DNA of 64,000 nucleotides from Promethearchaeota archaeon. GTDB lineage: Archaea; Asgardarchaeota; Lokiarchaeia; Sigyniarchaeales; SOKP01. Below are positions 1 through 64,000 of this stretch, piece after piece (positions within the stretch are counted from its first letter, which is position 1; each line of letters begins with the position of its first letter). Position numbers and translations under genes: made by a program. The notes below the pieces were generated by a model that saw only the letters and a program-made list of their open reading frames with translations, had not been told where the DNA came from and did no database searches. The stretch spans positions 928,001-992,000 of the forward strand of contig JAHPZA010000006.1 in the NCBI GenBank assembly GCA_019058445.1. The letters are read 5' to 3'.

Positions 1-1
1 G

Positions 2-292
2 TTTCCTAATAAAAGACTTGCTAAAACTAATGGAAAATTCTTAAGCTCGTTTATAAAGAATAGCAAAGAATTAAACGTTAAAGAAAACCCCAAGAAAATC
101 TATTTCGGCAGCCATTCGGATGGTTATTTTTTAATGAAAAAAGATTTTGTTGGTATTGGATTTGGTGATATGGAATCTTATAAATACATCCACTCAGTAA
201 ATGATACGATAGATAAAGTAGACCCCTATCTTCTAGCAGGACTTTGTAAAGCGATTACGATAAGTCTGAATGATCTTGTCTCTAACACTTAA
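2..292 (+). CDS. M28 family metallopeptidase, C-terminal fragment (gene truncated by window edge)
   Basis: Manual translation of frame 2: ...FGSHSDGYFL...YKYIHSVNDTIDKVDP...* (TAA 290-292). SD and H-S-x-x-D-T-x-D-K-V motifs match the M28 C-terminus and the M28 gene at 22879. Confidence 0.7.
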   Translation, partial: FPNKRLAKTNGKFLSSFIKNSKELNVKENPKKIYFGSHSDGYFLMKKDFVGIGFGDMESYKYIHSVNDTIDKVDPYLLAGLCKAITISLNDLVSNT

Positions 293-380
293 TTTTATTG
301 TCGAATAATTAAAAAATAATAAATAAATAATCAATGTAATTATAATCAGTGAGTAAGTTAAGGAACGATGATACATAATT

Positions 381-1922
381 TTGCCGAATAATAAGGAATT
401 AGGTTTAATAATTACCCCTCCAAAAACAGTGGATTATATTATTTCAAGATTAGGACCAATAAGTGCACATGATAGAATCTTGGATCCTTGCGTAGGACCT
501 GGTATCTTTGTGAAAAAATTACTCAATAAAGGAATTCAGAAAGAACAAATCTTCGCGTTTGATATTAATCCTGAATATAAGTCTGAAATGGAAAATTTAG
601 GAATATCTTTTAAATCACAAGACACATTATTAGCGTTATATCCTGACTCGTATAATGAGTTTGATTTTATAATTGGAAATCCCCCTTATTTAAACAAAGC
701 AAGTACATATGTTAGTGAAAATAAAGAAAAATTAAGAAAAATCTATGGTGAAATAAATGCTCATGAAACCTACGCTATGTTCATTGTTAATAGCATTTGG
801 CGTCTAAAGCATGGTGGCAAAATGGGTTTCATCACTAGTGATTCCTTTTTAACATTAAACACTCATACTCGGTTAAGAAAATTTATTTTAAATCATTGTA
901 AAATCGATGAGCTACTCTTAGTTCCGGAAAATCTTTTTGACAATCAAAATGTTAACACCAATCCTGTCATTATTATTTTAACTAAATGTTCTGGCAAAGA
1001 AAAGAGAAAAGAGAGACAAGAGAACATCATGAGAATTATTCCACGGATAAAAAATGAAGAAGATTATCAAAATATTAAAAATATTCATAAAATTACACAG
1101 GAAAAGTATGAATTACTCCCGTTTAACTTATTTTATGTAGACGTGGAAAAGGAGATAATCGACTTATTTGCACATGCCCCAAAATTAGAAAATTACATCA
1201 AAGGCTATATTGGGATGCATACTCACAATAACTTGAAATTCATTGCTGCAGTAGATGGTACTGATTTGGCTAAAATCTTTAGAAAACGAAATAAAAAACA
1301 AGGTGAGTCAAGAAAAAAACACAAAATCATCACTTTAAAAGAATTTGAATCTGGAAGATGGAAGCCATATTTGAAGAGAGGTGGTGCGGACCAATATTAT
1401 AGACCAATAATGGAAGCCTTAGATTGGAATAAAGACTCAATCCCTATCTATGATATCCCTAAAAATGTTCCTTTTGAAACAGAAGGTATTGTGATAAGTG
1501 GAGTTAGCTCAAATTTGGCTGCGAGATATATGCCAAAAGGATGCTACTGGGATTCTAATAAAGCAATAGGATTTATTATAAGGAATAATTCTATATCAAT
1601 TCATTATGCTCTGGGAGTAATCAACAGTTCTTTATATAATTATCTCGCTAAGGGGATAATTAATAATACTTCTAGCATTCAGATAAGCGGAATTCATGCC
1701 TTACCATTTATTTTACCTGATAATGATACAAAAGAAGAAGTAGAAAGGATCGTAAAAAATATCATAGATAATAAGAAGCAGAGTTTAAATTATGATTATA
1801 AAAATGATCAAAAAAAAATAGATAACATTGTTTATGACTTATACGCAAAGTTATTTAATTTTCCTCAAAATCTTAAAAAAAAATTACAAAAAGAATATTC
1901 AATTTATAAAGAAAAGAATTAA
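381..1922 (+). CDS. N6-adenine DNA methyltransferase (TaqI/Eco57I-like gamma class) with C-terminal target recognition domain
   Basis: Motif I ILDPCVGPGIF, motif IV IIGNPPY, GFITSDSFL, and a TaqI_C-like tail (LGVINSSLYNY...LPFILP). Confidence 0.85.
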   Translation: MPNNKELGLIITPPKTVDYIISRLGPISAHDRILDPCVGPGIFVKKLLNKGIQKEQIFAFDINPEYKSEMENLGISFKSQDTLLALYPDSYNEFDFIIGNPPYLNKASTYVSENKEKLRKIYGEINAHETYAMFIVNSIWRLKHGGKMGFITSDSFLTLNTHTRLRKFILNHCKIDELLLVPENLFDNQNVNTNPVIIILTKCSGKEKRKERQENIMRIIPRIKNEEDYQNIKNIHKITQEKYELLPFNLFYVDVEKEIIDLFAHAPKLENYIKGYIGMHTHNNLKFIAAVDGTDLAKIFRKRNKKQGESRKKHKIITLKEFESGRWKPYLKRGGADQYYRPIMEALDWNKDSIPIYDIPKNVPFETEGIVISGVSSNLAARYMPKGCYWDSNKAIGFIIRNNSISIHYALGVINSSLYNYLAKGIINNTSSIQISGIHALPFILPDNDTKEEVERIVKNIIDNKKQSLNYDYKNDQKKIDNIVYDLYAKLFNFPQNLKKKLQKEYSIYKEKN

Positions 1923-1928
1923 TAGCAT

Positions 1929-2156
1929 TTACTTATGTTGATGATTTAGTTTATTATTCGTTTTAGAGTCTAATTTTTTTAATTCTTGGGATTGTTTTGC
2001 CAGATTTCCAAATAAGTATCCCAATAAAATTCCGAAAAAAGAAGAGAAAATTAACAAAAAATAACTTCCAGAAATTAAAAGTAAATATAGACCAAGTATA
2101 AAACTTATGCTAAACATAAGTAAGAAAATTAATGTTTTTCTGTCCATATTTTTCAA
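1929..2156 (-). CDS. small membrane protein (2 TM)
   Basis: 75-aa ORF with two hydrophobic stretches and a basic tail. Confidence 0.55.
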   Translation of the reverse strand: MKNMDRKTLIFLLMFSISFILGLYLLLISGSYFLLIFSSFFGILLGYLFGNLAKQSQELKKLDSKTNNKLNHQHK

Positions 2157-2311
2157 CTCTTTATTTAATAAAATGAAAAAGAGTCACCTATTTGAATATA
2201 TTAATAAACTCTAATAAGTATACCATTAAAAATAATAATAAAAAGAAAGTAAAAATGGTTTTAAGATTATAAATACAAATTCATATGGATTAAAAATTGA
2301 AAAAAACAAAT

Positions 2312-3433
2312 TTAATGGATTCTCTCTTCAACTAATTTCGCTCTCATTTCAGCTTGACTCTTGATAGGGATGACATTTCTAACTTTTTCAAGCGTGATTG
2401 CTTCAGAAGGACAATTAGAAGCGCAAATCCCACAACCTATACAGAGATCAAGTCTTATTTTCATAAAGTCATCAGAAAGGTCATCTTTATGGGGCCAATG
2501 ATGATATATTGCGTTCATAGGGCAAATGTTCATGCAAGTTTCACATAAAGTGCATAACTGTCGATTAATTATTGGATCAAAATTAGATTTCGTAATGGAT
2601 CCATAATTGTTGAGTTCTTTTACTGATTTTAAAAAACCACAACAACAAGAACAGCAATTACAGACAAAGATTGCTGTATCTTGCATATTAAATGTTTGAT
2701 GCACTAATCCCTCTTTTTCAGCCCTCTCCATAACTTCCATTAACTCATCTAATATAACTTGACGACCAATGCCTTGTTCAATTACCATTTGCGCTAAAGT
2801 GCCCGTTGTTACACAATAATTTTCTTTTGTTTGTTTGCAAGGTTCTCCAGCTAATTTAGCAGCATTTCGACAACTACATGGAACAACGGCATAAATTTTC
2901 GGATTCGCATCAGAGAGATATTTCCTTAGGATTTCATATGGCATAATTTGGTGCTGAGCAGCTAAATCTTGGTTTATATCAATTGATTTTTCGGTTGGTT
3001 CTACTGCGGGAATAACTCGATAGATGGTATAGTTGCTTGCGCTTAGTTCTAAGGGAAAACCTAATCTAAATAATTCAAGATGGGCTTCTGCCACTTTTTT
3101 CATCCTGTTAGGATCATCCGTGCAATTCGTAAAATAAACCTCAAAACCCCCCGGAAGATAGGGCAATAATACATATAAAGTTCCTAACTTAGTAAGTTTA
3201 CCTTTATCATACATATTATTAAGAATTTTTTTTAGCTTATCTCTTGGTACTCCTGAAGGTTTTGCTATATCTCTAATATTTACCGGTTTACCAGCCTTTT
3301 TAAAGGAGGATACCAAAATCTCTGCTTCCTCTTCCGTATACATATTTGAAATTAATTTATAAGTTATTTCATGTTTAGGGAGCCCACCTTTTAATAGCCT
3401 TCTTAATTTTTCATATAGCTCTAAATTTGTCAT
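2312..3433 (-). CDS. 4Fe-4S dicluster protein with N-terminal winged-helix-like region and Cys-rich middle domain
   Basis: CSCR...C, CNCCSCCC, and two ferredoxin motifs CTLCETCMNICP and CIGCGICASNCP. Confidence 0.8.
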   Translation of the reverse strand: MTNLELYEKLRRLLKGGLPKHEITYKLISNMYTEEEAEILVSSFKKAGKPVNIRDIAKPSGVPRDKLKKILNNMYDKGKLTKLGTLYVLLPYLPGGFEVYFTNCTDDPNRMKKVAEAHLELFRLGFPLELSASNYTIYRVIPAVEPTEKSIDINQDLAAQHQIMPYEILRKYLSDANPKIYAVVPCSCRNAAKLAGEPCKQTKENYCVTTGTLAQMVIEQGIGRQVILDELMEVMERAEKEGLVHQTFNMQDTAIFVCNCCSCCCGFLKSVKELNNYGSITKSNFDPIINRQLCTLCETCMNICPMNAIYHHWPHKDDLSDDFMKIRLDLCIGCGICASNCPSEAITLEKVRNVIPIKSQAEMRAKLVEERIH

Positions 3434-3510
3434 AATTAGTTCTAGAAAACGTAATTTTTTTAAAATAATTTGTGATGCTAATTTAAATTATAAAAATTGA
3501 GGATTTTGCT

Positions 3511-4086
3511 TTATAGTTCATCTCTAATAGCTAATTTCTTTCCAAGTTCGTAACATTTATCTAATCTCTCTTGTTTCTTTAAAATTGCTCCCTTTTCACC
3601 GATACCCGGTACAATAATTTTCTCAATCAATGTCATTTCTAAATATTGAAAGCTTTTTTCAAACATATTTATTAAGGGTCTGGCAGTTCTAAGATCATCT
3701 TCCTCAAAGGGTACTACTAATAAAACTCTTTTACCCTTTATTTTCTCTCTATTTCCAGGACAGTTAAAATACACGAAGCGATCAAGAAAAGCTTTCATGA
3801 GTGCTGTAGGTCCATACCAATATACAGGAGTACCGAAGATAATTATTTCGCTTTCTATAATCTTAGGATAAAGTTTATTCATATCATCATGTTTGCTACA
3901 TTCATTACCTTTCCAACAACTATGGCATCCATCACATTCCTTTATATCCAAATCCTTTAATAGAATAATATCTCCGCTTGCGCCCGCTTTCTCAGCACCT
4001 TCAATTATTTTGGAGACAAGTACATGAGTGTTGCCATTTAGACGAGGACTTCCTACGATTCCAAGAATTTTCTTCATAAATTTCAT
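3511..4086 (-). CDS. iron-sulfur flavoprotein (Isf) / NADPH-dependent FMN reductase family
   Basis: GSPRxxGNT, CDGCHSCWKGNEC, GTPVYW. Confidence 0.85.
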   Translation of the reverse strand: MKFMKKILGIVGSPRLNGNTHVLVSKIIEGAEKAGASGDIILLKDLDIKECDGCHSCWKGNECSKHDDMNKLYPKIIESEIIIFGTPVYWYGPTALMKAFLDRFVYFNCPGNREKIKGKRVLLVVPFEEDDLRTARPLINMFEKSFQYLEMTLIEKIIVPGIGEKGAILKKQERLDKCYELGKKLAIRDEL

Positions 4087-4184
4087 CCCAAAATAAATTT
4101 AATTTCCAAATTGATTAAAATTATTATAAAAAAAATACTTTCAAAGAATTACTAATTCAAAAACAAGATTTAAAAAAAATATTT

Positions 4185-5171
4185 TTATATTAGTTTCTTT
4201 ACATTATCTTGAATCGATTTCGCATTTGGAACTATCTGCTTTTCTAAAGATTGTGAATAGGGAATTGGAACATCCGGGGTATTAAGCCGTATAATATTCT
4301 TCTTTAAATATTGAAAGCCCTCTTCTGCGACAAATGCTGCGATTTCCGCGCTCACAGAGCAAGTTTTACAACCCTCATCAACGATAAGCAGTTTTCCCGT
4401 TTTTTCAATAGAATTTAGAATAGATTTTTTATCCATTGGAACTAATGTTCTTGGATCGATTACTTCACAATGAATATTTTCCTCTTTTAGTTTATTAGCA
4501 GCATTTATACTTTCTTGAACCATAGCTCCCGTAGCGACAATTGTTACATCATCTCCTTCTGTAAATTTTCTCGCTTGACCAAATGGTATTGTGAAATTTT
4601 TATCTAAAGGAACCTCCCCACTTCGGAAATAACATTGTTTATTCTCAAAGAAGATAACTGGATCGTCATCCCTTATGGCAGTTTTTAATAAACCCTTAAA
4701 ATCAGCCGGTTCTGAGGGTAACACGACTTTCAAACCAGGCACATGCATGAACCATGACTCAAATGATTGGGAATGCTGTGCCGCGCCCATTATGCCAGTT
4801 CCAAACGGCGTTCTAATCGTAAGAGGAACAGAAATTTGTGCGCCATACATATATCTTGCTTTTGCTGCTTGATTCACTATCATTTCCATACATACGGTTA
4901 AAAAATCTGCGAACATAATTTCAGCAATAGGACGCATCCCTGCTATGGCAGCTCCCACAGCACATCCTAAAATCGCATTTTCACTAATTGGGGTTTCACG
5001 AACTCTATCAGCTCCAAATTTTTCTAATAAGCCTTTAGTGACAAAGAAAGGTCCTCCATAAGCTCCAATATCTTCTCCTAAGATAAATACCGATTCATCG
5101 CGTTCCATTTCTTCTTCAATAGCTAATCTTATTGCATCTGCACCTGACATTGTTTTAGTTTCTCCAGACAA
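4185..5171 (-). CDS. 2-oxoacid/acetoin dehydrogenase E1 beta subunit
   Basis: GEDIGAYGG, ETPISE, EIMFADF, AAQHSQS, EVIDPRTLVP. Likely start is TTG 5171 after GGAGGT; the ORF track extends to 5210. Confidence 0.9.
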   Translation of the reverse strand: MSGETKTMSGADAIRLAIEEEMERDESVFILGEDIGAYGGPFFVTKGLLEKFGADRVRETPISENAILGCAVGAAIAGMRPIAEIMFADFLTVCMEMIVNQAAKARYMYGAQISVPLTIRTPFGTGIMGAAQHSQSFESWFMHVPGLKVVLPSEPADFKGLLKTAIRDDDPVIFFENKQCYFRSGEVPLDKNFTIPFGQARKFTEGDDVTIVATGAMVQESINAANKLKEENIHCEVIDPRTLVPMDKKSILNSIEKTGKLLIVDEGCKTCSVSAEIAAFVAEEGFQYLKKNIIRLNTPDVPIPYSQSLEKQIVPNAKSIQDNVKKLI

Positions 5172-5172
5172 T

Positions 5173-6174
5173 TTAATTACCTCCATATTCGATGGGATTT
5201 TTATATACATTATCTAATGCAGTATTTGGGTCTGGTTTAGGGCTTTTTTTTGAAAATTTTACGCTTTCATCAATTAATATCAATGTTTTTTCCTCTATCT
5301 CTTGAATTATTTGTTGATCAACTAGCTCACCACGAATTAGCCTCGTTTTATATGCTTCAATCGGACATTTACGTTTCCATTCTTCTTTTTCTTCTGTAGA
5401 TCTGTATTTATCGGCATCCATCGTTGTTTGACCACCCCATCTATATGTCTTGCATTCAATCAATGTAGGACCACCTCCTTTTCGTGCAAATTCAACCGCC
5501 TCCTTTACAGTTTTATATACTTCGATAATATCATTTCCATTTATGGACAAGCCCTTCATACCATATCCTTGGGCTCGAAGGGAAAAATCTTTAATAGCAG
5601 TCACATTAGCAGAAGGAGTACTCCATCCATACAAGTTATTTTCTAACATAAAGATTATAGGAAGTTTCCATGCTGCAGCGAGATTCATTGATTCATGCAG
5701 CATTCCCTGATTTGCAGCCCCATCACCAAAGAAGGTTAGAATAACTCTACCCTCGTTTCTCAATTTTGAAGCTAAAGCTACCCCAAGTGCTAAGGGAGGA
5801 CCTGCTCCTACAATTCCGTTAGCACCTAGCATATGTTTGGAAAAATCAGCAACATGCATTGATCCGCCACGACCCTTACACATTCCATCCTTTTTTCCGT
5901 ATATTTCAGCCATTAATGAATTTAAATCCCCACCTTTAGCAAGAAAATGCCCATGTCCCCTATGTGTAGAAGTTATATAATCGTCCTCATTAATTGCAGC
6001 ACAAGCTCCGACAGCAATAGCTTCTTCGCCTATATAAGGGTGGACTAAAGGTGATTTAATTTTTCCAGCATCTTTTGTTATTCTTTCTTCAAAACTCCGA
6101 ATCAATAACATCTTCTTATATAAGTTAATTAATTCTTCAGGACTAAACTCTTTTGGAAACTCATCACTACTCAT
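5173..6174 (-). CDS. 2-oxoacid/acetoin dehydrogenase E1 alpha subunit
   Basis: HPYIGEEA, STHRGHGH, GRGGSMH, ThDP motif GDGA...ENN. Likely start is ATG 6174 after GAGGT; the ORF track extends to 6222. Confidence 0.9.
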   Translation of the reverse strand: MSSDEFPKEFSPEELINLYKKMLLIRSFEERITKDAGKIKSPLVHPYIGEEAIAVGACAAINEDDYITSTHRGHGHFLAKGGDLNSLMAEIYGKKDGMCKGRGGSMHVADFSKHMLGANGIVGAGPPLALGVALASKLRNEGRVILTFFGDGAANQGMLHESMNLAAAWKLPIIFMLENNLYGWSTPSANVTAIKDFSLRAQGYGMKGLSINGNDIIEVYKTVKEAVEFARKGGGPTLIECKTYRWGGQTTMDADKYRSTEEKEEWKRKCPIEAYKTRLIRGELVDQQIIQEIEEKTLILIDESVKFSKKSPKPDPNTALDNVYKNPIEYGGN

Positions 6175-6336
6175 GATTAAAACCTCTATTTTATGATTGA
6201 AATTCTCAAATTCAATATTCAATATAATGAACTTGTTATTAAAATTATTTTCAATCGGAAATATTTAATTCTTTCTTTTCATTGATAAATTCAAATATTA
6301 TTTATTACCAACTACTATAAATATTTCGCTGAAAAG

Positions 6337-7602
6337 ATGGGGCTCAGGATTTTATTAATAAATCCAAATAGGATGCGCAGTCCGCCAGTTATTCCAATTG
6401 GTTTGGAATATTTAACAGCTCCATTAGAAAAACAAGGTTATGATGTTAGGATAGTGGATTTATGCTTTTCTTCCTCTCCTATAGAAGATTTAGAAAATTA
6501 TCTAAGAAAAGAGAAATTTGATATCGTTGGTTTTTCGATTAGAAATATTGATTCTTGTATTTATTTTAATAATGAGTATTATTTGCCAGAATTTAAAAAA
6601 TTGATTGATTGTGTAAAACCACATAAGATTCCAATAATCTTAGGGGGGGCAGGTTTTTCTGCCATGCCCAATGAAATTTTAGAATATCTCCAAGCTGATT
6701 ATGGCATTATTGGTCCTGGTGAACGAGCATTTCCTAAGTTTTTAGAGGCATGGCAAGCAGATCAATTAGAAAACAAGATATTTAATGGATGGAATTATGG
6801 ATTAGATGATGATTTAATACAATTAAGAGCTAAAAGAGTTGATTATCAGAACTATTATTCTAATGAGGGAATAATTGGCTTTTCAACCCACGCGGGTTGT
6901 CAAAATCAATGTCCTTATTGTATAGAAGCAGGTACTAGGGTTTCATTTAGAAAAATACCAAATATCTTGAAAGAGATTGAGCATTTAGTAAATCTTGGTT
7001 ATACACATTTTCATTTATGTGATAGTGAATTTAATTCTGATTTAAATTACTCCATTGATTTTTGTAATGCTTTGGCAGAAAAATCCTTTCCCTTGAAATG
7101 GACGTTATATATGAAGCCATTTCCCTATAATGAGAAATTATTTCGAGTTCTGCATGAGTCTAATGCGTATTTAATAACACTTTCAGTTGATAGTGATAAG
7201 ATAACTCAAACCCTCAATAATTATTCTTATGATGATCTAGCTAAAATTATAGAACTTTGTAATAAATATAAAATTGAGGTAGCAATTGATTTGTTGACAG
7301 GTTATCCTTACGAGACGATCGATTCTACTATAGAAATATTAAAATTCTTTCAAAAGAATCGTCCTAAAACAGTTGGAATTAGTTTTTATTACCGCATATA
7401 TAAAAATACATCATTAGAAAACTCGATTAAAAATGACCCAGCTTTGCAAAAAAAACTTACCAGAGCATATATGGAAAAGGAAAACTTTTTGGAACCTATT
7501 TTTTTTAGCCAATATGAACAGGATGATTTAGAAGAGATAATTGCTGGGGATCAACTTTTCCGGATAGCTGGGGTTGAGGCTGGAGTGAACTATCAGCTAT
7601 AG
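6337..7602 (+). CDS. B12-binding domain radical SAM protein
   Basis: N-terminal cobalamin-binding region (PIGLEYL, GFSIRNID, ILGGAGFS, GPGE) and CQNQCPYC. Confidence 0.85.
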   Translation: MGLRILLINPNRMRSPPVIPIGLEYLTAPLEKQGYDVRIVDLCFSSSPIEDLENYLRKEKFDIVGFSIRNIDSCIYFNNEYYLPEFKKLIDCVKPHKIPIILGGAGFSAMPNEILEYLQADYGIIGPGERAFPKFLEAWQADQLENKIFNGWNYGLDDDLIQLRAKRVDYQNYYSNEGIIGFSTHAGCQNQCPYCIEAGTRVSFRKIPNILKEIEHLVNLGYTHFHLCDSEFNSDLNYSIDFCNALAEKSFPLKWTLYMKPFPYNEKLFRVLHESNAYLITLSVDSDKITQTLNNYSYDDLAKIIELCNKYKIEVAIDLLTGYPYETIDSTIEILKFFQKNRPKTVGISFYYRIYKNTSLENSIKNDPALQKKLTRAYMEKENFLEPIFFSQYEQDDLEEIIAGDQLFRIAGVEAGVNYQL

Positions 7603-7701
7603 AAAATTAACTTTTTCGGAAAGAAATTATTAGGGTAAGTCAAATAGATTAAAACTTTTAAATAGAAATAAAGCATTATTACAAATTGGAGGTTTAAAAA
7701 A

Positions 7702-7905
7702 ATGCCAATCGTCCATGTTAATGTTTGGAAAGGTTTTGGAGAAGAAAGAGTGAAAGTCTTAATTCAAAAAATAACACAAGCATTTGTTGATTTGGGAGTC
7801 CCCCAACATGCTGTAGAAATAGTAGTTCATGAAATTCCCAAAACACATTGGGGTGTTGGTGGAGAACCAGCTTCAGAAAAATTACCAGATGCGGGACCAA
7901 AATAG
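7702..7905 (+). CDS. 4-oxalocrotonate tautomerase family protein
   Basis: 67 aa, catalytic Pro1 (MPIVHV), HWGVGG C-terminal motif, GGAGG RBS upstream. Confidence 0.85.
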   Translation: MPIVHVNVWKGFGEERVKVLIQKITQAFVDLGVPQHAVEIVVHEIPKTHWGVGGEPASEKLPDAGPK

Positions 7906-8014
7906 TAAAAGAAATAGTAATAGAAATAAAAAAATTACTCTTTTTCTCTCTTTTTAATATCTTCAACGAAGCAATAATTAAAGAATTTTAAAAAATAAAG
8001 AATAGTTATAAAAA

Positions 8015-9136
8015 TTAATTAATGTTCAAATTTTCTTTTAATTTTTCTGCTAATGTTCCTAATCTGTTAGCTGTTGCTGATATTTCTTCCATTGAGGCTG
8101 TTTGTTCTTCAGTTGAAGCACTTATACCTTCCATTGAGGTTGTTGCAATCTGTATTTTTTTAATTATTTCATTAATTTTCTGCCCTGTATTCCCTACTGT
8201 AGATTTTGATTCTTCAGCTAATTTTCTAACCTCATCAGCAACCACGGCAAAACCTCTACCGTATTCACCAGCCCTTCCGGCTTCAATACTGGCATTTAAT
8301 GCTAATAAGTTGGTTTGTTCTGCAATATTTTGAATTAAATGCATTATATTCCGTAAATCATCGGAATTATTTTTAATTGCTAGAGCTTCTTGATTAACAT
8401 TTTGAACAGTTGAAGCGATCTCTTCAGAAGATGCATTTACTTCACTCGCGCTAGCTGCTAACTCAGTAGCTATATTCGATACGTTAATACTGGTTTCTGA
8501 AGCAGCGGAAATTACATTTATTAGTTTTTTATTTGTTTTTTCAAGCTGAAATTCTATATTCGCAACAATGCCATTAACAAGCAATATTGTTATATAAATT
8601 GTTGCTGAGATATTACCTAATAATAACGTTAGTTCTATGTCATAGTATGGAATAGTCTGAAAAAGGAGACCCATACATGCTGTAGATGAACATATCATAA
8701 AAAGTAGTGTTGTTGTTAGTTTTGTCTTAAGATATAATCGAAAAAGCATTATACTAGCTATAATTAGCAAAATTACTAAAAAAACCTGAAGTGCAATTAT
8801 AAATGGGCTAACAACGACAGCAGCAGTTAAAGAATTTGCTATTTGAGATTTTTTATCAGTAGGTTTTATATAGAATTTATAGTAATCTTTGAAAGCAGCA
8901 AAAAAAATGAATAATACGGTGATTATAAATATTAAATTAGCAATCAGTTGAATGGTAAAATCTACAAATTGAAAAATATAGAAGATATTTCCTAATGTAA
9001 ATGAAACGTAAATTGGTAACCAGCGAAACAATGTCCTATTCCGAAGACAAGCGATAAAAAAGATGATACTTCCAAGAATTAATAATATTGTATTAATTAT
9101 TGAAATTATAATTATAATTTCAACCACAGATACCAT
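8015..9136 (-). CDS. methyl-accepting chemotaxis protein with polytopic (6-7 TM) N-terminal sensor
   Basis: [38 protein letters not shown] hairpin tip; about 190 aa hydrophobic N-terminus. Confidence 0.9.
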
Positions 9137-9345
9137 AATATCCCCTTTAGGTATAATTTATTTATGAGATTTTAAAATTTCTCAAATTAGTAATTAAAAC
9201 ATCGGGTGTTAATATTTAAACCGTAATTAAAATGAGTTTGTTGTTCTATGCAGAAGAACATAGTTTTTAAGACGATTAAAAACCTCTTAGCTAAAATTCT
9301 TAACTACAATTAGATATTATGAAATTTAAAAAAATTGATTTTAAA

Positions 9346-11169
9346 CTAAAGTTTTTCTCCTTTTATATCTTCTTCATATTTCTTTCTACGATCTGTTAGA
9401 TATGCTGGTATCGGTACATCCCACCACCCTACTGCTGGTGATCCTGTGAAGGGAAATTCCCTTTGTACTTGAATCTCTATAACAGAAGGTTTACTTGATT
9501 TGGCAGCTCTTTCTAATGCAGGAATTATCTCTTCTTTCTTAGAAATCTTTTCAGCATAACAACCGAAAGCTTCCCCTATTTTAGCAAAATCAGGAGAGTA
9601 GGTATTTCCATCTTTATCTTCAAAAGCAGTTCCATAACCTCGTTCCTCACCAAAAGCAGCTTGCTGTAAATCCTTAATTGCAATCCACCCATGATTATTT
9701 AATACGAGAAAGAAAATGTTAGAAAGTCCCAGTTGAACAGCCATTGACAATTCAGAGATTGTCATCATAAAATCTCCATCGCCAACCAATCCTACGACCT
9801 GGCGGTTAGGTTTGCCAATATCAATTGATCCTAACTTAGCTCCGATAGTCGCTGGAACAGTATAGCCCATAGTAGAAAAACCTCCAGCAGTAAGGCATGT
9901 TCTTGGCTCATAAAATTCTAATTCTTGAAGCATTTGAGCTTGTACATTACCGGAGCTAGTCACAATTACAGCATCTTTATCAAAAAACTTTCGAACTTCT
10001 TTCAATACAGTCGAAATCATAACAGGTACTTTGGAGTCATCGGTATGCTCCGCGAGAAACTCAAACCATTTTTTTTTTTCTTCTTGCATCTCTTTAAAAT
10101 AATCTGTTTTTACATAATCCTTTGAAAAATTTTGAGCTTCTAACTCTTCTATAATTTGGTTCAGACATGCTTTCGCGTCTCCAAAAATACCTACTGATAC
10201 AGGATAGTTTTTACCTATTTCATGGGGATCTATATCAATTTGAATTAATTTTGTCGGAGGAATTGAGAAAGTAACGCCATCCTTATAAGAAGCGGCTGTT
10301 TCATCAGCAAATCTGCATCCTACTGCTAAAATAACATCCGCTTTTGATGTCATATTTAAGCCAATCGTTGTTCCCTTAGATCCCGCAGACCAGCAATAAA
10401 GTGGATGATCATTCGGAATCACATCTTTACCCATCATTGTAACAACAACAGCAGCTCCTATTTTTTCTGCTAATTTCTGAACTTCACTCGTAGCTTCCGC
10501 TGTAATTACACCTCCACCTATGAATAATACAGGTCTTTTCGCATTTTTTAAAAGATCTACTGCTTGCTTAATTAACTCTGGATCTCCAAAGGTTCTTCCC
10601 GTAGCTCTTCTTTCTAAAGGTTCAGGAATTTCAACATTTATTGCTTCTGCTTGAACATTCATTGGTAGATCAATCACTACTGGTCCTTTTCTCCCTGTGA
10701 GCATTTGATTAAACGCGCGTTGCATAATTGTTGGGAGTTGTTCTACAGAACTTACTTGCCAGTTGCGTTTAACTATTGGTTCTAAAATTCTGGGCATATC
10801 TGAATCTCTTCCTCGTTCTATTTCTTGTAACACTCCTTTACCACGCATATGCACATGTGTGTCGCCATTAATTACTAACACTGGCATAGAATCAACATAT
10901 GCATCTGCTAAGCCGATTGCGGTATTAATTGCACCAGGTCCTATTGAAGTAAATACCATGAGTGGTTTTCCAGTTATCCTATAATATCCAACTGCGCAAT
11001 GAACTCCGCCCATTTCTTGCTTAGGTTGGATTAATTGGATTTTATCTTTGTTCCGAAAAAGAGCATCCGTTAAGGGTAAACATCCATGCCCCGGAATTCC
11101 GAAAACATACTTCATACCTTCTTTTATGAGATATTTTACTATTATTTCACTTCCAGTATACTTCGCCAT
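9346..11169 (-). CDS. thiamine diphosphate-dependent enzyme (acetolactate synthase/IolD-like superfamily)
   Basis: FGIPGHG, catalytic Glu in KQEMG, TSIGPG, GDGDFMM...LNN ThDP motif. Confidence 0.85.
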   Translation of the reverse strand: MAKYTGSEIIVKYLIKEGMKYVFGIPGHGCLPLTDALFRNKDKIQLIQPKQEMGGVHCAVGYYRITGKPLMVFTSIGPGAINTAIGLADAYVDSMPVLVINGDTHVHMRGKGVLQEIERGRDSDMPRILEPIVKRNWQVSSVEQLPTIMQRAFNQMLTGRKGPVVIDLPMNVQAEAINVEIPEPLERRATGRTFGDPELIKQAVDLLKNAKRPVLFIGGGVITAEATSEVQKLAEKIGAAVVVTMMGKDVIPNDHPLYCWSAGSKGTTIGLNMTSKADVILAVGCRFADETAASYKDGVTFSIPPTKLIQIDIDPHEIGKNYPVSVGIFGDAKACLNQIIEELEAQNFSKDYVKTDYFKEMQEEKKKWFEFLAEHTDDSKVPVMISTVLKEVRKFFDKDAVIVTSSGNVQAQMLQELEFYEPRTCLTAGGFSTMGYTVPATIGAKLGSIDIGKPNRQVVGLVGDGDFMMTISELSMAVQLGLSNIFFLVLNNHGWIAIKDLQQAAFGEERGYGTAFEDKDGNTYSPDFAKIGEAFGCYAEKISKKEEIIPALERAAKSSKPSVIEIQVQREFPFTGSPAVGWWDVPIPAYLTDRRKKYEEDIKGEKL

Positions 11170-11311
11170 AATAACCAGTCACATACTGTTTTATTTTAAT
11201 AAATAAAATTATGAAAGGAGAATTTAAAACTTTAATAATTGGAGATAAGATTTTTTTATAACCTTATCTCAAAGATTAAAAAAAACTAAAAGTTAAAATT
11301 AAGTAGAGCTA

Positions 11312-11476
11312 TCATTTATTTCCAGACTCTTTTTCAAACTCTTTTTTCAAATATTCTATGAGATTATCTGCAAATGCTTCGGTAGGGCATGCAACTCCAA
11401 TGTGGTGTGTAGCACCTTCGGTATGATCATGATGCTCGCACCCACAATCGTCAACATGTCTTTTTTTATCACTCAT
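11312..11476 (-). CDS. small His/Cys-rich protein (54 aa), not in ORF track
   Basis: Manual translation MSDKKRHVDDCGCEHHDHTEGATHHIGVACPTEAFADNLIEYLKKEFEKESGNK*. It starts 28 nt after the TauE stop on the same strand. Confidence 0.7.
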   Translation of the reverse strand: MSDKKRHVDDCGCEHHDHTEGATHHIGVACPTEAFADNLIEYLKKEFEKESGNK

Positions 11477-11504
11477 TATAATACAATAATTGAATTGTAA
11501 CTTA

Positions 11505-12299
11505 TTAAATTTTAAGATTGAAAAGAATGAAAAGGGAGTTTATTACAAGTCTAATGCCTATTACCGTGAGTAATAGTAAAACCAATAACTTAAACTTCTT
11601 TTTGGGGATTCTTGGTGTTAGCCAATGACCGACTTTCGTCATTAAATATGTAATAATTATACCAATCAAGAAAAGAATAATTAAATCCATTGGAAATAAA
11701 TCATATGATACGTATATTACCAACCTGAACGAGCAGACCATAATACTTATGAAAGAAAAATTTCCTATGAAACTTTCACGTTGATGCCCTCTCTTTTCTA
11801 AAATTACGACATTTATGGGGCCTGGCGTCCCAATTAAACCCCCAATAAAGCCGTATGAAAAAGCCCCCGGATATATTATGGAATTTGGCACATATTTCAA
11901 ATGAGATTCTGTAAATTGTGTTTCTTTGACAGGAATTTCATCATTCTCTTTTTTAATTCCCCTAAATTTAGCAACAATAAACGCAATGATAAAAATACCG
12001 AGTGATAATTCAACTATAGGAATCGGCGCTATGACCAAAAGTAATGCTCCTATAGTAACACCAAGAATGCCAGGTATTATATACTTCTTAATTAATAGCT
12101 TATCAAAATACTGTCTGTATTTAATAGTATTAAAAATTGATAAGGTTGTAGTCCAAAATCCCATTAAAACGATTGCTATTTGAATACCTAAAAAAAGAGC
12201 GGCTATAGGAATAAAGATTAATGAGTCACCAAATCCTAAGGTGGATCCTACGAGAATTGCAAAAGCTAAAACAAGCAAGATAAAAATATATTCTTCCAT
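11505..12299 (-). CDS. TauE/SafE (TSUP) family permease
   Basis: Repeated G-x-x-G-F-G and GFIGGLIGTPGP motifs, about 8 TM, PKKKFK near C-terminus. Confidence 0.85.
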   Translation of the reverse strand: MEEYIFILLVLAFAILVGSTLGFGDSLIFIPIAALFLGIQIAIVLMGFWTTTLSIFNTIKYRQYFDKLLIKKYIIPGILGVTIGALLLVIAPIPIVELSLGIFIIAFIVAKFRGIKKENDEIPVKETQFTESHLKYVPNSIIYPGAFSYGFIGGLIGTPGPINVVILEKRGHQRESFIGNFSFISIMVCSFRLVIYVSYDLFPMDLIILFLIGIIITYLMTKVGHWLTPRIPKKKFKLLVLLLLTVIGIRLVINSLFILFNLKI

Positions 12300-12416
12300 G
12301 AGCTAACAATTCTAAAAAATGAAAGATTTATAAATAATTTTGGTAAAATTATCATTTGCTAGAAACTTACTGCTGTAATTCTGAGATAAACAATCTACAT
12401 ATTTAGTAAAATCATA

Positions 12417-13352
12417 TCAGAGAATATCAGAGGGCAGAACCTTTCTGAAAGGTCCTGATAACTTATCTGGAAATCCAGGATTTAATTTCAAAATTGCTGC
12501 AAGATGAAAAACTCCCCAAGATCCACACATATCACAATTAACATCATTCCCATAACAACAAAACGGAACTTCAAATCCCTTTTTTCCTAGATAAAGCGGG
12601 AGAGCATATTTTTTTAAAGGACAATTATTTGTTATTTGCATAGCATTTTGAGATAAGAGCAATCTAAGCACCATATTATTATTTAGAATGAATTTTGGAT
12701 ATTTTTTTTTTAAAGTAATTATTTTCTTCACAGCAGAATCGCGTTCTTTTAGATTTTCCCATTTAAATTCGGAAGTGTCTTTTTTCTTAGGTACATAAAA
12801 TGTGAAAGTTATACCTCTTATTGGTGTTTCTTCGGACAAAATATTAATTAACTCTTCCATAAAATCTTTATTAATATTTGTAACTGTACAATTACATTGA
12901 AGATCTCCTTGAAAATCCTCAGTTAAGTTATTTAAATTAGATAAAACTTTATTGAAGCTTCCATATCCCCGGATCATATCATTAATTTCTTCAGGCCCAT
13001 CTAATGAAATAGTCCATTTTATATTTGAACCTAAATTAAATAAGGGTAATGTTCCATTAGTAGCAATAACATTTTCTTGGAATAATTTAACACCTAACTT
13101 TAATACATCTTTTCTAAGAAGAGGTTCTCCTCCCATCCATAACATTCTAAATATTGAGTGTTTTCTTTTATAATTTTTAAGAATTTTTACCATTACCTCT
13201 GCTGGCATCTCATTTATCTTAGTAGGTGTATTTGGGGTACCTTCCCGAAAAACAAAACAGTGCTTACATTTCAAATTACATCTATTTGTAATGTTTGCTA
13301 AAGCTAATAGATAAGTTTTTTCCATTGTTTTCACTCTTTTTAAGGATAACAA
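12417..13352 (-). CDS. radical SAM protein with C-terminal Cys cluster (twitch/SPASM-like)
   Basis: CNLKCKHC, GGEPLLR, TNGT, ISLDG; C-terminal NCP...CCYG...CDMCG. Start may be ATG 13325. Confidence 0.85.
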   Translation of the reverse strand: MLSLKRVKTMEKTYLLALANITNRCNLKCKHCFVFREGTPNTPTKINEMPAEVMVKILKNYKRKHSIFRMLWMGGEPLLRKDVLKLGVKLFQENVIATNGTLPLFNLGSNIKWTISLDGPEEINDMIRGYGSFNKVLSNLNNLTEDFQGDLQCNCTVTNINKDFMEELINILSEETPIRGITFTFYVPKKKDTSEFKWENLKERDSAVKKIITLKKKYPKFILNNNMVLRLLLSQNAMQITNNCPLKKYALPLYLGKKGFEVPFCCYGNDVNCDMCGSWGVFHLAAILKLNPGFPDKLSGPFRKVLPSDIL

Positions 13353-13375
13353 AAATATAATAAAAAAAAGTTATT

Positions 13376-13969
13376 TCATTTTTTTGAATTTTCATTAGTA
13401 AATACCATTTCTTTGCTGATTATTTGCCATGTTCTCCAGCCATTTGCGACCTTTTCTTTAACATTTTTAATAAATGCAAGATATCCTACATCACGGCAAT
13501 TTTTCAAATTTTGAGCGGGATCTCGATTATATCGGGTATAAATCATTTTCATAAATTGTCCTTTATCTGCTATTGGCATAGATCTTGAATTTACGTGAGG
13601 ACAGGGATTTTCCGATTCGGGATTATAGTCCTTACATTCAGCGCAAGTCCAATAACCTTTAGCTTTCACACAGTTTGATATGCTACATATTTGAGAAGTT
13701 CGACTGCCTTGAGAACATCCCTGACAGGTTCCTTGTTTATTAGTTTTTATGTATTTATGTAATGTTTTTAATGTAGTTTTTATCCCCTTTTGATCTAAAC
13801 CCATTACTGATCCTACATCTAAAATATTCCACCCTTCCCAAATATCTACAATTTTTTTAGCCGCTTCTATACCATCTCCAATATAATAGTCACACCCTAA
13901 ACATAGGATACCACATCTACCTAAAATTCCTCTATCTTCTTCTTTTACTTCATCAAAGTTTAAACCCAG
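13376..13969 (-). CDS. DUF3795-like Cys-rich protein, apparently CTG-initiated
   Basis: Frame is open 55 codons upstream of the track's ATG and adds CGILCLGC. CQGC, CSISNC...KGYWTCAEC...PC complete the DUF3795 pattern. AGGTGA RBS precedes CTG 13969. Confidence 0.75.
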   Translation of the reverse strand: MGLNFDEVKEEDRGILGRCGILCLGCDYYIGDGIEAAKKIVDIWEGWNILDVGSVMGLDQKGIKTTLKTLHKYIKTNKQGTCQGCSQGSRTSQICSISNCVKAKGYWTCAECKDYNPESENPCPHVNSRSMPIADKGQFMKMIYTRYNRDPAQNLKNCRDVGYLAFIKNVKEKVANGWRTWQIISKEMVFTNENSKK

Positions 13970-14159
13970 TTTGAATTCACCTATTGATATGTAATTTAAT
14001 AATTATTACGTGTTAATTTAAAAAGTAAACTAACTTTAAATATTAAAATCATTTGATATTATATAAATCATAAAGTAACAATTTTTTCATCAATTTTACT
14101 TTTCTATACTTAATATAAGATGATAAAGGAAATGAGAAATAAATCAAAAGGCGATAGAA

Positions 14160-14630
14160 ATGGTAGTTTTCGACTTAGAGAATTTTAAAGAAGTTATTAG
14201 TCTTATCGACTCTATGCAAGAAGCAGTAGCTTTAGGAATAGAACGAGAATTGAAAAAACCAAAACAGAAAAAAAAAATTGTTAAAATGGATAGAAGTTTT
14301 ATTCAGGAAGTATCTGGTTTATTGCAAGGTAAATGGACGGTTGATATATTATGGATGATTTTATTTTTAGAAAATCCATTTTTCAATGATATTAGAAGAG
14401 CTTTACCAGAAATAAACACTCGAACGCTTGCTACTAGACTAAAATCCTTAGAGGAAAAAGAATTAATAAAAAGAACAGTCCACACTGGAAAACCTGTTCG
14501 GGTTTCTTATAAAATAACTAAATTTGGGAAAGGATTAACTTTTTTTTTCTTTCCATTTGGGATATATGTGATTTTAGAACGTAATAAAAAGCGAAATGAA
14601 TCAAATAAAAAGATTGATGGGGTTAATTAA
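14160..14630 (+). CDS. HxlR family winged-helix transcriptional regulator
   Basis: GKWTVDIL...FNDIRRALPEINTRTLATRLKSLE...P.RVSYKIT..G. Confidence 0.85.
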   Translation: MVVFDLENFKEVISLIDSMQEAVALGIERELKKPKQKKKIVKMDRSFIQEVSGLLQGKWTVDILWMILFLENPFFNDIRRALPEINTRTLATRLKSLEEKELIKRTVHTGKPVRVSYKITKFGKGLTFFFFPFGIYVILERNKKRNESNKKIDGVN

Positions 14631-14666
14631 AGAGAATTTATTAATTTTTATTAGAAAAAGAAAAAC

Positions 14667-15443
14667 TTATATAATTTTGGCAAAAATTTTCTTTGCTTCT
14701 TGATAAGAAGTATTGTTAGGTGAGAGTTCCAGTAAATTTCCATCCATTAGGTTTAACTTGCTTATTTCATCGTTATTGGAGATAAAACCTAATAATTTAA
14801 GATTATCCCTATCTAATTTATCAATTTCTCTTTCTAAAACTTCTTTTAAATCATCAGGGAATCGATTTCCTAAAACCCAAAAATTTTCAAATTGTAGTTT
14901 CAACTCATCTGTAATCTCGAGAATCCGTTTCATGGTATGAATTCCCATTTTTGAGGGATCGGTAACTATTACTAAATCGGTCACATCTCTTCCTGTTTTT
15001 CTGGCAAAGTGTTCTAAACCTGCAGGAGAATCTAATAAAGTAATTTCGTAATTCTTAGATAAACTGTCTATAACTTTTTTAAGCACATCATTAACAAAAC
15101 AATAACATCCTTCGCCCTCCTGACGACCCATCTCCAATAAGTCAAATTCATCCATTTCTATCAGACAATTATATACGTCCGACTCAATTAATTGATTTTT
15201 CGGAGTATTTGGTGATATCTTAAAACCCTGAATTTTATCTTTTAAGACTTTCATTTTACCACCTAATGTATCACAGAATTTAATCTCCTCTCCGATCACA
15301 TCTGCCACATTGGCATCGGGATCAGAATCAATAACTAAGATGTCTTCTGCTTTTTTGGTATCAATGATATATTTTAAGAACAACACTAAACTCGTGGTTT
15401 TACCAACGCCACCTTTTCCAGAAAAAGCGATTATTTTCTTCAA
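14667..15443 (-). CDS. cooC: CooC/AcsF family nickel-insertion ATPase
   Basis: GKGGVGKTT, DSDPD.N, GEGCYC metal motif, D.PAGLEHF.R. Confidence 0.8.
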   Translation of the reverse strand: MKKIIAFSGKGGVGKTTSLVLFLKYIIDTKKAEDILVIDSDPDANVADVIGEEIKFCDTLGGKMKVLKDKIQGFKISPNTPKNQLIESDVYNCLIEMDEFDLLEMGRQEGEGCYCFVNDVLKKVIDSLSKNYEITLLDSPAGLEHFARKTGRDVTDLVIVTDPSKMGIHTMKRILEITDELKLQFENFWVLGNRFPDDLKEVLEREIDKLDRDNLKLLGFISNNDEISKLNLMDGNLLELSPNNTSYQEAKKIFAKII

Positions 15444-15693
15444 TTTAATATCAACTTAATTATTATCGTTATCTTAAGTAAAGAAAATAGTGTAAGGATT
15501 AAAAATTTATTATCCATAATTTAAAAGATGAATGGGAAATCTAATAAGAAATTAGAATCTTAGTTTTGAAGAAATTAATAATTAATAATTTAACTAATGA
15601 TCTATATCACTTTGATTCCCCATAAAACTATTCCTGGTTTTTTGAAAAAAATATCATTGTTTTTAATGTATAAAAATTTTGAAATCTTATTTT

Positions 15694-17217
15694 TTAGGTT
15701 TTTTCTTTTAAATATTTCATAGCCAATTTACTTGCGGCCTCTGCACTTCTTGCAACTGATGGTAACCCTCCAGCTCCAGTTGTCCATTGTCCACATAGAA
15801 ATAAATTTTCAATTGGCGTTTTTTGACTTAATGGATTAGTAAATTGTTCAACTGACATCTGCCATCCCATAATTGAACCTCTAGGATTATTTGAATATTG
15901 TCCAAATGTAATTGGAGTAGCTAGATCCATAACAGATATATGTGATTTTAAATCTGGTATTTTCAATATTTTAGAGATTGTCTCTATTAACTGCTCTGCG
16001 ATTTTATTTTTAAGTAATGTATATTTCTCATTATTTCTATTTTCTGGATCATATATCTTTTGAAATGGTTCAGGTGTTGCATAACTTAGTACTGAGATCA
16101 GACTTTTTCCTTCAGGACAACAAGTAGGATCAATATTACTATAGATTGTTATTGAACCAATTGGAATTCCTGAATAGTCCGCTTTATAAAGATCCTCCTT
16201 TAAATCATCAGAATTACGATCTCTGTATAGTGGAGTCCATATCATATAATCTTTTATTCCATAATCTTTAAGATCAATTTTTAAACCAAGATAGAGATTA
16301 ATAGCAGATAGAGAAGGTTCACGTTTTTTTATTTTTTCTGCATACATAGAAGGAAGATCTCCTATCGATGATAAATTATTGATTAATAGTGTTGGATTAC
16401 TGTTTGCGATTACTACATGAGAGTAATAATTTTTCTTGATTTTTTCCGTATCCTTGGTTATAACTCCAGAAATTAATTTTCCTTCAAATATTAGTTTATT
16501 TACTTCTGTTCCGTACTTTAGAATTCCTCCATTTTTTATGAAAATATCCGCTAAAGCCTTTGAAAAAGCACCAGCACTTCCTTTTATGTAATATGCGCCT
16601 TGAGAAAAATGAAATGTTGAAAATGCTATCGAAAAAACAGCACTTAGGTCATCTGGAGGCCATCCAAAAAAACCTAAAGGTGCTAGTATAACATTTTTTA
16701 TAATAGGATTTGAAAAATGGGGATTAATTATTTCAGAGATTTTTTTTTTAGATAACCTTTTAATAACAGTAGGATCAAAAATATTACAATATAAATCAAA
16801 ATAACTCTTTATATCTGCTTCTTCTTTTGGAAAAATTTCCACTAATGTTTCGATATATTCAGGGAGTGAAGTTGATGCATAAAAATCAATATAATTCTGT
16901 TGATCTATCCAATGGTATAATTCATTTAATTTTATGAATTCTACACAATTTTCACTTTTAAATTTCCTTAAAATATTATAAACAATCCCTCCCTCTTCGC
17001 AACCACCAGTCCAATGAAGACTCACATCGAAATTAAAACCATTACGTTTAAAGCTCGTGTAATATCCACCGGGATAATCATTTTTTTCAATGATTAATAC
17101 ATTATTCCCTTTTTTTTGTAAGATATTACCTGATATGAGCCCTCCTAACCCTGATCCAATAATTATTACATCATATATTGAATTAGAGTTATTGTCAAAT
17201 GATTGATTTTCACTCAT
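15694..17217 (-). CDS. phytoene desaturase-like FAD-dependent oxidoreductase
   Basis: IIGSGLGGL, EK..YPGG, ATPIT...GSIMG, NLFLCGQWT..GGL. Confidence 0.8.
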   Translation of the reverse strand: MSENQSFDNNSNSIYDVIIIGSGLGGLISGNILQKKGNNVLIIEKNDYPGGYYTSFKRNGFNFDVSLHWTGGCEEGGIVYNILRKFKSENCVEFIKLNELYHWIDQQNYIDFYASTSLPEYIETLVEIFPKEEADIKSYFDLYCNIFDPTVIKRLSKKKISEIINPHFSNPIIKNVILAPLGFFGWPPDDLSAVFSIAFSTFHFSQGAYYIKGSAGAFSKALADIFIKNGGILKYGTEVNKLIFEGKLISGVITKDTEKIKKNYYSHVVIANSNPTLLINNLSSIGDLPSMYAEKIKKREPSLSAINLYLGLKIDLKDYGIKDYMIWTPLYRDRNSDDLKEDLYKADYSGIPIGSITIYSNIDPTCCPEGKSLISVLSYATPEPFQKIYDPENRNNEKYTLLKNKIAEQLIETISKILKIPDLKSHISVMDLATPITFGQYSNNPRGSIMGWQMSVEQFTNPLSQKTPIENLFLCGQWTTGAGGLPSVARSAEAASKLAMKYLKEKT

Positions 17218-17366
17218 AGGTTTTTGAATTCTAAACTCGATATAAAGCTTTACGAGAGAAATAAACTGATCTTAGGTTGAGATAAATCATATGCAGACTT
17301 ATTATGAAAAGCTTTTAATTTAGTTTACTTATAATTTTAGCAACAAAATTACTATAATAATGATAT

Positions 17367-17939
17367 TTGATGAATGTTATAGGGATTTCAGGAACTCCAA
17401 GATTGGGAGGGAATAGTGAAATTTTATTACGGTATGCTTTGAAACCTTTTGAGGATAAGGAGTGGAATATAAAAATCTTCCTCTTAAGTGAATTGACTAT
17501 TAAACCTTGTAGAGCATGTGATAATTGTAGGAAAAATGCCATTTGTGTGATTGATGATGATATGAATTCAATTTATAACGCTTTTAAATGGTGCGACGCA
17601 ATAATTGTCTCAAGCCCTGTGTATTATAGAAATATATCTTCTCAATTACTTGCTGTGCTTGATAGGCATTATGCCGTTGATATTGAAAGACCGCTCGAAG
17701 GAAAAGTTGGAGGTGCAATAGCTATAGGAAGGGGTACAGGTAGAGGTCAAGCAATTACAATAAACGCTATTTATAATTGGATGTTATCACGTGGTATTAT
17801 TTGTGTTCCTGGAGAATTAAATGGAGTTACTGCTGTTGCAGATAAACCTGGTGATATTTTAACTCAAATTAAGAGGTTAAAACAATCAGAAATTTTGGGA
17901 AGAAATGTTTTAAGTATTGCGCAGAAACTGTTTCAATAA
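17367..17939 (+). CDS. iron-sulfur flavoprotein (Isf) / flavodoxin family
   Basis: GTPRLGGNS, CRACDNC....C, SPVYY, GKVGGAI. Confidence 0.85.
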   Translation: MMNVIGISGTPRLGGNSEILLRYALKPFEDKEWNIKIFLLSELTIKPCRACDNCRKNAICVIDDDMNSIYNAFKWCDAIIVSSPVYYRNISSQLLAVLDRHYAVDIERPLEGKVGGAIAIGRGTGRGQAITINAIYNWMLSRGIICVPGELNGVTAVADKPGDILTQIKRLKQSEILGRNVLSIAQKLFQ

Positions 17940-18011
17940 ATATGATTTTTTCATAAGAAGTATAGCAATTATATTAAATAAGATTAGTTAAGAAAATTAG
18001 CCAATAAAAAA

Positions 18012-18824
18012 TTAAGCATTTTGTTCTTGCCTATAGACCGGCGTAATTTTAGAAGTAAATTCTTCAAGAGTATAAGGGAATTCATCCTCACTTGAAATTT
18101 TTCCTAATTCAATTAAAATCTGCCTTGCTAAAAGCCAAAAAGCGACACCTAAAGCCTTTTTTCCCCTATTATTCGCAGGAATAGCAAGATCTATCCCTGC
18201 AAGAACGTCGTCTGTATCAAATAAAGAGACTACAGGTATTCGAGCTAATTGGGCCTCTCTAAGAATAACTTTGTCGGCATGAGGATCAACAATAACAACA
18301 CAAGCAACGTCTTTCTGGTATGTATCAATTATAGGATTTGTAAGACTACCAGGAATAAATCGTTCGATAATTGCTTTACAGCCAAGAGCTTCGCAAAATT
18401 TCAAAACAGGTTCTTTGCCATAACGTCGAACAGATGCAACAATTACTCGATCACTTCCCTCTTCAACATATTTGCTCAGAAATTTGGCTGCTATCTTTAT
18501 TCGTTCATCGGTTTGTGTAAGATCTATTACATATAATCCATAATTGGTCTGTCGATAGATAAAACGTCTGGCATCACCAGATAAGAGTTTAGTTCCTATA
18601 TGAATCCCACAACTCAAATAGAGCTGCTTTTGTTCTTCATCTTTATCTATTATTTTTTCTTTTTCCTCTATCTCTGTTTTAAAATCCTCAGTATCAAGTA
18701 AATCAAGTTCCTCTTCTAAGTCTAAATCTTCTTCGAAGTCTACTTCGAAATCAATATCGACTAAGTCTTTGTCCTCGATTTCCACGTTATCTGTTTCTTC
18801 AGTCTTTTTCTTCTTTTTAGCCAA
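18012..18824 (-). CDS. rps2: 30S ribosomal protein S2 (archaeal uS2) with acidic N-terminal extension
   Basis: YLSCGIHIGTK, RFIPGSLTNP, DPHADK..LREA, DTDD..IDLAIPANNRG. Confidence 0.95.
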   Translation of the reverse strand: MAKKKKKTEETDNVEIEDKDLVDIDFEVDFEEDLDLEEELDLLDTEDFKTEIEEKEKIIDKDEEQKQLYLSCGIHIGTKLLSGDARRFIYRQTNYGLYVIDLTQTDERIKIAAKFLSKYVEEGSDRVIVASVRRYGKEPVLKFCEALGCKAIIERFIPGSLTNPIIDTYQKDVACVVIVDPHADKVILREAQLARIPVVSLFDTDDVLAGIDLAIPANNRGKKALGVAFWLLARQILIELGKISSEDEFPYTLEEFTSKITPVYRQEQNA

Positions 18825-19109
18825 TCTACTTCATTCCATAATAATTCTTATATGAATAAATTAAGAAATTTAGCATAATTTTAATATTTTATTAAAACGA
18901 CTTTCTATCCATTCTTTTACCCTTTTATTGTCAAGCATAATGTAAGCTTTTCATGAATTTTTCAGTCCTCGCAATAATACAAAGATACAAAGGAAGATTT
19001 ATTGACTAATAGATAAATAATAAGTATAGTTAAAATGTATTAAAAAAAAAGAAAGAGGTTAGTTATTAAATATGAAATAAAAAATACTTTAGCTATATTA
19101 TTCAGATTA

Positions 19110-19427
19110 TTAAGCAGTAGGTTTTATTCCAAAGAAGTAGTACATAAAAGAGAATGTCATTGCAACCATTACTACTATAAACATAAGTATTATTACCGCA
19201 TAATCGTATTTTGTTACATTTTGTTGTCTACCCAATCTTGCATTCATATACCACACAATTGGTGCAATAAACGATAAAACAAAAACAACCATCACAGTAC
19301 CAAACATATCGCTATGGTTTTCGAGAATAAGATATATTACAGCAACTCCAAATCCTAATACGGCTCCTAACTTAATAATTACATCAAAAATTGTCCTTTG
19401 AGTATCAGATAAAGCCATACTTTTCAC
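19110..19427 (-). CDS. small membrane protein (3 TM)
   Basis: Three hydrophobic segments; no recognisable motif. Confidence 0.6.
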   Translation of the reverse strand: MKSMALSDTQRTIFDVIIKLGAVLGFGVAVIYLILENHSDMFGTVMVVFVLSFIAPIVWYMNARLGRQQNVTKYDYAVIILMFIVVMVAMTFSFMYYFFGIKPTA

Positions 19428-19805
19428 CCTATTTTTTTTGAATAATATATTAAAATATTCATTTTCCGATATTTATACTTTTTTGTTAAAACGGTATTAA
19501 AATTAAGTATTTTATTAACTGAACTTGAGTATTATATCATTAAATTTAAAAAATCTTAATCAATCCCGCGTTAAAATTTAAATGGTGGAGGAAAGGAATC
19601 AAGCTAAAGTTGTCGGATCGAAAGCTTATTTTAGATCTTTAATAGTTATCCTTATTTTTGTAGCGATTTTAGACAAATTAATAGAAATTTTATAGAAATT
19701 TTTAATAGATTGCATACTAAAATTATTTATAAAAACTTTTTAATTAATAAATTAAAAAGAGATATTTTTAACGAAATATTTATTCTAATATCGAATGGTG
19801 GTTTT

Positions 19806-20294
19806 GTGGCAAATGTTAGGTTTATAGTGTCTGTGGTTGTAGGTATTTCTCTGAGTTTTATCTCCGTTGCTCTATTTACGAAATGGGAGAGTCTATATCA
19901 ACTTGAAAGTATTTTTGAATCAAGTTTTTTAAGAGGGTTGGCAATGCTCTTAGGGACTAATTTTAGTTTTAATATTATTGCCTTTTTAACCAAGGGAGAA
20001 TGGGCTATTACTTACTTTTTAGCACCAGCGTTATTAGCTTGGATTTTTGTAGGGTATATAGTAGGTACAATTCAGAAAGGGGCAAGAAATGGTGTTATTT
20101 CAGGATTGTTAGCATGGGTAATTGTACTTCTTATATGGATACTTATCTCGATTATAGCAGGGGAAGATTTAATGGCATTTTTTCAAGGAAACCAGTTATT
20201 TATGACCTTAGGAGGAATTGGAGGCTCCGCTCTTGGAGTCTCTTTAAGTAGTGCGGCAGGAGGATATATATCCGGACCAGCAGAAGAGTATTAA
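19806..20294 (+). CDS. membrane protein (about 4 TM)
   Basis: Gly-rich hydrophobic helices. Likely start is GTG 19806 after GGTGG; the ORF track begins at 19710. Confidence 0.6.
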   Translation: MANVRFIVSVVVGISLSFISVALFTKWESLYQLESIFESSFLRGLAMLLGTNFSFNIIAFLTKGEWAITYFLAPALLAWIFVGYIVGTIQKGARNGVISGLLAWVIVLLIWILISIIAGEDLMAFFQGNQLFMTLGGIGGSALGVSLSSAAGGYISGPAEEY

Positions 20295-20522
20295 GGTTTA
20301 CAGAAAAGACATTTTTTAATTTCTTTATTTTTTATTACTCTAAAAACGAAGAACAGAATCTTTCTAAAAAATACAATATTATAGATCAACAGTGTTCCCT
20401 TTCTTCAAAAAATTAAATATTAATAAATTAATAAAACAAGGAGCGAACTATAAAATAAATAATTGAATTTTACATTTTTTAATAGCTAAAACTTAAACTT
20501 AATACTTAATTTATAGATTATA

Positions 20523-21074
20523 ATGGTAAAGGTAAAGGAAGAAGACCTAGCCTTAATTTTACCGGATCGGGAGTTTGCCTTAGATTTATTAAGAAGATTA
20601 AAGGTTCCGTATTCTGTTCGGCGTCATTCTATTAAAGTTGCAGAAAAAGCTATAGAAATAGCAAATAAAATTAAAAAAGCAAAGGTAAATATAAATTTAG
20701 TTGAGGTTGGTGCTTTATTGCATGATATTGGGAGATCAAAGACTCATGGATTTAAACATGCCTTAATTGGAGGGAAGATTCTTAGGGCAAGAGGCTTTCC
20801 ACAGGAGTTAGCAAGGATCTGTGAAACTCATATTTTAGGGGGGTTGGATGAAGAGGACGCCCAATCAGTTGACCTTCCCGTTAAAAATTACCTTCCCTTA
20901 ACTTTGGAAGAAAAAATTATATGCTTAGCTGATAAACTTTTAGCGGGAAGACGACCAGTTAGTTTAAAAAATAGGTTTGAAATTTGGTTCAATAAGTATG
21001 GGAAAACCAAAATTTTGATTAAAGCGAATAAAAGAGTTGAAGAAATTCAAAAAGAAATAGAAAGTTTAATGTAA
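20523..21074 (+). CDS. HD/HDIG domain metal-dependent phosphohydrolase (archaeal TIGR00295-like)
   Basis: HS..V, LLHDIGR, H...G, CETHI.GG, EEKIICLADKL. Confidence 0.85.
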   Translation: MVKVKEEDLALILPDREFALDLLRRLKVPYSVRRHSIKVAEKAIEIANKIKKAKVNINLVEVGALLHDIGRSKTHGFKHALIGGKILRARGFPQELARICETHILGGLDEEDAQSVDLPVKNYLPLTLEEKIICLADKLLAGRRPVSLKNRFEIWFNKYGKTKILIKANKRVEEIQKEIESLM

Positions 21075-21079
21075 AGAAA

Positions 21080-21580
21080 TTATCCTTTCAGTGTTTTCTT
21101 TAATTGATTTAAAATTCCACCTTCTTCTAGAATTTTTGTTAAGAAATTCGGTAGCTTTTCAAATTCGATTTTTACTCCCTTAGTTTTGTTAGTTATGACC
21201 CCTTCATTAAGGGAGATTTCTAAGTTATCGCCTTTTGAAAAAATACTCTCATTCCAAGATACAATAATTCCTGGGATACCTAGATTTATTAAGTTCCTAA
21301 AATAGATTCTGGCAAATGATTTGGCGATAATTGCCTTTATTCCAAGGACTTTAAAGACATATACCGCTTCTTCGCGAGAACTGCCAGTTCCAAAATTATC
21401 ACCAGCAATGATGATATTTCCTTGGGCACTATTTTTTGCGAAAGTTGGATCTATAAATTCTAAAGTACATTTCGCCATCTCATCTACATCCCTCATTGTT
21501 AGAGTATGACTTGGGACGATATCATCAGTATTAATATCATCCCCTAAAATATAAGCAAATCCATCAATTTTTTCTATCAA
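21080..21580 (-). CDS. leuD: isopropylmalate/homoaconitate dehydratase small subunit
   Basis: GDDINTDDIVP, NFGTGSSREEA, SFARIYFRNLINLG. Confidence 0.85.
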   Translation of the reverse strand: MIEKIDGFAYILGDDINTDDIVPSHTLTMRDVDEMAKCTLEFIDPTFAKNSAQGNIIIAGDNFGTGSSREEAVYVFKVLGIKAIIAKSFARIYFRNLINLGIPGIIVSWNESIFSKGDNLEISLNEGVITNKTKGVKIEFEKLPNFLTKILEEGGILNQLKKTLKG

Positions 21581-22858
21581 TTATAACACCTCCCTTGGAT
21601 CGGCTATTCTACCTTTAAGAGCTGATGCTGCTACTACCGCGGGTGAGGCCAAATACACTTCCGAAGTTGGATCACCCATTCTTCCTTTAAAATTACGGTT
21701 AGTACTACTGATGCAAACTTCTTCACTGCCTAAAACTCCCAGATGCCCTCCTATACAAGGACCACATGTACAATTTCCCACAACCGCTCCTGCACTCAAG
21801 AAAATCTCCATAAGTCCTTCTCGGAGAGCTTCCATATATATTTCTTTTGATGCAGGAATAATTATTAGTCTTGTATTGGGATCTATATTATTTCCTTTAA
21901 GAATTTTAGCCGCTATACGTAGATCCTCCATCCTTCCATTAGTACAGCTTCCTAAAAACGCTTGATCTATTTCAATTCCTTCAACTTCTTCAATTCCAGC
22001 TATATTTCCCGGATTAGATGGTTTCGCAACTACGGGGGTAATTTCAGACAGATTATATTCTAGGGTATTCTCATAGTTGGCATCATTATCAGGAGTTACT
22101 AACTTATAAGGTTCTTTTGTGCGATTCACTAACCATGTTTCCAATTTATTATCTGGTTGGAATATCCCAAATTTAGCACCAGCTTCAACAACCATATTTG
22201 AAATAGTCATTCTCCCATCGATTGAAAGATTTTTAGCCCCTTGCCCGTGAAATTCTAAAGATTTGTAAATGGCTCCTTTTGTGGAAATATTTCCTATTAA
22301 AGTTAATATAAAATCCTTTGACATCACACCTTTATTAAATTTTCCAGACATAATTATTTGAAATGATTCAGGAACTCTAAACCAGAGTTTCCCAGTGGCA
22401 AAAACTACAGAAACATCTGTAGCGCCAATACCCGTTGCTAAACAATTAAATGCGCCATATGTAGTAGTATGGCTATCAGAGCCAACAATTAACATCCCTG
22501 GTCGAGAAAAACCCATTTCAGGTAATACCTGATGACAAATCCCTTTATCCAGTTGATATCCAAAATTATGAATGAATTTATATTTTTCAGCAAACTTTCT
22601 ACAATCTTGATGCATTTGAGCTGCAGAGATTGTAGGGGCGGGAACCCAATGATCTAGTATAAAAAATATTTTATTTGGGTCCCATACATAATCAATTTCA
22701 AGTTTTTCATACTCCTTGTGAATCCTTCCGCCTAATTGTTCATGAACCATTATTAAATCTATATTGCAATCGATAAACTGTCCAGGTGAAATACTTTTAA
22801 GGTTAGAGTGATTGATTAAAATTTTTTCAGCAATAGTATATCCCATAGTAATTTTCAC
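21581..22858 (-). CDS. leuC: isopropylmalate/homoaconitate dehydratase large subunit
   Basis: DHWVP, GICHQV, GSDSHT, GSCTNGR, CGPCIG, STNRNFKGRMG. Leu versus homoaconitate specificity is not resolved. Confidence 0.85.
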   Translation of the reverse strand: MKITMGYTIAEKILINHSNLKSISPGQFIDCNIDLIMVHEQLGGRIHKEYEKLEIDYVWDPNKIFFILDHWVPAPTISAAQMHQDCRKFAEKYKFIHNFGYQLDKGICHQVLPEMGFSRPGMLIVGSDSHTTTYGAFNCLATGIGATDVSVVFATGKLWFRVPESFQIIMSGKFNKGVMSKDFILTLIGNISTKGAIYKSLEFHGQGAKNLSIDGRMTISNMVVEAGAKFGIFQPDNKLETWLVNRTKEPYKLVTPDNDANYENTLEYNLSEITPVVAKPSNPGNIAGIEEVEGIEIDQAFLGSCTNGRMEDLRIAAKILKGNNIDPNTRLIIIPASKEIYMEALREGLMEIFLSAGAVVGNCTCGPCIGGHLGVLGSEEVCISSTNRNFKGRMGDPTSEVYLASPAVVAASALKGRIADPREVL

Positions 22859-22878
22859 AGCTTTATTTTTTATTTAAA

Positions 22879-24168
22879 TTAAATTTTATAATCATTATCA
22901 ATCATTATAATTACTTTTTTTGCAATTTTACATGCCTCAAATAATATCTGAGGATCTACCTTATCATATGTATCATCTTTGGTATGTGTATATCTCGCTG
23001 AAGCTTTTGTAACGATATCAATAGCTTCATATCCTCTTATATGGAAAGGTACACTGTCAGTATGCGCCCCTGTTGTTAGATGAAATCCTGAAATGTTTAT
23101 ATTTTCTTCACTTGCAGCTTTTTCCAAATAAGTGCTTAAAACCGGAGCGATTGGTTTTCGAGGATATACTCCATAAGATTTCATATATTCTACTCTATTT
23201 CTCTTATGTCCTGCCAAAGATACCATATCAAAATTTAGTTGATACACTTTATCTTTCATAAAAAGACTATCATGGTTATTAACAAATATTCTGGAGCCCA
23301 TTGTTCCTAACTCTTCGGCTGAAAATTGACAAAACCAGAGATTAAAATTCTTCAATTTGTGATCTTTGAAATATGAACTTAATTCAAAAACAATAGCCAT
23401 TCCAGAGGCATTATCCAGAGCTCCGAGTGATTTATTATGAGTAGTAAGAAACATTAACATAATATTTGAGGAAGAAACTAAAGCTGTTAGGATCCAGAGT
23501 GAAATGTTCAATAATAGATATATAGTTTCAATATGTGAAATTTGCTCTAAAACAAAAGGAAAAAACATTCTTAATATTTGAAAAATGACAAATGTTATAT
23601 ACACTATACCTAATAATACCCCTCCGTTCAACCAAATCCTATAAGCTAATATCCTCCAAAGGGTTTTAAAAGTTTGTGATTTAGAGTCAATATGGGCTGA
23701 GACTAATATATTTCCAGCTTGTTTTTCAGGAAGAGATTGAGCAGGAATTTTAACAAATACGTTGGTAGCGTTAAGTGTTGAGCCATAGTATTTTCCCCAA
23801 AATCCAGGGATCTCGGGATGTTTTAAACCTCTTAATATTAAAGCAACCAATAAGGACATACCGCCAATTAAACCAAAAGCAATAAAAGGATTTATATAGG
23901 TAAATAACACGAGAATTAGCATAAAGGTTAAGCTAATAACCATAATTAAATTAATGAGGGTTGTAGAGTAAAAATCAGAGAATTCAAAAGGTTCACTTTT
24001 AATTTGACTATCATTAAATCCAATTTCTTTAAAAACATGTATTGTATCCTCTACTGCCTTCTGTTCCCCCTCAGTTCCAGCTAACCTGGGAAAGCTAAAT
24101 CTTTTTACGTAATTATACAATCGTACTTTATCAAAAATTTCCAAGTTAGGGGAAGTTTTTTTTGCCAC
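22879..24168 (-). CDS. membrane-anchored M28 family metallopeptidase
   Basis: SAHIDS, GALDNASG, AEELG, LNFDM, HT.DDT, with two inserted TM hairpins. Confidence 0.8.
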   Translation of the reverse strand: MAKKTSPNLEIFDKVRLYNYVKRFSFPRLAGTEGEQKAVEDTIHVFKEIGFNDSQIKSEPFEFSDFYSTTLINLIMVISLTFMLILVLFTYINPFIAFGLIGGMSLLVALILRGLKHPEIPGFWGKYYGSTLNATNVFVKIPAQSLPEKQAGNILVSAHIDSKSQTFKTLWRILAYRIWLNGGVLLGIVYITFVIFQILRMFFPFVLEQISHIETIYLLLNISLWILTALVSSSNIMLMFLTTHNKSLGALDNASGMAIVFELSSYFKDHKLKNFNLWFCQFSAEELGTMGSRIFVNNHDSLFMKDKVYQLNFDMVSLAGHKRNRVEYMKSYGVYPRKPIAPVLSTYLEKAASEENINISGFHLTTGAHTDSVPFHIRGYEAIDIVTKASARYTHTKDDTYDKVDPQILFEACKIAKKVIIMIDNDYKI

Positions 24169-24239
24169 TTTGACTCTAAAATTAATTAATTTATCTGTAA
24201 TCTTTCTATAAATTTAGTTTAATTCTACAAATTAATTTT

Positions 24240-24839
24240 TTATTCTAATATTTTATCAGTTACTATTTTTTGAATTTTTTCTTGAACTATTTCTATGATT
24301 TCATCCGAATTAACTACATAATAACCTTTTTGTTCTGCTCTTTTAAGGTATAGTTCCCTTACCTTATCTAAAAACGTTGTATCTTCAAATTTTTCAAGAT
24401 TTTCTTGAGTTTTTCTCGCGAGTGAAACTTTAGGATTTATATCCAAAATTATTGTCAGATCTGGTTCAACAGCAAATTTATTTATTTCTTTTACCCATTC
24501 GATTGATATTTCATCAGATTGAACTGATTGATATACTATAGAACTCTCAATATAACGATCTGAAATAATAATAAAACCCTCATCTAATTTGCTCTTGATT
24601 TCGTTATAATAATGTAGACTTCTATCTGCTGCAAATAAAAGGGCATCAGTACAAGGGGGAATTTTTTTATCTTTTAGAAATTTTCTTAATAGCACCCCTA
24701 TCTCACTGTTTGAGGGTTCTTGAGTTAAATGGATGGATAACCCTTCACCTTCTAAATATCCAGCAAGTAAACTACTATGGGTGGTTGTACCTGCTCCATC
24801 AATCCCATCGATTACAATAAAAAATGATTTATTCTTCAA
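24240..24839 (-). CDS. tmk: thymidylate kinase
   Basis: DGIDGAGTTT P-loop, QEP, LLFAADR, SDRY..SS.VYQ, PDLTIILD. Confidence 0.9.
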   Translation of the reverse strand: MKNKSFFIVIDGIDGAGTTTHSSLLAGYLEGEGLSIHLTQEPSNSEIGVLLRKFLKDKKIPPCTDALLFAADRSLHYYNEIKSKLDEGFIIISDRYIESSIVYQSVQSDEISIEWVKEINKFAVEPDLTIILDINPKVSLARKTQENLEKFEDTTFLDKVRELYLKRAEQKGYYVVNSDEIIEIVQEKIQKIVTDKILE

Positions 24840-25052
24840 GCCAATTCAAAATTAATAGTTTTATAATGATAAAAAATTTAATGAAAATACGTTCTCTTTT
24901 AAGATATATTACGTTTTATTTTAAATAAAGATGCTTTAACTTGTTATTAAGGGGGTAGATCTCTTAAAGAATAAAATTATAAAATAAACTTGTTTTTATT
25001 ATCATAATATTTACATGATTTTATTCAGATATAGAAAAAAGGTTAATTAATT

Positions 25053-25433
25053 ATGTCATCATCAACCCCAATAGGGTATTGTGAGCACTGTAAACAAAAT
25101 GTACTACTCACCCGGCAAGAAATTGATACTTGGTTAGCTATTATCCTTTTGATATTCACCGCAGGATTAGGTCTGATCATCTATCTAATTATTTATTATA
25201 GGAGACCAAGAAACCGATGTATTCATTGCGGAACTGAAGTACATTCTTTTTTAGAAAACCAAACACTACCTCCAAAACAAGTATCATATCAACAGCAGGA
25301 AAAAAAGAAAGTTTTACCAGTTGAGATAGTAAAGGGAGAGCAAGCCAACTATTGCCCTTTATGTGGTGCCAATTTGGATGAAAAAAACCAAAATTTTTGT
25401 CCTAGTTGTGGAAGCAAAATTTTAGATCTTTAA
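25053..25433 (+). CDS. LITAF-like membrane zinc ribbon plus C-terminal double zinc ribbon
   Basis: CEHC - about 22-aa hydrophobic stretch - CIHC, followed by CPLC...CPSC. Confidence 0.65.
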   Translation: MSSSTPIGYCEHCKQNVLLTRQEIDTWLAIILLIFTAGLGLIIYLIIYYRRPRNRCIHCGTEVHSFLENQTLPPKQVSYQQQEKKKVLPVEIVKGEQANYCPLCGANLDEKNQNFCPSCGSKILDL

Positions 25434-25454
25434 AAAGTTTTTTATCCCTTTAGT

Positions 25455-25574
25455 TCAAATAGACAAAGATCGGACTCTAAATTATTCTAATATTACTGTT
25501 TCTAATTTTAAATTAATGATGATATTAGAAAAGAATAAGAAAATTTGGAGGTAAAATAATGTCAATGATGTATT
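25455..25574 (+). repeat. 120-nt direct repeat copy 1 (upstream region plus first codons of gene 25559)
   Basis: Matches 26847-26966 with 3 mismatches by eye. Confidence 0.9.
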
Positions 25575-25921
25575 GCCCAAGTTGTGAGAAAAATACGCTT
25601 ACAAAGCGAGAAGATTTTAGTTTTTTATTAGCATTTCTTTTGGCGTTTACAGGACTTGGACTGGTAATTTATATTTTATATCATATAGATAAGAAAAAAG
25701 ACCGTTGTATTTATTGTGAAACAAAATGTTTACCAAAACAACTGAACGATCATAAAAATACTACAACTTCCCATATACAAAATATATCTGCTAATAATTC
25801 ACTTGAATTTATACCAAAAGAACTCGAAAAAACCAAAATTAATTTTTGTCATAATTGTGGGGTAGAAATTGATCGAGAGGGAATGAACTACTGTGCTTTA
25901 TGCGGTAGTAGCATAGATTAA
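25559..25921 (+). CDS. LITAF-like membrane zinc ribbon plus C-terminal double zinc ribbon (paralog)
   Basis: CPSC - hydrophobic stretch - CIYC, followed by CHNC...CALC; GGAGGT RBS. Confidence 0.65.
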   Translation: MSMMYCPSCEKNTLTKREDFSFLLAFLLAFTGLGLVIYILYHIDKKKDRCIYCETKCLPKQLNDHKNTTTSHIQNISANNSLEFIPKELEKTKINFCHNCGVEIDREGMNYCALCGSSID

Positions 25922-25923
25922 TC

Positions 25924-25958
25924 TTTTTTTTACTCTTTTTTTTTAAATTTTTTTTTTT
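25924..25958 (+). terminator. poly-T tracts, archaeal-type intrinsic terminator
   Basis: Three T runs immediately after the 25921 stop. Confidence 0.45.
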
Positions 25959-26125
25959 AGCTTTAAAATTACTTCTAATATCGTAAGCTTGTTTTATAGA
26001 AAAGGAAAGCTAAATTCAAAATCAATAAAAAATGGACTCCGATTCTCATATATTATACCTTTCGCTATAAGTATTAAACATAAGTTATTATTTTATTCAA
26101 AAAAAAAATAAAGAGTGTTTTAAAA

Positions 26126-26734
26126 ATGAGTCAAGGAGTTATAACAAATTATAAAAATGAGGTAATAAGCCAAAATCAAGCGAAACCCCCTGTACAACTA
26201 AATGGTTTTGCAAAACTATTTTCACGTATCCCGACTACTCTTCATGCATTTTTATATTTCTCAGTTATGGGTCTATTAACATTAATTTGGGCTCTCAGAG
26301 TAAGTAGAACTGGATTAAGATTTTTTTGGCCCATGTTCCCAATGTTCGGTTGGGGCTTTGCATGTGGGTGGCATATCGTATTATATTTTTCTTATAATAA
26401 TAAAATCCAATTCCTTTCGAAAATCAGAGAACGACCTTATTTTGGTGCGTTTTTCATTACTCATGCTTGGTTTTATATCTCAGTAAGTAGCTTTCTGATT
26501 GTAATCAATGTATTATTTAGTCGGTTTCCTTGGAGCGCATTTGCCATAATTGGATGGGGTATAGCCTTTGGCTTTCATTTAATTATCGCTTCCTTAATGG
26601 AACCTCAAAATAAACCACAAGTAAAACCAATCCAAACAGAAGAAGTTCATTATTGTTCTAAATGTGGAGCAAATTTCACAGATAGACCTGATGTTAACTT
26701 TTGCGCGTTATGTGGTAACAAATTAGATGAATAA
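26126..26734 (+). CDS. 2TM-repeat membrane protein with C-terminal zinc ribbon
   Basis: Two 2TM-type repeats (H...Y......W....W...GWG....H), then CSKC...CALC. Confidence 0.65.
   Translation: MSQGVITNYKNEVISQNQAKPPVQLNGFAKLFSRIPTTLHAFLYFSVMGLLTLIWALRVSRTGLRFFWPMFPMFGWGFACGWHIVLYFSYNNKIQFLSKIRERPYFGAFFITHAWFYISVSSFLIVINVLFSRFPWSAFAIIGWGIAFGFHLIIASLMEPQNKPQVKPIQTEEVHYCSKCGANFTDRPDVNFCALCGNKLDE
26567..26734 (+). repeat. 168-nt direct repeat (3' end of gene 26126), second copy at 26966-27133
   Basis: 11 mismatches by eye. Confidence 0.9.
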
Positions 26735-26846
26735 GTTAAATTTTACTATTTTTTTCTTTATTTTTTGCTAATTTTTCCCGACTTGAGATTTTCCTAATTA
26801 TGGAAATAAAATTTAAGATTTTCAAAAAGGTTCTTATCCTATAGGC

Positions 26847-26966
26847 TCAAATAGACAAAGATCGGACTCTAAATTATTCTAATAGTACTGTTTCTAATTT
26901 TAAATTAAAGATGATCTTAGAAAAGAATAAGAAAATTTGGAGGTAAAATAATGTCAATGATGTATT
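26847..26966 (+). repeat. 120-nt direct repeat copy 2
   Basis: Matches 25455-25574. Confidence 0.9.
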
Positions 26967-27133
26967 TTGGCTTTCATGTAATTATTGCTTCTTTAATGGA
27001 ACCTCAAAATAAGCCAGAAGTAAAACCAATTCAAACAGAGGAAGTTCATTATTGTTCTAAATGTAGGGCAAATTTCACAGATAAACCTGATATTAACTTT
27101 TGCGCGTTATGTGGTAACAAATTAGATGAATAA
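26951..27133 (+). pseudogene. chimeric remnant or mini-gene: start of gene 25559 fused in frame to the zinc-ribbon tail of gene 26126
   Basis: MSMMY comes from 25559 and FGFH...CSKC...CALCGNKLDE from 26126. The frame is intact, so it may still be expressed. Confidence 0.55.
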
Positions 27134-27178
27134 TTTACGTTATTTTATTTTTTTCTTTTCTTTCTTCTAACCTTTATA

Positions 27179-28381
27179 TTACTTTAGATTTTCTTTTATT
27201 ATTTTTAGGATGGTAGATTCAACAGGAGTACACCCTTTAATGAAGATACCGTGTTTGTGGTGTTCATATGTACAATTTCCAATGAGATATGTATCTGAAT
27301 AAAGGTCTGATTGCTTTATACCTCTACCTATTGCGAGATTTAAGGGTTTTTCAGGGGTAAAATGCTCATCTATAAAATCTTTATTATGTTTTAATAAATT
27401 GAATATTGTAGATAAACAAGCTGAACATGACTCAACATCTATCAGATTTACATTTTTATATTTTATAGTTATGGAAGTAGGTGGAGGCTCCAATGGTTTT
27501 ATAAATTGTTGGATCTTTTCAGGAGTTGTGGTAATATCTTCTAAACTTTTTGGTGATTGAGGAAGTAGTTCAGATATAAGCTTTAAATGTGGGACATCTT
27601 TTAATGACCAATTTGGTTGAGATATAGCGAGAGCAATAATATCAGCAGCTAAATAATTCGTTGAAGCTATGATTGTATCTAATTTCACACAAGTTCCCGA
27701 AGAAGGGCCCATTCCTTCTAAAGCATACGACGCATCTATAACACAGAGATCAGGTTTGAATATATGTGAAAGATCTGCTATTGCGATATCTAATTCCTTA
27801 ACTTTTTCCATAGTTTTTTTTAAATTTTCAATTAACTCTGGTGAATGAAAATGGTGAAGTTTAATTTTATTCCTTTTGTAAATTAGGCCTTTCATATTCT
27901 TGAAACTTAAAGATGCACCTGTGTGCATATGCATTTTTAATACAGGAATAGAAATGATATAATCAAAATCATTCCAATAACCGGTAACTTTTATTTTTTT
28001 GAGAATTTTTCCTTGAGGGATATCTAATTCAAGAGGAGCAGGATCGTCCAAATCTAAGAATTTAATTCCTTCACTTTTCAATAAATCAGAAAAACCAGAT
28101 TGTTCAAAAGCTTTTCTTGTATCTGTATTAATGATAGGGGAATCACCGATCCAGAAGTTTGCGTTATATTTTTCTTTTAAATATTCAAAAACTGCCTCAA
28201 CCACTTCAGGATTAGTATTTATTCCCAATTTTGGGTCTTCTTCTCGACCAACATTTGGTTTTAGTAATATTGATTTTCCTGTGAGATCGGGGATTTCAAG
28301 TTGATCAAGACAATTGTTAACTGCAGAAGAAATTTCCTCGTTTTTAGCTATTGAAACGATAGGTTTTTTACTCAAATCCAT
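27179..28381 (-). CDS. DUF362 family Fe-S protein
   Basis: LLKPN, T.PEVV, PVLKMHMHTGASLSFKN.KG, EGMGP..G; C-terminal CSAC, GNC, GCTP. Confidence 0.8.
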   Translation of the reverse strand: MDLSKKPIVSIAKNEEISSAVNNCLDQLEIPDLTGKSILLKPNVGREEDPKLGINTNPEVVEAVFEYLKEKYNANFWIGDSPIINTDTRKAFEQSGFSDLLKSEGIKFLDLDDPAPLELDIPQGKILKKIKVTGYWNDFDYIISIPVLKMHMHTGASLSFKNMKGLIYKRNKIKLHHFHSPELIENLKKTMEKVKELDIAIADLSHIFKPDLCVIDASYALEGMGPSSGTCVKLDTIIASTNYLAADIIALAISQPNWSLKDVPHLKLISELLPQSPKSLEDITTTPEKIQQFIKPLEPPPTSITIKYKNVNLIDVESCSACLSTIFNLLKHNKDFIDEHFTPEKPLNLAIGRGIKQSDLYSDTYLIGNCTYEHHKHGIFIKGCTPVESTILKIIKENLK

Positions 28382-29250
28382 TACTTGATACCAAGAAATT
28401 CAATTATTTTATTTTTCATTAATTTACTATTAGGTGTTTTTCCCGTAAACCATTCAAAAGCAATGACTCCTTGGTTAACTAACATATCTAAACCACCTAA
28501 AGTTTTACAACCAACCTCTGCTGCCTCTTTCATCAATTTGGTTTCCATTGGGTTGTATATTACGTCAAAAACAAACAGCTCATCGTGTAATAAATCTTTT
28601 GATATAGGGCTTGCATCAATATGAGGATCCATCCCTATGGGAGTAGCATTAATTAAAATATCAGTTTTTCTGATCAGGTTCGAAATGTTTTTTTCGCTTG
28701 CCAATTCCCCCTCAATATTGGCATCCATATTCTTTTTAATTTCACTTGCGATTGTGACAGCTCTTTCTTTAACGATATCGGTTAATACAATTTTTTTCGC
28801 TTCTTCCGAGAAAAGATAGGCTATGGATCTTGCTACGCCTCCTGAACCTAAAAATAAAATATTTTTACCTTCAATCGAGCATCCAGCGTCCAATAAAGAT
28901 TTCTTAGCTCCTGGAGCATCAGTATTTGTTGCCTTTAAGTATCCTCCTTCATTTTTAACAGTATTAATTGCTCCCATTTTTTCAGCAATAGGATCAATTT
29001 GATCAAGAAATTTTATAATACTATTTTTATGAGGGATTGTTACATTCGCTCCTCTAATACCAAGAAATCGCAATGCATCTACTGCGTTTTCTAAATTATC
29101 GGGATGTACATCAAATGCCACATATACGTAATCCAAACCTAATTCTTGTAATGCGGGATTCCACATCGTAGGAGACATGGAATGTTCAACAGGATGTCCT
29201 ATTATACAGAATATTTTCGTATGCCCAGTTAAAATATACTTTTCAGTCAT
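28381..29250 (-). CDS. aroE: shikimate dehydrogenase
   Basis: GHPVEHSMSP, NVTIPHK, GAINT, NTD, GSGGVARS, NATPIGM, GLDMLVNQG. Confidence 0.92.
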   Translation of the reverse strand: MTEKYILTGHTKIFCIIGHPVEHSMSPTMWNPALQELGLDYVYVAFDVHPDNLENAVDALRFLGIRGANVTIPHKNSIIKFLDQIDPIAEKMGAINTVKNEGGYLKATNTDAPGAKKSLLDAGCSIEGKNILFLGSGGVARSIAYLFSEEAKKIVLTDIVKERAVTIASEIKKNMDANIEGELASEKNISNLIRKTDILINATPIGMDPHIDASPISKDLLHDELFVFDVIYNPMETKLMKEAAEVGCKTLGGLDMLVNQGVIAFEWFTGKTPNSKLMKNKIIEFLGIK

Positions 29251-29375
29251 AAAAATTCAAAACAATATTGGTTTTATTATAGTGAAAATCTAAAGTTTAT
29301 AAAATGTTTCAAAATTAAAATAATTTATAATAGTAACCTTAGTTGGAAAGGGAAATTGAAAGAGAGTCTTCTTAT

Positions 29376-29912
29376 ATGACAAAAGATTCTATTGCTCTTA
29401 TTGGATTTATGGCTACGGGGAAAACATCTATAGGTAAGGCATTGGCTGATAAACTTGGAAATAATTATAATTTTATTGAAACAGATCAATTTATTATTGA
29501 AGACGCTAAAAAATCAATCCCAGAGATTTTTTCTGAAGATGGAGAGATTAGTTTTCGAGAATATGAGATTGCAGCGTGTAAAAAAGCATCAAAACTTAAC
29601 AATGTTGTAATTTCTTGTGGTGGTGGTGTGGTATTAAATAAAATAAATATTGATTATTTAAAGCAAAATAGTCATATTGTATTACTTCAAGCTACAGCTG
29701 AAGAAATATATAAAAGAGCAATGAAAGATGGTCAAGAAACTCGACCTGTGATTGATAAAGAAGATCCAAAAGCAGAAATTGAAAAAGTCTTAGTTTTCAG
29801 AAAACCATTTTATGAAGCAGCAGCTGAAATAATAATAGACACGACGGGAAGAGATCTCGAAGAAATTGTTGAAGAGATCATACGAAAAACAAAGATACGA
29901 AGTGGAGATTAA
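29376..29912 (+). CDS. aroK: shikimate kinase, bacterial AroK/AroL (NMP-kinase fold) type
   Basis: LIGFMATGKTS, D..I, IPEIF...GE..FR..E, CGGGVV, RP, R...Y. The track start is 29343. Confidence 0.9.
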   Translation: MTKDSIALIGFMATGKTSIGKALADKLGNNYNFIETDQFIIEDAKKSIPEIFSEDGEISFREYEIAACKKASKLNNVVISCGGGVVLNKINIDYLKQNSHIVLLQATAEEIYKRAMKDGQETRPVIDKEDPKAEIEKVLVFRKPFYEAAAEIIIDTTGRDLEEIVEEIIRKTKIRSGD

Positions 29913-29915
29913 AAA

Positions 29916-30761
29916 TTGACTCTTGCTAATGAATTTATTGAAGTAATCCACCAAATTCCTGATACAATTGATATCCCTCTAATTCAAGAAATTTATATTC
30001 CCTGTCAAGATAAAAAAAAGAGGGATCCTCAAAAATCGAATTTTGGAGCAATAAAATTAGAAGATGGTACAGTGGGAGTTGTATATATTAGTTTATCACC
30101 AAATATAAAAGAAATTGGAGAAAACACAGATTTAACTAAATTTAAAGGGATGAGTCCATTAGATCTTGCTAAAGAGTTCACATCTTCAGAGAGTTTTCAA
30201 AAGACATTAGGATTCGGAGCAATTAATACGATAAGTCAATATATTTTTCAAAAATCAAACTTTTCTTTAGATTTTACCACTGATTCTCTTGGTTTGCTAC
30301 AATTAAACCATACAGATAATCCGGGAATGGTCGGATTTTTTCCACCATTAGTAGCTCAAATAAAAAAAATGGGACTTAAACTTACCGTTATTGAAAAAAA
30401 AGCTAAATTAGTACAAAAAACTAATAATTGGGAAGTAACATTGGATCCCGCTCGATTAGAAACATGTAATAAGGTTTTGATTACAAGTACTACAATCCTT
30501 AATGAATCTATAGATGAAATTTTAAGATTTTGTTCCAATGCTGAAAAAATTTCGATTATAGGTCCTACTGGAGGATTTTTTCCTGATCCACTCTTTTCAA
30601 GAGGAGTCAATATTGTTGGAGGAACCTATATACATAATTCAAATCTATTTATGGAGCTTATTTCAAAAAATGAGCGCTGGGGGCCATCAACCAGAAAATA
30701 TTGTATTCAAAAAAGTAATTATCCGGGAATAACTACCTTATTGAATCGCATAAAAAAATAG
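29916..30761 (+). CDS. DUF364 family Rossmann-like protein
   Basis: LGFGAINTISQ, MVGFFPP, ITSTTILN.SID.IL, IGPT...PD.LF..GV. Confidence 0.75.
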   Translation: MTLANEFIEVIHQIPDTIDIPLIQEIYIPCQDKKKRDPQKSNFGAIKLEDGTVGVVYISLSPNIKEIGENTDLTKFKGMSPLDLAKEFTSSESFQKTLGFGAINTISQYIFQKSNFSLDFTTDSLGLLQLNHTDNPGMVGFFPPLVAQIKKMGLKLTVIEKKAKLVQKTNNWEVTLDPARLETCNKVLITSTTILNESIDEILRFCSNAEKISIIGPTGGFFPDPLFSRGVNIVGGTYIHNSNLFMELISKNERWGPSTRKYCIQKSNYPGITTLLNRIKK

Positions 30762-30899
30762 AATTGAATTGTGAATTGTTTGCTTCTTTTCAATTGTTTG
30801 AGAAATTAACACAAACAGTACAAATAAAACCTAAATTTAAATTTATCAAAACTATTTTGGTTTTAACAATAAGAATGTATTTTTAAGATTTTTAAAACC

Positions 30900-31070
30900 A
30901 TGTCAGACTATAAACGAATAAAATGCCCAGAATGTGGAAATGAAAATCCGCGTAAGCTACATGAAGAAAATGATAAAAATGAAGTATTATATTTCTCTAT
31001 GCAGGGAACTCCTGTATATAAGAAGATAATAAAATGTGGAGATTGCGGATATACTTTCAAGAAAGACTAA
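30900..31070 (+). CDS. small zinc-ribbon protein (56 aa), not in ORF track
   Basis: Manual translation MSDYKRIKCPECGNENPRKLHEENDKNEVLYFSMQGTPVYKKIIKCGDCGYTFKKD*. Confidence 0.8.
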   Translation: MSDYKRIKCPECGNENPRKLHEENDKNEVLYFSMQGTPVYKKIIKCGDCGYTFKKD

Positions 31071-31255
31071 GAGACAATTAAAATACTTTTTTACGAATCT
31101 ACTGAGTTTCTAAAAAAATATTTTTTTTATGTTTTTTCTTTTGCTCATTTTAGGAACACTTATATTTAGATTTCATATTTCAGCATAAATTCAACTAATT
31201 CTTCATGTTGTCTTAAAAAGTTATTTATAATAATTGTAGGACTTATAAGAACTAA

Positions 31256-32467
31256 TTATAGAGATAAAATAATTTTATTTTGTGCTTTTAGCATATCTTC
31301 CATAATCAATTCAAACGCCTCTTTAATATCAGGAATATTTTTTCCTTCCGCGGGAAGACTCCTTTTTGCATTGACACTTGCCATTAATACTTCATTTAAT
31401 CCACGAAGAATCATATCTGGACTGTACCAAGGACGTTTGGAAGCCCACCACTGCTGACAAGAATGAATCCCACGATCAAGTAAGTTACGGGCATTATCAA
31501 AAATAGATTTTTTCTCTTGGTTCATACAGTCCCGATATTTCGCAGATAAGTGTATAAGTGTAAGGGCATACATAAAAAATCGGTGTTGCTCGATGTGAAT
31601 TTCGTTATTGGGATCAAACCAAAGGGGAAAAGGGACGTCATGAAGCAGATCAGTATGCATTGTAGACCAGCTGGAGGCTCTAGGATTCTGTACATCTCCT
31701 AAGGGAAATTTATCGATGATTTCTGAAATGGTGCAAATTTTTACATCACCTCGACTAGGAAGAGCATCAAATAAAGGAATAAGAAAATTTGTTATGGCAT
31801 GCTTGACATGGTGACCATAGGTTTCCCCATCCATCGCCAAAATTACGTAATAGTCATCGGAAGTATGCTTATAATATAAGCGCTCGATAAAAGTATCAAC
31901 CGTATTGATTTTATCAAACGCACAGTCAATAGAGATGTAATCATCCCGGAAGAGTAATTTTAATCCATTAGGATGATGTGATATGAAAGTTGTAGGAAAC
32001 TCCGGTAAAGTATTCGCAATTCCGCTCATAATTATCCAATCAAATCCCATATCTTTGACAACAGAGATTACTTCCTCGGAAACTGCCATTTCAGGGGGAA
32101 AAAACCCTCTAGTTTTATAAACATTGCCAAAAAATTGATGATTTGTCCTATTATTCAGGTCGATTTGACGTCTAATTTCGGGGGCGGGGATAAGAGGTAA
32201 GAGCGGATGGAATTTTCCCGAGCCGGTAAATTCGATCTGCCCCCTAGATGCAAGAGTCGCTATTCTTTCAATTAAATCAACATAACCGAAATCATTCAAC
32301 TGTTCTGTTAAAGTACCATTAATATTAAGTGTCACTTTCACTTCTGGATGGTTTTTTAATGCATTGATAATCGGTTTATATGATTCATTGACAATTTGTT
32401 TAATAACTGGCGGGATTTGTATTGGAGGTTGATATATATGAAATAAGAAACTAAAATATACCACCAT
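31256..32467 (-). CDS. glycoside hydrolase family 57 protein
   Basis: HIYQP, HPLLPLI, nucleophile region FFPPEMA, acid/base region AMDGETYGHH, SSWS. Confidence 0.85.
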   Translation of the reverse strand: MVVYFSFLFHIYQPPIQIPPVIKQIVNESYKPIINALKNHPEVKVTLNINGTLTEQLNDFGYVDLIERIATLASRGQIEFTGSGKFHPLLPLIPAPEIRRQIDLNNRTNHQFFGNVYKTRGFFPPEMAVSEEVISVVKDMGFDWIIMSGIANTLPEFPTTFISHHPNGLKLLFRDDYISIDCAFDKINTVDTFIERLYYKHTSDDYYVILAMDGETYGHHVKHAITNFLIPLFDALPSRGDVKICTISEIIDKFPLGDVQNPRASSWSTMHTDLLHDVPFPLWFDPNNEIHIEQHRFFMYALTLIHLSAKYRDCMNQEKKSIFDNARNLLDRGIHSCQQWWASKRPWYSPDMILRGLNEVLMASVNAKRSLPAEGKNIPDIKEAFELIMEDMLKAQNKIILSL

Positions 32468-32540
32468 GATATATCATATTGAATGGATTATTTTTTAATT
32501 TTGAGATTTATTATATTCAATATAAGATTACATAACTGGC

Positions 32541-33383
32541 TTACAATACAGGAGGGCCTTGAAGGATTCTTTCAAGCATTTTTTTTGGTGAGTTGGAAAA
32601 CCTTAAGTCATTTATTCTTTCGCTCCACCATGTAATTCCTGCTTCTATATAGGGCTTTACAACCTTAGCTCCTTCTTCTGGATTGCCCGGAGTTTCTCCC
32701 GCGAAAAAAACATCAAAATTACCGGTTTTGGAACGGTTTTTTTTTATAAATTCTAAGATTTCTGTAATTTCCGCTGGAGTTAATAATTGAGGATGTCTAA
32801 TACTACTAGGGCATATTCCATCGAATCGAGCAGCACGAAGGAAAGGTTTTTTATGAGGCCACATTCCCGCAACCCAGATAGGAATATGATCATTTACGGG
32901 AGTGGGAAGAAATTTAATTTTTCTTACCGTGAAATAGTCTCCTCTATATTTAAAAGGTTCTCCCGACCATAATCCCCTTATAATATCAAGTCCCTCATCG
33001 AGTTTTTTAGCACGAATTCGAGGATCCTTTTCTTCCCCGAAAGTTGTAAATTCGGATGCGGGATCTCCTAATCCTACTCCAAGAATAAATCGACCATTGG
33101 AAAGATGATCTATAGAAGTAACTTCACGAGCTAACTGCCATGGACGACGACGTGGAATGGGAGTGACCATTGTACCAATTTTGATATCTTGGGTTTCCAT
33201 TGCTATAGCGGCAAGTGCGATCCAAGGATCTGTGTATGATAGGCCTAAACCTTTCATGAATGCAATTTGATCATATAAAAAAAACCCATCCCAACCCGCA
33301 TCCTCCGCTTCATGAGCTAATTTAGCAATATCTCTTGGATTATAATAATAACCATAATTTGGAAAATCGATTGCATACTTCAT
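32541..33383 (-). CDS. LLM-class flavin-dependent oxidoreductase
   Basis: AEDAGWDG, DPWIALAAIA..T..I.IGT.VTP.PRRRP, DHLSNGR..LGVGLG, IPIWVAG. Confidence 0.85.
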   Translation of the reverse strand: MKYAIDFPNYGYYYNPRDIAKLAHEAEDAGWDGFFLYDQIAFMKGLGLSYTDPWIALAAIAMETQDIKIGTMVTPIPRRRPWQLAREVTSIDHLSNGRFILGVGLGDPASEFTTFGEEKDPRIRAKKLDEGLDIIRGLWSGEPFKYRGDYFTVRKIKFLPTPVNDHIPIWVAGMWPHKKPFLRAARFDGICPSSIRHPQLLTPAEITEILEFIKKNRSKTGNFDVFFAGETPGNPEEGAKVVKPYIEAGITWWSERINDLRFSNSPKKMLERILQGPPVL

Positions 33384-33570
33384 TAGAATACCTTGTAACT
33401 GATTTACTAAGAATGAATTCGTAATTCTTAATAAAATATTAGTATATTACGAATCTATTTGTTTTATAAAAAACTATTTTTTGATTCATACACTAGAATC
33501 ATTATTAAAATAAGTTGATTAAAAATTATATTTCTCTTCTTAAAGCTAAAATATTATATTATATACTAGA

Positions 33571-35109
33571 ATGAGCACTGGAAATTGTAAGAATATGACC
33601 AAAAGAATAAATCCTATAATTGTGGGCATATCACAATATACACAACCAAAGGATATTCCTCAACCGCTGGATCCTCTTCGTTTAATTTTAAAGACCAGTA
33701 AAAAAGCTCTTGATGATGCAGGAGCAGACAAATTAAAAGATTTTATCGATTCAATATATATGATTAATATTAACAGCTGGTCCTATGAAGATGCTCCTGG
33801 TGAACTTAGTAATATCATTCGCATAAAACCTGTTCAAAAGGTCTTCTTACCTGATGGTGGGGATTCCCCTCAAATGCTAGTCAATCGAGCTGCTAAAGCT
33901 ATAGCCACTGGAAAAAGTCAGGCAGTACTGATTACTGGGGGAGAGGCCTCATATTCGATTTATCGCGCTAGGAAGGGTGAAATCACACTGAATTGGCCAG
34001 AAAAAAAGACTCCAAAATATATGGAAGATAATTTGTGGAATGGTACAAGTGATTTTGAAAATAAATATGGAATGATTTTCCCTTCATGTTCATATGCTTT
34101 ATTTGAATCAACTATACGTGGAGAATCAGGCAGAAGCCTTGAAGAACATCGAGTCTACATGGGCAAGCTTTTTGAACGTTATTCTAAAATTGCCTCTAAA
34201 AATCCGTATGCTTGGAGTCAAAAATCTTATACTGTTGATGAGATCACAATCCCAAGTCCACAGAATCGCAAAGTCATCTATCCTTACACCAAACGCATGT
34301 GTTCAAATTTGTTTGTGGATCAATCAGGTGCTCTGATAATTACAAGCGAAGAAATTGCTAAAAAACTTAAAATTGATCCTACAAGTTGGGTTTATTTAAT
34401 GGGAGGTGCGGACTTTAAAAATATATTTAATATTTCTCAACGTCCGAAGCTGTTTGATTCACCTGCAGCAAGGAAAGGATCGAAACGTGCATTAGAACAA
34501 GCAGGCCTTTCACTTGGAGATATAGATGTATTTGACATATATAGTTGCTTTCCTTCTATAGTACAAATTATTACAAATGAAATGGATCTTTCTGTTGATG
34601 ATCCCCGTGATCTTACAATAACTGGGGGGCTTCCTTATTTCGGAGGCCCTTGGAGTAATTATTCACTTCACGCAATAATTACCGCAGTCGATATTATTCG
34701 TAAAAATCGCTCTAAAAAAATAATGGTTGTAGCAAATGGAGGATACAATACGAAGCAATCATTTGGAATATATGGTAATCAACCTCCAGTTATACCATGG
34801 GAAGAACGTGATGATACAGAAATTCAAAAAGAGATTCTAAGGGAAGCATTACCAGATCCAGTGAAAGAAGCAAATGGACAGATAACAATAGAAGCTTATA
34901 CAATCTATTATGAGCGAGATGGAAGACCAAAACGAGGTATTGTTATAGGATATTTAGAAGATGGAAGTCGTACATTCGCTAGAATTGAAGATAAACCTGA
35001 GAGATTAGAAGAGTTAGAACATCAAAACCTTCTTGGAAGAACTTTTCATGTTCATTTTGATAAAGAGAGCGAAGTTAATTTAATATCGTTAAATGAAGAA
35101 TTGAATTAA
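33571..35109 (+). CDS. thiolase-like protein (TLP1 / acetyl-CoA acetyltransferase-like) with extra C-terminal domain
   Basis: P.IVG..Q, GGDSPQ, GGEA, YPYTK, VDQ, DIYSCFP, TITGGLPYFGGP.SNY, ANGG, IEAYTI.Y. Confidence 0.8.
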   Translation: MSTGNCKNMTKRINPIIVGISQYTQPKDIPQPLDPLRLILKTSKKALDDAGADKLKDFIDSIYMININSWSYEDAPGELSNIIRIKPVQKVFLPDGGDSPQMLVNRAAKAIATGKSQAVLITGGEASYSIYRARKGEITLNWPEKKTPKYMEDNLWNGTSDFENKYGMIFPSCSYALFESTIRGESGRSLEEHRVYMGKLFERYSKIASKNPYAWSQKSYTVDEITIPSPQNRKVIYPYTKRMCSNLFVDQSGALIITSEEIAKKLKIDPTSWVYLMGGADFKNIFNISQRPKLFDSPAARKGSKRALEQAGLSLGDIDVFDIYSCFPSIVQIITNEMDLSVDDPRDLTITGGLPYFGGPWSNYSLHAIITAVDIIRKNRSKKIMVVANGGYNTKQSFGIYGNQPPVIPWEERDDTEIQKEILREALPDPVKEANGQITIEAYTIYYERDGRPKRGIVIGYLEDGSRTFARIEDKPERLEELEHQNLLGRTFHVHFDKESEVNLISLNEELN

Positions 35110-35135
35110 ACATAAGATAAAATAAGACCACAGCT

Positions 35136-36410
35136 ATGTTTTCTAAAGATAGTACTGACCGATATACTGCTGATTTTAATATTATGATAAAAATAGCTAT
35201 TTTAACTAGCTTAGGATTCTTTTTTATGGGATTTTTAATTCCCATTATAAGTAGGCAAAACATGAATGCCACGGGCTTAGAAATTGGATTAATTATTTCT
35301 GCAATGGTTATTGGTTTTACATTAAGTAGCTCATTCGTCGGAGTTCTTACTGATCGAACAAAATCAAAGCGTCTTCTCATATTCATAGGCTCAATGGGAC
35401 GGGGCATTTCCTACGTAATTTTTTATATCAGCATCATTATAAACGTCTTAATAGGTATGTGGGTAGGAATGTTTATATTAGGTTTTTTTGCTGGATTTTT
35501 TTGGATACCTTTTGATACTCTTATTGCAGAGAAATCTAATAAGAATAACCGTTCTCAAGCTTTTGGAAAGAGAGATTCGGCAAATGCCATAGGACAGGTA
35601 ATTGGAGGATTAATCGGATTTGGGATCTTACTTACTGTGGGAATATTTACTGACAATCCGTTTTATTTATATAGTGCCATTCTAATATTTGGTAGCGCAA
35701 ATTTTATAGCAGGAATCTTATTTATGAGGTATGTGGACGAATCTATTAAATTTTACGATGATAATGTGGTGTCAAATGAAAATGAAGATGATAAGATAGA
35801 TTCGTCTATATTTAAATTTCCCAAACCTATGATAGTTGGTTTACTTGTTCTTTTTAGCGTAGTTCTCATGGCTAGTATTAACGGAAATTTAGCGAAGCCT
35901 TTTTTAAATATTTATATCATCGAAAATCTTAGTGATAATTTGTACATTGTCATTCTTATCTATTTACCATCTGGTTTATTAGCCACATTTCTCGCTCCAA
36001 AATTAGGAGAAATTGTTGATAAACTTGAACCTAGAATTGCAATTGTTATGCTAAGTTTGTCTGGAGCGATTGTGACATGGTTCTTAATAAACACTCAAAA
36101 TCTTGTTTTATTTACTATTCTTTTATTAATAGATATCACGATTGCTATTTCTTCTGGGTTATTATTTCGAAATCTTTTGAGCAGAATAACTATAGAACAC
36201 CGCGGAAAGATTTTAGGGATTTGTTCATTTTTTGCAAATGTTGGATCTATTATTGGTCCTATTTTAGGAGGGTTTGTATGGGATATATCTGGACCAAAAG
36301 CCCCATTTATAGTTTCGATATTTGTTGAATTATGTTTGATCCCGCTTTACTTTATTGTAGTTCATTTGTTATTACCTCACGTGGCTGAAACATATGAAAA
36401 AGATGAGTAA
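35136..36410 (+). CDS. MFS transporter
   Basis: 12 TM; G.LTDR..KR motif A and G.IVDK; IGPILGG. Confidence 0.85.
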   Translation: MFSKDSTDRYTADFNIMIKIAILTSLGFFFMGFLIPIISRQNMNATGLEIGLIISAMVIGFTLSSSFVGVLTDRTKSKRLLIFIGSMGRGISYVIFYISIIINVLIGMWVGMFILGFFAGFFWIPFDTLIAEKSNKNNRSQAFGKRDSANAIGQVIGGLIGFGILLTVGIFTDNPFYLYSAILIFGSANFIAGILFMRYVDESIKFYDDNVVSNENEDDKIDSSIFKFPKPMIVGLLVLFSVVLMASINGNLAKPFLNIYIIENLSDNLYIVILIYLPSGLLATFLAPKLGEIVDKLEPRIAIVMLSLSGAIVTWFLINTQNLVLFTILLLIDITIAISSGLLFRNLLSRITIEHRGKILGICSFFANVGSIIGPILGGFVWDISGPKAPFIVSIFVELCLIPLYFIVVHLLLPHVAETYEKDE

Positions 36411-36485
36411 AAACTGATCCTAGATTGCTTAAGCAATGACGTTTTTGTCAAATCGAAATGGATTTAAAATTTTTAATATTTCTAT

Positions 36486-37997
36486 GTGACAATGAAAATT
36501 AAATCTTGTCCCATAATTGTTGGGGTAGCCCAATACACCCAGCCTAAAGACATATCACAGCCACTTGACCCGCTTAATCTAATGGTTAACACATGCCAAA
36601 AGGCTTTTTTTGACACAGGAAATGTGGAAATAAAGAATAATATTGATACATTGTACATGGTAAACATTAATAGCTGGTCTTATAAAGATGCCCCCAGTGA
36701 ACTCAGTAACATCCTTGGTATAAATCCGGGGCAAAAAGTTTATTTACCAGATGGTGGGGATTCACCTCAGATGCTAGTCAATAGAGGTGCTAAAGCTATT
36801 GCGTCTGGAAGAAGTAAAGCTATTCTTATAACAGGCGGAGAAGCTGCCTATTCAGTTTATCGTGAAAGAAAAAAAAAAATAAGATTAAATTGGCCAAGGA
36901 AAAAAACCCATAAATATATAGAAAAGAATTCGCAGCCTTATACATCTGGATTTGAAAACAAATATGGGATGATTTATCCTTCTTGTACATATGCTATGTT
37001 TGAAACAGCTGTACGTGCAGCATCGGGGAGAAGTCTTGAACAACAAAGGGAGTATATTGGTAAATTATTTGAGCATTATTCTAAAATAGCTTCAAAAAAT
37101 CCTTATGCGTGGAGCCAAAAATCCTATACAGCTCAAGAAATTTGTACTCCCTCTCCAAAGAATCGTAATATAATGTATCCTTACACCAAACATATGTGTT
37201 CAAATATATTTGTTGATCAGTCAGCCTCATTGATAATGACGAGTGAAAAAATAGCCGAGGAACTAAATATTGATCCTAAACGCAGGGTTTACCCTATGGG
37301 GGGTGCTGATTTAAAAAATATCTTAAGTATTATTAGTCGTCCAAACCTCTACGATTCTCCCGCAGCCAGAGAAGGGTCACGACTCGCATTAAAGCAAGCG
37401 GGTCTTACAGTTGAAGATATTGATGCTTTTGACATCTATAATTGCTTTCCTTCCATGGTACAAATAATTATGAATGAAATTGGTCTTTCTGTCGATGATC
37501 CTCGTGATCTTACGATAACAGGAGGGCTTCCTTACTTTGGTGGACCCCTTAGCAATTATTCAATGCATGCTATAATTGATAGTGTTAATTTAATCCGTAA
37601 AGATCCCGCTAAAAAAATTATGGTGGTAGCCAATGGAGGATATAACACTAAACAATCCTTTGGAATTTATGGGACTCAACCACCTGTGATACCTTGGGAT
37701 GAACGAAATGATTTAGAAATACAGCAGTCTATTTTTTCGAAATCTGTACCGGAGCCGATTGAGGTAGCAAATAGTCAAATTACAATTGAAGCATACACGA
37801 TTTATTATGACCGAAATGGAATGCCAAAACGAGTAATTGTATGTGGGCATCTAGAAAATGGTCGTCGAACACTTGCTATAATTGAAGAGGCACCGGAGTT
37901 ATTGGAAAACTTGGAAAACCAGGAACTTGTTGGAAAAGTATTCCCCGTTCATCATGATTCCAATGAGGATTTTAATTTCATTTCCATTAAGGATTAA
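36486..37997 (+). CDS. thiolase-like protein (TLP1-type), paralog of 33571
   Basis: Same motifs (GGDSPQ, DIYNCFP, GGLPYFGGP); highly similar to 33571. Confidence 0.8.
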   Translation: MTMKIKSCPIIVGVAQYTQPKDISQPLDPLNLMVNTCQKAFFDTGNVEIKNNIDTLYMVNINSWSYKDAPSELSNILGINPGQKVYLPDGGDSPQMLVNRGAKAIASGRSKAILITGGEAAYSVYRERKKKIRLNWPRKKTHKYIEKNSQPYTSGFENKYGMIYPSCTYAMFETAVRAASGRSLEQQREYIGKLFEHYSKIASKNPYAWSQKSYTAQEICTPSPKNRNIMYPYTKHMCSNIFVDQSASLIMTSEKIAEELNIDPKRRVYPMGGADLKNILSIISRPNLYDSPAAREGSRLALKQAGLTVEDIDAFDIYNCFPSMVQIIMNEIGLSVDDPRDLTITGGLPYFGGPLSNYSMHAIIDSVNLIRKDPAKKIMVVANGGYNTKQSFGIYGTQPPVIPWDERNDLEIQQSIFSKSVPEPIEVANSQITIEAYTIYYDRNGMPKRVIVCGHLENGRRTLAIIEEAPELLENLENQELVGKVFPVHHDSNEDFNFISIKD

Positions 37998-38771
37998 TTA
38001 ATCATTGTGAATCTCTAATGTGTCTAAGTCATCCGGAATAACAATTTCCTTATTAAATATTTCTTTTAAGTTTTTTATAGATTTTACCACCTTCTTCGCA
38101 AAGAGCGGGTAAAGGTGAACTAAGACCAATTTTTGACTGTTAGCGTCTCTAGCCATTTTTACTGCATCAGTGGGAGTGCTATGTCCATATTCATCTGCAA
38201 ATTTACTATATTTATCTGGCAATGTTGATTCACATATAAAAACTTCACAGTTTTCTGCTAATTTAACTAAATGCGGGATAGGTCTTGTATCTCCAGAGTA
38301 ACAAACAGAGTTATTATTTTTTTCTATACGATAAGCAAAGGCAATTATAGCATGATCCATCTTGGCGCTTTTTATTGTATAATCTCCTTTAAATTCTTGA
38401 ATCTCATTTGTATCATGTAACTCATTAAAGCGAATATTGAAATTAAATGCGCCAAATCCACCGGGAACGTTTAGTAAGGTAAATATTTTTTCAGTAGTAG
38501 CTTTTGTGTGGGGAGGACCAATAATTGTCAAGTCTTTGGTTCTATTACTGAGCCAGTAATGCCAGAGTAAGGAAAATAATCCCGAGAAATGATCTCCATG
38601 TAAATGTGTTATACAGATTATATTAATTGTATCTATTGCTTTTAATCGCAATAATTTCTGAGTACAGCCCTCACCGCAATCAAGAAAAAGATCGTTATTT
38701 ATTAAAAGTGAGGGAAAAGTTCGGTTCTCCGTCATGAGACTACCTGTTGTTCCTAAGAAAGTGATTTTCAT
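37998..38771 (-). CDS. RNase Z / ElaC-AtsA family metallo-beta-lactamase fold hydrolase
   Basis: LGT.G, DCGEG, THLHGDH, YSGDT.P, HST, LVH. It lacks an obvious long tRNA-binding exosite. Confidence 0.8.
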   Translation of the reverse strand: MKITFLGTTGSLMTENRTFPSLLINNDLFLDCGEGCTQKLLRLKAIDTINIICITHLHGDHFSGLFSLLWHYWLSNRTKDLTIIGPPHTKATTEKIFTLLNVPGGFGAFNFNIRFNELHDTNEIQEFKGDYTIKSAKMDHAIIAFAYRIEKNNNSVCYSGDTRPIPHLVKLAENCEVFICESTLPDKYSKFADEYGHSTPTDAVKMARDANSQKLVLVHLYPLFAKKVVKSIKNLKEIFNKEIVIPDDLDTLEIHND

Positions 38772-38833
38772 CTTAAATACCTATTAATTTACTTTAGACT
38801 ATTAAATATTATTTAGTATATAAGAAATTGGAA

Positions 38834-40363
38834 TTATGCTCGAGCCTGTCTTCTAGGAGTACGATCTTGAAGTTTTATAAGTTCATGAAGTAATTTACTT
38901 ATTAATTTATTTTTCAATTCCCTTGAATTTTTATCGTCCCATAAATTATGTTGTTCCTGTGGATCGTTCTTTAAATTGTATAAATCTCCTGCATCTTCCC
39001 GGATATTATAAACAGTAATTCTATAGTCTCCAGTTATCATGGTACGGACTTTCATTGAAGGTAGATTTAATGAATCTTTAGCATCTTCAAAATCTTGATC
39101 CTCTTCAATAATACAATGATCTCTTACTTGTACTGAAGGATCTCTTAAAATAGGGGATAAATCATATCCTTGCATAACAGGTGGATAATCTTTAGCTTTA
39201 ATATTTAATAATTTCAGAATTGTTGAGGGAATATCAATTGAACTGGCAAGAGAATTAGTTATCGTGCCAGGCTTAGTTAAACTGGGTACTTTCCATATAA
39301 ATGGCACTTTTAAAACCCCCTGGAAATGAGCCAGAGCTTTGAGAATAATTCCATGATCGGCCATAAAGTCGCCATGATCGCTTGTGAAAATTATCATTGT
39401 GTTATTCCCCAATCCAAAAGAATTTAATGCGGCTAATATTTGGCCTACACCATGGTCAATCATGGAAATTGTTCCGTATGTATATGCTATAAATTTTCTT
39501 GCTTCTTCTTCAGTTGTTTCCCGCATCGTTGTTCTTCTATACACATTTACATACTTTCCTAAAGCTTTATGGTTATAAAGAGGTTTTATGTCATTAAATG
39601 TTAATGGTAATTTGATTTTTTCAGGATTATACATAGTTTTATATTTTCCAGGTGGACAAACCGGATGATGGGGATCTGGAAATGAACAGTGCAAGAAAAA
39701 GGGTTTTTTTCCATAATAACCCTCTGAAAATCTTTTTAGAAATAAAATTATTTCCTCTGTTATATAATTTGTATGATATATTTCTTCTGGTATTGGTGAC
39801 TCATCAAGCACTTCATGGAAAAGTCTAGGTGCTCTATGCTTAATTAATTCAAAATATTCAGGTGCTCTTTCCTCAACCCAATCCAGATAATGACCTGAAA
39901 CCGCATCTCCATGGCCAATGGTTAGCATAACTTCATCTAATCCATGATAGGGGTGAGGGATGGGCTTTCTTTTATCTTTAGGTTTGTATAAAAATGGGAT
40001 CATTTGTTCCGCTGAATTAAATTTTCTGCTAAAAGGAGTTCCATAAAAATTCAAATGAATTTTTCCAATAGAACAGGTATGATACCCATTATCGAGCAAA
40101 GTTTTTGTAAATGTAGGGATATCAGAATCTAAATTTATTCCATTACATCTAACCCCATGAATGCTTGGATATTTTCCTGTAAATATAGTGGATCTATTCG
40201 GCATGCAGATTGGGTTTGCGACATAAGCATTTGTAAATCTAACTCCCTCAGCAGCAAGGCGATCCAAATTTGGAGTTTTCAGATCAGGATTTCCAGCACA
40301 ACCAAGATGATCAGCACGTTGCTGATCTGTAATTATGAACAAAACATTCATTTTTTCACTCAT
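38834..40363 (-). CDS. sulfatase superfamily hydrolase (Cys-type, CMPNR)
   Basis: TDQQR, TPNLD.LA, CMPNRSTIFTG, GKIH, DPHHP, TSDHG. Start is ATG 40363 or GTG 40375. Confidence 0.9.
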   Translation of the reverse strand: MSEKMNVLFIITDQQRADHLGCAGNPDLKTPNLDRLAAEGVRFTNAYVANPICMPNRSTIFTGKYPSIHGVRCNGINLDSDIPTFTKTLLDNGYHTCSIGKIHLNFYGTPFSRKFNSAEQMIPFLYKPKDKRKPIPHPYHGLDEVMLTIGHGDAVSGHYLDWVEERAPEYFELIKHRAPRLFHEVLDESPIPEEIYHTNYITEEIILFLKRFSEGYYGKKPFFLHCSFPDPHHPVCPPGKYKTMYNPEKIKLPLTFNDIKPLYNHKALGKYVNVYRRTTMRETTEEEARKFIAYTYGTISMIDHGVGQILAALNSFGLGNNTMIIFTSDHGDFMADHGIILKALAHFQGVLKVPFIWKVPSLTKPGTITNSLASSIDIPSTILKLLNIKAKDYPPVMQGYDLSPILRDPSVQVRDHCIIEEDQDFEDAKDSLNLPSMKVRTMITGDYRITVYNIREDAGDLYNLKNDPQEQHNLWDDKNSRELKNKLISKLLHELIKLQDRTPRRQARA

Positions 40364-40487
40364 AACTTCTATCACATAATAATTAATCTATAATAAAAAC
40401 TACCAAATATGTCAGAAGTGATTAATAGTTCTTACTAGATAGTTTTATATATAATGTTAACCCAAATGTAAAAAAGTAATTAAACAA

Positions 40488-41903
40488 TTGCATTTAAAGA
40501 TATTTAATATGGTAAATTCAGAAAAAGAAATTACACACTCGAAGGCTGTTATGGCTTCGTATGGTATGGGAGCAGCAATAAATCAATTCTTTAGAATGGC
40601 ATTTGTCGCGTTCGGTTTCTATTTTTATGAAGGGGAAATAGGCTTAGACGTTTGGATAACCGCACTAGGATACATTTTATTTGCGATATGGAATGCAGTT
40701 AACGACCCTCTAGTAGGCTATTTAACTAATCGACCTTTTAAATTCACTAAAAAATGGGGTAGAAGGTTTCCTTGGACCATGATCGGAGGAATTCCTTGGG
40801 TTCTTACATATATTCTTGTTTTTACTCCACCTGCTGTTGATCCGGTAGCAGGGGCATGGATTCTTTTTGGATGGCTTGTGTTTTCCACATGTTTGTTTGA
40901 CACATTTAATTCTATTTGGTGGGTAAATTATTATTCTCTTTTTCCTGATAAATTTCGTTCACTAAAGGAGCGTAGGACTGCTACCGGAATCGTGACTCCC
41001 ATAGGAATTGTCGGAATAACCCTTGGAGGGATAGTACCACCTCTACTTATTACTTATGGTGTTCCCACTACTTTTATTATTCAAGCTGGAGTTGTTTCTA
41101 TAATCGCATTTATTATGCTGATGCTTGGGATCCCCGGTTGGCGCGATGATCCCGATTCTGTTGAGAAATATCTCGAAAAATATGAAAAGGAGAAAGAAGA
41201 AGAATCCTTCTTTAAATCTATGATATCTACATTCCACCAAAGATCATGGGTTCTTTTGTTGATTATATATTTAACGTGGCAAGTATTAACGTTTTGCGTT
41301 CAAGCTTCGATTCCCTATCTTATGCGATTTGTTCTAAAAATGCAAGCTAGTGCCCAATTATTCTTACAAGTTGGATTTCTCATAGGTGCCATCATTTCAA
41401 TCCCCCTTTGGGTTAAATTAGCAAACAAACTAAATGATAATAAAAAAGTTTATGTAATTGCGGGTTTAATATTAGTTGTTTTCTCGATTCCGCTCTCATT
41501 ATTTGCTAATTATAACATCCTTATTCTATTATTTATTTTATGGGGTGTAGGACTTGGGGGATTTTGGGCATTAAATCGAATAATTTTAAGTGATGTGGTG
41601 GATGAAGCAGTGGTGAATACTGGGAAACGGGAAGAGGGAATATACAGTGGGATATTCATGTTTTTTAATCGTGTGGCTATAATTATTCAAGTAGTTATAT
41701 TTGCTACTGTACATACCATGACAGGATTCGTAGAAGGTGCAGATAGTCAATCAACTCAAGCTCAATGGGGTATCCAATTACACCTTGGAATTATTCCAGC
41801 AATAGTACTTCTCTTTGGTACATTACTTTTCTGGAAATTTTATGATTTAACACCTAGTAGGATAGAAGACGTACAAAGTAAATTAAAACAAATGGGCCTC
41901 TAA
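40488..41903 (+). CDS. GPH (glycoside-pentoside-hexuronide) family MFS transporter
   Basis: WNAVNDPL.G, WGRRFPW, DVVDE..TGKREEG.Y. Confidence 0.85.
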   Translation: MHLKIFNMVNSEKEITHSKAVMASYGMGAAINQFFRMAFVAFGFYFYEGEIGLDVWITALGYILFAIWNAVNDPLVGYLTNRPFKFTKKWGRRFPWTMIGGIPWVLTYILVFTPPAVDPVAGAWILFGWLVFSTCLFDTFNSIWWVNYYSLFPDKFRSLKERRTATGIVTPIGIVGITLGGIVPPLLITYGVPTTFIIQAGVVSIIAFIMLMLGIPGWRDDPDSVEKYLEKYEKEKEEESFFKSMISTFHQRSWVLLLIIYLTWQVLTFCVQASIPYLMRFVLKMQASAQLFLQVGFLIGAIISIPLWVKLANKLNDNKKVYVIAGLILVVFSIPLSLFANYNILILLFILWGVGLGGFWALNRIILSDVVDEAVVNTGKREEGIYSGIFMFFNRVAIIIQVVIFATVHTMTGFVEGADSQSTQAQWGIQLHLGIIPAIVLLFGTLLFWKFYDLTPSRIEDVQSKLKQMGL

Positions 41904-41945
41904 ATTAATTTAACAAAATTTAAAAAAAATTCCTTTTTTTTTAGT

Positions 41946-42130
41946 AGAGTAGAAAAGATCTACTCTTAAAAAGATCAAATGCTAATAATAGCCAAGAAAA
42001 GAGAGTCTGAAAGCGTAAAGCTTTACAACCAAAGGCAAAAATGCATAATTAGGGATTAAATGCGATTTATCATAAAAATAAGAAAAAATAAAAAAAAGAT
42101 GTTAATAACTCTTTATTTATTTAAAGAGTT
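41946..42130. terminator. two short hairpins between convergent GPH transporter and MCP genes
   Basis: AGAGTAGA-aaaga-TCTACTCT (41946-41966) and AACTCTTTA-tttatt-TAAAGAGTT (42107-42130), near T/A tracts. Confidence 0.35.
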
Positions 42131-42160
42131 GCAAATCATAAGTCAATATATTTAAGAGAA

Positions 42161-43291
42161 TTATGTAAGTTTTTCTTCGATTAATGATTCCTTTAATTCT
42201 TCAGCCAAAGTACCTAATCTATTTGCAGTAGCAGTAATTTCTTCCATCGAGGCAGTTTGTTCTTCTGTTGAAGCACTTATACCTTCCATTGAAGAAGTAG
42301 TTGATTGAATTTTATTGAGTATCACATCGATTTTTGAACCAGTATCTATTACTGCTCTCTTCGATTCTTCTGCAAGTTTTCGAACCTCGTCGGCAACAAC
42401 CGCAAATCCCCTGCCATATTCTCCTGCCCTTCCAGCTTCTATACTAGCATTCAAAGCTAACAAATTAGTTTGCTCAGAAATATTTGTAATTAATTTCATG
42501 ACATTACGTAAGTCATCAGAATAATTTGTTATAATACCTGTTTCTTGATTGACGTTTTGGACTGTTGAAGATATTTCTTCAGCAGATGCATTCACTTCAC
42601 TGGCACTTGCTGCTAATTCAGTAGCCATATTTGAAACATTTACGCTAGCATCCGAGGCAGCATCAATAACTTTTCTCAATGATGTCGCTGAATTCGTAAT
42701 CTCTTGTTCTATAAGTGCTACAAACGCAGTTACTAACATAATCGTAGAAAAAAATATTCTTACTCCTTGAGCATATAATCTTATCCCATCTACATCTCCT
42801 ACTGTGTTTATTATAACAATTATCAGATTTAGGAAAGCTGAAAGTAAAATCAAGCAGAGGAATGCATGAATTGGTGTTCTTTTATGCCAGTAAATTCGAA
42901 AGATTAAGATGCTACCTATTACACAAAAAATAAGTATAAAGATTTCTAAACCAAGTATGATTGGATTAACGACAAAAGCTGCTGGTATAATACGCTTAAT
43001 CTTAGTATTATCTGGTTTATTCTTAATAAAAGTTTCATTATATTCCTTGAAAATTGCTATAAATATTATGATAATAGCAAGAGCATACAAAGTGTAGCTA
43101 ATCATATTCTGACTTGTTGGATTAATAAAGGTGTTGATAGCGCCAATTAAATAAGCAATAGCCATAACATAATAGGCTGGAACCCAAAGTAATAAATCTC
43201 GCCTCTTTCTAACAACATACGTTATTAATATTGACGCAACAATACCTATAATCAAACATATAAAGCTTAACTCAAAAGACATTGCTTCCAT
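42161..43291 (-). CDS. methyl-accepting chemotaxis protein with polytopic N-terminal sensor (paralog of 8015)
   Basis: [40 protein letters not shown]; 6-7 TM N-terminus. Confidence 0.9.
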
Positions 43292-43503
43292 AATTATCCT
43301 ATTTTCTCCTGATATAGTGTTTTTATCTTAAACATTTGAAATTTAAGTCTATTCATATAGAATATCCTTGTTTTTCGTCTATATATTTAAAATAATTAGA
43401 ATTTATAACTAAATCTGTAATAAAAATTGTGAGATTTAAACCATCCTTTATTTTTTTAATGTTCGTACTATTGTATATTAAAAAAATAAATTATATTTGA
43501 TAA

Positions 43504-44940
43504 CTAGCTTATTAAAAGTACATATTCTTCTGGGATCTCTATGCAGTTTGAAATATGATCATCAAGCATTGTAGATAGTTTTTCTAAAATATCATTCCAA
43601 TTTGTATCTTTCGCTAAATTATAAATCTCTTTCGGATCATCTTTCCAATTGACAAGAAAAATATCTTCCTTTTCTTTCTTTACCGGTTTTCCGTTCAACC
43701 GAACTGTCTTATCCAATCTATATTTATCGGTGCGTATACAAGCCCGTCTAGGCCATCCATTTCTATTCAAGTAATTTCCATGTAACCTCATCGGAAAAGT
43801 AAAACTTGAAGAAAACCCAAAACCGATTGATGAATACACAGCTACTGGAGGTTTAGAAGAGAAAAGATCTCGACCCTTAAACTGTTTTGGAGTCTCAATC
43901 CCCGCGAGATTGAAAAGTGTTTTTGGCACGTCCAAACTTTCGCAGATCTCATCCCTAATTTTTCCTTTAGATTTAATGTTTGGACCAGCGATTAATAATG
44001 GAACCCTATGAACTTGAGGTGCATATATTTGTTTAGCATAGCACCCATTTTCTCCTAGCGAAACTCCGTGATCTGCACTAAAAACGATAATTGTGTTTTC
44101 AAGCTGACCCAAGGATTCTAAATACTCAAAAATTTTACCTATTTGGGCATCTATCCATGCAACCAGGCCATAATAATATACTTGCGCAAGATATATCTCT
44201 TCTTTAGTCATCTTGGCAGCATCTACAACTTGGGCAAATCTTTGTTCAAATTCACTCAACTTTTCCTTATATTCAATTGTGTTAGGAAAATTTTCCTCCA
44301 TATAAATACTATTATATGGAGGAGGAGTTAAAACAGGAGTATGAGGTTGAAGAAAAGATATTCTTAAAAAATAAGGGGCATTCTCTTTTTTTAGCCATTC
44401 AAGTGCGTTATTTGTTACCTTTTCAGGTGGATAGGGTTTATCTTTTGGAAATCTTCCCCCAATTATAGACATTCTCCGTCCTGTCTTAAAACCTTGAGGG
44501 GCAATCATGTTTTTTAGCTCGCTTCTCTTAACATGCATCATTTGGGATCCTTCTACATTAGAATGTCGAAAAATTGTATTTCCCTTCACATTTCTATAAA
44601 GGTCTTGAGGAAGGTGTACTTTACCAAAATTTGCTGTTTTATATCCATTTCGAGCGAAAACCTCTGGTATTGTATCATATTTCAAATCCAAATGAAAACT
44701 ACTGAGAGCTGCCTCATTGTGATATACTCCTATGTCTTCGGGATATAATCCCGTTAAATTACTCACACGAGATGGTACACAGACCGGAGAATTACAAAAA
44801 CAGTTTTCAAATTTAACTCCCATTTCAGCTATTCGATCGATATTAGGAGTTTTCATTTCTGCATATTTATTTCCATAACATCCAAGAGCGTCTGTTCTTA
44901 ATTCATCACAGTAAATATAAATAATATTTGGGGCATTCAT
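43504..44940 (-). CDS. sulfatase superfamily hydrolase (Cys-type, CVPSR)
   Basis: CDELR, CVPSRVSNLTG, GKVH, PHTP, ADHG. ATG 44940 (MNAPNII) avoids overlap with the upstream gene; the track start is 45030. Confidence 0.88.
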   Translation of the reverse strand: MNAPNIIYIYCDELRTDALGCYGNKYAEMKTPNIDRIAEMGVKFENCFCNSPVCVPSRVSNLTGLYPEDIGVYHNEAALSSFHLDLKYDTIPEVFARNGYKTANFGKVHLPQDLYRNVKGNTIFRHSNVEGSQMMHVKRSELKNMIAPQGFKTGRRMSIIGGRFPKDKPYPPEKVTNNALEWLKKENAPYFLRISFLQPHTPVLTPPPYNSIYMEENFPNTIEYKEKLSEFEQRFAQVVDAAKMTKEEIYLAQVYYYGLVAWIDAQIGKIFEYLESLGQLENTIIVFSADHGVSLGENGCYAKQIYAPQVHRVPLLIAGPNIKSKGKIRDEICESLDVPKTLFNLAGIETPKQFKGRDLFSSKPPVAVYSSIGFGFSSSFTFPMRLHGNYLNRNGWPRRACIRTDKYRLDKTVRLNGKPVKKEKEDIFLVNWKDDPKEIYNLAKDTNWNDILEKLSTMLDDHISNCIEIPEEYVLLIS

Positions 44941-44977
44941 TTGGTTAAGCCAATAATTGTTCTCTAAAATAATATTT

Positions 44978-46504
44978 TTAAGATCCAGCAACCCTTTTGG
45001 GATAGGGAGTCTGTGCCTTAAGATTTTCATGTAAAAGCTTATCTACGAGGTTAAATCTCTTTTCTTTGAATTCTTTATCATACCAAAGATTTTTCAATTC
45101 ATCAAGATCATTTTTTCTATCGTAAATATCTCCATAACCAGGCATACTTTCATACACAGTCAACTTATAATCCTCAGTGATTAAATGTCGTAAACGTGAT
45201 TTAAGTGGTCCTATTTCCTCATCATTTTCAATGAAACAACAATCCCTTATTTTTGTATTTAAATTTGTTAAAATAGGAGTGAGATCAAAGCCCTGCATGT
45301 CGGGAGGATGGTGCCGTTCTTTTATTCCTAATAAATTTAGGATTGTTTTAGGATAATCGACTGTACTTGCTAAAGAGTTTGTAGTTACACCTGGTTTTGT
45401 CAAGCCAGGAACTTTCCATATAAGAGGAAGCTGCAGCACCCCATTATAAGGACAGGGACCTTTAAATAAAAGCCCGTGGTCGCCCATTAAATCTCCATGA
45501 TCACTTGTGTAAATTACGATAGTATTGTCAGCAAGTCCTAACTTTTCTAAAGATGCCAGAATTTGTCCCACACTATAATCTACATAAGCAACAGAAGCAT
45601 ATGTTAAAGCGGTTATTTTTCGAACCTCTTCCTCAGTCGATTCTCTTAAAAACGCTTTCTTGAATGGTGGGTTTTTCATATGCTGTCCTAGAAATTCATG
45701 ATTGTATAGATTCTTTGCATCATGGAAACTCGCTGGAAGTTCTATATCTTCGGGGTTATACATATCCCGAAATCTTTTGGGAGGTATTATCGGGTAATGA
45801 GGGTCGGGAAATGAACAATGTAGATAAAACGGTTTGGTTCCGTAATCTCCTTTCGCAAATCGCTCTAGAAAAGCGATTGTACGTTCTTGAACGTAGGTTG
45901 TATTATAAAATTCCTCTGGGATATCATCACAATAAAGGCTAAATAGTATATCATAGTTTAAACATCTTTTTTTAACTTCCTCAGCGACAGATGGAGTTTT
46001 CTCTTCTAACCATTCAATATAATGTCCTGAGCAGATACTTCCATTTCCCACAACTACTTCTACTTCATCATACCCATAATAGGGCATTGGAAAGTTTTCT
46101 CTTACAGGATCCTTTCTACCTTTAGGATCTACCCAACTGGCTATGTTTTCTGCTGATATTGTCTTACGTTTGAAGGGAGCCATCCAAAATTGATGATGAA
46201 TTTTTCCAATTGCGGCAGTATGCCATCCTCTATTATGAAGAGTATGTGTAATAGTCGGAATATCTTCTCGCAAATTAATTCCATTACTCCTTATGCCATG
46301 TACATTCGGATAAAGCCCTGTTATCATAGTTGCACGGTTAGGCATACATATTGGATTAGTACAGAAGTAGTTTGTAAACCTTACGCTCTCACTCGCGAGT
46401 CTATCTATATTTGGAGTTTTTAATGTTTTATTTCCATAACAACTCAAATGATCCACTCTTTGAGCGTCGGTAATTATAAATAGCACATTCATTTTTTCAC
46501 TCAT
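44978..46504 (-). CDS. sulfatase superfamily hydrolase (Cys-type, CMPNR)
   Basis: TDAQR, CMPNRATMITG, GKIH, DPHYP, TSDHG. Confidence 0.9.
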   Translation of the reverse strand: MSEKMNVLFIITDAQRVDHLSCYGNKTLKTPNIDRLASESVRFTNYFCTNPICMPNRATMITGLYPNVHGIRSNGINLREDIPTITHTLHNRGWHTAAIGKIHHQFWMAPFKRKTISAENIASWVDPKGRKDPVRENFPMPYYGYDEVEVVVGNGSICSGHYIEWLEEKTPSVAEEVKKRCLNYDILFSLYCDDIPEEFYNTTYVQERTIAFLERFAKGDYGTKPFYLHCSFPDPHYPIIPPKRFRDMYNPEDIELPASFHDAKNLYNHEFLGQHMKNPPFKKAFLRESTEEEVRKITALTYASVAYVDYSVGQILASLEKLGLADNTIVIYTSDHGDLMGDHGLLFKGPCPYNGVLQLPLIWKVPGLTKPGVTTNSLASTVDYPKTILNLLGIKERHHPPDMQGFDLTPILTNLNTKIRDCCFIENDEEIGPLKSRLRHLITEDYKLTVYESMPGYGDIYDRKNDLDELKNLWYDKEFKEKRFNLVDKLLHENLKAQTPYPKRVAGS

Positions 46505-46556
46505 AATAATCCGTTTTTCCCGTTTAATTTGAGTAAAACTTTTAAAAGTTCAAAAT

Positions 46557-47966
46557 CTAGCTGTTTGAGTATATTAAATTTAATTCCTTTAACAATTTAT
46601 TTAAAATGAGGGGATTTTCTTTAGAAATGTCATTATTCTCCCAAGGATCATCTTTCAGGTTATATAACCTGTAGGCATTTCCATATTCAACTACGAGTTT
46701 AAATTCTCCATCAGTTATCATTTTCCATTCCTTTACCCCCACTTTCGATAAATCGAGTGCAGAAATCTGATATTTCCTATGCACATTATCATTACCCTCA
46801 AGAATATGTCTTAATGATAATGAATCTTTTGCTTCTGGCATTTTTGCTCCTACATAATCTATTATTGTTGACGTTAAATCCTGAAGCTCGACAAGTGCAT
46901 CACTATATATTCCCTTCTTTACATTTGGTCCCGCAATAACAAGTGGTATTTTAACTGAACCTCTATACGGTCTAGTTTTTCCATAATTTTCAAAATCACC
47001 AAGCATTTCACCATGGTCGCTAGAATATACTATAATCGTATTATCTAATTCTCCTCTTCTTTCAACCTCTTCAAGGATAAGACCGATATTGCGATCAATG
47101 TTTTCAATCATGGCTGCATAATTTTGTCTTACTTTTATTTCTTCCTCTATCTTATTCTCATTTCCTTTATTAGGGCTTGAAAATGAAACATCCTCCCAAG
47201 CTTTTTTCATTCTTTTGGTAACATCCCAAGGGTCGTGTGGACCTGTAAAATTTACCACTAAATGCCAAGGTTTATCGTAGGGAAATTCCCTTAGCATGTT
47301 AATAGCATTATTTGTTAGCCAATTATCACAATAGGCATGCTCTGGTAAGGGGGTTGGATCTGAATTTAAGTTTTTTTTCCCAAATCTCTTCATGAAATCA
47401 TTCACATGCTTTATTAGCAAATCATTGTCTGCTAAATATTTGAGGTATGGCCCCTTTGGTTTAAAATTAGTTGGTTTAACTCTTTTTTTTCGTCCATGAT
47501 CATCCCTCTCCATAATAACTGACTGTATAGCATCCCACTTTCCTTCATTATCAATTACATGGGTAAATCCCATTTTTTCTAAATCTGGAATCCACCCATT
47601 TAAACCCCAATAAAAAGTGGGTTTATGAAGATCTAATTTTCCAACAGATCCTACGGAGTATCCATATTCTTTTAACACCGAATAATATGTTTTTTGATCA
47701 ATAGGATAATTTTCATAATTTCCCGCAACTCTACAATCTTTGTAACGTAATCCCGAGGCAAGACAGGCTCTGGCGGGAGCACATAAAGGTGATGAAGATA
47801 TGGTATTTGTAAATGTAACCCCTTTCTCCATCAATTTTTTAAGATTAGGCATTTTTAAGGGAAGCTTGTCCATTCCAAAGGTTTTAAAAACCTCCTCGTT
47901 ATAGGGCATCCAATCTCCCCTATGTTGATCTGGAAAGAAAAATATAAAATTTGGCTTTTCTGACAT
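46557..47966 (-). CDS. sulfatase superfamily hydrolase (Cys-type, CAPAR; choline-sulfatase/PMH-like)
   Basis: PDQHR, CAPARACLASG, GPHDP, SSDHGEMLGD. Confidence 0.88.
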   Translation of the reverse strand: MSEKPNFIFFFPDQHRGDWMPYNEEVFKTFGMDKLPLKMPNLKKLMEKGVTFTNTISSSPLCAPARACLASGLRYKDCRVAGNYENYPIDQKTYYSVLKEYGYSVGSVGKLDLHKPTFYWGLNGWIPDLEKMGFTHVIDNEGKWDAIQSVIMERDDHGRKKRVKPTNFKPKGPYLKYLADNDLLIKHVNDFMKRFGKKNLNSDPTPLPEHAYCDNWLTNNAINMLREFPYDKPWHLVVNFTGPHDPWDVTKRMKKAWEDVSFSSPNKGNENKIEEEIKVRQNYAAMIENIDRNIGLILEEVERRGELDNTIIVYSSDHGEMLGDFENYGKTRPYRGSVKIPLVIAGPNVKKGIYSDALVELQDLTSTIIDYVGAKMPEAKDSLSLRHILEGNDNVHRKYQISALDLSKVGVKEWKMITDGEFKLVVEYGNAYRLYNLKDDPWENNDISKENPLILNKLLKELNLIYSNS

Positions 47967-48012
47967 TAAATCAAATCACATTTTATTTTTTAATATTAAG
48001 ATTTCGAAATTT

Positions 48013-49482
48013 TTAAAGTCCAAGACCTTCTTTAATCTTGACTTTAGGAATTAGCTTTTCAAGATATTTCTGATATAATTCATTGCCTATTTTTTTTCCT
48101 TCAGGAGTATTTCTTAGATTGTTGTTTTCATAGAAATCATTCTTTCTATCATAAAGTTCAAGTAATTTTCCCGTAGAGGAATCAACTACAAATTTCCACT
48201 CGTTTGTAACTCCCATTGTATAATTACTCACTTGGCTAATAATCAAATCTTTATGCTCATAATCTTGATCTGAATGGTCATTTATTATAAAGGGCATTAA
48301 GGATTTACCACGATTTTCTGAGGGTAGATTAATTTCAAGAACATCTAGTAATGTAGCGGGTATATCAATTAATTCGACATCATTTTCAATAATTTTTCCT
48401 TTCATGCCATTAGGTGGACGGATTATTAAAGGAACTTCAACAGAAGAACGATAAAAGACAAATTTCATGAATAATTTATGATCCCCGAGTTGTTCTCCAT
48501 GATCGCTTGTATAAATTATCCATGTGTTGTCTAATAACCCATTTCTTTCAAGTGCTTTTCTAATTTCTCCTACTTTTTCATCTATTAACGTGACATTTGC
48601 ATAATAAGCTGCTTTAGATTTCTTTATATAATCATTTGTAAGAAATTTACTACGACTAATTGTCCTTGAATTGGAGACATAACGTGGAAAAGGCCTTTTT
48701 GGGTCCTTCAAAGCTTCTTCGTCTAATTTAATATCTTCAGGATTATAGAGGGTACTATACTCTTTAATACAGTCGAATGGATCATGTGGACCAGGAATCC
48801 CAACAAAAAGGCAAAAGGGATTTTCAGATTCAGGGCTATTAACATAATTATCTATCCATTTTACTGCTAAATCCCCGACAAACGAATCAATAAAGAATTC
48901 TTTTGGTAAAGGAATTGGTTCTGCTAAAATAATAGGATATTTCATTGCCCACTCATGATATATATCTAGAAGATTATGCTTTTCCAAAGCTTCGGTGTAA
49001 CTCGATCCAACGTAAGTACCTTCCATTTTTCCGCATACTTCTTGACACTCCGAAAAACCTAGTTCATACATTTTAGGATAATGATTCTTGACGTGATCTA
49101 TAATTTTTAACTCCTTATCTCCCGCTTTTGTAAGAGCATCATAGCCATAATGACGCACTAAATGCATTTTTCCAATATCAATATTAATATATCCGTGTTC
49201 TTTAAGGATATTTAAAAACGAGTTCTTAATCAGCTCGGGATTTGATTCATGGATGAAATGTTTATTTGTATAGGTTCTTGTTTCATGAACATATCTTCCA
49301 ACTAAAAATGCTGCTCTTGCTGGAACGCATAAGGGAGCTTGGGTAAAAGCTTTCGTAAATCTAACACCTTCTGAGGCAAGTCGATCGATATTTGGTGTCT
49401 TAACGGGAGTCCCTGCGCAACCTAAAACATCAGCTCTGTGCTGATCAGGCATAATGATAACAAAATTCGGTTTACTATTCAT
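48013..49482 (-). CDS. sulfatase superfamily hydrolase (Cys-type, CVPAR)
   Basis: PDQHR, CVPARAAFLVG, GKMH, GPHDP, TSDHGEQLGD. Confidence 0.9.
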   Translation of the reverse strand: MNSKPNFVIIMPDQHRADVLGCAGTPVKTPNIDRLASEGVRFTKAFTQAPLCVPARAAFLVGRYVHETRTYTNKHFIHESNPELIKNSFLNILKEHGYINIDIGKMHLVRHYGYDALTKAGDKELKIIDHVKNHYPKMYELGFSECQEVCGKMEGTYVGSSYTEALEKHNLLDIYHEWAMKYPIILAEPIPLPKEFFIDSFVGDLAVKWIDNYVNSPESENPFCLFVGIPGPHDPFDCIKEYSTLYNPEDIKLDEEALKDPKRPFPRYVSNSRTISRSKFLTNDYIKKSKAAYYANVTLIDEKVGEIRKALERNGLLDNTWIIYTSDHGEQLGDHKLFMKFVFYRSSVEVPLIIRPPNGMKGKIIENDVELIDIPATLLDVLEINLPSENRGKSLMPFIINDHSDQDYEHKDLIISQVSNYTMGVTNEWKFVVDSSTGKLLELYDRKNDFYENNNLRNTPEGKKIGNELYQKYLEKLIPKVKIKEGLGL

Positions 49483-49581
49483 AATATCACAATTGAGATT
49501 TAAGATTTAAAATTGAATAATCTTGAAAGAATTTAATTTGTTTTTTAATAAAAATCTGACAAAATCATGATTATGTTTACT

Positions 49582-49602
49582 TTGTAATATAATGTATCAC
49601 AA
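49582..49602. promoter_or_regulatory. candidate operator TTGTAATA-N5-TATCACAA adjacent to TATA-like TTTATAAA (49603-49610)
   Basis: Imperfect inverted repeat; a second copy lies at 49786-49804. Confidence 0.5.
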
Positions 49603-49785
49603 TTTATAAAGAATCTTTTATTTATAAAATTAACTGTCTTTAATGATAAAATTAATTGTAGGGTTATTGAATTCTTGAGAAATTAATCTCTAAAGTTAAA
49701 GTTCAATGAAGCATTGCAGTGTAAAAATAAGGTTTAATTCATATCTAAAAAATATTGTTAAAATTTAATAATAAAAATAAAATAT

Positions 49786-49804
49786 TTGTAATACAATCTA
49801 TTAC
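49786..49804. promoter_or_regulatory. candidate operator TTGTAATA-N5-TATTAC upstream of RHH regulator
   Basis: Same palindrome and spacing as 49582-49602. Confidence 0.5.
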
Positions 49805-49821
49805 TTAGTATCATAAAATAA

Positions 49822-50415
49822 ATGAGGTTGAAGATGCCAGAAAAAAAAACAAATAAACAATCTAGTGTCATGAGTATTCGATTAGATAATGAAACATATG
49901 AGAAGTTAAAAAGAATTGCACTGGAAACCGGCATTAAAAAAAGCAAGATTTTAAAGACTTCGTTTAATAAATGGACTAATTTAAATGAAAGTCCGATGTT
50001 TCTAAATTCGATGAACGTAGGAAGTTATTTCATGAGAAATCTCTTTGGCTTAATTAGTGAAAATGAATTAAAAGATTTAGGCAATCTTCTGGGCGAGCAT
50101 TGGATTAATATCATAAAAATTCGATTAATTGATGAACAATTGAAAAAGGACATGAATTCGTTATTGTTAATCTTTACAGAAGGAATAGGTCCTAACCAAG
50201 CTAATTGGTTTGATAAGATAAGTTATCGAATACTTGATAGTGAAAATGTGATTATCTATGGGATACATTCTCTTAACAAAAATTTTTCAGTTTTCTTCAA
50301 GACACTTTTGGAATATTTAATGAAAAAACAGTTTAATTATATTTTAATTGAGCAATCTAGCAATATTTCAGATAAGACTGTAGAATTAGAATTTAAATCA
50401 TCTGATAAGACTTAG
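49822..50415 (+). CDS. ribbon-helix-helix (CopG-like) regulator with C-terminal effector-binding domain
   Basis: SVMSIRLDNETYEKLKRIALETGIKKSKIL beta-alpha-alpha pattern; C-terminal domain is V4R-like by inference. Start is probably ATG 49834. Confidence 0.7.
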   Translation: MRLKMPEKKTNKQSSVMSIRLDNETYEKLKRIALETGIKKSKILKTSFNKWTNLNESPMFLNSMNVGSYFMRNLFGLISENELKDLGNLLGEHWINIIKIRLIDEQLKKDMNSLLLIFTEGIGPNQANWFDKISYRILDSENVIIYGIHSLNKNFSVFFKTLLEYLMKKQFNYILIEQSSNISDKTVELEFKSSDKT

Positions 50416-50426
50416 GAAAGCATTAT

Positions 50427-51959
50427 TTATACTCGAGCTTCTTTATTAGGGAGGCGATCTTGGAGATTCATAAGTTCATGTAATAATTTATTTATTAATT
50501 TATTCTTCAGCGGTTGTGAATTCTCATCATACCATAAATTCTTTAATTCATGTGGATCGTTTTTTAAATCAAATAAATCTCCAGTATCTTCATGACCTTG
50601 ATAAACACTAATTCTATAATCTTCAGTTACCATTGTTCGGACTCTTAACGTAGGCAATTTATATGAATCCCTTTGTGAATCTTCATCTTCCTCGATTATA
50701 CAATTATCTCTTAGTTTTATGTCTGGATTCTTCAAAATTGGAGATAAGTCATATCCCTGCATTCCTGATGGGTGAAATTTAGGTTTTATATTCAGTATAT
50801 TTAAAATAGTCATAGGTATGTCAACTGAACTGGCTAGAGAATTAGTGGTTGTTCCCGGATTTGTAATGCCAGGTACTTTCCATATTAAGGGAACATTAAT
50901 ATATCCTTGATAATGCGCTGGACCTTGGAAGAGTAAACCATGATCGCCCATTAAATCCCCGTGATCACTAGTAAAAATGATTAGAGTGTTTTTTTCTAAG
51001 CCATGAGAATTTAAAGCCTCTAGTATCTGGCCTATACCAGAGTCTATCATTGAAATAGATCCATAAGTATAAGCGAGAAATTTTCGCAATTCCTTTTCAT
51101 TTGTTATGCGCAGCCAGTTCATCCTATAGATGTCTAAATAATCTTTCAAGACGCTATGGTTTCGGAGATTATTTATATCATTTAATGTGGGAGATATTTT
51201 AATTTCATCTGGATTATACATCATATTAAATGGTTTTGGTAAACAAACAGGATGATGGGGATCGGGAAATGAGCAAAATAGAAAAAATGGTTTATTATTG
51301 TAACTTCCCTCTGAAAATCTTTTTAGAAATGATAATGTTTTTTCAACTATGTAACTGGTTGGGTGTAAATTTTGAGGAATAGGTGAATCAGAGTACATAT
51401 GTTCCGAAAGTTTTAAAACCCTGCTTCTTATGAGCTCATAATAATCAGGCGCCTTTTCTTTTACCCAGTCTAAATAATGTCCAGCAACTGCATCTCCATG
51501 TCCTAATGTCAAATCAACTTCATCAAGACCATAATAAGACTGAGGCATAGACTTTCTTTCTTTTTTTCCTTCAAATAAATAGGGAATTATCATCTCTGCA
51601 GATTTGCTTTTTCTACTGTATGGCGAACCTTGCCAATTTAAATGGATTTTACCGGCAGAGTATGTATAATATCCAACATCATGTAAAGTATGAATGAATG
51701 TTGGAATTTCAGGATTTAAATTGATACCATTACATCTGACACCATGAATGCTTGGATATTTCCCAGTAAAGATCGAAGACCTATTTGGCATGCAGAATGG
51801 ATTGGTACAATACGTATTTGTAAATCGAATTCCTTTAGAGGCAAGTTGATCTAAATTTGGAGTTTTTAGATCAGGATTACCATAACAGCTTAGATGATCT
51901 GCTCGTTGACCATCAGTTATTATGAATAAAACATTCATTTTTTCGTTCAAAAGGCTCAC
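50427..51959 (-). CDS. sulfatase superfamily hydrolase (Cys-type, CMPNR)
   Basis: TDGQR, CMPNRSSIFTG, DPHHP, TSDHG; close paralog of 38834. Confidence 0.9.
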   Translation of the reverse strand: MSLLNEKMNVLFIITDGQRADHLSCYGNPDLKTPNLDQLASKGIRFTNTYCTNPFCMPNRSSIFTGKYPSIHGVRCNGINLNPEIPTFIHTLHDVGYYTYSAGKIHLNWQGSPYSRKSKSAEMIIPYLFEGKKERKSMPQSYYGLDEVDLTLGHGDAVAGHYLDWVKEKAPDYYELIRSRVLKLSEHMYSDSPIPQNLHPTSYIVEKTLSFLKRFSEGSYNNKPFFLFCSFPDPHHPVCLPKPFNMMYNPDEIKISPTLNDINNLRNHSVLKDYLDIYRMNWLRITNEKELRKFLAYTYGSISMIDSGIGQILEALNSHGLEKNTLIIFTSDHGDLMGDHGLLFQGPAHYQGYINVPLIWKVPGITNPGTTTNSLASSVDIPMTILNILNIKPKFHPSGMQGYDLSPILKNPDIKLRDNCIIEEDEDSQRDSYKLPTLRVRTMVTEDYRISVYQGHEDTGDLFDLKNDPHELKNLWYDENSQPLKNKLINKLLHELMNLQDRLPNKEARV

Positions 51960-52183
51960 TCCTCTGTTGATAATTATCCTTAAAATTGACTATTTTTTAA
52001 TCTTTCGCTATAAAAATATAATAGTTTTATAGTAGTTTTTTAAGTCAATAGCTTAGATTCAATGCAGTTTATACAATTTTTTTTCCTTTGAATACAATGA
52101 TGCTATAATTATAAGAAAAAACTACAGAACTTAAATAAAATAGAGAGAGAACAAAGAAAAAATTTTCTCTAAAATGTTTTTTA

Positions 52184-53647
52184 TTAGCACTTGGTAAGTT
52201 TTGTAGTAACAGGAGTACACCCCAATAAGTCCTTGAATTCTCTCATAAAATCCATATCAATTGGTTCTTGCGCATCTTCCCAGGAAAGCTTTAATAATTC
52301 TTTTGCTTTTTCGGGAGCTTCGGAAATGATATTATTACATAATGCGGGATCTTTATTGACATCAAATAAACTTCCCTCTTCTATATCCCATACATACCCG
52401 TTATACCAAAAATCTCCGTCGTATACCACTACGGAGCCACCCCAAGCTGTGGTTATATGATCATAATACGTCAATCCATCATCTTGAATCAATTTCAATA
52501 AATCCTTACCATCCATATCCTTTGAAGAAATACGACAAGCTTCAGCGATTGTAGGGGCAATATCGAAATGATAGCAGAACTTATCACAAGTTTTTCCACT
52601 ACCTTCACCCTCTGGAAATCGAATCATAGCGACAAGATCGTTCACCTCGCGTCTCAGTGGATTGGCAGCTTTTGCTATAAGTCCATGTTCTCCTAACATA
52701 TGACCGTGATCAGATACTACTACAATAATTGAATCATCCCAAATACCGATCCTTTTAATATATTCGATGAAATAACCAAACCAAGTGTCTACCAGTGATA
52801 CCTCTGCTGCATATCTCGTCTTTAAATTTTTAAGTTCTTTCTCGGTAAGCATACTTGCAGGTCCATAGAGAGAATGTGAAACTTTTCGACAACCTTTTTC
52901 CCAATCCGGATCTTTTTCGTATAACCGAATGTAATGAAGGGGTGGATTCCAAGGTTCATGAGGATCGAACGACTCGACGGTTATAAATCCTTTTCCGTTT
53001 ATTAACACCTCATAATTCATATCCAACCATTCTCCAGCTGAGCGAAATACTTGGGCTGGAAATGTATCGGCTTCGGAGCGCCACCATCTTGTATTTTGAA
53101 GGAATTTACGCATCATATGCTGTGCAAACACAGTCCCTGCAGATACTCCATCCTTTTTTGAAGTGAGATATTCATTTAGAAACTTATCAGAGATCCGTGG
53201 TCCAGAAAGAAAAGAATCTTCTTCTTGTCCACGAATCCATTGCCATTGATCAAATCCGCGTTGGAAATTATATCCTGGTTTAAATTGGTGATATACATCC
53301 GAAAATAAAGCAGAAGTATATTTCTTTCGATGAAATCGCTCTGCAAGAGTTAGTTGAGAATCTGAAATGTTGCTCCATCCTGGAGCACCGAGAGCATCGG
53401 CTATGAAGTCTCCCCTTCCCGATTTTGTTATTCCACGATTATCATCATTAAATGGGAAAACACGTTTACCAGTATAAATAGCTTTTCGAACTGGAAGAGT
53501 TGGTAATGAATCAGGATACATTCGTGTAAATTTCACGGACTCTTTTGCAAAGTTGTCTAAATGTGGCGTTTTTATCCACGTATTTCCGTAGCATCCAACA
53601 TGATCCTGTCGTAATGTATCAAGTACAATTAATATCGCATTTACCAT
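52184..53647 (-). CDS. sulfatase/alkaline phosphatase superfamily hydrolase with Thr at the nucleophile position (TLPVR)
   Basis: LDTLR, TPHLD.FA, SLPTLPVRKAIYTG, DPHEPW, SDHG. Confidence 0.82.
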   Translation of the reverse strand: MVNAILIVLDTLRQDHVGCYGNTWIKTPHLDNFAKESVKFTRMYPDSLPTLPVRKAIYTGKRVFPFNDDNRGITKSGRGDFIADALGAPGWSNISDSQLTLAERFHRKKYTSALFSDVYHQFKPGYNFQRGFDQWQWIRGQEEDSFLSGPRISDKFLNEYLTSKKDGVSAGTVFAQHMMRKFLQNTRWWRSEADTFPAQVFRSAGEWLDMNYEVLINGKGFITVESFDPHEPWNPPLHYIRLYEKDPDWEKGCRKVSHSLYGPASMLTEKELKNLKTRYAAEVSLVDTWFGYFIEYIKRIGIWDDSIIVVVSDHGHMLGEHGLIAKAANPLRREVNDLVAMIRFPEGEGSGKTCDKFCYHFDIAPTIAEACRISSKDMDGKDLLKLIQDDGLTYYDHITTAWGGSVVVYDGDFWYNGYVWDIEEGSLFDVNKDPALCNNIISEAPEKAKELLKLSWEDAQEPIDMDFMREFKDLLGCTPVTTKLTKC

Positions 53648-53824
53648 GAAAATTCACCGGGATTAATTCTTTTTTTAAAATATTTTATCATAAAAATGCA
53701 CCTTTTTTTTTACTTAACTAAAGCTTTTCCCCTAAAATGCTATAGTTTTATTCTGATTAGGTAAAACTTAGATGTAAAATAAAATTTATTCTTATCAAAA
53801 TGAGTCATTTTTAAAGGGGATATT

Positions 53825-54280
53825 ATGGAAGAAAAAAATCTTGAAAAATTACCGAACAATCAGATAGAAGCTCAAGGCATGTTAATTAAAGCATTTTATG
53901 AAAAGTTCGGAAAAGAAGCTTTACCTATAATTAAAGAGATCTTAGGGAAGCAGGGTCGTGCTTTAGGTTTAAAAATTAAGAATAAATTACCAGATAATAA
54001 ATTATCTACTGTCGCAAGGGCATTTTCTAAAAGTTATGATCCAAACCTAGTGAAAGTGATAACTATTGCTGATGATATTTTCCAGATTCAAGGAACTCAA
54101 TGTCCTTTTGGTTTAGAGAATACAGCAAGAGAATTATGTGAAGCAGTTATGGAAATTGATCATGAGTATTTTCGTACTGCAGTAAGTGATAAAATAACCC
54201 TAAATATAATTCAGACCGTTGCTGAAGGAGATGATTGCTGTGATACGGTCTATGAATTGAAAAAAAGATCAGAAAAATAA
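53825..54280 (+). CDS. L-2-amino-thiazoline-4-carboxylate hydrolase / V4R-like protein
   Basis: G...G, QCPF, LC...D, TVAEGDDCC pattern. Confidence 0.65.
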   Translation: MEEKNLEKLPNNQIEAQGMLIKAFYEKFGKEALPIIKEILGKQGRALGLKIKNKLPDNKLSTVARAFSKSYDPNLVKVITIADDIFQIQGTQCPFGLENTARELCEAVMEIDHEYFRTAVSDKITLNIIQTVAEGDDCCDTVYELKKRSEK

Positions 54281-55015
54281 GATTTCATAAAAGTCTCTCA
54301 TTTTTCTAAGGTTAATTTGTCCAGGAGCAGTTTTATCTTCAAAAGATGCGTATGTTAAGAATGAACCAACTTTCACACACATCAATCTAGATAAAATCCC
54401 GGAATCACCCATACAAAAACTGATTATTTTATGACCCTCTTTTGAAAAAGATTTGCATAAATCAAGTGATATCAAATTATCTTCAAAAAATTTAGCGGTA
54501 AATATAGCTTTATATATACTTTGTCTCACTATTTTTGATTCAACAATTAGCTTACTTATTAATTTATTCATAAAAGAGTCTATAATTGCAAATCCTTCTT
54601 GATAATTGGGGGTTTTTTCATAATCGTGGTAAGAAAATATCAAATTTACATTATTTTGAACAGCTAAAAATATAGTCTCCTCTAAAATTAAATTCGCAGA
54701 ATTCATTTCGATATCAAGATAATCCGGTTGAGCTGAAATTAAGGTTTTCAGGATGCTTAAACGGTCTTCATCATTAATGTTGATTTGACCCCCCTCTGAA
54801 TAATCTCTAAAAGTGAAAATGACGGGGATATTCGGTTGGAAAAGTTTTAATAATTTTTTGCTGAATTCTTTTGTGATTGATTGAATACGATCGATATAGT
54901 CAAATCGAAATTCAACAAAATTAGGATTCTCTTTTAAAATGATCTTTATAACGGTTTCATTTTGTGTAAAATCACCAGATTGAATTGGAACTGCCACACA
55001 AATATTAAATTTCAT
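54269..55015 (-). CDS. aroD: type I 3-dehydroquinate dehydratase
   Basis: VEFRFD, IFTFR..EGG, DIE, SYHD..KTP, MG..G..SR, TAPGQI. Confidence 0.9.
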   Translation of the reverse strand: MKFNICVAVPIQSGDFTQNETVIKIILKENPNFVEFRFDYIDRIQSITKEFSKKLLKLFQPNIPVIFTFRDYSEGGQININDEDRLSILKTLISAQPDYLDIEMNSANLILEETIFLAVQNNVNLIFSYHDYEKTPNYQEGFAIIDSFMNKLISKLIVESKIVRQSIYKAIFTAKFFEDNLISLDLCKSFSKEGHKIISFCMGDSGILSRLMCVKVGSFLTYASFEDKTAPGQINLRKMRDFYEILFF

Positions 55016-55098
55016 TAAAAATCAAAATTAAAAGTTGATAATAGAGCTTAAAAATAACTATTTTTAGCAATATAAAAAATTTTGCTAAGAGTATTTAT

Positions 55099-56622
55099 TT
55101 ATAAGATTCCATCCCAAGCAGATCGCTCGTCATCTAAAGGTCCATTGACCACTTTAATCTCTTTGCCGAATAGCATTGTTGATCTCTTCTCAAGACTATA
55201 AGAGGGCCACTCAGGGATGCTTTTGTGGTTTGGATTTCCTGTGCGGGCAAAAAAAGTCCATGAATCCATCATTTTAGTGCTTATTGCTTCAGTCTCTTCA
55301 CTTTTACTTGGAAAAATACCTATAGCTTTTTCACTTAGCAATCCAAAAACAAAAGGTAACTCGATGGCATGGATTGCTCCTTGTATTCCCCCTGGCATTT
55401 TTAGCTTCCAGTTAAATAAATACATATAAGTATTCGGTTGGAGGTCGCTTTGTACTTCCGCTAAACGTATTGAAGGAATACGGAACGCAAAATCAGTCAG
55501 ATACGCATCGACAATATCTTGAGGCTCTATTGGTTCCTTACCTTTTCTTGCTTGCTGATAAGTTTTAATCATTTGCTCTGCTTTATCCTCATCTTGACCA
55601 AGAGCCTTCATTAAATTAATTGTACTCTTAAGTAATTTACTTTCATCAACTTTAGGTGCGTTAGGATTCAATGCGGTCCAAAGTTTTATCTCATCTTGAT
55701 TCGTTCCTATAAGAAGCTCAATCTCCTTAGCAGAACCATTACGCATGGCCGTAAGAGGATGTTCTGGCAAGGTTTTTTCATCAATAACAGGCCCTACCGT
55801 CGGAGCATCCGATGCAAAGGTTGAACCACTTTGGATCGCTTTATTAGTTGGATCGGCTTTAATAAGTTCATCAATAGTAACCTTACGGAGTGCATCAATA
55901 TCACCCTCCTTAATCTTTAGTTTAGATTGTACCTGATCAGAAGCTTCTTTACGTCTTAAATTGTGATAAAACATAGGATGGCACGCACCACTTTGGGCTA
56001 TAACGCGATGAAAAAGTCCTTTCGCAGAAGGCATAGCCATTAGGGTACAAACGGAAACACTACCCGCAGATTCGCCAAAAATTGTGACATTCTTAGGATC
56101 ACCCCCAAAAGCTTCAATGTTCTCTTTAACCCATTTAAGAGCCGCTATTTGATCGAGCAACCCTACATTAGCCGTTTTGCCCGGTATATAAAAAAATCCC
56201 AGAACTCCTAAACGATAATTTAATGATACGATCACCACATTTCCTCTGAGTGCTAAACGCGCACCATCCAGATCAGCACCACTTCCTGTCACAAACGCGC
56301 CACCATGTACCCATACCATCACTGGGAGGTTTTTTTGATCTGTCTCGGGACTCCAAACATTTACAGTTAAGCAATCAGCCTCACTTTGTTTAGCTTTCCC
56401 TCCAAACATTGCCAAAAGAACAGAGGGAGGTTGAGGGGCAATAGGACCGAATTCTGTGGCATCTAGTACCTCATCCCATGGCTGTCTAGGTGCGGGCGGA
56501 CTAAAACGAAGCTCTCCGACAGGCGAAGCAGCATAGGGTATCCCCTTAAATTTAAAGACCCCTCTCGCCCTATAACCCCGAACTTTACCTAAATTTGTGT
56601 CAACTATAATATTCTTTTCCAT
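55099..56622 (-). CDS. type-B carboxylesterase/lipase (PnbA-like)
   Basis: GIPYA..P.G.LRF, EADCL.VNVW, HGG, GESAG nucleophile elbow, HAIELPFVFG. Confidence 0.9.
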   Translation of the reverse strand: MEKNIIVDTNLGKVRGYRARGVFKFKGIPYAASPVGELRFSPPAPRQPWDEVLDATEFGPIAPQPPSVLLAMFGGKAKQSEADCLTVNVWSPETDQKNLPVMVWVHGGAFVTGSGADLDGARLALRGNVVIVSLNYRLGVLGFFYIPGKTANVGLLDQIAALKWVKENIEAFGGDPKNVTIFGESAGSVSVCTLMAMPSAKGLFHRVIAQSGACHPMFYHNLRRKEASDQVQSKLKIKEGDIDALRKVTIDELIKADPTNKAIQSGSTFASDAPTVGPVIDEKTLPEHPLTAMRNGSAKEIELLIGTNQDEIKLWTALNPNAPKVDESKLLKSTINLMKALGQDEDKAEQMIKTYQQARKGKEPIEPQDIVDAYLTDFAFRIPSIRLAEVQSDLQPNTYMYLFNWKLKMPGGIQGAIHAIELPFVFGLLSEKAIGIFPSKSEETEAISTKMMDSWTFFARTGNPNHKSIPEWPSYSLEKRSTMLFGKEIKVVNGPLDDERSAWDGIL

Positions 56623-56822
56623 AAAGATATCAACTTATCTTACTTCTTAGTTCTTAATTCTCACTCTTATTATTTAAAAATTTTGCTATAAAAGGAAGTC
56701 ACAATATTTTTTTTTTCAAAAGATTAATTTTCATATAATTAGCTAATATATTTAAACTAAAAATTTATGGTTAAGTTAGGTTTAGCCTAGATGAAAAAAG
56801 TTGAGAGGAGTCAGCAGTTAAA

Positions 56823-57575
56823 ATGGTTTCATTAATCAAACTTATTCAAACAGGAAAACTCCCTCTAAATCAGTTCATGGATTTAGAAACTGTTAATTGG
56901 ATAAAAGATCATAGACCCTCATTTAATTTCAGCCCTCCTCCAATTGATTTTGAACCTAACCTTGACGAGTATCTGATGGAGTTAAAGAATTATATCCCTG
57001 ATCCTAATTGGTTTTTAGTTTCAAAAAAAAGGGATTCAATCCATGGTATGAGACACATATTAAGAGTGGTCTTTCATTCAATAATACTTACCTTGCTGAG
57101 TGAGGATAAAACTTCCCGGTTTTTTAAAAATTGTTTGGTTGCCTCTTCTTTACATGATTTAAGACGTAAAAATGACTTAATGGATTTATTTCACGGAAAA
57201 AGAGCAGCAAGGTGGTTTAAAAAAAACATTTTTCTCATAGAAAAGCAATTTGAAATTCATTTATCCGAAGACGATATTAAAGCTATTTATTATTCGATGT
57301 CATTTCATGATTTACCCTATGAAAAAATAGTAAAGCACATAAAATATGAAAAATATAAAGACCTAACGGATATTCTTAAAACCGCAGATGCTTTGGACAG
57401 ATATAGATTGCCGAGTGTTCGATTGTGGTTTAAAGACAGTTATGTTTATGTGATCCCCTCTGACTATTTAAAGTGTATGGCATTTCAATTAGTAATTACC
57501 AGTGAGACCAAATTTTTGAACGGTGTTACGAATGTCAATAGTGTAATAAATGCCATTGAAGAATTTTTTAAATAG
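56823..57575 (+). CDS. HD-domain protein
   Basis: HGMRH..RV, LHDLRR, HG..AA, FHD, ADALDR. Confidence 0.7.
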   Translation: MVSLIKLIQTGKLPLNQFMDLETVNWIKDHRPSFNFSPPPIDFEPNLDEYLMELKNYIPDPNWFLVSKKRDSIHGMRHILRVVFHSIILTLLSEDKTSRFFKNCLVASSLHDLRRKNDLMDLFHGKRAARWFKKNIFLIEKQFEIHLSEDDIKAIYYSMSFHDLPYEKIVKHIKYEKYKDLTDILKTADALDRYRLPSVRLWFKDSYVYVIPSDYLKCMAFQLVITSETKFLNGVTNVNSVINAIEEFFK

Positions 57576-57651
57576 GTCAATAACATTCGGTTATTTTGAT
57601 TGCAAATTTAAAATAAGAATAGAGAAAACAGCTATCTAATATTGTATTTTT

Positions 57652-59490
57652 TTAGAATTTATATTGCCCACTAATTATATTGTCGCTTATATCATTTGTC
57701 AATGGGATATATTCTGATTTACCTGGCAACAAAACGTATAAAGGATCATCAATTTTCTTAAGATCAAAAGCTTCGTTCTTCAACTTCATTTTTTTAAATT
57801 TAAAAGTTGCTGTAACTGAAAGTTTTGATTTAAACCTGAGGAAAATTGGGATCGCATAAGCGGGAAGATTTTGTCTAAATATCTTCATAAACTCTTTTAA
57901 ATTAAAATCTTCGAGAGATGTGTTCGGTACTATTGCGGCCATTCCAGCTCGGCCATCAGTAGCTGGTATATGAACACCATAGACGGTTGAAAATAACACT
58001 TGTTCGAAGCTGTTAATTACTTTTTCTATTTCGATAGTGGACACATTATTCCCTTTCCATCGATATGTATCTCCCAGACGATCAACAAACTGAGCGTGAT
58101 TGTTTCCTAAATCTCTAATCAAATCTCCAGTATTAAACCATTCGTCTCCTTCATTAAAGACATCATGAAATAACTTAGCATCAGTAGCTTCTTTATCTGT
58201 ATATCCCCTAAAAGTTGACACTCCCGTATTTTCAAATAGTAATAATCCGGATTCACCAACATTAACCCTCTCCATAAATCCTGCTTCATTTCTGAAGGGT
58301 TTTTCTTCATCATAGTCATATTTCACTATGGCAAATGAAGTTATACAACACCCGATCGTACAATCAAAATTTAAAATATTCCCAAACGCTCCAACAGCCT
58401 CGCTTGCTGAGTAATATTCTCCGATTTTTTCAATGTTAAATCGATCTTTAAAGTCTTTCCATATCTCATTGCGGAGTCCTGGTCCAATAACTACTCTTAC
58501 AGAATTATCTGAGTCCTTATCTCTGGGAGGCTGATTCATGAGATATCGGCACACTTCTCCGATGTAATTAAAAGCAGTAGCTTTATATTTTTGTATCTCA
58601 TCCCAGAAATTGCTCACACTAAATTTACGACCAATAGCAATTGTCGCGCCACTCCCTAAAGCGGCAGCACATCCTGCTCCAATCGCATTAGCATGAAATA
58701 ATGGTAATGAAATATACATAATATCCTCAGGTGTTAAGTCTCCAAGACCTCTTCCATAAAAATAATAACTGCTTATTAGCGTATAATGACGCATTATTGT
58801 AGCTTTGGGAAATCCCGTAGTACCTGAGGTAAATAAGTAAGCAATATCATCAGTCGTCTTAACTAAAGATGTGGTTGATGGATTGTTTTTAGGAAAATCT
58901 TTAACAGCTAACGAAAGATCGATATATCCTTCTGGAAGAGAGAGGATGCCTTGATCAGGTAAAAAAAAAAGGGTTTGATCATTTGAAAGGTCTAGGTCTG
59001 ATATTACAGCATTGAAATTATTAAAACAATTTTCATCTATGATGATAAATTTTCTGGGAGTAAGTTTTAGACAATGCACTAGGGACATTTCGCGTAGATC
59101 AATATTGATCAATGAACCTATTGCTCCAATTTTACCAAGAGCATAAAGAATCATTACATATTCAGGTCGATTAGTCATCATTATTTGTACCACATCCCCT
59201 TTATTCAACCCTAAAGAAATAAAATAATGTGCATATCGGTTAATCCATTCATTAAATTCTTTAAAGTTTAATGTTGTATCTTCAAATTTTATAGCAATAT
59301 TGTCAGCATACTTTCCTGCATTTCTTTCTATAATAGTTCCCCAAGAAACTTTATTTTCTGAAGGGATATTCATGAATTCTTGGAATTCATCACTATGCTT
59401 GCCAACCCAGCTACGATAACGTTTCCTATATTCTCTTTTATCAATCAGATCCATATCTTTTGGTTCAGCTATTTCTCCCATCCTTAACAC
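57652..59490 (-). CDS. long-chain acyl-CoA synthetase, FATP/SLC27-FadD6 type
   Basis: YLFTSGTTGFPKA, YIGEVCRYL, FVDRLGDTYRWKG.NVST.E FATP signature. Confidence 0.9.
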   Translation of the reverse strand: MLRMGEIAEPKDMDLIDKREYRKRYRSWVGKHSDEFQEFMNIPSENKVSWGTIIERNAGKYADNIAIKFEDTTLNFKEFNEWINRYAHYFISLGLNKGDVVQIMMTNRPEYVMILYALGKIGAIGSLINIDLREMSLVHCLKLTPRKFIIIDENCFNNFNAVISDLDLSNDQTLFFLPDQGILSLPEGYIDLSLAVKDFPKNNPSTTSLVKTTDDIAYLFTSGTTGFPKATIMRHYTLISSYYFYGRGLGDLTPEDIMYISLPLFHANAIGAGCAAALGSGATIAIGRKFSVSNFWDEIQKYKATAFNYIGEVCRYLMNQPPRDKDSDNSVRVVIGPGLRNEIWKDFKDRFNIEKIGEYYSASEAVGAFGNILNFDCTIGCCITSFAIVKYDYDEEKPFRNEAGFMERVNVGESGLLLFENTGVSTFRGYTDKEATDAKLFHDVFNEGDEWFNTGDLIRDLGNNHAQFVDRLGDTYRWKGNNVSTIEIEKVINSFEQVLFSTVYGVHIPATDGRAGMAAIVPNTSLEDFNLKEFMKIFRQNLPAYAIPIFLRFKSKLSVTATFKFKKMKLKNEAFDLKKIDDPLYVLLPGKSEYIPLTNDISDNIISGQYKF

Positions 59491-59639
59491 CTCTTTTTTT
59501 TAATATAAACTATAATCTTTCTAAATTTATATCTTATATAAATGCAAATTTGTTATGCATCCAATTTTAGGTATTTGCAAGTTAAGAAAAAAAAAAGAGA
59601 AATAAAAAATATAAACTTATAGCAACTTATTTCATAGAT

Positions 59640-61463
59640 TTAAAATTCATATTTTTGTAAATTATTGCAGATATCTCTATTTAAGGGTGTATATTCTGAA
59701 CTCCCTGGTAACAACACATACATAGGATCTTCAACGGTTTCAATATCAAAGCACTCTTTTTTTAGCTGGACTTTTTTAAGCTTAAAGGTTGCCGTAGTTG
59801 CCAATTTTGATTTAAATCTAAGGAAGATGGGAACACCATAAGGAGGAAGATTTTTCTTTAGATGTTCAGCCAGTCCTTTTAAATCAAATTCTTCAAGCGA
59901 AACACTAGGTAATATTGCCGCCATACCAACCCGCCCATCAGTATCGGGTATCTGAACACCATAGACGCTTGAAAATAACACTTGATCGAAAGTATTGATA
60001 ACTTGTTCTACTTCTGTGGTGGATATATTATGTCCTTTCCAACGAAATGTATCTCCAAGGCGATCTACAAATTGAGCATGGGTATGACCAATATCTCTCA
60101 TTAAGTCCCCCGTATTAAACCAGATATCTCCTTTTTTAAATACATCATGAAAAATTTTCTCATCAGTTGCCTTTTTATCAGTATATCCTCTAAATACCAT
60201 TGTACTTGTAATCTCAAATAATAATAATCCGGATTCACCAAGGTTAACTCTTTCCATAAAACCTTCCTCATTCTTGATAGGCTTTTCGGTATCTGGATCG
60301 AATTTAACAATAGCATAAGGAAAAAAGGTCATACCTACCGTATTGTCAAAATTCAAAACATTGAAAAATCCTCCAACACTTTCAGTAGCATTGTAATATT
60401 CTCCAATTTTTTCGATGTTAAATCGAGTTTTAAAATCTTTCCAAATTTCATAGCGAAGTCCCGGTCCAATGACCACTCTTACTGAATTATCGGCATCATC
60501 TGGTTTTGGGGGTTGATTCATCAGATATCTACATATCTCACCGATGTAATTAAAGCCAGTAGCGTTATATTTACGAATTTCATCCCAAAAACGACTTATA
60601 CTGAATTTTCGTCCAATAGCTACCGCTGCGCCCCCACCAAATGCGGATGCACATCCGGGTCCTAAAGAATTTGAATGAAATAACGGAAGGGGAACATACA
60701 AAGTATCTTCGGGTGTAAACTCTGCTATTATCTGTCCAAATAAAAGATAACAAGCCACCATTGTATAATTGGCAAACCGCGTAGCTTTGGGAAACCCTGT
60801 AGTACCTGAAGTGAATATATAAGCAATAATATCAGAAGTTTTGATGTCGTATGTGGTCGAGGGATTGTCCACGGGAAAATTTATTACCTCCTTGGAAAGA
60901 TCAATGAAATCTCCAGGAATTGAGATTAAACCTTGGTCCGGCAAGAAATAGAGTTTTTGGTCTTTTGATAAGTCTAAATCGGATTTTACAGCATTGAAGC
61001 TCTCATAACAGTTTTCACCAACAATAATAAGCTTTCCAGGGGTGAGTTCTAAACAATGTGCCAGGGACATTTCGCGCATATCGATATTGATTAGAGACGC
61101 TATTACCCCAGTTTTACCAGCAGCTGTTAAGATCATTAAATATTCAGGTCGATTGGTCATCATCAGCTCAATTACATCCCCTTTTTTTAGGCCCAAAGAG
61201 AGTATAAAATGGGCGTATCGATTTACCCATTCATTGAATTCTTTATAAGTAAGTGTTATGTCTTCGAATATGATAGCAGTCTTATCAGCATATGTTTCTG
61301 CGTTTTCTTCAACAAGTTGGCCCCAAGAAACTTTGTTCTCCTCAACAGTAGCGTTTAATTTTGCGATATCACTTCCATGTTTTCTGATAAACCTCATATT
61401 TCTTTTTCGAAACTCTCTAGTAGGAATCAGATCAGATTCTTTTGACTCATCCTTTTCTATCAA
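59640..61463 (-). CDS. long-chain acyl-CoA synthetase, FATP type
   Basis: YIFTSGTTGFPKA, FVDRLGDTFRWKGHNISTTEVE. Confidence 0.9.
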   Translation of the reverse strand: MIEKDESKESDLIPTREFRKRNMRFIRKHGSDIAKLNATVEENKVSWGQLVEENAETYADKTAIIFEDITLTYKEFNEWVNRYAHFILSLGLKKGDVIELMMTNRPEYLMILTAAGKTGVIASLINIDMREMSLAHCLELTPGKLIIVGENCYESFNAVKSDLDLSKDQKLYFLPDQGLISIPGDFIDLSKEVINFPVDNPSTTYDIKTSDIIAYIFTSGTTGFPKATRFANYTMVACYLLFGQIIAEFTPEDTLYVPLPLFHSNSLGPGCASAFGGGAAVAIGRKFSISRFWDEIRKYNATGFNYIGEICRYLMNQPPKPDDADNSVRVVIGPGLRYEIWKDFKTRFNIEKIGEYYNATESVGGFFNVLNFDNTVGMTFFPYAIVKFDPDTEKPIKNEEGFMERVNLGESGLLLFEITSTMVFRGYTDKKATDEKIFHDVFKKGDIWFNTGDLMRDIGHTHAQFVDRLGDTFRWKGHNISTTEVEQVINTFDQVLFSSVYGVQIPDTDGRVGMAAILPSVSLEEFDLKGLAEHLKKNLPPYGVPIFLRFKSKLATTATFKLKKVQLKKECFDIETVEDPMYVLLPGSSEYTPLNRDICNNLQKYEF

Positions 61464-61716
61464 TTTAGATAAACCTTTCTTTTTAATTTATTAATCAAAA
61501 TGGAGTTTTTCTTCTTTTGTCGAAATAAATTTCATTAGAATTATTTTGTTTTTTCGAGTTATAAATCTTCTATTCTTGAATTTAAAGCTAACTCAAATAT
61601 TCGGTGAATGGTGTTTGAAAACGGTATAAACTTTAAAATTTTCAAGAAATCACAAATTTACAAGGAAAAACTAAAGAGATTGAAGGATAAAAATAAAGAT
61701 AAACTATTATTTGGAA

Positions 61717-63555
61717 TTAAAATACGTATTTTTGATTTAGTATATTTTCATAAATATTCTTTTTCAAGGGCGTAAAACCTGATTCACCCGGCAACATTAC
61801 ATACATCGGATCGTCAATATTCTCAAAATTGAAGCCTTCCTTTTTCAATTGTACTTTTTTAAGTTTAAAAGTGGCTGTGATTGCCAATTTCGATTTAAAC
61901 CTAAGGAAAATTGGAATTCCATAAGAAGGGAGGTTTTTTTTAAGATGATCAGTCAGTCCTTTTAGATCAAAATCTTCAATTGAAACGGTTGGCACTATGG
62001 ATGCCATTCCTGCTCTTCCTTCAGTTCTTGGTATTTTCACACCATAGGCAGTTGAAAACAATACTTGATCGAAGCTATTAATTATTTTCTCAACTTCAGT
62101 GGTGGAAATGTTGTGTCCCTTCCAGCGAAATGTATCTCCGAGGCGATCAACAAATTGGGCATGGTTATTTCCAATATCCCTCATTAAGTCCCCCGTATTA
62201 AACCATGTATCTCCTTTTTTAAAGACATTACGAAATATTTTCGCTTCGGTTGCATTTTTATCCGTATATCCCCGAAAATAAGACGTCCCTGTTATCTCGA
62301 AAAGTAATAATCCAGATTCACCAAGTTCAACCCTTTGCATAAATCCATCATCATTTAGGATAAGTTTTTCTTCTTCATGATTGTATTGAACAATAGCATA
62401 AGGTGCAATACAAGCACCTACAGTACAATCAAAATTCAACATATTAGCAAATGCCGCAACAGCTTCGGTTGCAGAGTAGTATTCTCCAATTTTTTCGATA
62501 TTAAATCGCTCTTTAAAATCTTTCCAGATTTCATGACGTAGTCCTGCACCGATGACAACTCGCACGTTATTTTCTACATCATCAGGTTTGGGAGGTTGAT
62601 TCATCAAGTATCTGCATACTTCTCCAATATAATTAAAAGCTGTTGCATTATATTTGCGGATCTCATCCCAGAATCGGCTCACACTGAATTTTCGTCCTAT
62701 AGCTAAAGATGCGCCACCTCCAAAGGCAGATCCACAACCTGCTCCTTGAGAATTCGAATGAAAGAGTGGAAGTGAAACGTACATTGTATCATTAGGGGTT
62801 AATTCGGCTATTACTTGCCCAAACGCGTAATAACAAGCAACCATAGTAGAATGAGCAAATTTAACTGCTTTCGGAAACCCCGTAGTGCCTGAAGTAAAAA
62901 TATAAGTAATAGTATCAGAAGTTTTTACGTCTTTTGTAGTTGAAGGATTGTCTATAGGAAAACTTTTAACTTCTTGGGAAAGATCAATAAAACCTTCTGG
63001 TGTAGGGATCAACCCTTGGTCAGGAAAGAAACAAAGAAGTTGATGTTCTGAGAGGTCAATATCTGATTTCACTTTACTAAATGTATCAAAACAGTTTTCA
63101 TCAACTATAATAATTTTTCCGGGAGTAAGTTTTAAACAATGGGCCAGGGACATTTCGCGCAGATCAATATTAATTAAAGAAGTAATTGCCCCAATTTTAC
63201 CAACAGCATATACAATCATTAGATATTCCGGTCGATTTGTCATCATTAATTCCACTACGTCCCCTTTTTTCAAGCCTAAAGAGAGAAAATAATGGGCATA
63301 ACGGTTAACCCATTCATTAAACTCTTTATAAGTCAGCGTAATATCCTCAAATTTGATAGCGATATTATCAGAATATATTTCTGCATTAGTCTCAACAAGT
63401 TCGCCCCATGAAACCTTATTTTCCTCGAGTTTTTTTGTATATTCGACTAAAGCATTAGCATGCTTTCTCATAAATCTCATATTTCTTTTTCTATATTCCC
63501 TATTAGGAATAAGATCTTGTTCTTTCAACTCAGTCTCTTCTAACATTATAGCCAC
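61717..63555 (-). CDS. long-chain acyl-CoA synthetase, FATP type
   Basis: YIFTSGTTGFPKA, FVDRLGDTFRWKGHNISTTEVE. Confidence 0.9.
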   Translation of the reverse strand: MAIMLEETELKEQDLIPNREYRKRNMRFMRKHANALVEYTKKLEENKVSWGELVETNAEIYSDNIAIKFEDITLTYKEFNEWVNRYAHYFLSLGLKKGDVVELMMTNRPEYLMIVYAVGKIGAITSLINIDLREMSLAHCLKLTPGKIIIVDENCFDTFSKVKSDIDLSEHQLLCFFPDQGLIPTPEGFIDLSQEVKSFPIDNPSTTKDVKTSDTITYIFTSGTTGFPKAVKFAHSTMVACYYAFGQVIAELTPNDTMYVSLPLFHSNSQGAGCGSAFGGGASLAIGRKFSVSRFWDEIRKYNATAFNYIGEVCRYLMNQPPKPDDVENNVRVVIGAGLRHEIWKDFKERFNIEKIGEYYSATEAVAAFANMLNFDCTVGACIAPYAIVQYNHEEEKLILNDDGFMQRVELGESGLLLFEITGTSYFRGYTDKNATEAKIFRNVFKKGDTWFNTGDLMRDIGNNHAQFVDRLGDTFRWKGHNISTTEVEKIINSFDQVLFSTAYGVKIPRTEGRAGMASIVPTVSIEDFDLKGLTDHLKKNLPSYGIPIFLRFKSKLAITATFKLKKVQLKKEGFNFENIDDPMYVMLPGESGFTPLKKNIYENILNQKYVF

Positions 63556-63769
63556 ACCATTCTTTTTTATTCTTAAAATAAAATGTCTGTTAAGATTTCG
63601 TTTTTAAAAAAATTTTATTAGAACTAATATGTTTTTTTGCAATTATAAATCTTACATTCCAAAATATTTCAAATACTCAGATCTTTGGTGGAAAATAGTT
63701 AGAAGTGGTAATATTCTTAGAAAAAACTAAAATTAATAAAATAAAAATTGATATTTTTTGGTAGAATAA

Positions 63770-64000
63770 TTACTTAAGAAAATCGATAATAATTTTATTC
63801 ACTCTTTCTGGTTCTGGTGAAAATAGATCATGTCCAAGATTATCGAATAATTCTAATCTTGCACCAGGAATATTAGTGGCTAATGTTCCAGCATTTTTAT
63901 AGGGGATGAGAAGATCTTGCTTGCCGTGCAATACTAAGGTAGGAACACCGATTTTTTTTAGTCTCCTGCCTGCATTAAATCGTCCAGCAGCTAAAATATT
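63770..64000 (-). CDS. alpha/beta hydrolase, C-terminal fragment (truncated by window edge)
   Basis: Manual translation ...IGVPTLVLHGKQDLLIP...NIPGARLELFDNLGHDLF.PEPERVNKIIIDFLK*, with catalytic Asp and His motifs. Confidence 0.8.
   Translation of the reverse strand, partial: NILAAGRFNAGRRLKKIGVPTLVLHGKQDLLIPYKNAGTLATNIPGARLELFDNLGHDLFSPEPERVNKIIIDFLK

Follow-up and report, generated by a model that had tools for sequence, protein, structure and literature searches.

The sulfatase genes in the window, a 64-kb stretch of DNA from an Asgard archaeon (Promethearchaeia/Lokiarchaeia), lie in a 30-kb stretch that is probably a composite rather than a single locus, with a core island at positions 37998-53647. 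In our preferred reading, which we hold with reasonable though limited confidence, this core is an expanded accessory island whose products import substrates and desulfate them in the cytoplasm; those substrates are most likely sulfated sugars or another kind of small sulfate ester rather than lipids. The Asgard host proposed earlier was borne out, as all 54 close orthologs of sulfatase 3 reside in Promethearchaeota/Promethearchaeia MAGs.

Genes were called by Pfam and NCBIfam profile matches, and these confirmed the gene content described in a first-pass annotation of the same DNA, with corrections. Seven PF00884 genes, the GPH and MFS transporters, two TLP1 proteins, the MBL hydrolase, the MCP, the RHH regulator, the carboxylesterase and three FATP-type synthetases were all verified. 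The "alpha/beta hydrolase" was not found: the ORF in question has neither a Pfam/NCBIfam match nor a GxSxG motif and carries H..HD..D-like motifs instead. The features are as follows (positions in the window):

28381-29912, aroE and aroK
33571-35109, + strand, TLP1a, thiolase-like (Pfam TLP1_add_C)
35136-36410, + strand, transporter between the two TLP1 genes (Pfam MFS_1)
36486-37997, + strand, TLP1b, thiolase-like (Pfam TLP1_add_C)
37998-38771, - strand, ElaC/RNase-Z-like MBL hydrolase (Lactamase_B_2, 73 bits)
38834-40375, - strand, sulfatase 1 (group A; C-M-P-N-R, TDQQR; PF00884, 144 bits)
40488-41903, + strand, GPH (MFS_2) cation symporter (PF13347, 204 bits)
42161-43291, - strand, MCP (MCPsignal, 106 bits)
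43504-45030, - strand, sulfatase 2 (C-x-P-x-R; PF00884, 138-164 bits for sulfatases 2 to 5)
44978-46504, - strand, sulfatase 3 (C-x-P-x-R; same score range)
46557-47966, - strand, sulfatase 4 (C-x-P-x-R; same score range)
48013-49482, - strand, sulfatase 5 (C-x-P-x-R; same score range)
49584-49600, no strand, candidate RHH operator on the sulfatase 5 side, palindrome GTAATA-N5-TATCAC
49788-49804, no strand, second candidate RHH operator, shortly before the RHH start, perfect palindrome GTAATA-N5-TATTAC
49822-50415, + strand, RHH regulator (RHH_3, 22 bits, barely above cut-off)
50427-51959, - strand, sulfatase 6 (group A; C-M-P-N-R; PF00884, 150 bits)
52184-53647, - strand, sulfatase-fold protein 7 (Thr type; PF00884, 81 bits)
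53825-54280, + strand, ATC-hydrolase-like, right flank backbone
54269-55015, - strand, aroD, type I 3-dehydroquinase, right flank backbone
55099-56622, - strand, COesterase, type-B carboxylesterase (414 bits)
56823-57575, + strand, unassigned ORF
57652-59490, 59640-61463 and 61717-63555, - strand, three FATP/FadD6-type acyl-CoA synthetases (AMP-binding; long-chain acyl-CoA synthetase model NF006134, 699-720 bits against a cut-off of 625)

The sulfatase island and its slot in related genomes

The genome from which the window is taken (G000; 4.6 Mb, 92.6% complete, 10 contigs) yields 27 PF00884 matches and 24 full-length sulfatase-family genes. Seven of these 24 lie within 15 kb, a clustering far beyond chance. 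Sulfatases 5, 4, 3 and 2 form a four-gene run (43504-49482, - strand) with spacers of 46-52 bp. The longest ORF of sulfatase 2 overlaps the upstream gene by virtue of a 33-residue extension, which is not hydrophobic, and the true start is probably a later Met at 44931. Only sulfatases 1, 3 and 6 are recent paralogs (52-64% mutual identity); sulfatases 2, 4, 5 and 7 share 23-32% identity with sulfatase 1.

Congeners share a collinear arrangement of the flanks (aroE-aroK-GH57-TLP1 ... aroD), and the slot between them holds seven, at least five, two or two sulfatases, or a GH20 hexosaminidase without any sulfatase. The closest relative, G002, is nearly collinear with the window, having two GPH genes at the GPH position and no MCP, and retains the 5-4-3-2 run at 80-94% protein identity. 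The order in G003 is TLP1b-MBL-two sulfatases-ATChyd-aroD-COesterase, so that the adjacency of MBL and sulfatase is preserved there as it is in G002, and G008 has LLM-TLP1-MFS-sulfatase 3-TetR-DUF4405-sulfatase 7. In G006 and G009 the order is aroK-...-TLP1-GH20-aroD with no sulfatase; GH57 lies beside TLP1 in G006, and aroE belongs to the group in G009. The core is thus an accessory, fast-changing sulfatase island in a conserved slot between the TLP1 thiolase-like gene and aroD. The MCP gene, one of 14 paralogs in the genome and not enriched near sulfatases, is a variable passenger of this island, as it is missing from the collinear G002 contig. GPH, RHH and sulfatase genes also travel together as a portable module, which in G002 is inserted between genes for E1-beta and an FMN reductase that are adjacent in the window (3511-5210), and which is present in G011 as well.

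Outside the island, the TLP1-MFS-TLP1 run constitutes the left flank. It is operon-like and convergent on the MBL gene. On the other side, the COesterase gene, the unassigned ORF and the FATP array are mere neighbours; the array runs past the end of the window with three further copies (G000:C6:994868-1001639), giving six in tandem. We regard this array, the esterase and the operon of the left flank as separate units of acyl-CoA metabolism.

Catalytic motifs, transport and regulation

The single-Asp x-D-x-x-R motif noted earlier is indeed present in all seven proteins (TDQQR, CDELR, TDAQR, PDQHR, PDQHR, TDGQR and LDTLR for sulfatases 1 to 7). A cytoplasmic location was likewise upheld: none of the seven has a signal peptide, and the catalytic Asp is residue 13-17, leaving no suitable N-terminal extension. 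The description of seven sulfatases holds for six, in which C-x-P-x-R and the metal ligands are conserved in the alignment and which represent at least four lineages of formylglycine-type S1 sulfatases. The seventh carries Thr at the formylglycine position (S-L-P-T-L-P-V-R) and also lacks the G-K-x-H segment. This Thr is kept in its orthologs in G006, G008, G009, G011 and G017 and in paralog lineages of G000, G005 and G016. Note that sulfatase 6 has Gln where its paralogs 1 and 3 carry a conserved Lys after the DHG motif.

The proposed assignment of all seven to the choline-sulfatase/phosphonate-monoester-hydrolase (PMH) branch stands in part. The nearest PDB entries are 4UPI and 4UPL for sulfatase 1 and 4UPI, followed by a GlcNAc-6-sulfatase, for sulfatase 3. 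4UPI and 4UPL are the dimeric arylsulfatases SpAS1 and SpAS2 of Silicibacter pomeroyi, the nearest solved relatives of sulfatases 1, 3 and 6 and members of the alkaline-phosphatase superfamily that have been grouped with PMH and choline sulfatase in the AS/PMH subgroup (PMC5870055), and sulfatases 1, 3 and 6 share with them the single-Asp D-Q-x-R and C-x-P-x-R. Sulfatases 1 and 3 score 180 and 169 bits to 4UPI, and their N-terminal 105 residues align without gaps, although the similarity is only moderate and sulfatases 2, 4, 5 and 7 are closest to other structures: 6HHM (deposited as "Arylsulfatase") for 2, 2QZU/6FNY for 4, the exo-2S-iota-carrageenan sulfatase 6PT4 for 5 and 6HHM/5G2V for 7. 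The best NCBIfam models are arylsulfatase PRK13759 and choline sulfatase, both below cut-off; scores were 238, 201 and 180 against equivalog cut-offs of 481, 433 and 900, and none of the seven reached those for choline sulfatase or PehA/PMH. BetC (TIGR03417; 6FNY) and PMH/PehA (NF045661; 2VQR, 2W8S), which share fold, formylglycine motif and single-Asp motif with the island proteins, are among the significant matches of every paralog. With scores of at most 205 against 433 and at most 180 against 900, and no bet genes nearby, the island sulfatases are relatives of these two families and do not belong to them.

The GPH gene diverges from sulfatase 1 across a 112-bp spacer. The suggested functional link to this transporter is supported genome-wide, since 7, 8 and 10 of 15 sulfatase loci have one of the 66 GPH copies within 3, 6 and 10 kb, compared with 1.7, 2.5 and 3.5 expected from 2000 random placements (p<=0.001). 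At the 54 loci with a sulfatase 3 ortholog, the genes repeatedly found alongside are a further sulfatase, a GPH (10/54) or sugar-type MFS carrier (MFS_1/Sugar_tr, 13/54), usually as the next gene on the same strand, and an SdsA-like MBL. We lean towards sugars because the island carrier has gph, MelB and the glucuronide transporter as best NCBIfam matches (all under cut-off), because of 6PT4 for sulfatase 5 and the GlcNAc-6-sulfatase in second place for sulfatase 3, and because other sulfatase/GPH loci of the genome contain Gfo/Idh/MocA dehydrogenases, a PIG-L de-N-acetylase fusion and a fucose-isomerase-like gene, while GH20 occupies the same slot in G006 and G009. Counting against sugars, the island itself contains no glycoside hydrolase or sugar-catabolic gene.

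The RHH regulator is encoded by a single-copy gene, and its C-terminal domain belongs to no known family. Orthologs in G011 and G002 (43-53% identical) diverge from a sulfatase-3-like gene and lie next to a GPH-like gene. The sequence GTRATA-N5-TATYAC occurs only twice in the window, both times in the RHH/sulfatase 5 spacer; among 105 loci, further exact matches were confined to the G002 module (upstream of GPH and in the RHH/sulfatase spacer) and one stray site.

Taken as a pathway, the GPH carrier would take up a small sulfate ester, most probably a sulfated glycoside or a sulfated mono- or oligosaccharide that other microbes in the sediment set free. Desulfation would then follow in the cytoplasm through the classical S1 mechanism, in which a Ca2+-bound formylglycine hydrate attacks the sulfur, with different paralogs handling different positions or sugars. 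The RHH protein may control at least the four-sulfatase run and its own gene, and formylglycine formation would fall to the radical-SAM maturase anSME, the gene for which is found in relatives directly upstream of sulfatase-3 orthologs.

Alternative substrates

Small non-carbohydrate sulfate esters, i.e., aryl (for example phenolic), alkyl or choline-O-sulfate esters, are a possible if rather unlikely alternative; they would be imported by GPH/MFS carriers acting as generic organo-anion importers and hydrolysed mainly to release the organic moiety or sulfate. Such substrates would suit group A, the nearest solved relatives of which are arylsulfatases (an observation that counts against sugars), the best NCBIfam models and the absence of a glycoside hydrolase. 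They also suit the MBL genes. An SdsA-like "alkylsulfatase" (Lactamase_B plus Alkyl_sulf_dimr) occurs at 20/54 sulfatase 3 loci, convergent to the sulfatase and 3-22 bp apart where directly adjacent; this frequent pairing counts against our preferred reading, as non-sugar sulfate esters fit it equally well. These proteins resemble the type III (metallo-beta-lactamase) alkylsulfatases SdsA1 and Pisa1, but at about 430 aa the archaeal proteins gave no match to the C-terminal SCP2-like domain. Two SdsA-like genes are present in the genome, none of them in the window, where the MBL gene, which follows sulfatase 1 on its strand after 62 bp, is not of the SdsA type but ElaC/RNase-Z-like: it matches RNase Z model TIGR02651 with 185 bits (cut-off 293) in two separate segments, leaving profile positions 152-201 unmatched, and the flexible-arm segment is absent. 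Against non-carbohydrate esters stand NCBIfam scores far under all equivalog cut-offs, the sugar-type carriers, an exo-acting carbohydrate sulfatase as nearest relative of sulfatase 5 and the sugar enzymes at other GPH-sulfatase loci. In addition, SpAS1 and SpAS2 do not hydrolyse choline sulfate (PMC5870055).

The first-pass annotation had seen one lipid-directed utilisation locus, in which the anionic head groups of sulfolipids, alkyl sulfates or phospholipids are stripped by sulfatases or phosphoesterases, acyl chains are released by the esterase and activated by FATP, and the thiolase-like proteins shorten them. Little probability remains for this proposal, because the linkage between sulfatases and lipid genes on which it had been staked is not conserved in relatives. 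In its favour, the genes are physically adjacent in this genome, SdsA-like partners are common at sulfatase-3 orthologs, and the MFS_2 family includes lysolipid carriers, too. Moreover, a second locus in G000 (C3:432-450 kb) has a sulfatase beside MFS-COesterase-SDR-SDR-thiolase-enoyl-CoA hydratase, which counts against our preferred reading, and has a counterpart in G002 (COesterase or FATP); in G009 an FATP gene lies directly upstream of a sulfatase, and in G017, of another genus, TLP1 diverges from GPH-sulfatase. However, within 8 kb at the 54 sulfatase 3 loci of Asgard MAGs FATP-type genes were never found (0/54), and TLP1, COesterase and enoyl-CoA hydratase once each (1/54). In G008, G017, G024 and G027, the orthologs of the sulfatase at that second locus have no thiolase, enoyl-CoA hydratase, FATP or esterase neighbours. 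Five good relatives contain zero to two FATP-type genes each, just one of them adjacent to a sulfatase, and in G000 neither FATP nor other lipid genes show enrichment around sulfatase loci (p 0.2-1.0). Of the three COesterase genes, however, two have a sulfatase within 6 kb, which counts against our preferred reading (p about 0.01, with tiny numbers). As the TLP1/aroD flanks are collinear with or without sulfatases between them, as in G006 and G009, a link of the lipid genes to the island is not supported. The TLP1 operon converges on the island and is not co-transcribed with it, and the RHH palindrome is missing from the lipid-gene promoters of the window. The fatty-acid genes are thus neighbours rather than partners, and lipids are unlikely substrates.

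Maturation and related systems

It is very improbable that the enzymes are not working sulfatases in this lineage, with the Cys type unmodified for want of a maturase and inactive or weakly active on phosphoesters or phosphonate esters, and the Thr type a phosphoesterase. PMH enzymes also require formylglycine, which speaks against this option. In its favour, enzymes of the AS/PMH group show promiscuity (PMC5870055), the Thr variant has been conserved, and neither FGE nor an anSME above cut-off (best 80 bits) was found in the 92.6%-complete G000 assembly, which counts against our preferred reading as well. No anSME was found in G002 (71% complete) either, and the G003 contig that carries one has a G000 counterpart without that segment. 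Nineteen of 30 relatives carry one copy of a canonical anSME, which is present in every relative with at least four sulfatase matches except G002 and in none with two or fewer. Since anSME tracks sulfatase number almost perfectly and G002 is so incomplete, an assembly gap is the simpler account; other radical-SAM/SPASM genes of G000 showed no complementary distribution. Intact catalytic motifs in six genes and 80-94% identity to G002 point to selection on function. That these are real sulfatases is further indicated, besides the conserved C-x-P-x-R and metal ligands and the co-distribution of anSME, by G005, where anSME (TIGR03942, 409 bits against a cut-off of 349) lies directly upstream of two sulfatase-3 orthologs.

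Polysaccharide utilisation loci rich in sulfatases, known from Bacteroidota/PVC bacteria, resemble the island in that numerous S1 sulfatases from different subfamilies are clustered with genes for transport and regulation, and in relying on one anSME for all sulfatases, the pattern in 19/30 relatives. Most of their sulfatases are exported, and the loci include SusC/D proteins and glycoside hydrolases, whereas the archaeal enzymes are all cytoplasmic, secondary carriers provide import and the island contains no hydrolase. Another parallel is Bifidobacterium breve UCC2003, which, as related in PMC7326374 (citing Egan et al. 2016), imports GlcNAc-6-sulfate as a monosaccharide from the community and desulfates it intracellularly. 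As far as that account goes, uptake followed by desulfation with cytoplasmic sulfatases would be common to both. The B. breve cluster reportedly includes genes for an anSME, a transporter and a regulator as well. The archaeal island differs in its number of sulfatase-fold genes (seven, from several lineages, versus one) and in having a GPH carrier, an RHH regulator with its own palindrome, no maturase in the locus and an archaeal host.

The sulfatase island and its seven sulfatases

The window has a G+C content of about 32% and corresponds to C6:928001-992000 in a 4.6-Mb genome (G000) that is assembled in 10 contigs and is 92.6% complete. Pfam and NCBIfam profiles bore out the gene list of the first-pass annotation except for an 'alpha/beta hydrolase', as the open reading frame concerned (56823-57575) is not recognisable as one. 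The assignments are as follows:

33571-37997, + strand: TLP1a-MFS_1-TLP1b, an MFS carrier between two thiolase-like proteins
37998-38771, - strand: ElaC/RNase-Z-like metallo-beta-lactamase-fold hydrolase (MBL)
between 38834 and 53647, - strand: seven PF00884 proteins, sulfatases 1 to 7 (38834-40375, 43504-45030, 44978-46504, 46557-47966, 48013-49482, 50427-51959 and 52184-53647)
40488-41903, + strand: GPH/MFS_2 carrier, divergent from sulfatase 1
42161-43291: chemoreceptor (MCP)
49822-50415: RHH protein
53825-55015: ATC-hydrolase-like gene and aroD
55099-56622: carboxylesterase (COesterase)
56823-57575: open reading frame without family assignment

Direct repeats between 30 and 64 kb all stem from coding similarity between paralogs, and mobile-element boundaries around the island (37998-53647) were rejected because no flanking repeats occur in this part of the window.

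All seven sulfatases have the PF00884 fold (81-164 bits, cut-off 25) and share the metal-ligand and sulfate-binding residues D17, D333, H334 and H236 (numbered as in sulfatase 1) without exception. The alignment also confirmed a single-Asp x-D-x-x-R motif together with the S-D-H-G metal ligands in every one of them, and none carries an N-terminal extension suitable as a signal peptide, just as had been noted from the sequence. The C-x-P-x-R motif is present in six (CMPNR, CVPSR, CMPNR, CAPAR, CVPAR and CMPNR), and sulfatase 7 has TLPVR in place of C/S-x-P-x-R. The G-K-x-H segment is missing from sulfatase 7 and its His from sulfatase 4; in sulfatase 6, Gln replaces Lys after DHG. Since only sulfatases 1, 3 and 6 (group A) are close to each other (52-64% identity) and the other four share 23-32% identity with sulfatase 1, the array has been put together from different lineages and did not arise in one tandem burst.

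Relationships were judged by score ranking of PDB chains. The nearest solved structures are 4UPI/4UPL (SpAS1/2) for sulfatases 1 and 3, 6HHM for sulfatase 2, 2QZU and 6FNY (weakly) for sulfatase 4, the exo-2S-iota-carrageenan sulfatase 6PT4 for sulfatase 5, and 6HHM/5G2V (about 80 bits) for sulfatase 7. A D-Q-x-R motif is common to SpAS1/2 and the YidJ-like 2QZU, whereas the GlcNAc-6-sulfatase 5G2V has D-D. SpAS1/2 have been placed together with phosphonate monoester hydrolase (PMH) and choline sulfatase (PMC5870055), so that the proposed assignment of all seven enzymes to the choline-sulfatase/PMH branch is reasonable only where group A is concerned. The six paralogs scanned (all except sulfatase 3) stayed below the equivalog cut-offs for choline-O-sulfatase BetC (TIGR03417, 84-205 bits versus 433) and PehA/PMH (NF045661, 87-180 bits versus 900).

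The Thr of sulfatase 7 is kept in orthologs from five relatives (G006, G008, G009, G011 and G017) and recurs in paralog lineages of G000, G005 and G016; it marks a settled subfamily rather than decay. This Thr-type subfamily of the sulfatase fold (window 52184-53647; comparison loci L009, L022, L025 and L046-L051) is characterised by S-L-P-T-[LI]-P-x-R and the lack of G-K-x-H, and has two further paralogs in G000. Its members are probably maturation-independent phosphoesterases or transferases. Several copies adjoin GPH/MFS carriers, Gfo/Idh/MocA dehydrogenases or a fucose-isomerase-like gene.

A sulfatase-importer module and its predicted substrates

The island was compared with its counterparts in related genomes. 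In G002 (MAG ABR15, the closest relative), the gene order is almost the same as in the window: one contig carries TLP1a-MFS-TLP1b-MBL-sulfatase 1, and a second one sulfatase 1-GPH-GPH-sulfatases 2-3-4-5. G003 has TLP1a-MFS-TLP1b and then TLP1b-MBL-two sulfatases-ATC hydrolase-aroD-COesterase. In G008, the order is LLM-TLP1-MFS-sulfatase 3-TetR-DUF4405-sulfatase 7, with ATC hydrolase-aroD-DUF362-like-FATP on a separate contig. The long contigs of G009 and G006 read aroK-...-TLP1-GH20-aroD, to which G009 adds aroE and G006 adds GH57. Here the slot between TLP1 and aroD is free of sulfatase, esterase and FATP genes and is occupied by a Pfam-confirmed GH20 beta-hexosaminidase in G009 (L007:8935-10464) and by an open reading frame of the same size in G006 (L008:9513-11042). 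It follows from this synteny that aroD goes with aroE and aroK (window 28381-29912), that TLP1 belongs to the backbone, and that the sulfatases fill a variable slot which holds a beta-hexosaminidase elsewhere. The MCP was rejected as a component of the system, as it is absent from the counterpart region in G002 and not enriched near sulfatases.

PF00884 matches were present in 28 of the 31 genomes sampled (G000 and 30 relatives), with a maximum of 27 per genome that is reached by G000. Orthologs of sulfatase 3 (59-94% identity) were found in GTDB species genomes in 54 cases, all of them in Promethearchaeota/Promethearchaeia MAGs, and their neighbourhoods were surveyed up to 8 kb on either side. 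Recurrent partners among these 54 loci are a second sulfatase-3-like gene (13), GPH carriers (10), MFS_1/Sugar_tr carriers (13) and an SdsA-like MBL of about 430 aa with Lactamase_B and Alkyl_sulf_dimr domains (20). The latter is convergent with the sulfatase-3 ortholog, 3-22 bp apart where directly adjacent (examples in L054-L105, e.g. L054:9549-10835, and at G000:C4:149370-150605 and G000:C4:119168-120409), and the two form a conserved pair of an S1 and a type III sulfatase. The usual order is FMN reductase-sulfatase 3-(sulfatase 3)-MFS/GPH-SdsA-like MBL. Backbone genes also recur, encoding FMN reductase (24), U32 peptidase (22), PCMT (17) and GH57 amylase (10). Beside this module, 22 of the 54 loci encode a protein of roughly 754 aa, often in tandem copies (L093:12778-15042 and 42 further genes), which matches no Pfam or other family and has no homolog in G000.

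Coupling to importers is also evident within G000, where 24 sulfatases are distributed over 15 loci. GPH genes lie within 3, 6 and 10 kb of 7, 8 and 10 of these loci, compared with 1.7, 2.5 and 3.5 expected (placement test, p<=0.001). The GPH (glycoside-pentoside-hexuronide) carrier of the window scores 204 bits on PF13347 (cut-off 27) and 129 bits on TIGR00792 (cut-off 231), and is a member of the MFS_2 superfamily. With about 66 GPH/MFS_2 carriers, the expansion of this family is very large for a 4.6-Mb archaeal genome and suggests that many different glycosides are imported.

The RHH gene recurs in such units. Its ortholog in G011 lies between a GPH-like and a sulfatase-3-like gene. In the window, the genes for E1-beta and FMN reductase are direct neighbours (3511-5210), whereas in G002 a GPH-RHH-sulfatase unit (L017, G002:C148) is inserted between them. 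The unit is therefore portable; the 6.3-kb contig that bears it showed no integrase. Within the window, the palindrome GTAATA-N5-TAT(T/C)AC is limited to two sites, 49584-49600 and 49788-49804, both in the spacer between the RHH gene and sulfatase 5, and is absent before the TLP1, esterase and FATP genes. Exact matches in 105 fetched loci are confined to the G002 module (upstream of GPH and in the RHH/sulfatase spacer) and one unrelated site.

On the favoured reading, the island is an expanded member of a class-wide module in which one or more cytoplasmic S1 sulfatases are combined with a secondary sugar-type importer and, in some cases, with an MBL hydrolase and a regulator. Its probable substrates are sulfated sugars or glycosides that are imported, as indicated by the carrier type, the relatedness of sulfatase 5 to carbohydrate sulfatases, the sugar enzymes encoded at other GPH-sulfatase loci and the GH20 gene in the variable slot. 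Small aryl or alkyl sulfates are a serious alternative, to which the similarity of group A to SpAS1/2 and the SdsA-like partners point. Of the systems described so far, the intracellular GlcNAc-6-sulfate system of Bifidobacterium breve (PMC7326374) comes closest to the island.

More generally, cytoplasmic formylglycine sulfatases are common in Promethearchaeia (Lokiarchaeia), with up to 27 PF00884 matches per genome. They are predicted to be served by one anSME, the radical-SAM formylglycine maturase, and to be coupled to GPH/sugar-type MFS importers and to a portable RHH-controlled module. Marine organic carbon and sulfur include a large pool of sulfate esters, among them algal and animal sulfated glycans as well as phenolic and alkyl sulfates, and it is bacteria that are usually held responsible for degrading them in anoxic sediment. 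No treatment of Asgard archaeal sulfatases was found in the literature searched. The sulfatases and their importers would give Asgard archaea a concrete, testable scavenging niche, in which they take up small sulfated products that primary degraders set free.

Sulfatase maturation

A bona fide anSME (TIGR03942, 409 bits, cut-off 349) is encoded in G005 directly upstream of two sulfatase-3 orthologs. The gene is present in single copy in 19 of the 30 relatives, namely in all those with at least four sulfatase matches except G002 and in none with two or fewer. The 92.6%-complete assembly of G000 yielded no match to the alternative maturase FGE (PF03781) and at best 79.8 bits for anSME; none was found in G002 (71% complete) either. 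In the G000 region that matches the anSME contig of G003, the esterase end is kept and the anSME segment is missing. An assembly gap is a simpler account of the missing gene than true loss. It is rather improbable that the G000/G002 lineage truly lost anSME and, without FGE, relies on an undescribed third maturation route or on formylglycine-independent enzymes. The case for this loss is that both assemblies lack a gene that is single-copy in every other sampled relative with at least four matches, and that the anSME segment of the G003 contig is missing from its G000 counterpart. The lineage has about 27 PF00884 matches per genome, and the six Cys-type genes in the window are intact.

Substitute maturases were rejected. 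The radical-SAM protein of the window (12417-13352) lacks a SPASM domain, reaches 48 bits on TIGR03942 and has orthologs that coexist with anSME in G003, G006 and G009. For three other radical-SAM/SPASM genes of G000, orthologs occur in congeners that carry anSME; a fourth (C4:291609) is represented in G002 by a paralog with 32% identity and not by an ortholog. The distribution of other radical-SAM candidates was not complementary to that of anSME.

Neighbouring fatty-acid genes and other observations

The first-pass annotation had combined the sulfatases with the esterase, the FATP synthetases and the thiolase-like proteins in one lipid-directed locus. Conserved linkage of these genes was not found: among the 54 sulfatase-3 loci, none contains a FATP-type gene, and TLP1/MFS (G008), COesterase (G003) and enoyl-CoA hydratase (ECH) each occur once. 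In G006 and G009, the flanks keep their collinear order with no sulfatases between them. G000 has 17 FATP/ACS-like genes, three COesterases and two TLP1 genes; near its 15 sulfatase loci, FATP genes (0, 1 and 1 at 3, 6 and 10 kb) and the pooled lipid set (2, 3 and 3) remain at chance level. The sole exception is COesterase, found within 6 kb of two of the 15 loci (p about 0.01, based on three genes only), owing to a second locus at C3:432-450 kb with the order MFS-COesterase-SDR-SDR-thiolase-ECH-Fer4TrmB-sulfatase. In its G002 counterpart, a FATP gene replaces the esterase. This locus is the main point in favour of the lipid idea, yet it is not conserved: the orthologs of its sulfatase in G008, G017, G024 and G027 have no thiolase, ECH, FATP or esterase neighbours. 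On the strength of synteny and the placement test, one lipid locus was rejected. The fatty-acid genes next door are neighbours and not members of the system, and an attractive but unsupported inference is hereby corrected.

The three AMP-binding proteins of the window reach 699, 705 and 720 bits on NF006134 (FATP/FadD6-type long-chain acyl-CoA synthetase), above the equivalog cut-off of 625. They belong to a tandem array of six such genes (window 57652-64000 and G000:C6:994868-1001639). The array is a lineage-specific expansion, with five good relatives holding 1, 1, 1, 0 and 2 FATP-type genes, adjacent to a sulfatase in G009 only.

About 24 paralogs in G000 (e.g. window 2312-3433) belong to a 'Fer4-TrmB' family of about 370 aa with a weak TrmB-like HTH at the N-terminus and a 2x[4Fe-4S] ferredoxin domain at the C-terminus. 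Copies lie beside sulfatases at G000:C4:152-155 kb, C3:443 kb and C6:279 kb. The family was rejected as a maturase or dedicated regulator, being not significantly enriched near sulfatases (p 0.07-0.18); its members are possibly redox-sensing sugar regulators. Elsewhere in G000 (C3:317-319 kb; L020:11074-13050), a 658-aa protein in which a region resembling the N-terminus of neutral ceramidase is fused to a PIG-L GlcNAc de-N-acetylase domain adjoins a PLP enzyme, a sulfatase and three GPH carriers.

A further gene group at 8015-14630 of the window ends with DUF3795 and HxlR genes and begins with:

8015-9136: MCP
9346-11169: ThDP enzyme
11505-12299: TauE/SafE sulfite exporter
12417-13352: radical-SAM protein without SPASM

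The radical-SAM gene has two paralogs (63-67%) at G000:C3:482-489 kb. The ThDP enzyme scores 412 bits as acetolactate-synthase-like and 294-313 bits on models of the sulfoacetaldehyde acetyltransferase Xsc, all under cut-off, and its position next to TauE recalls organosulfonate (sulfoacetaldehyde) breakdown.
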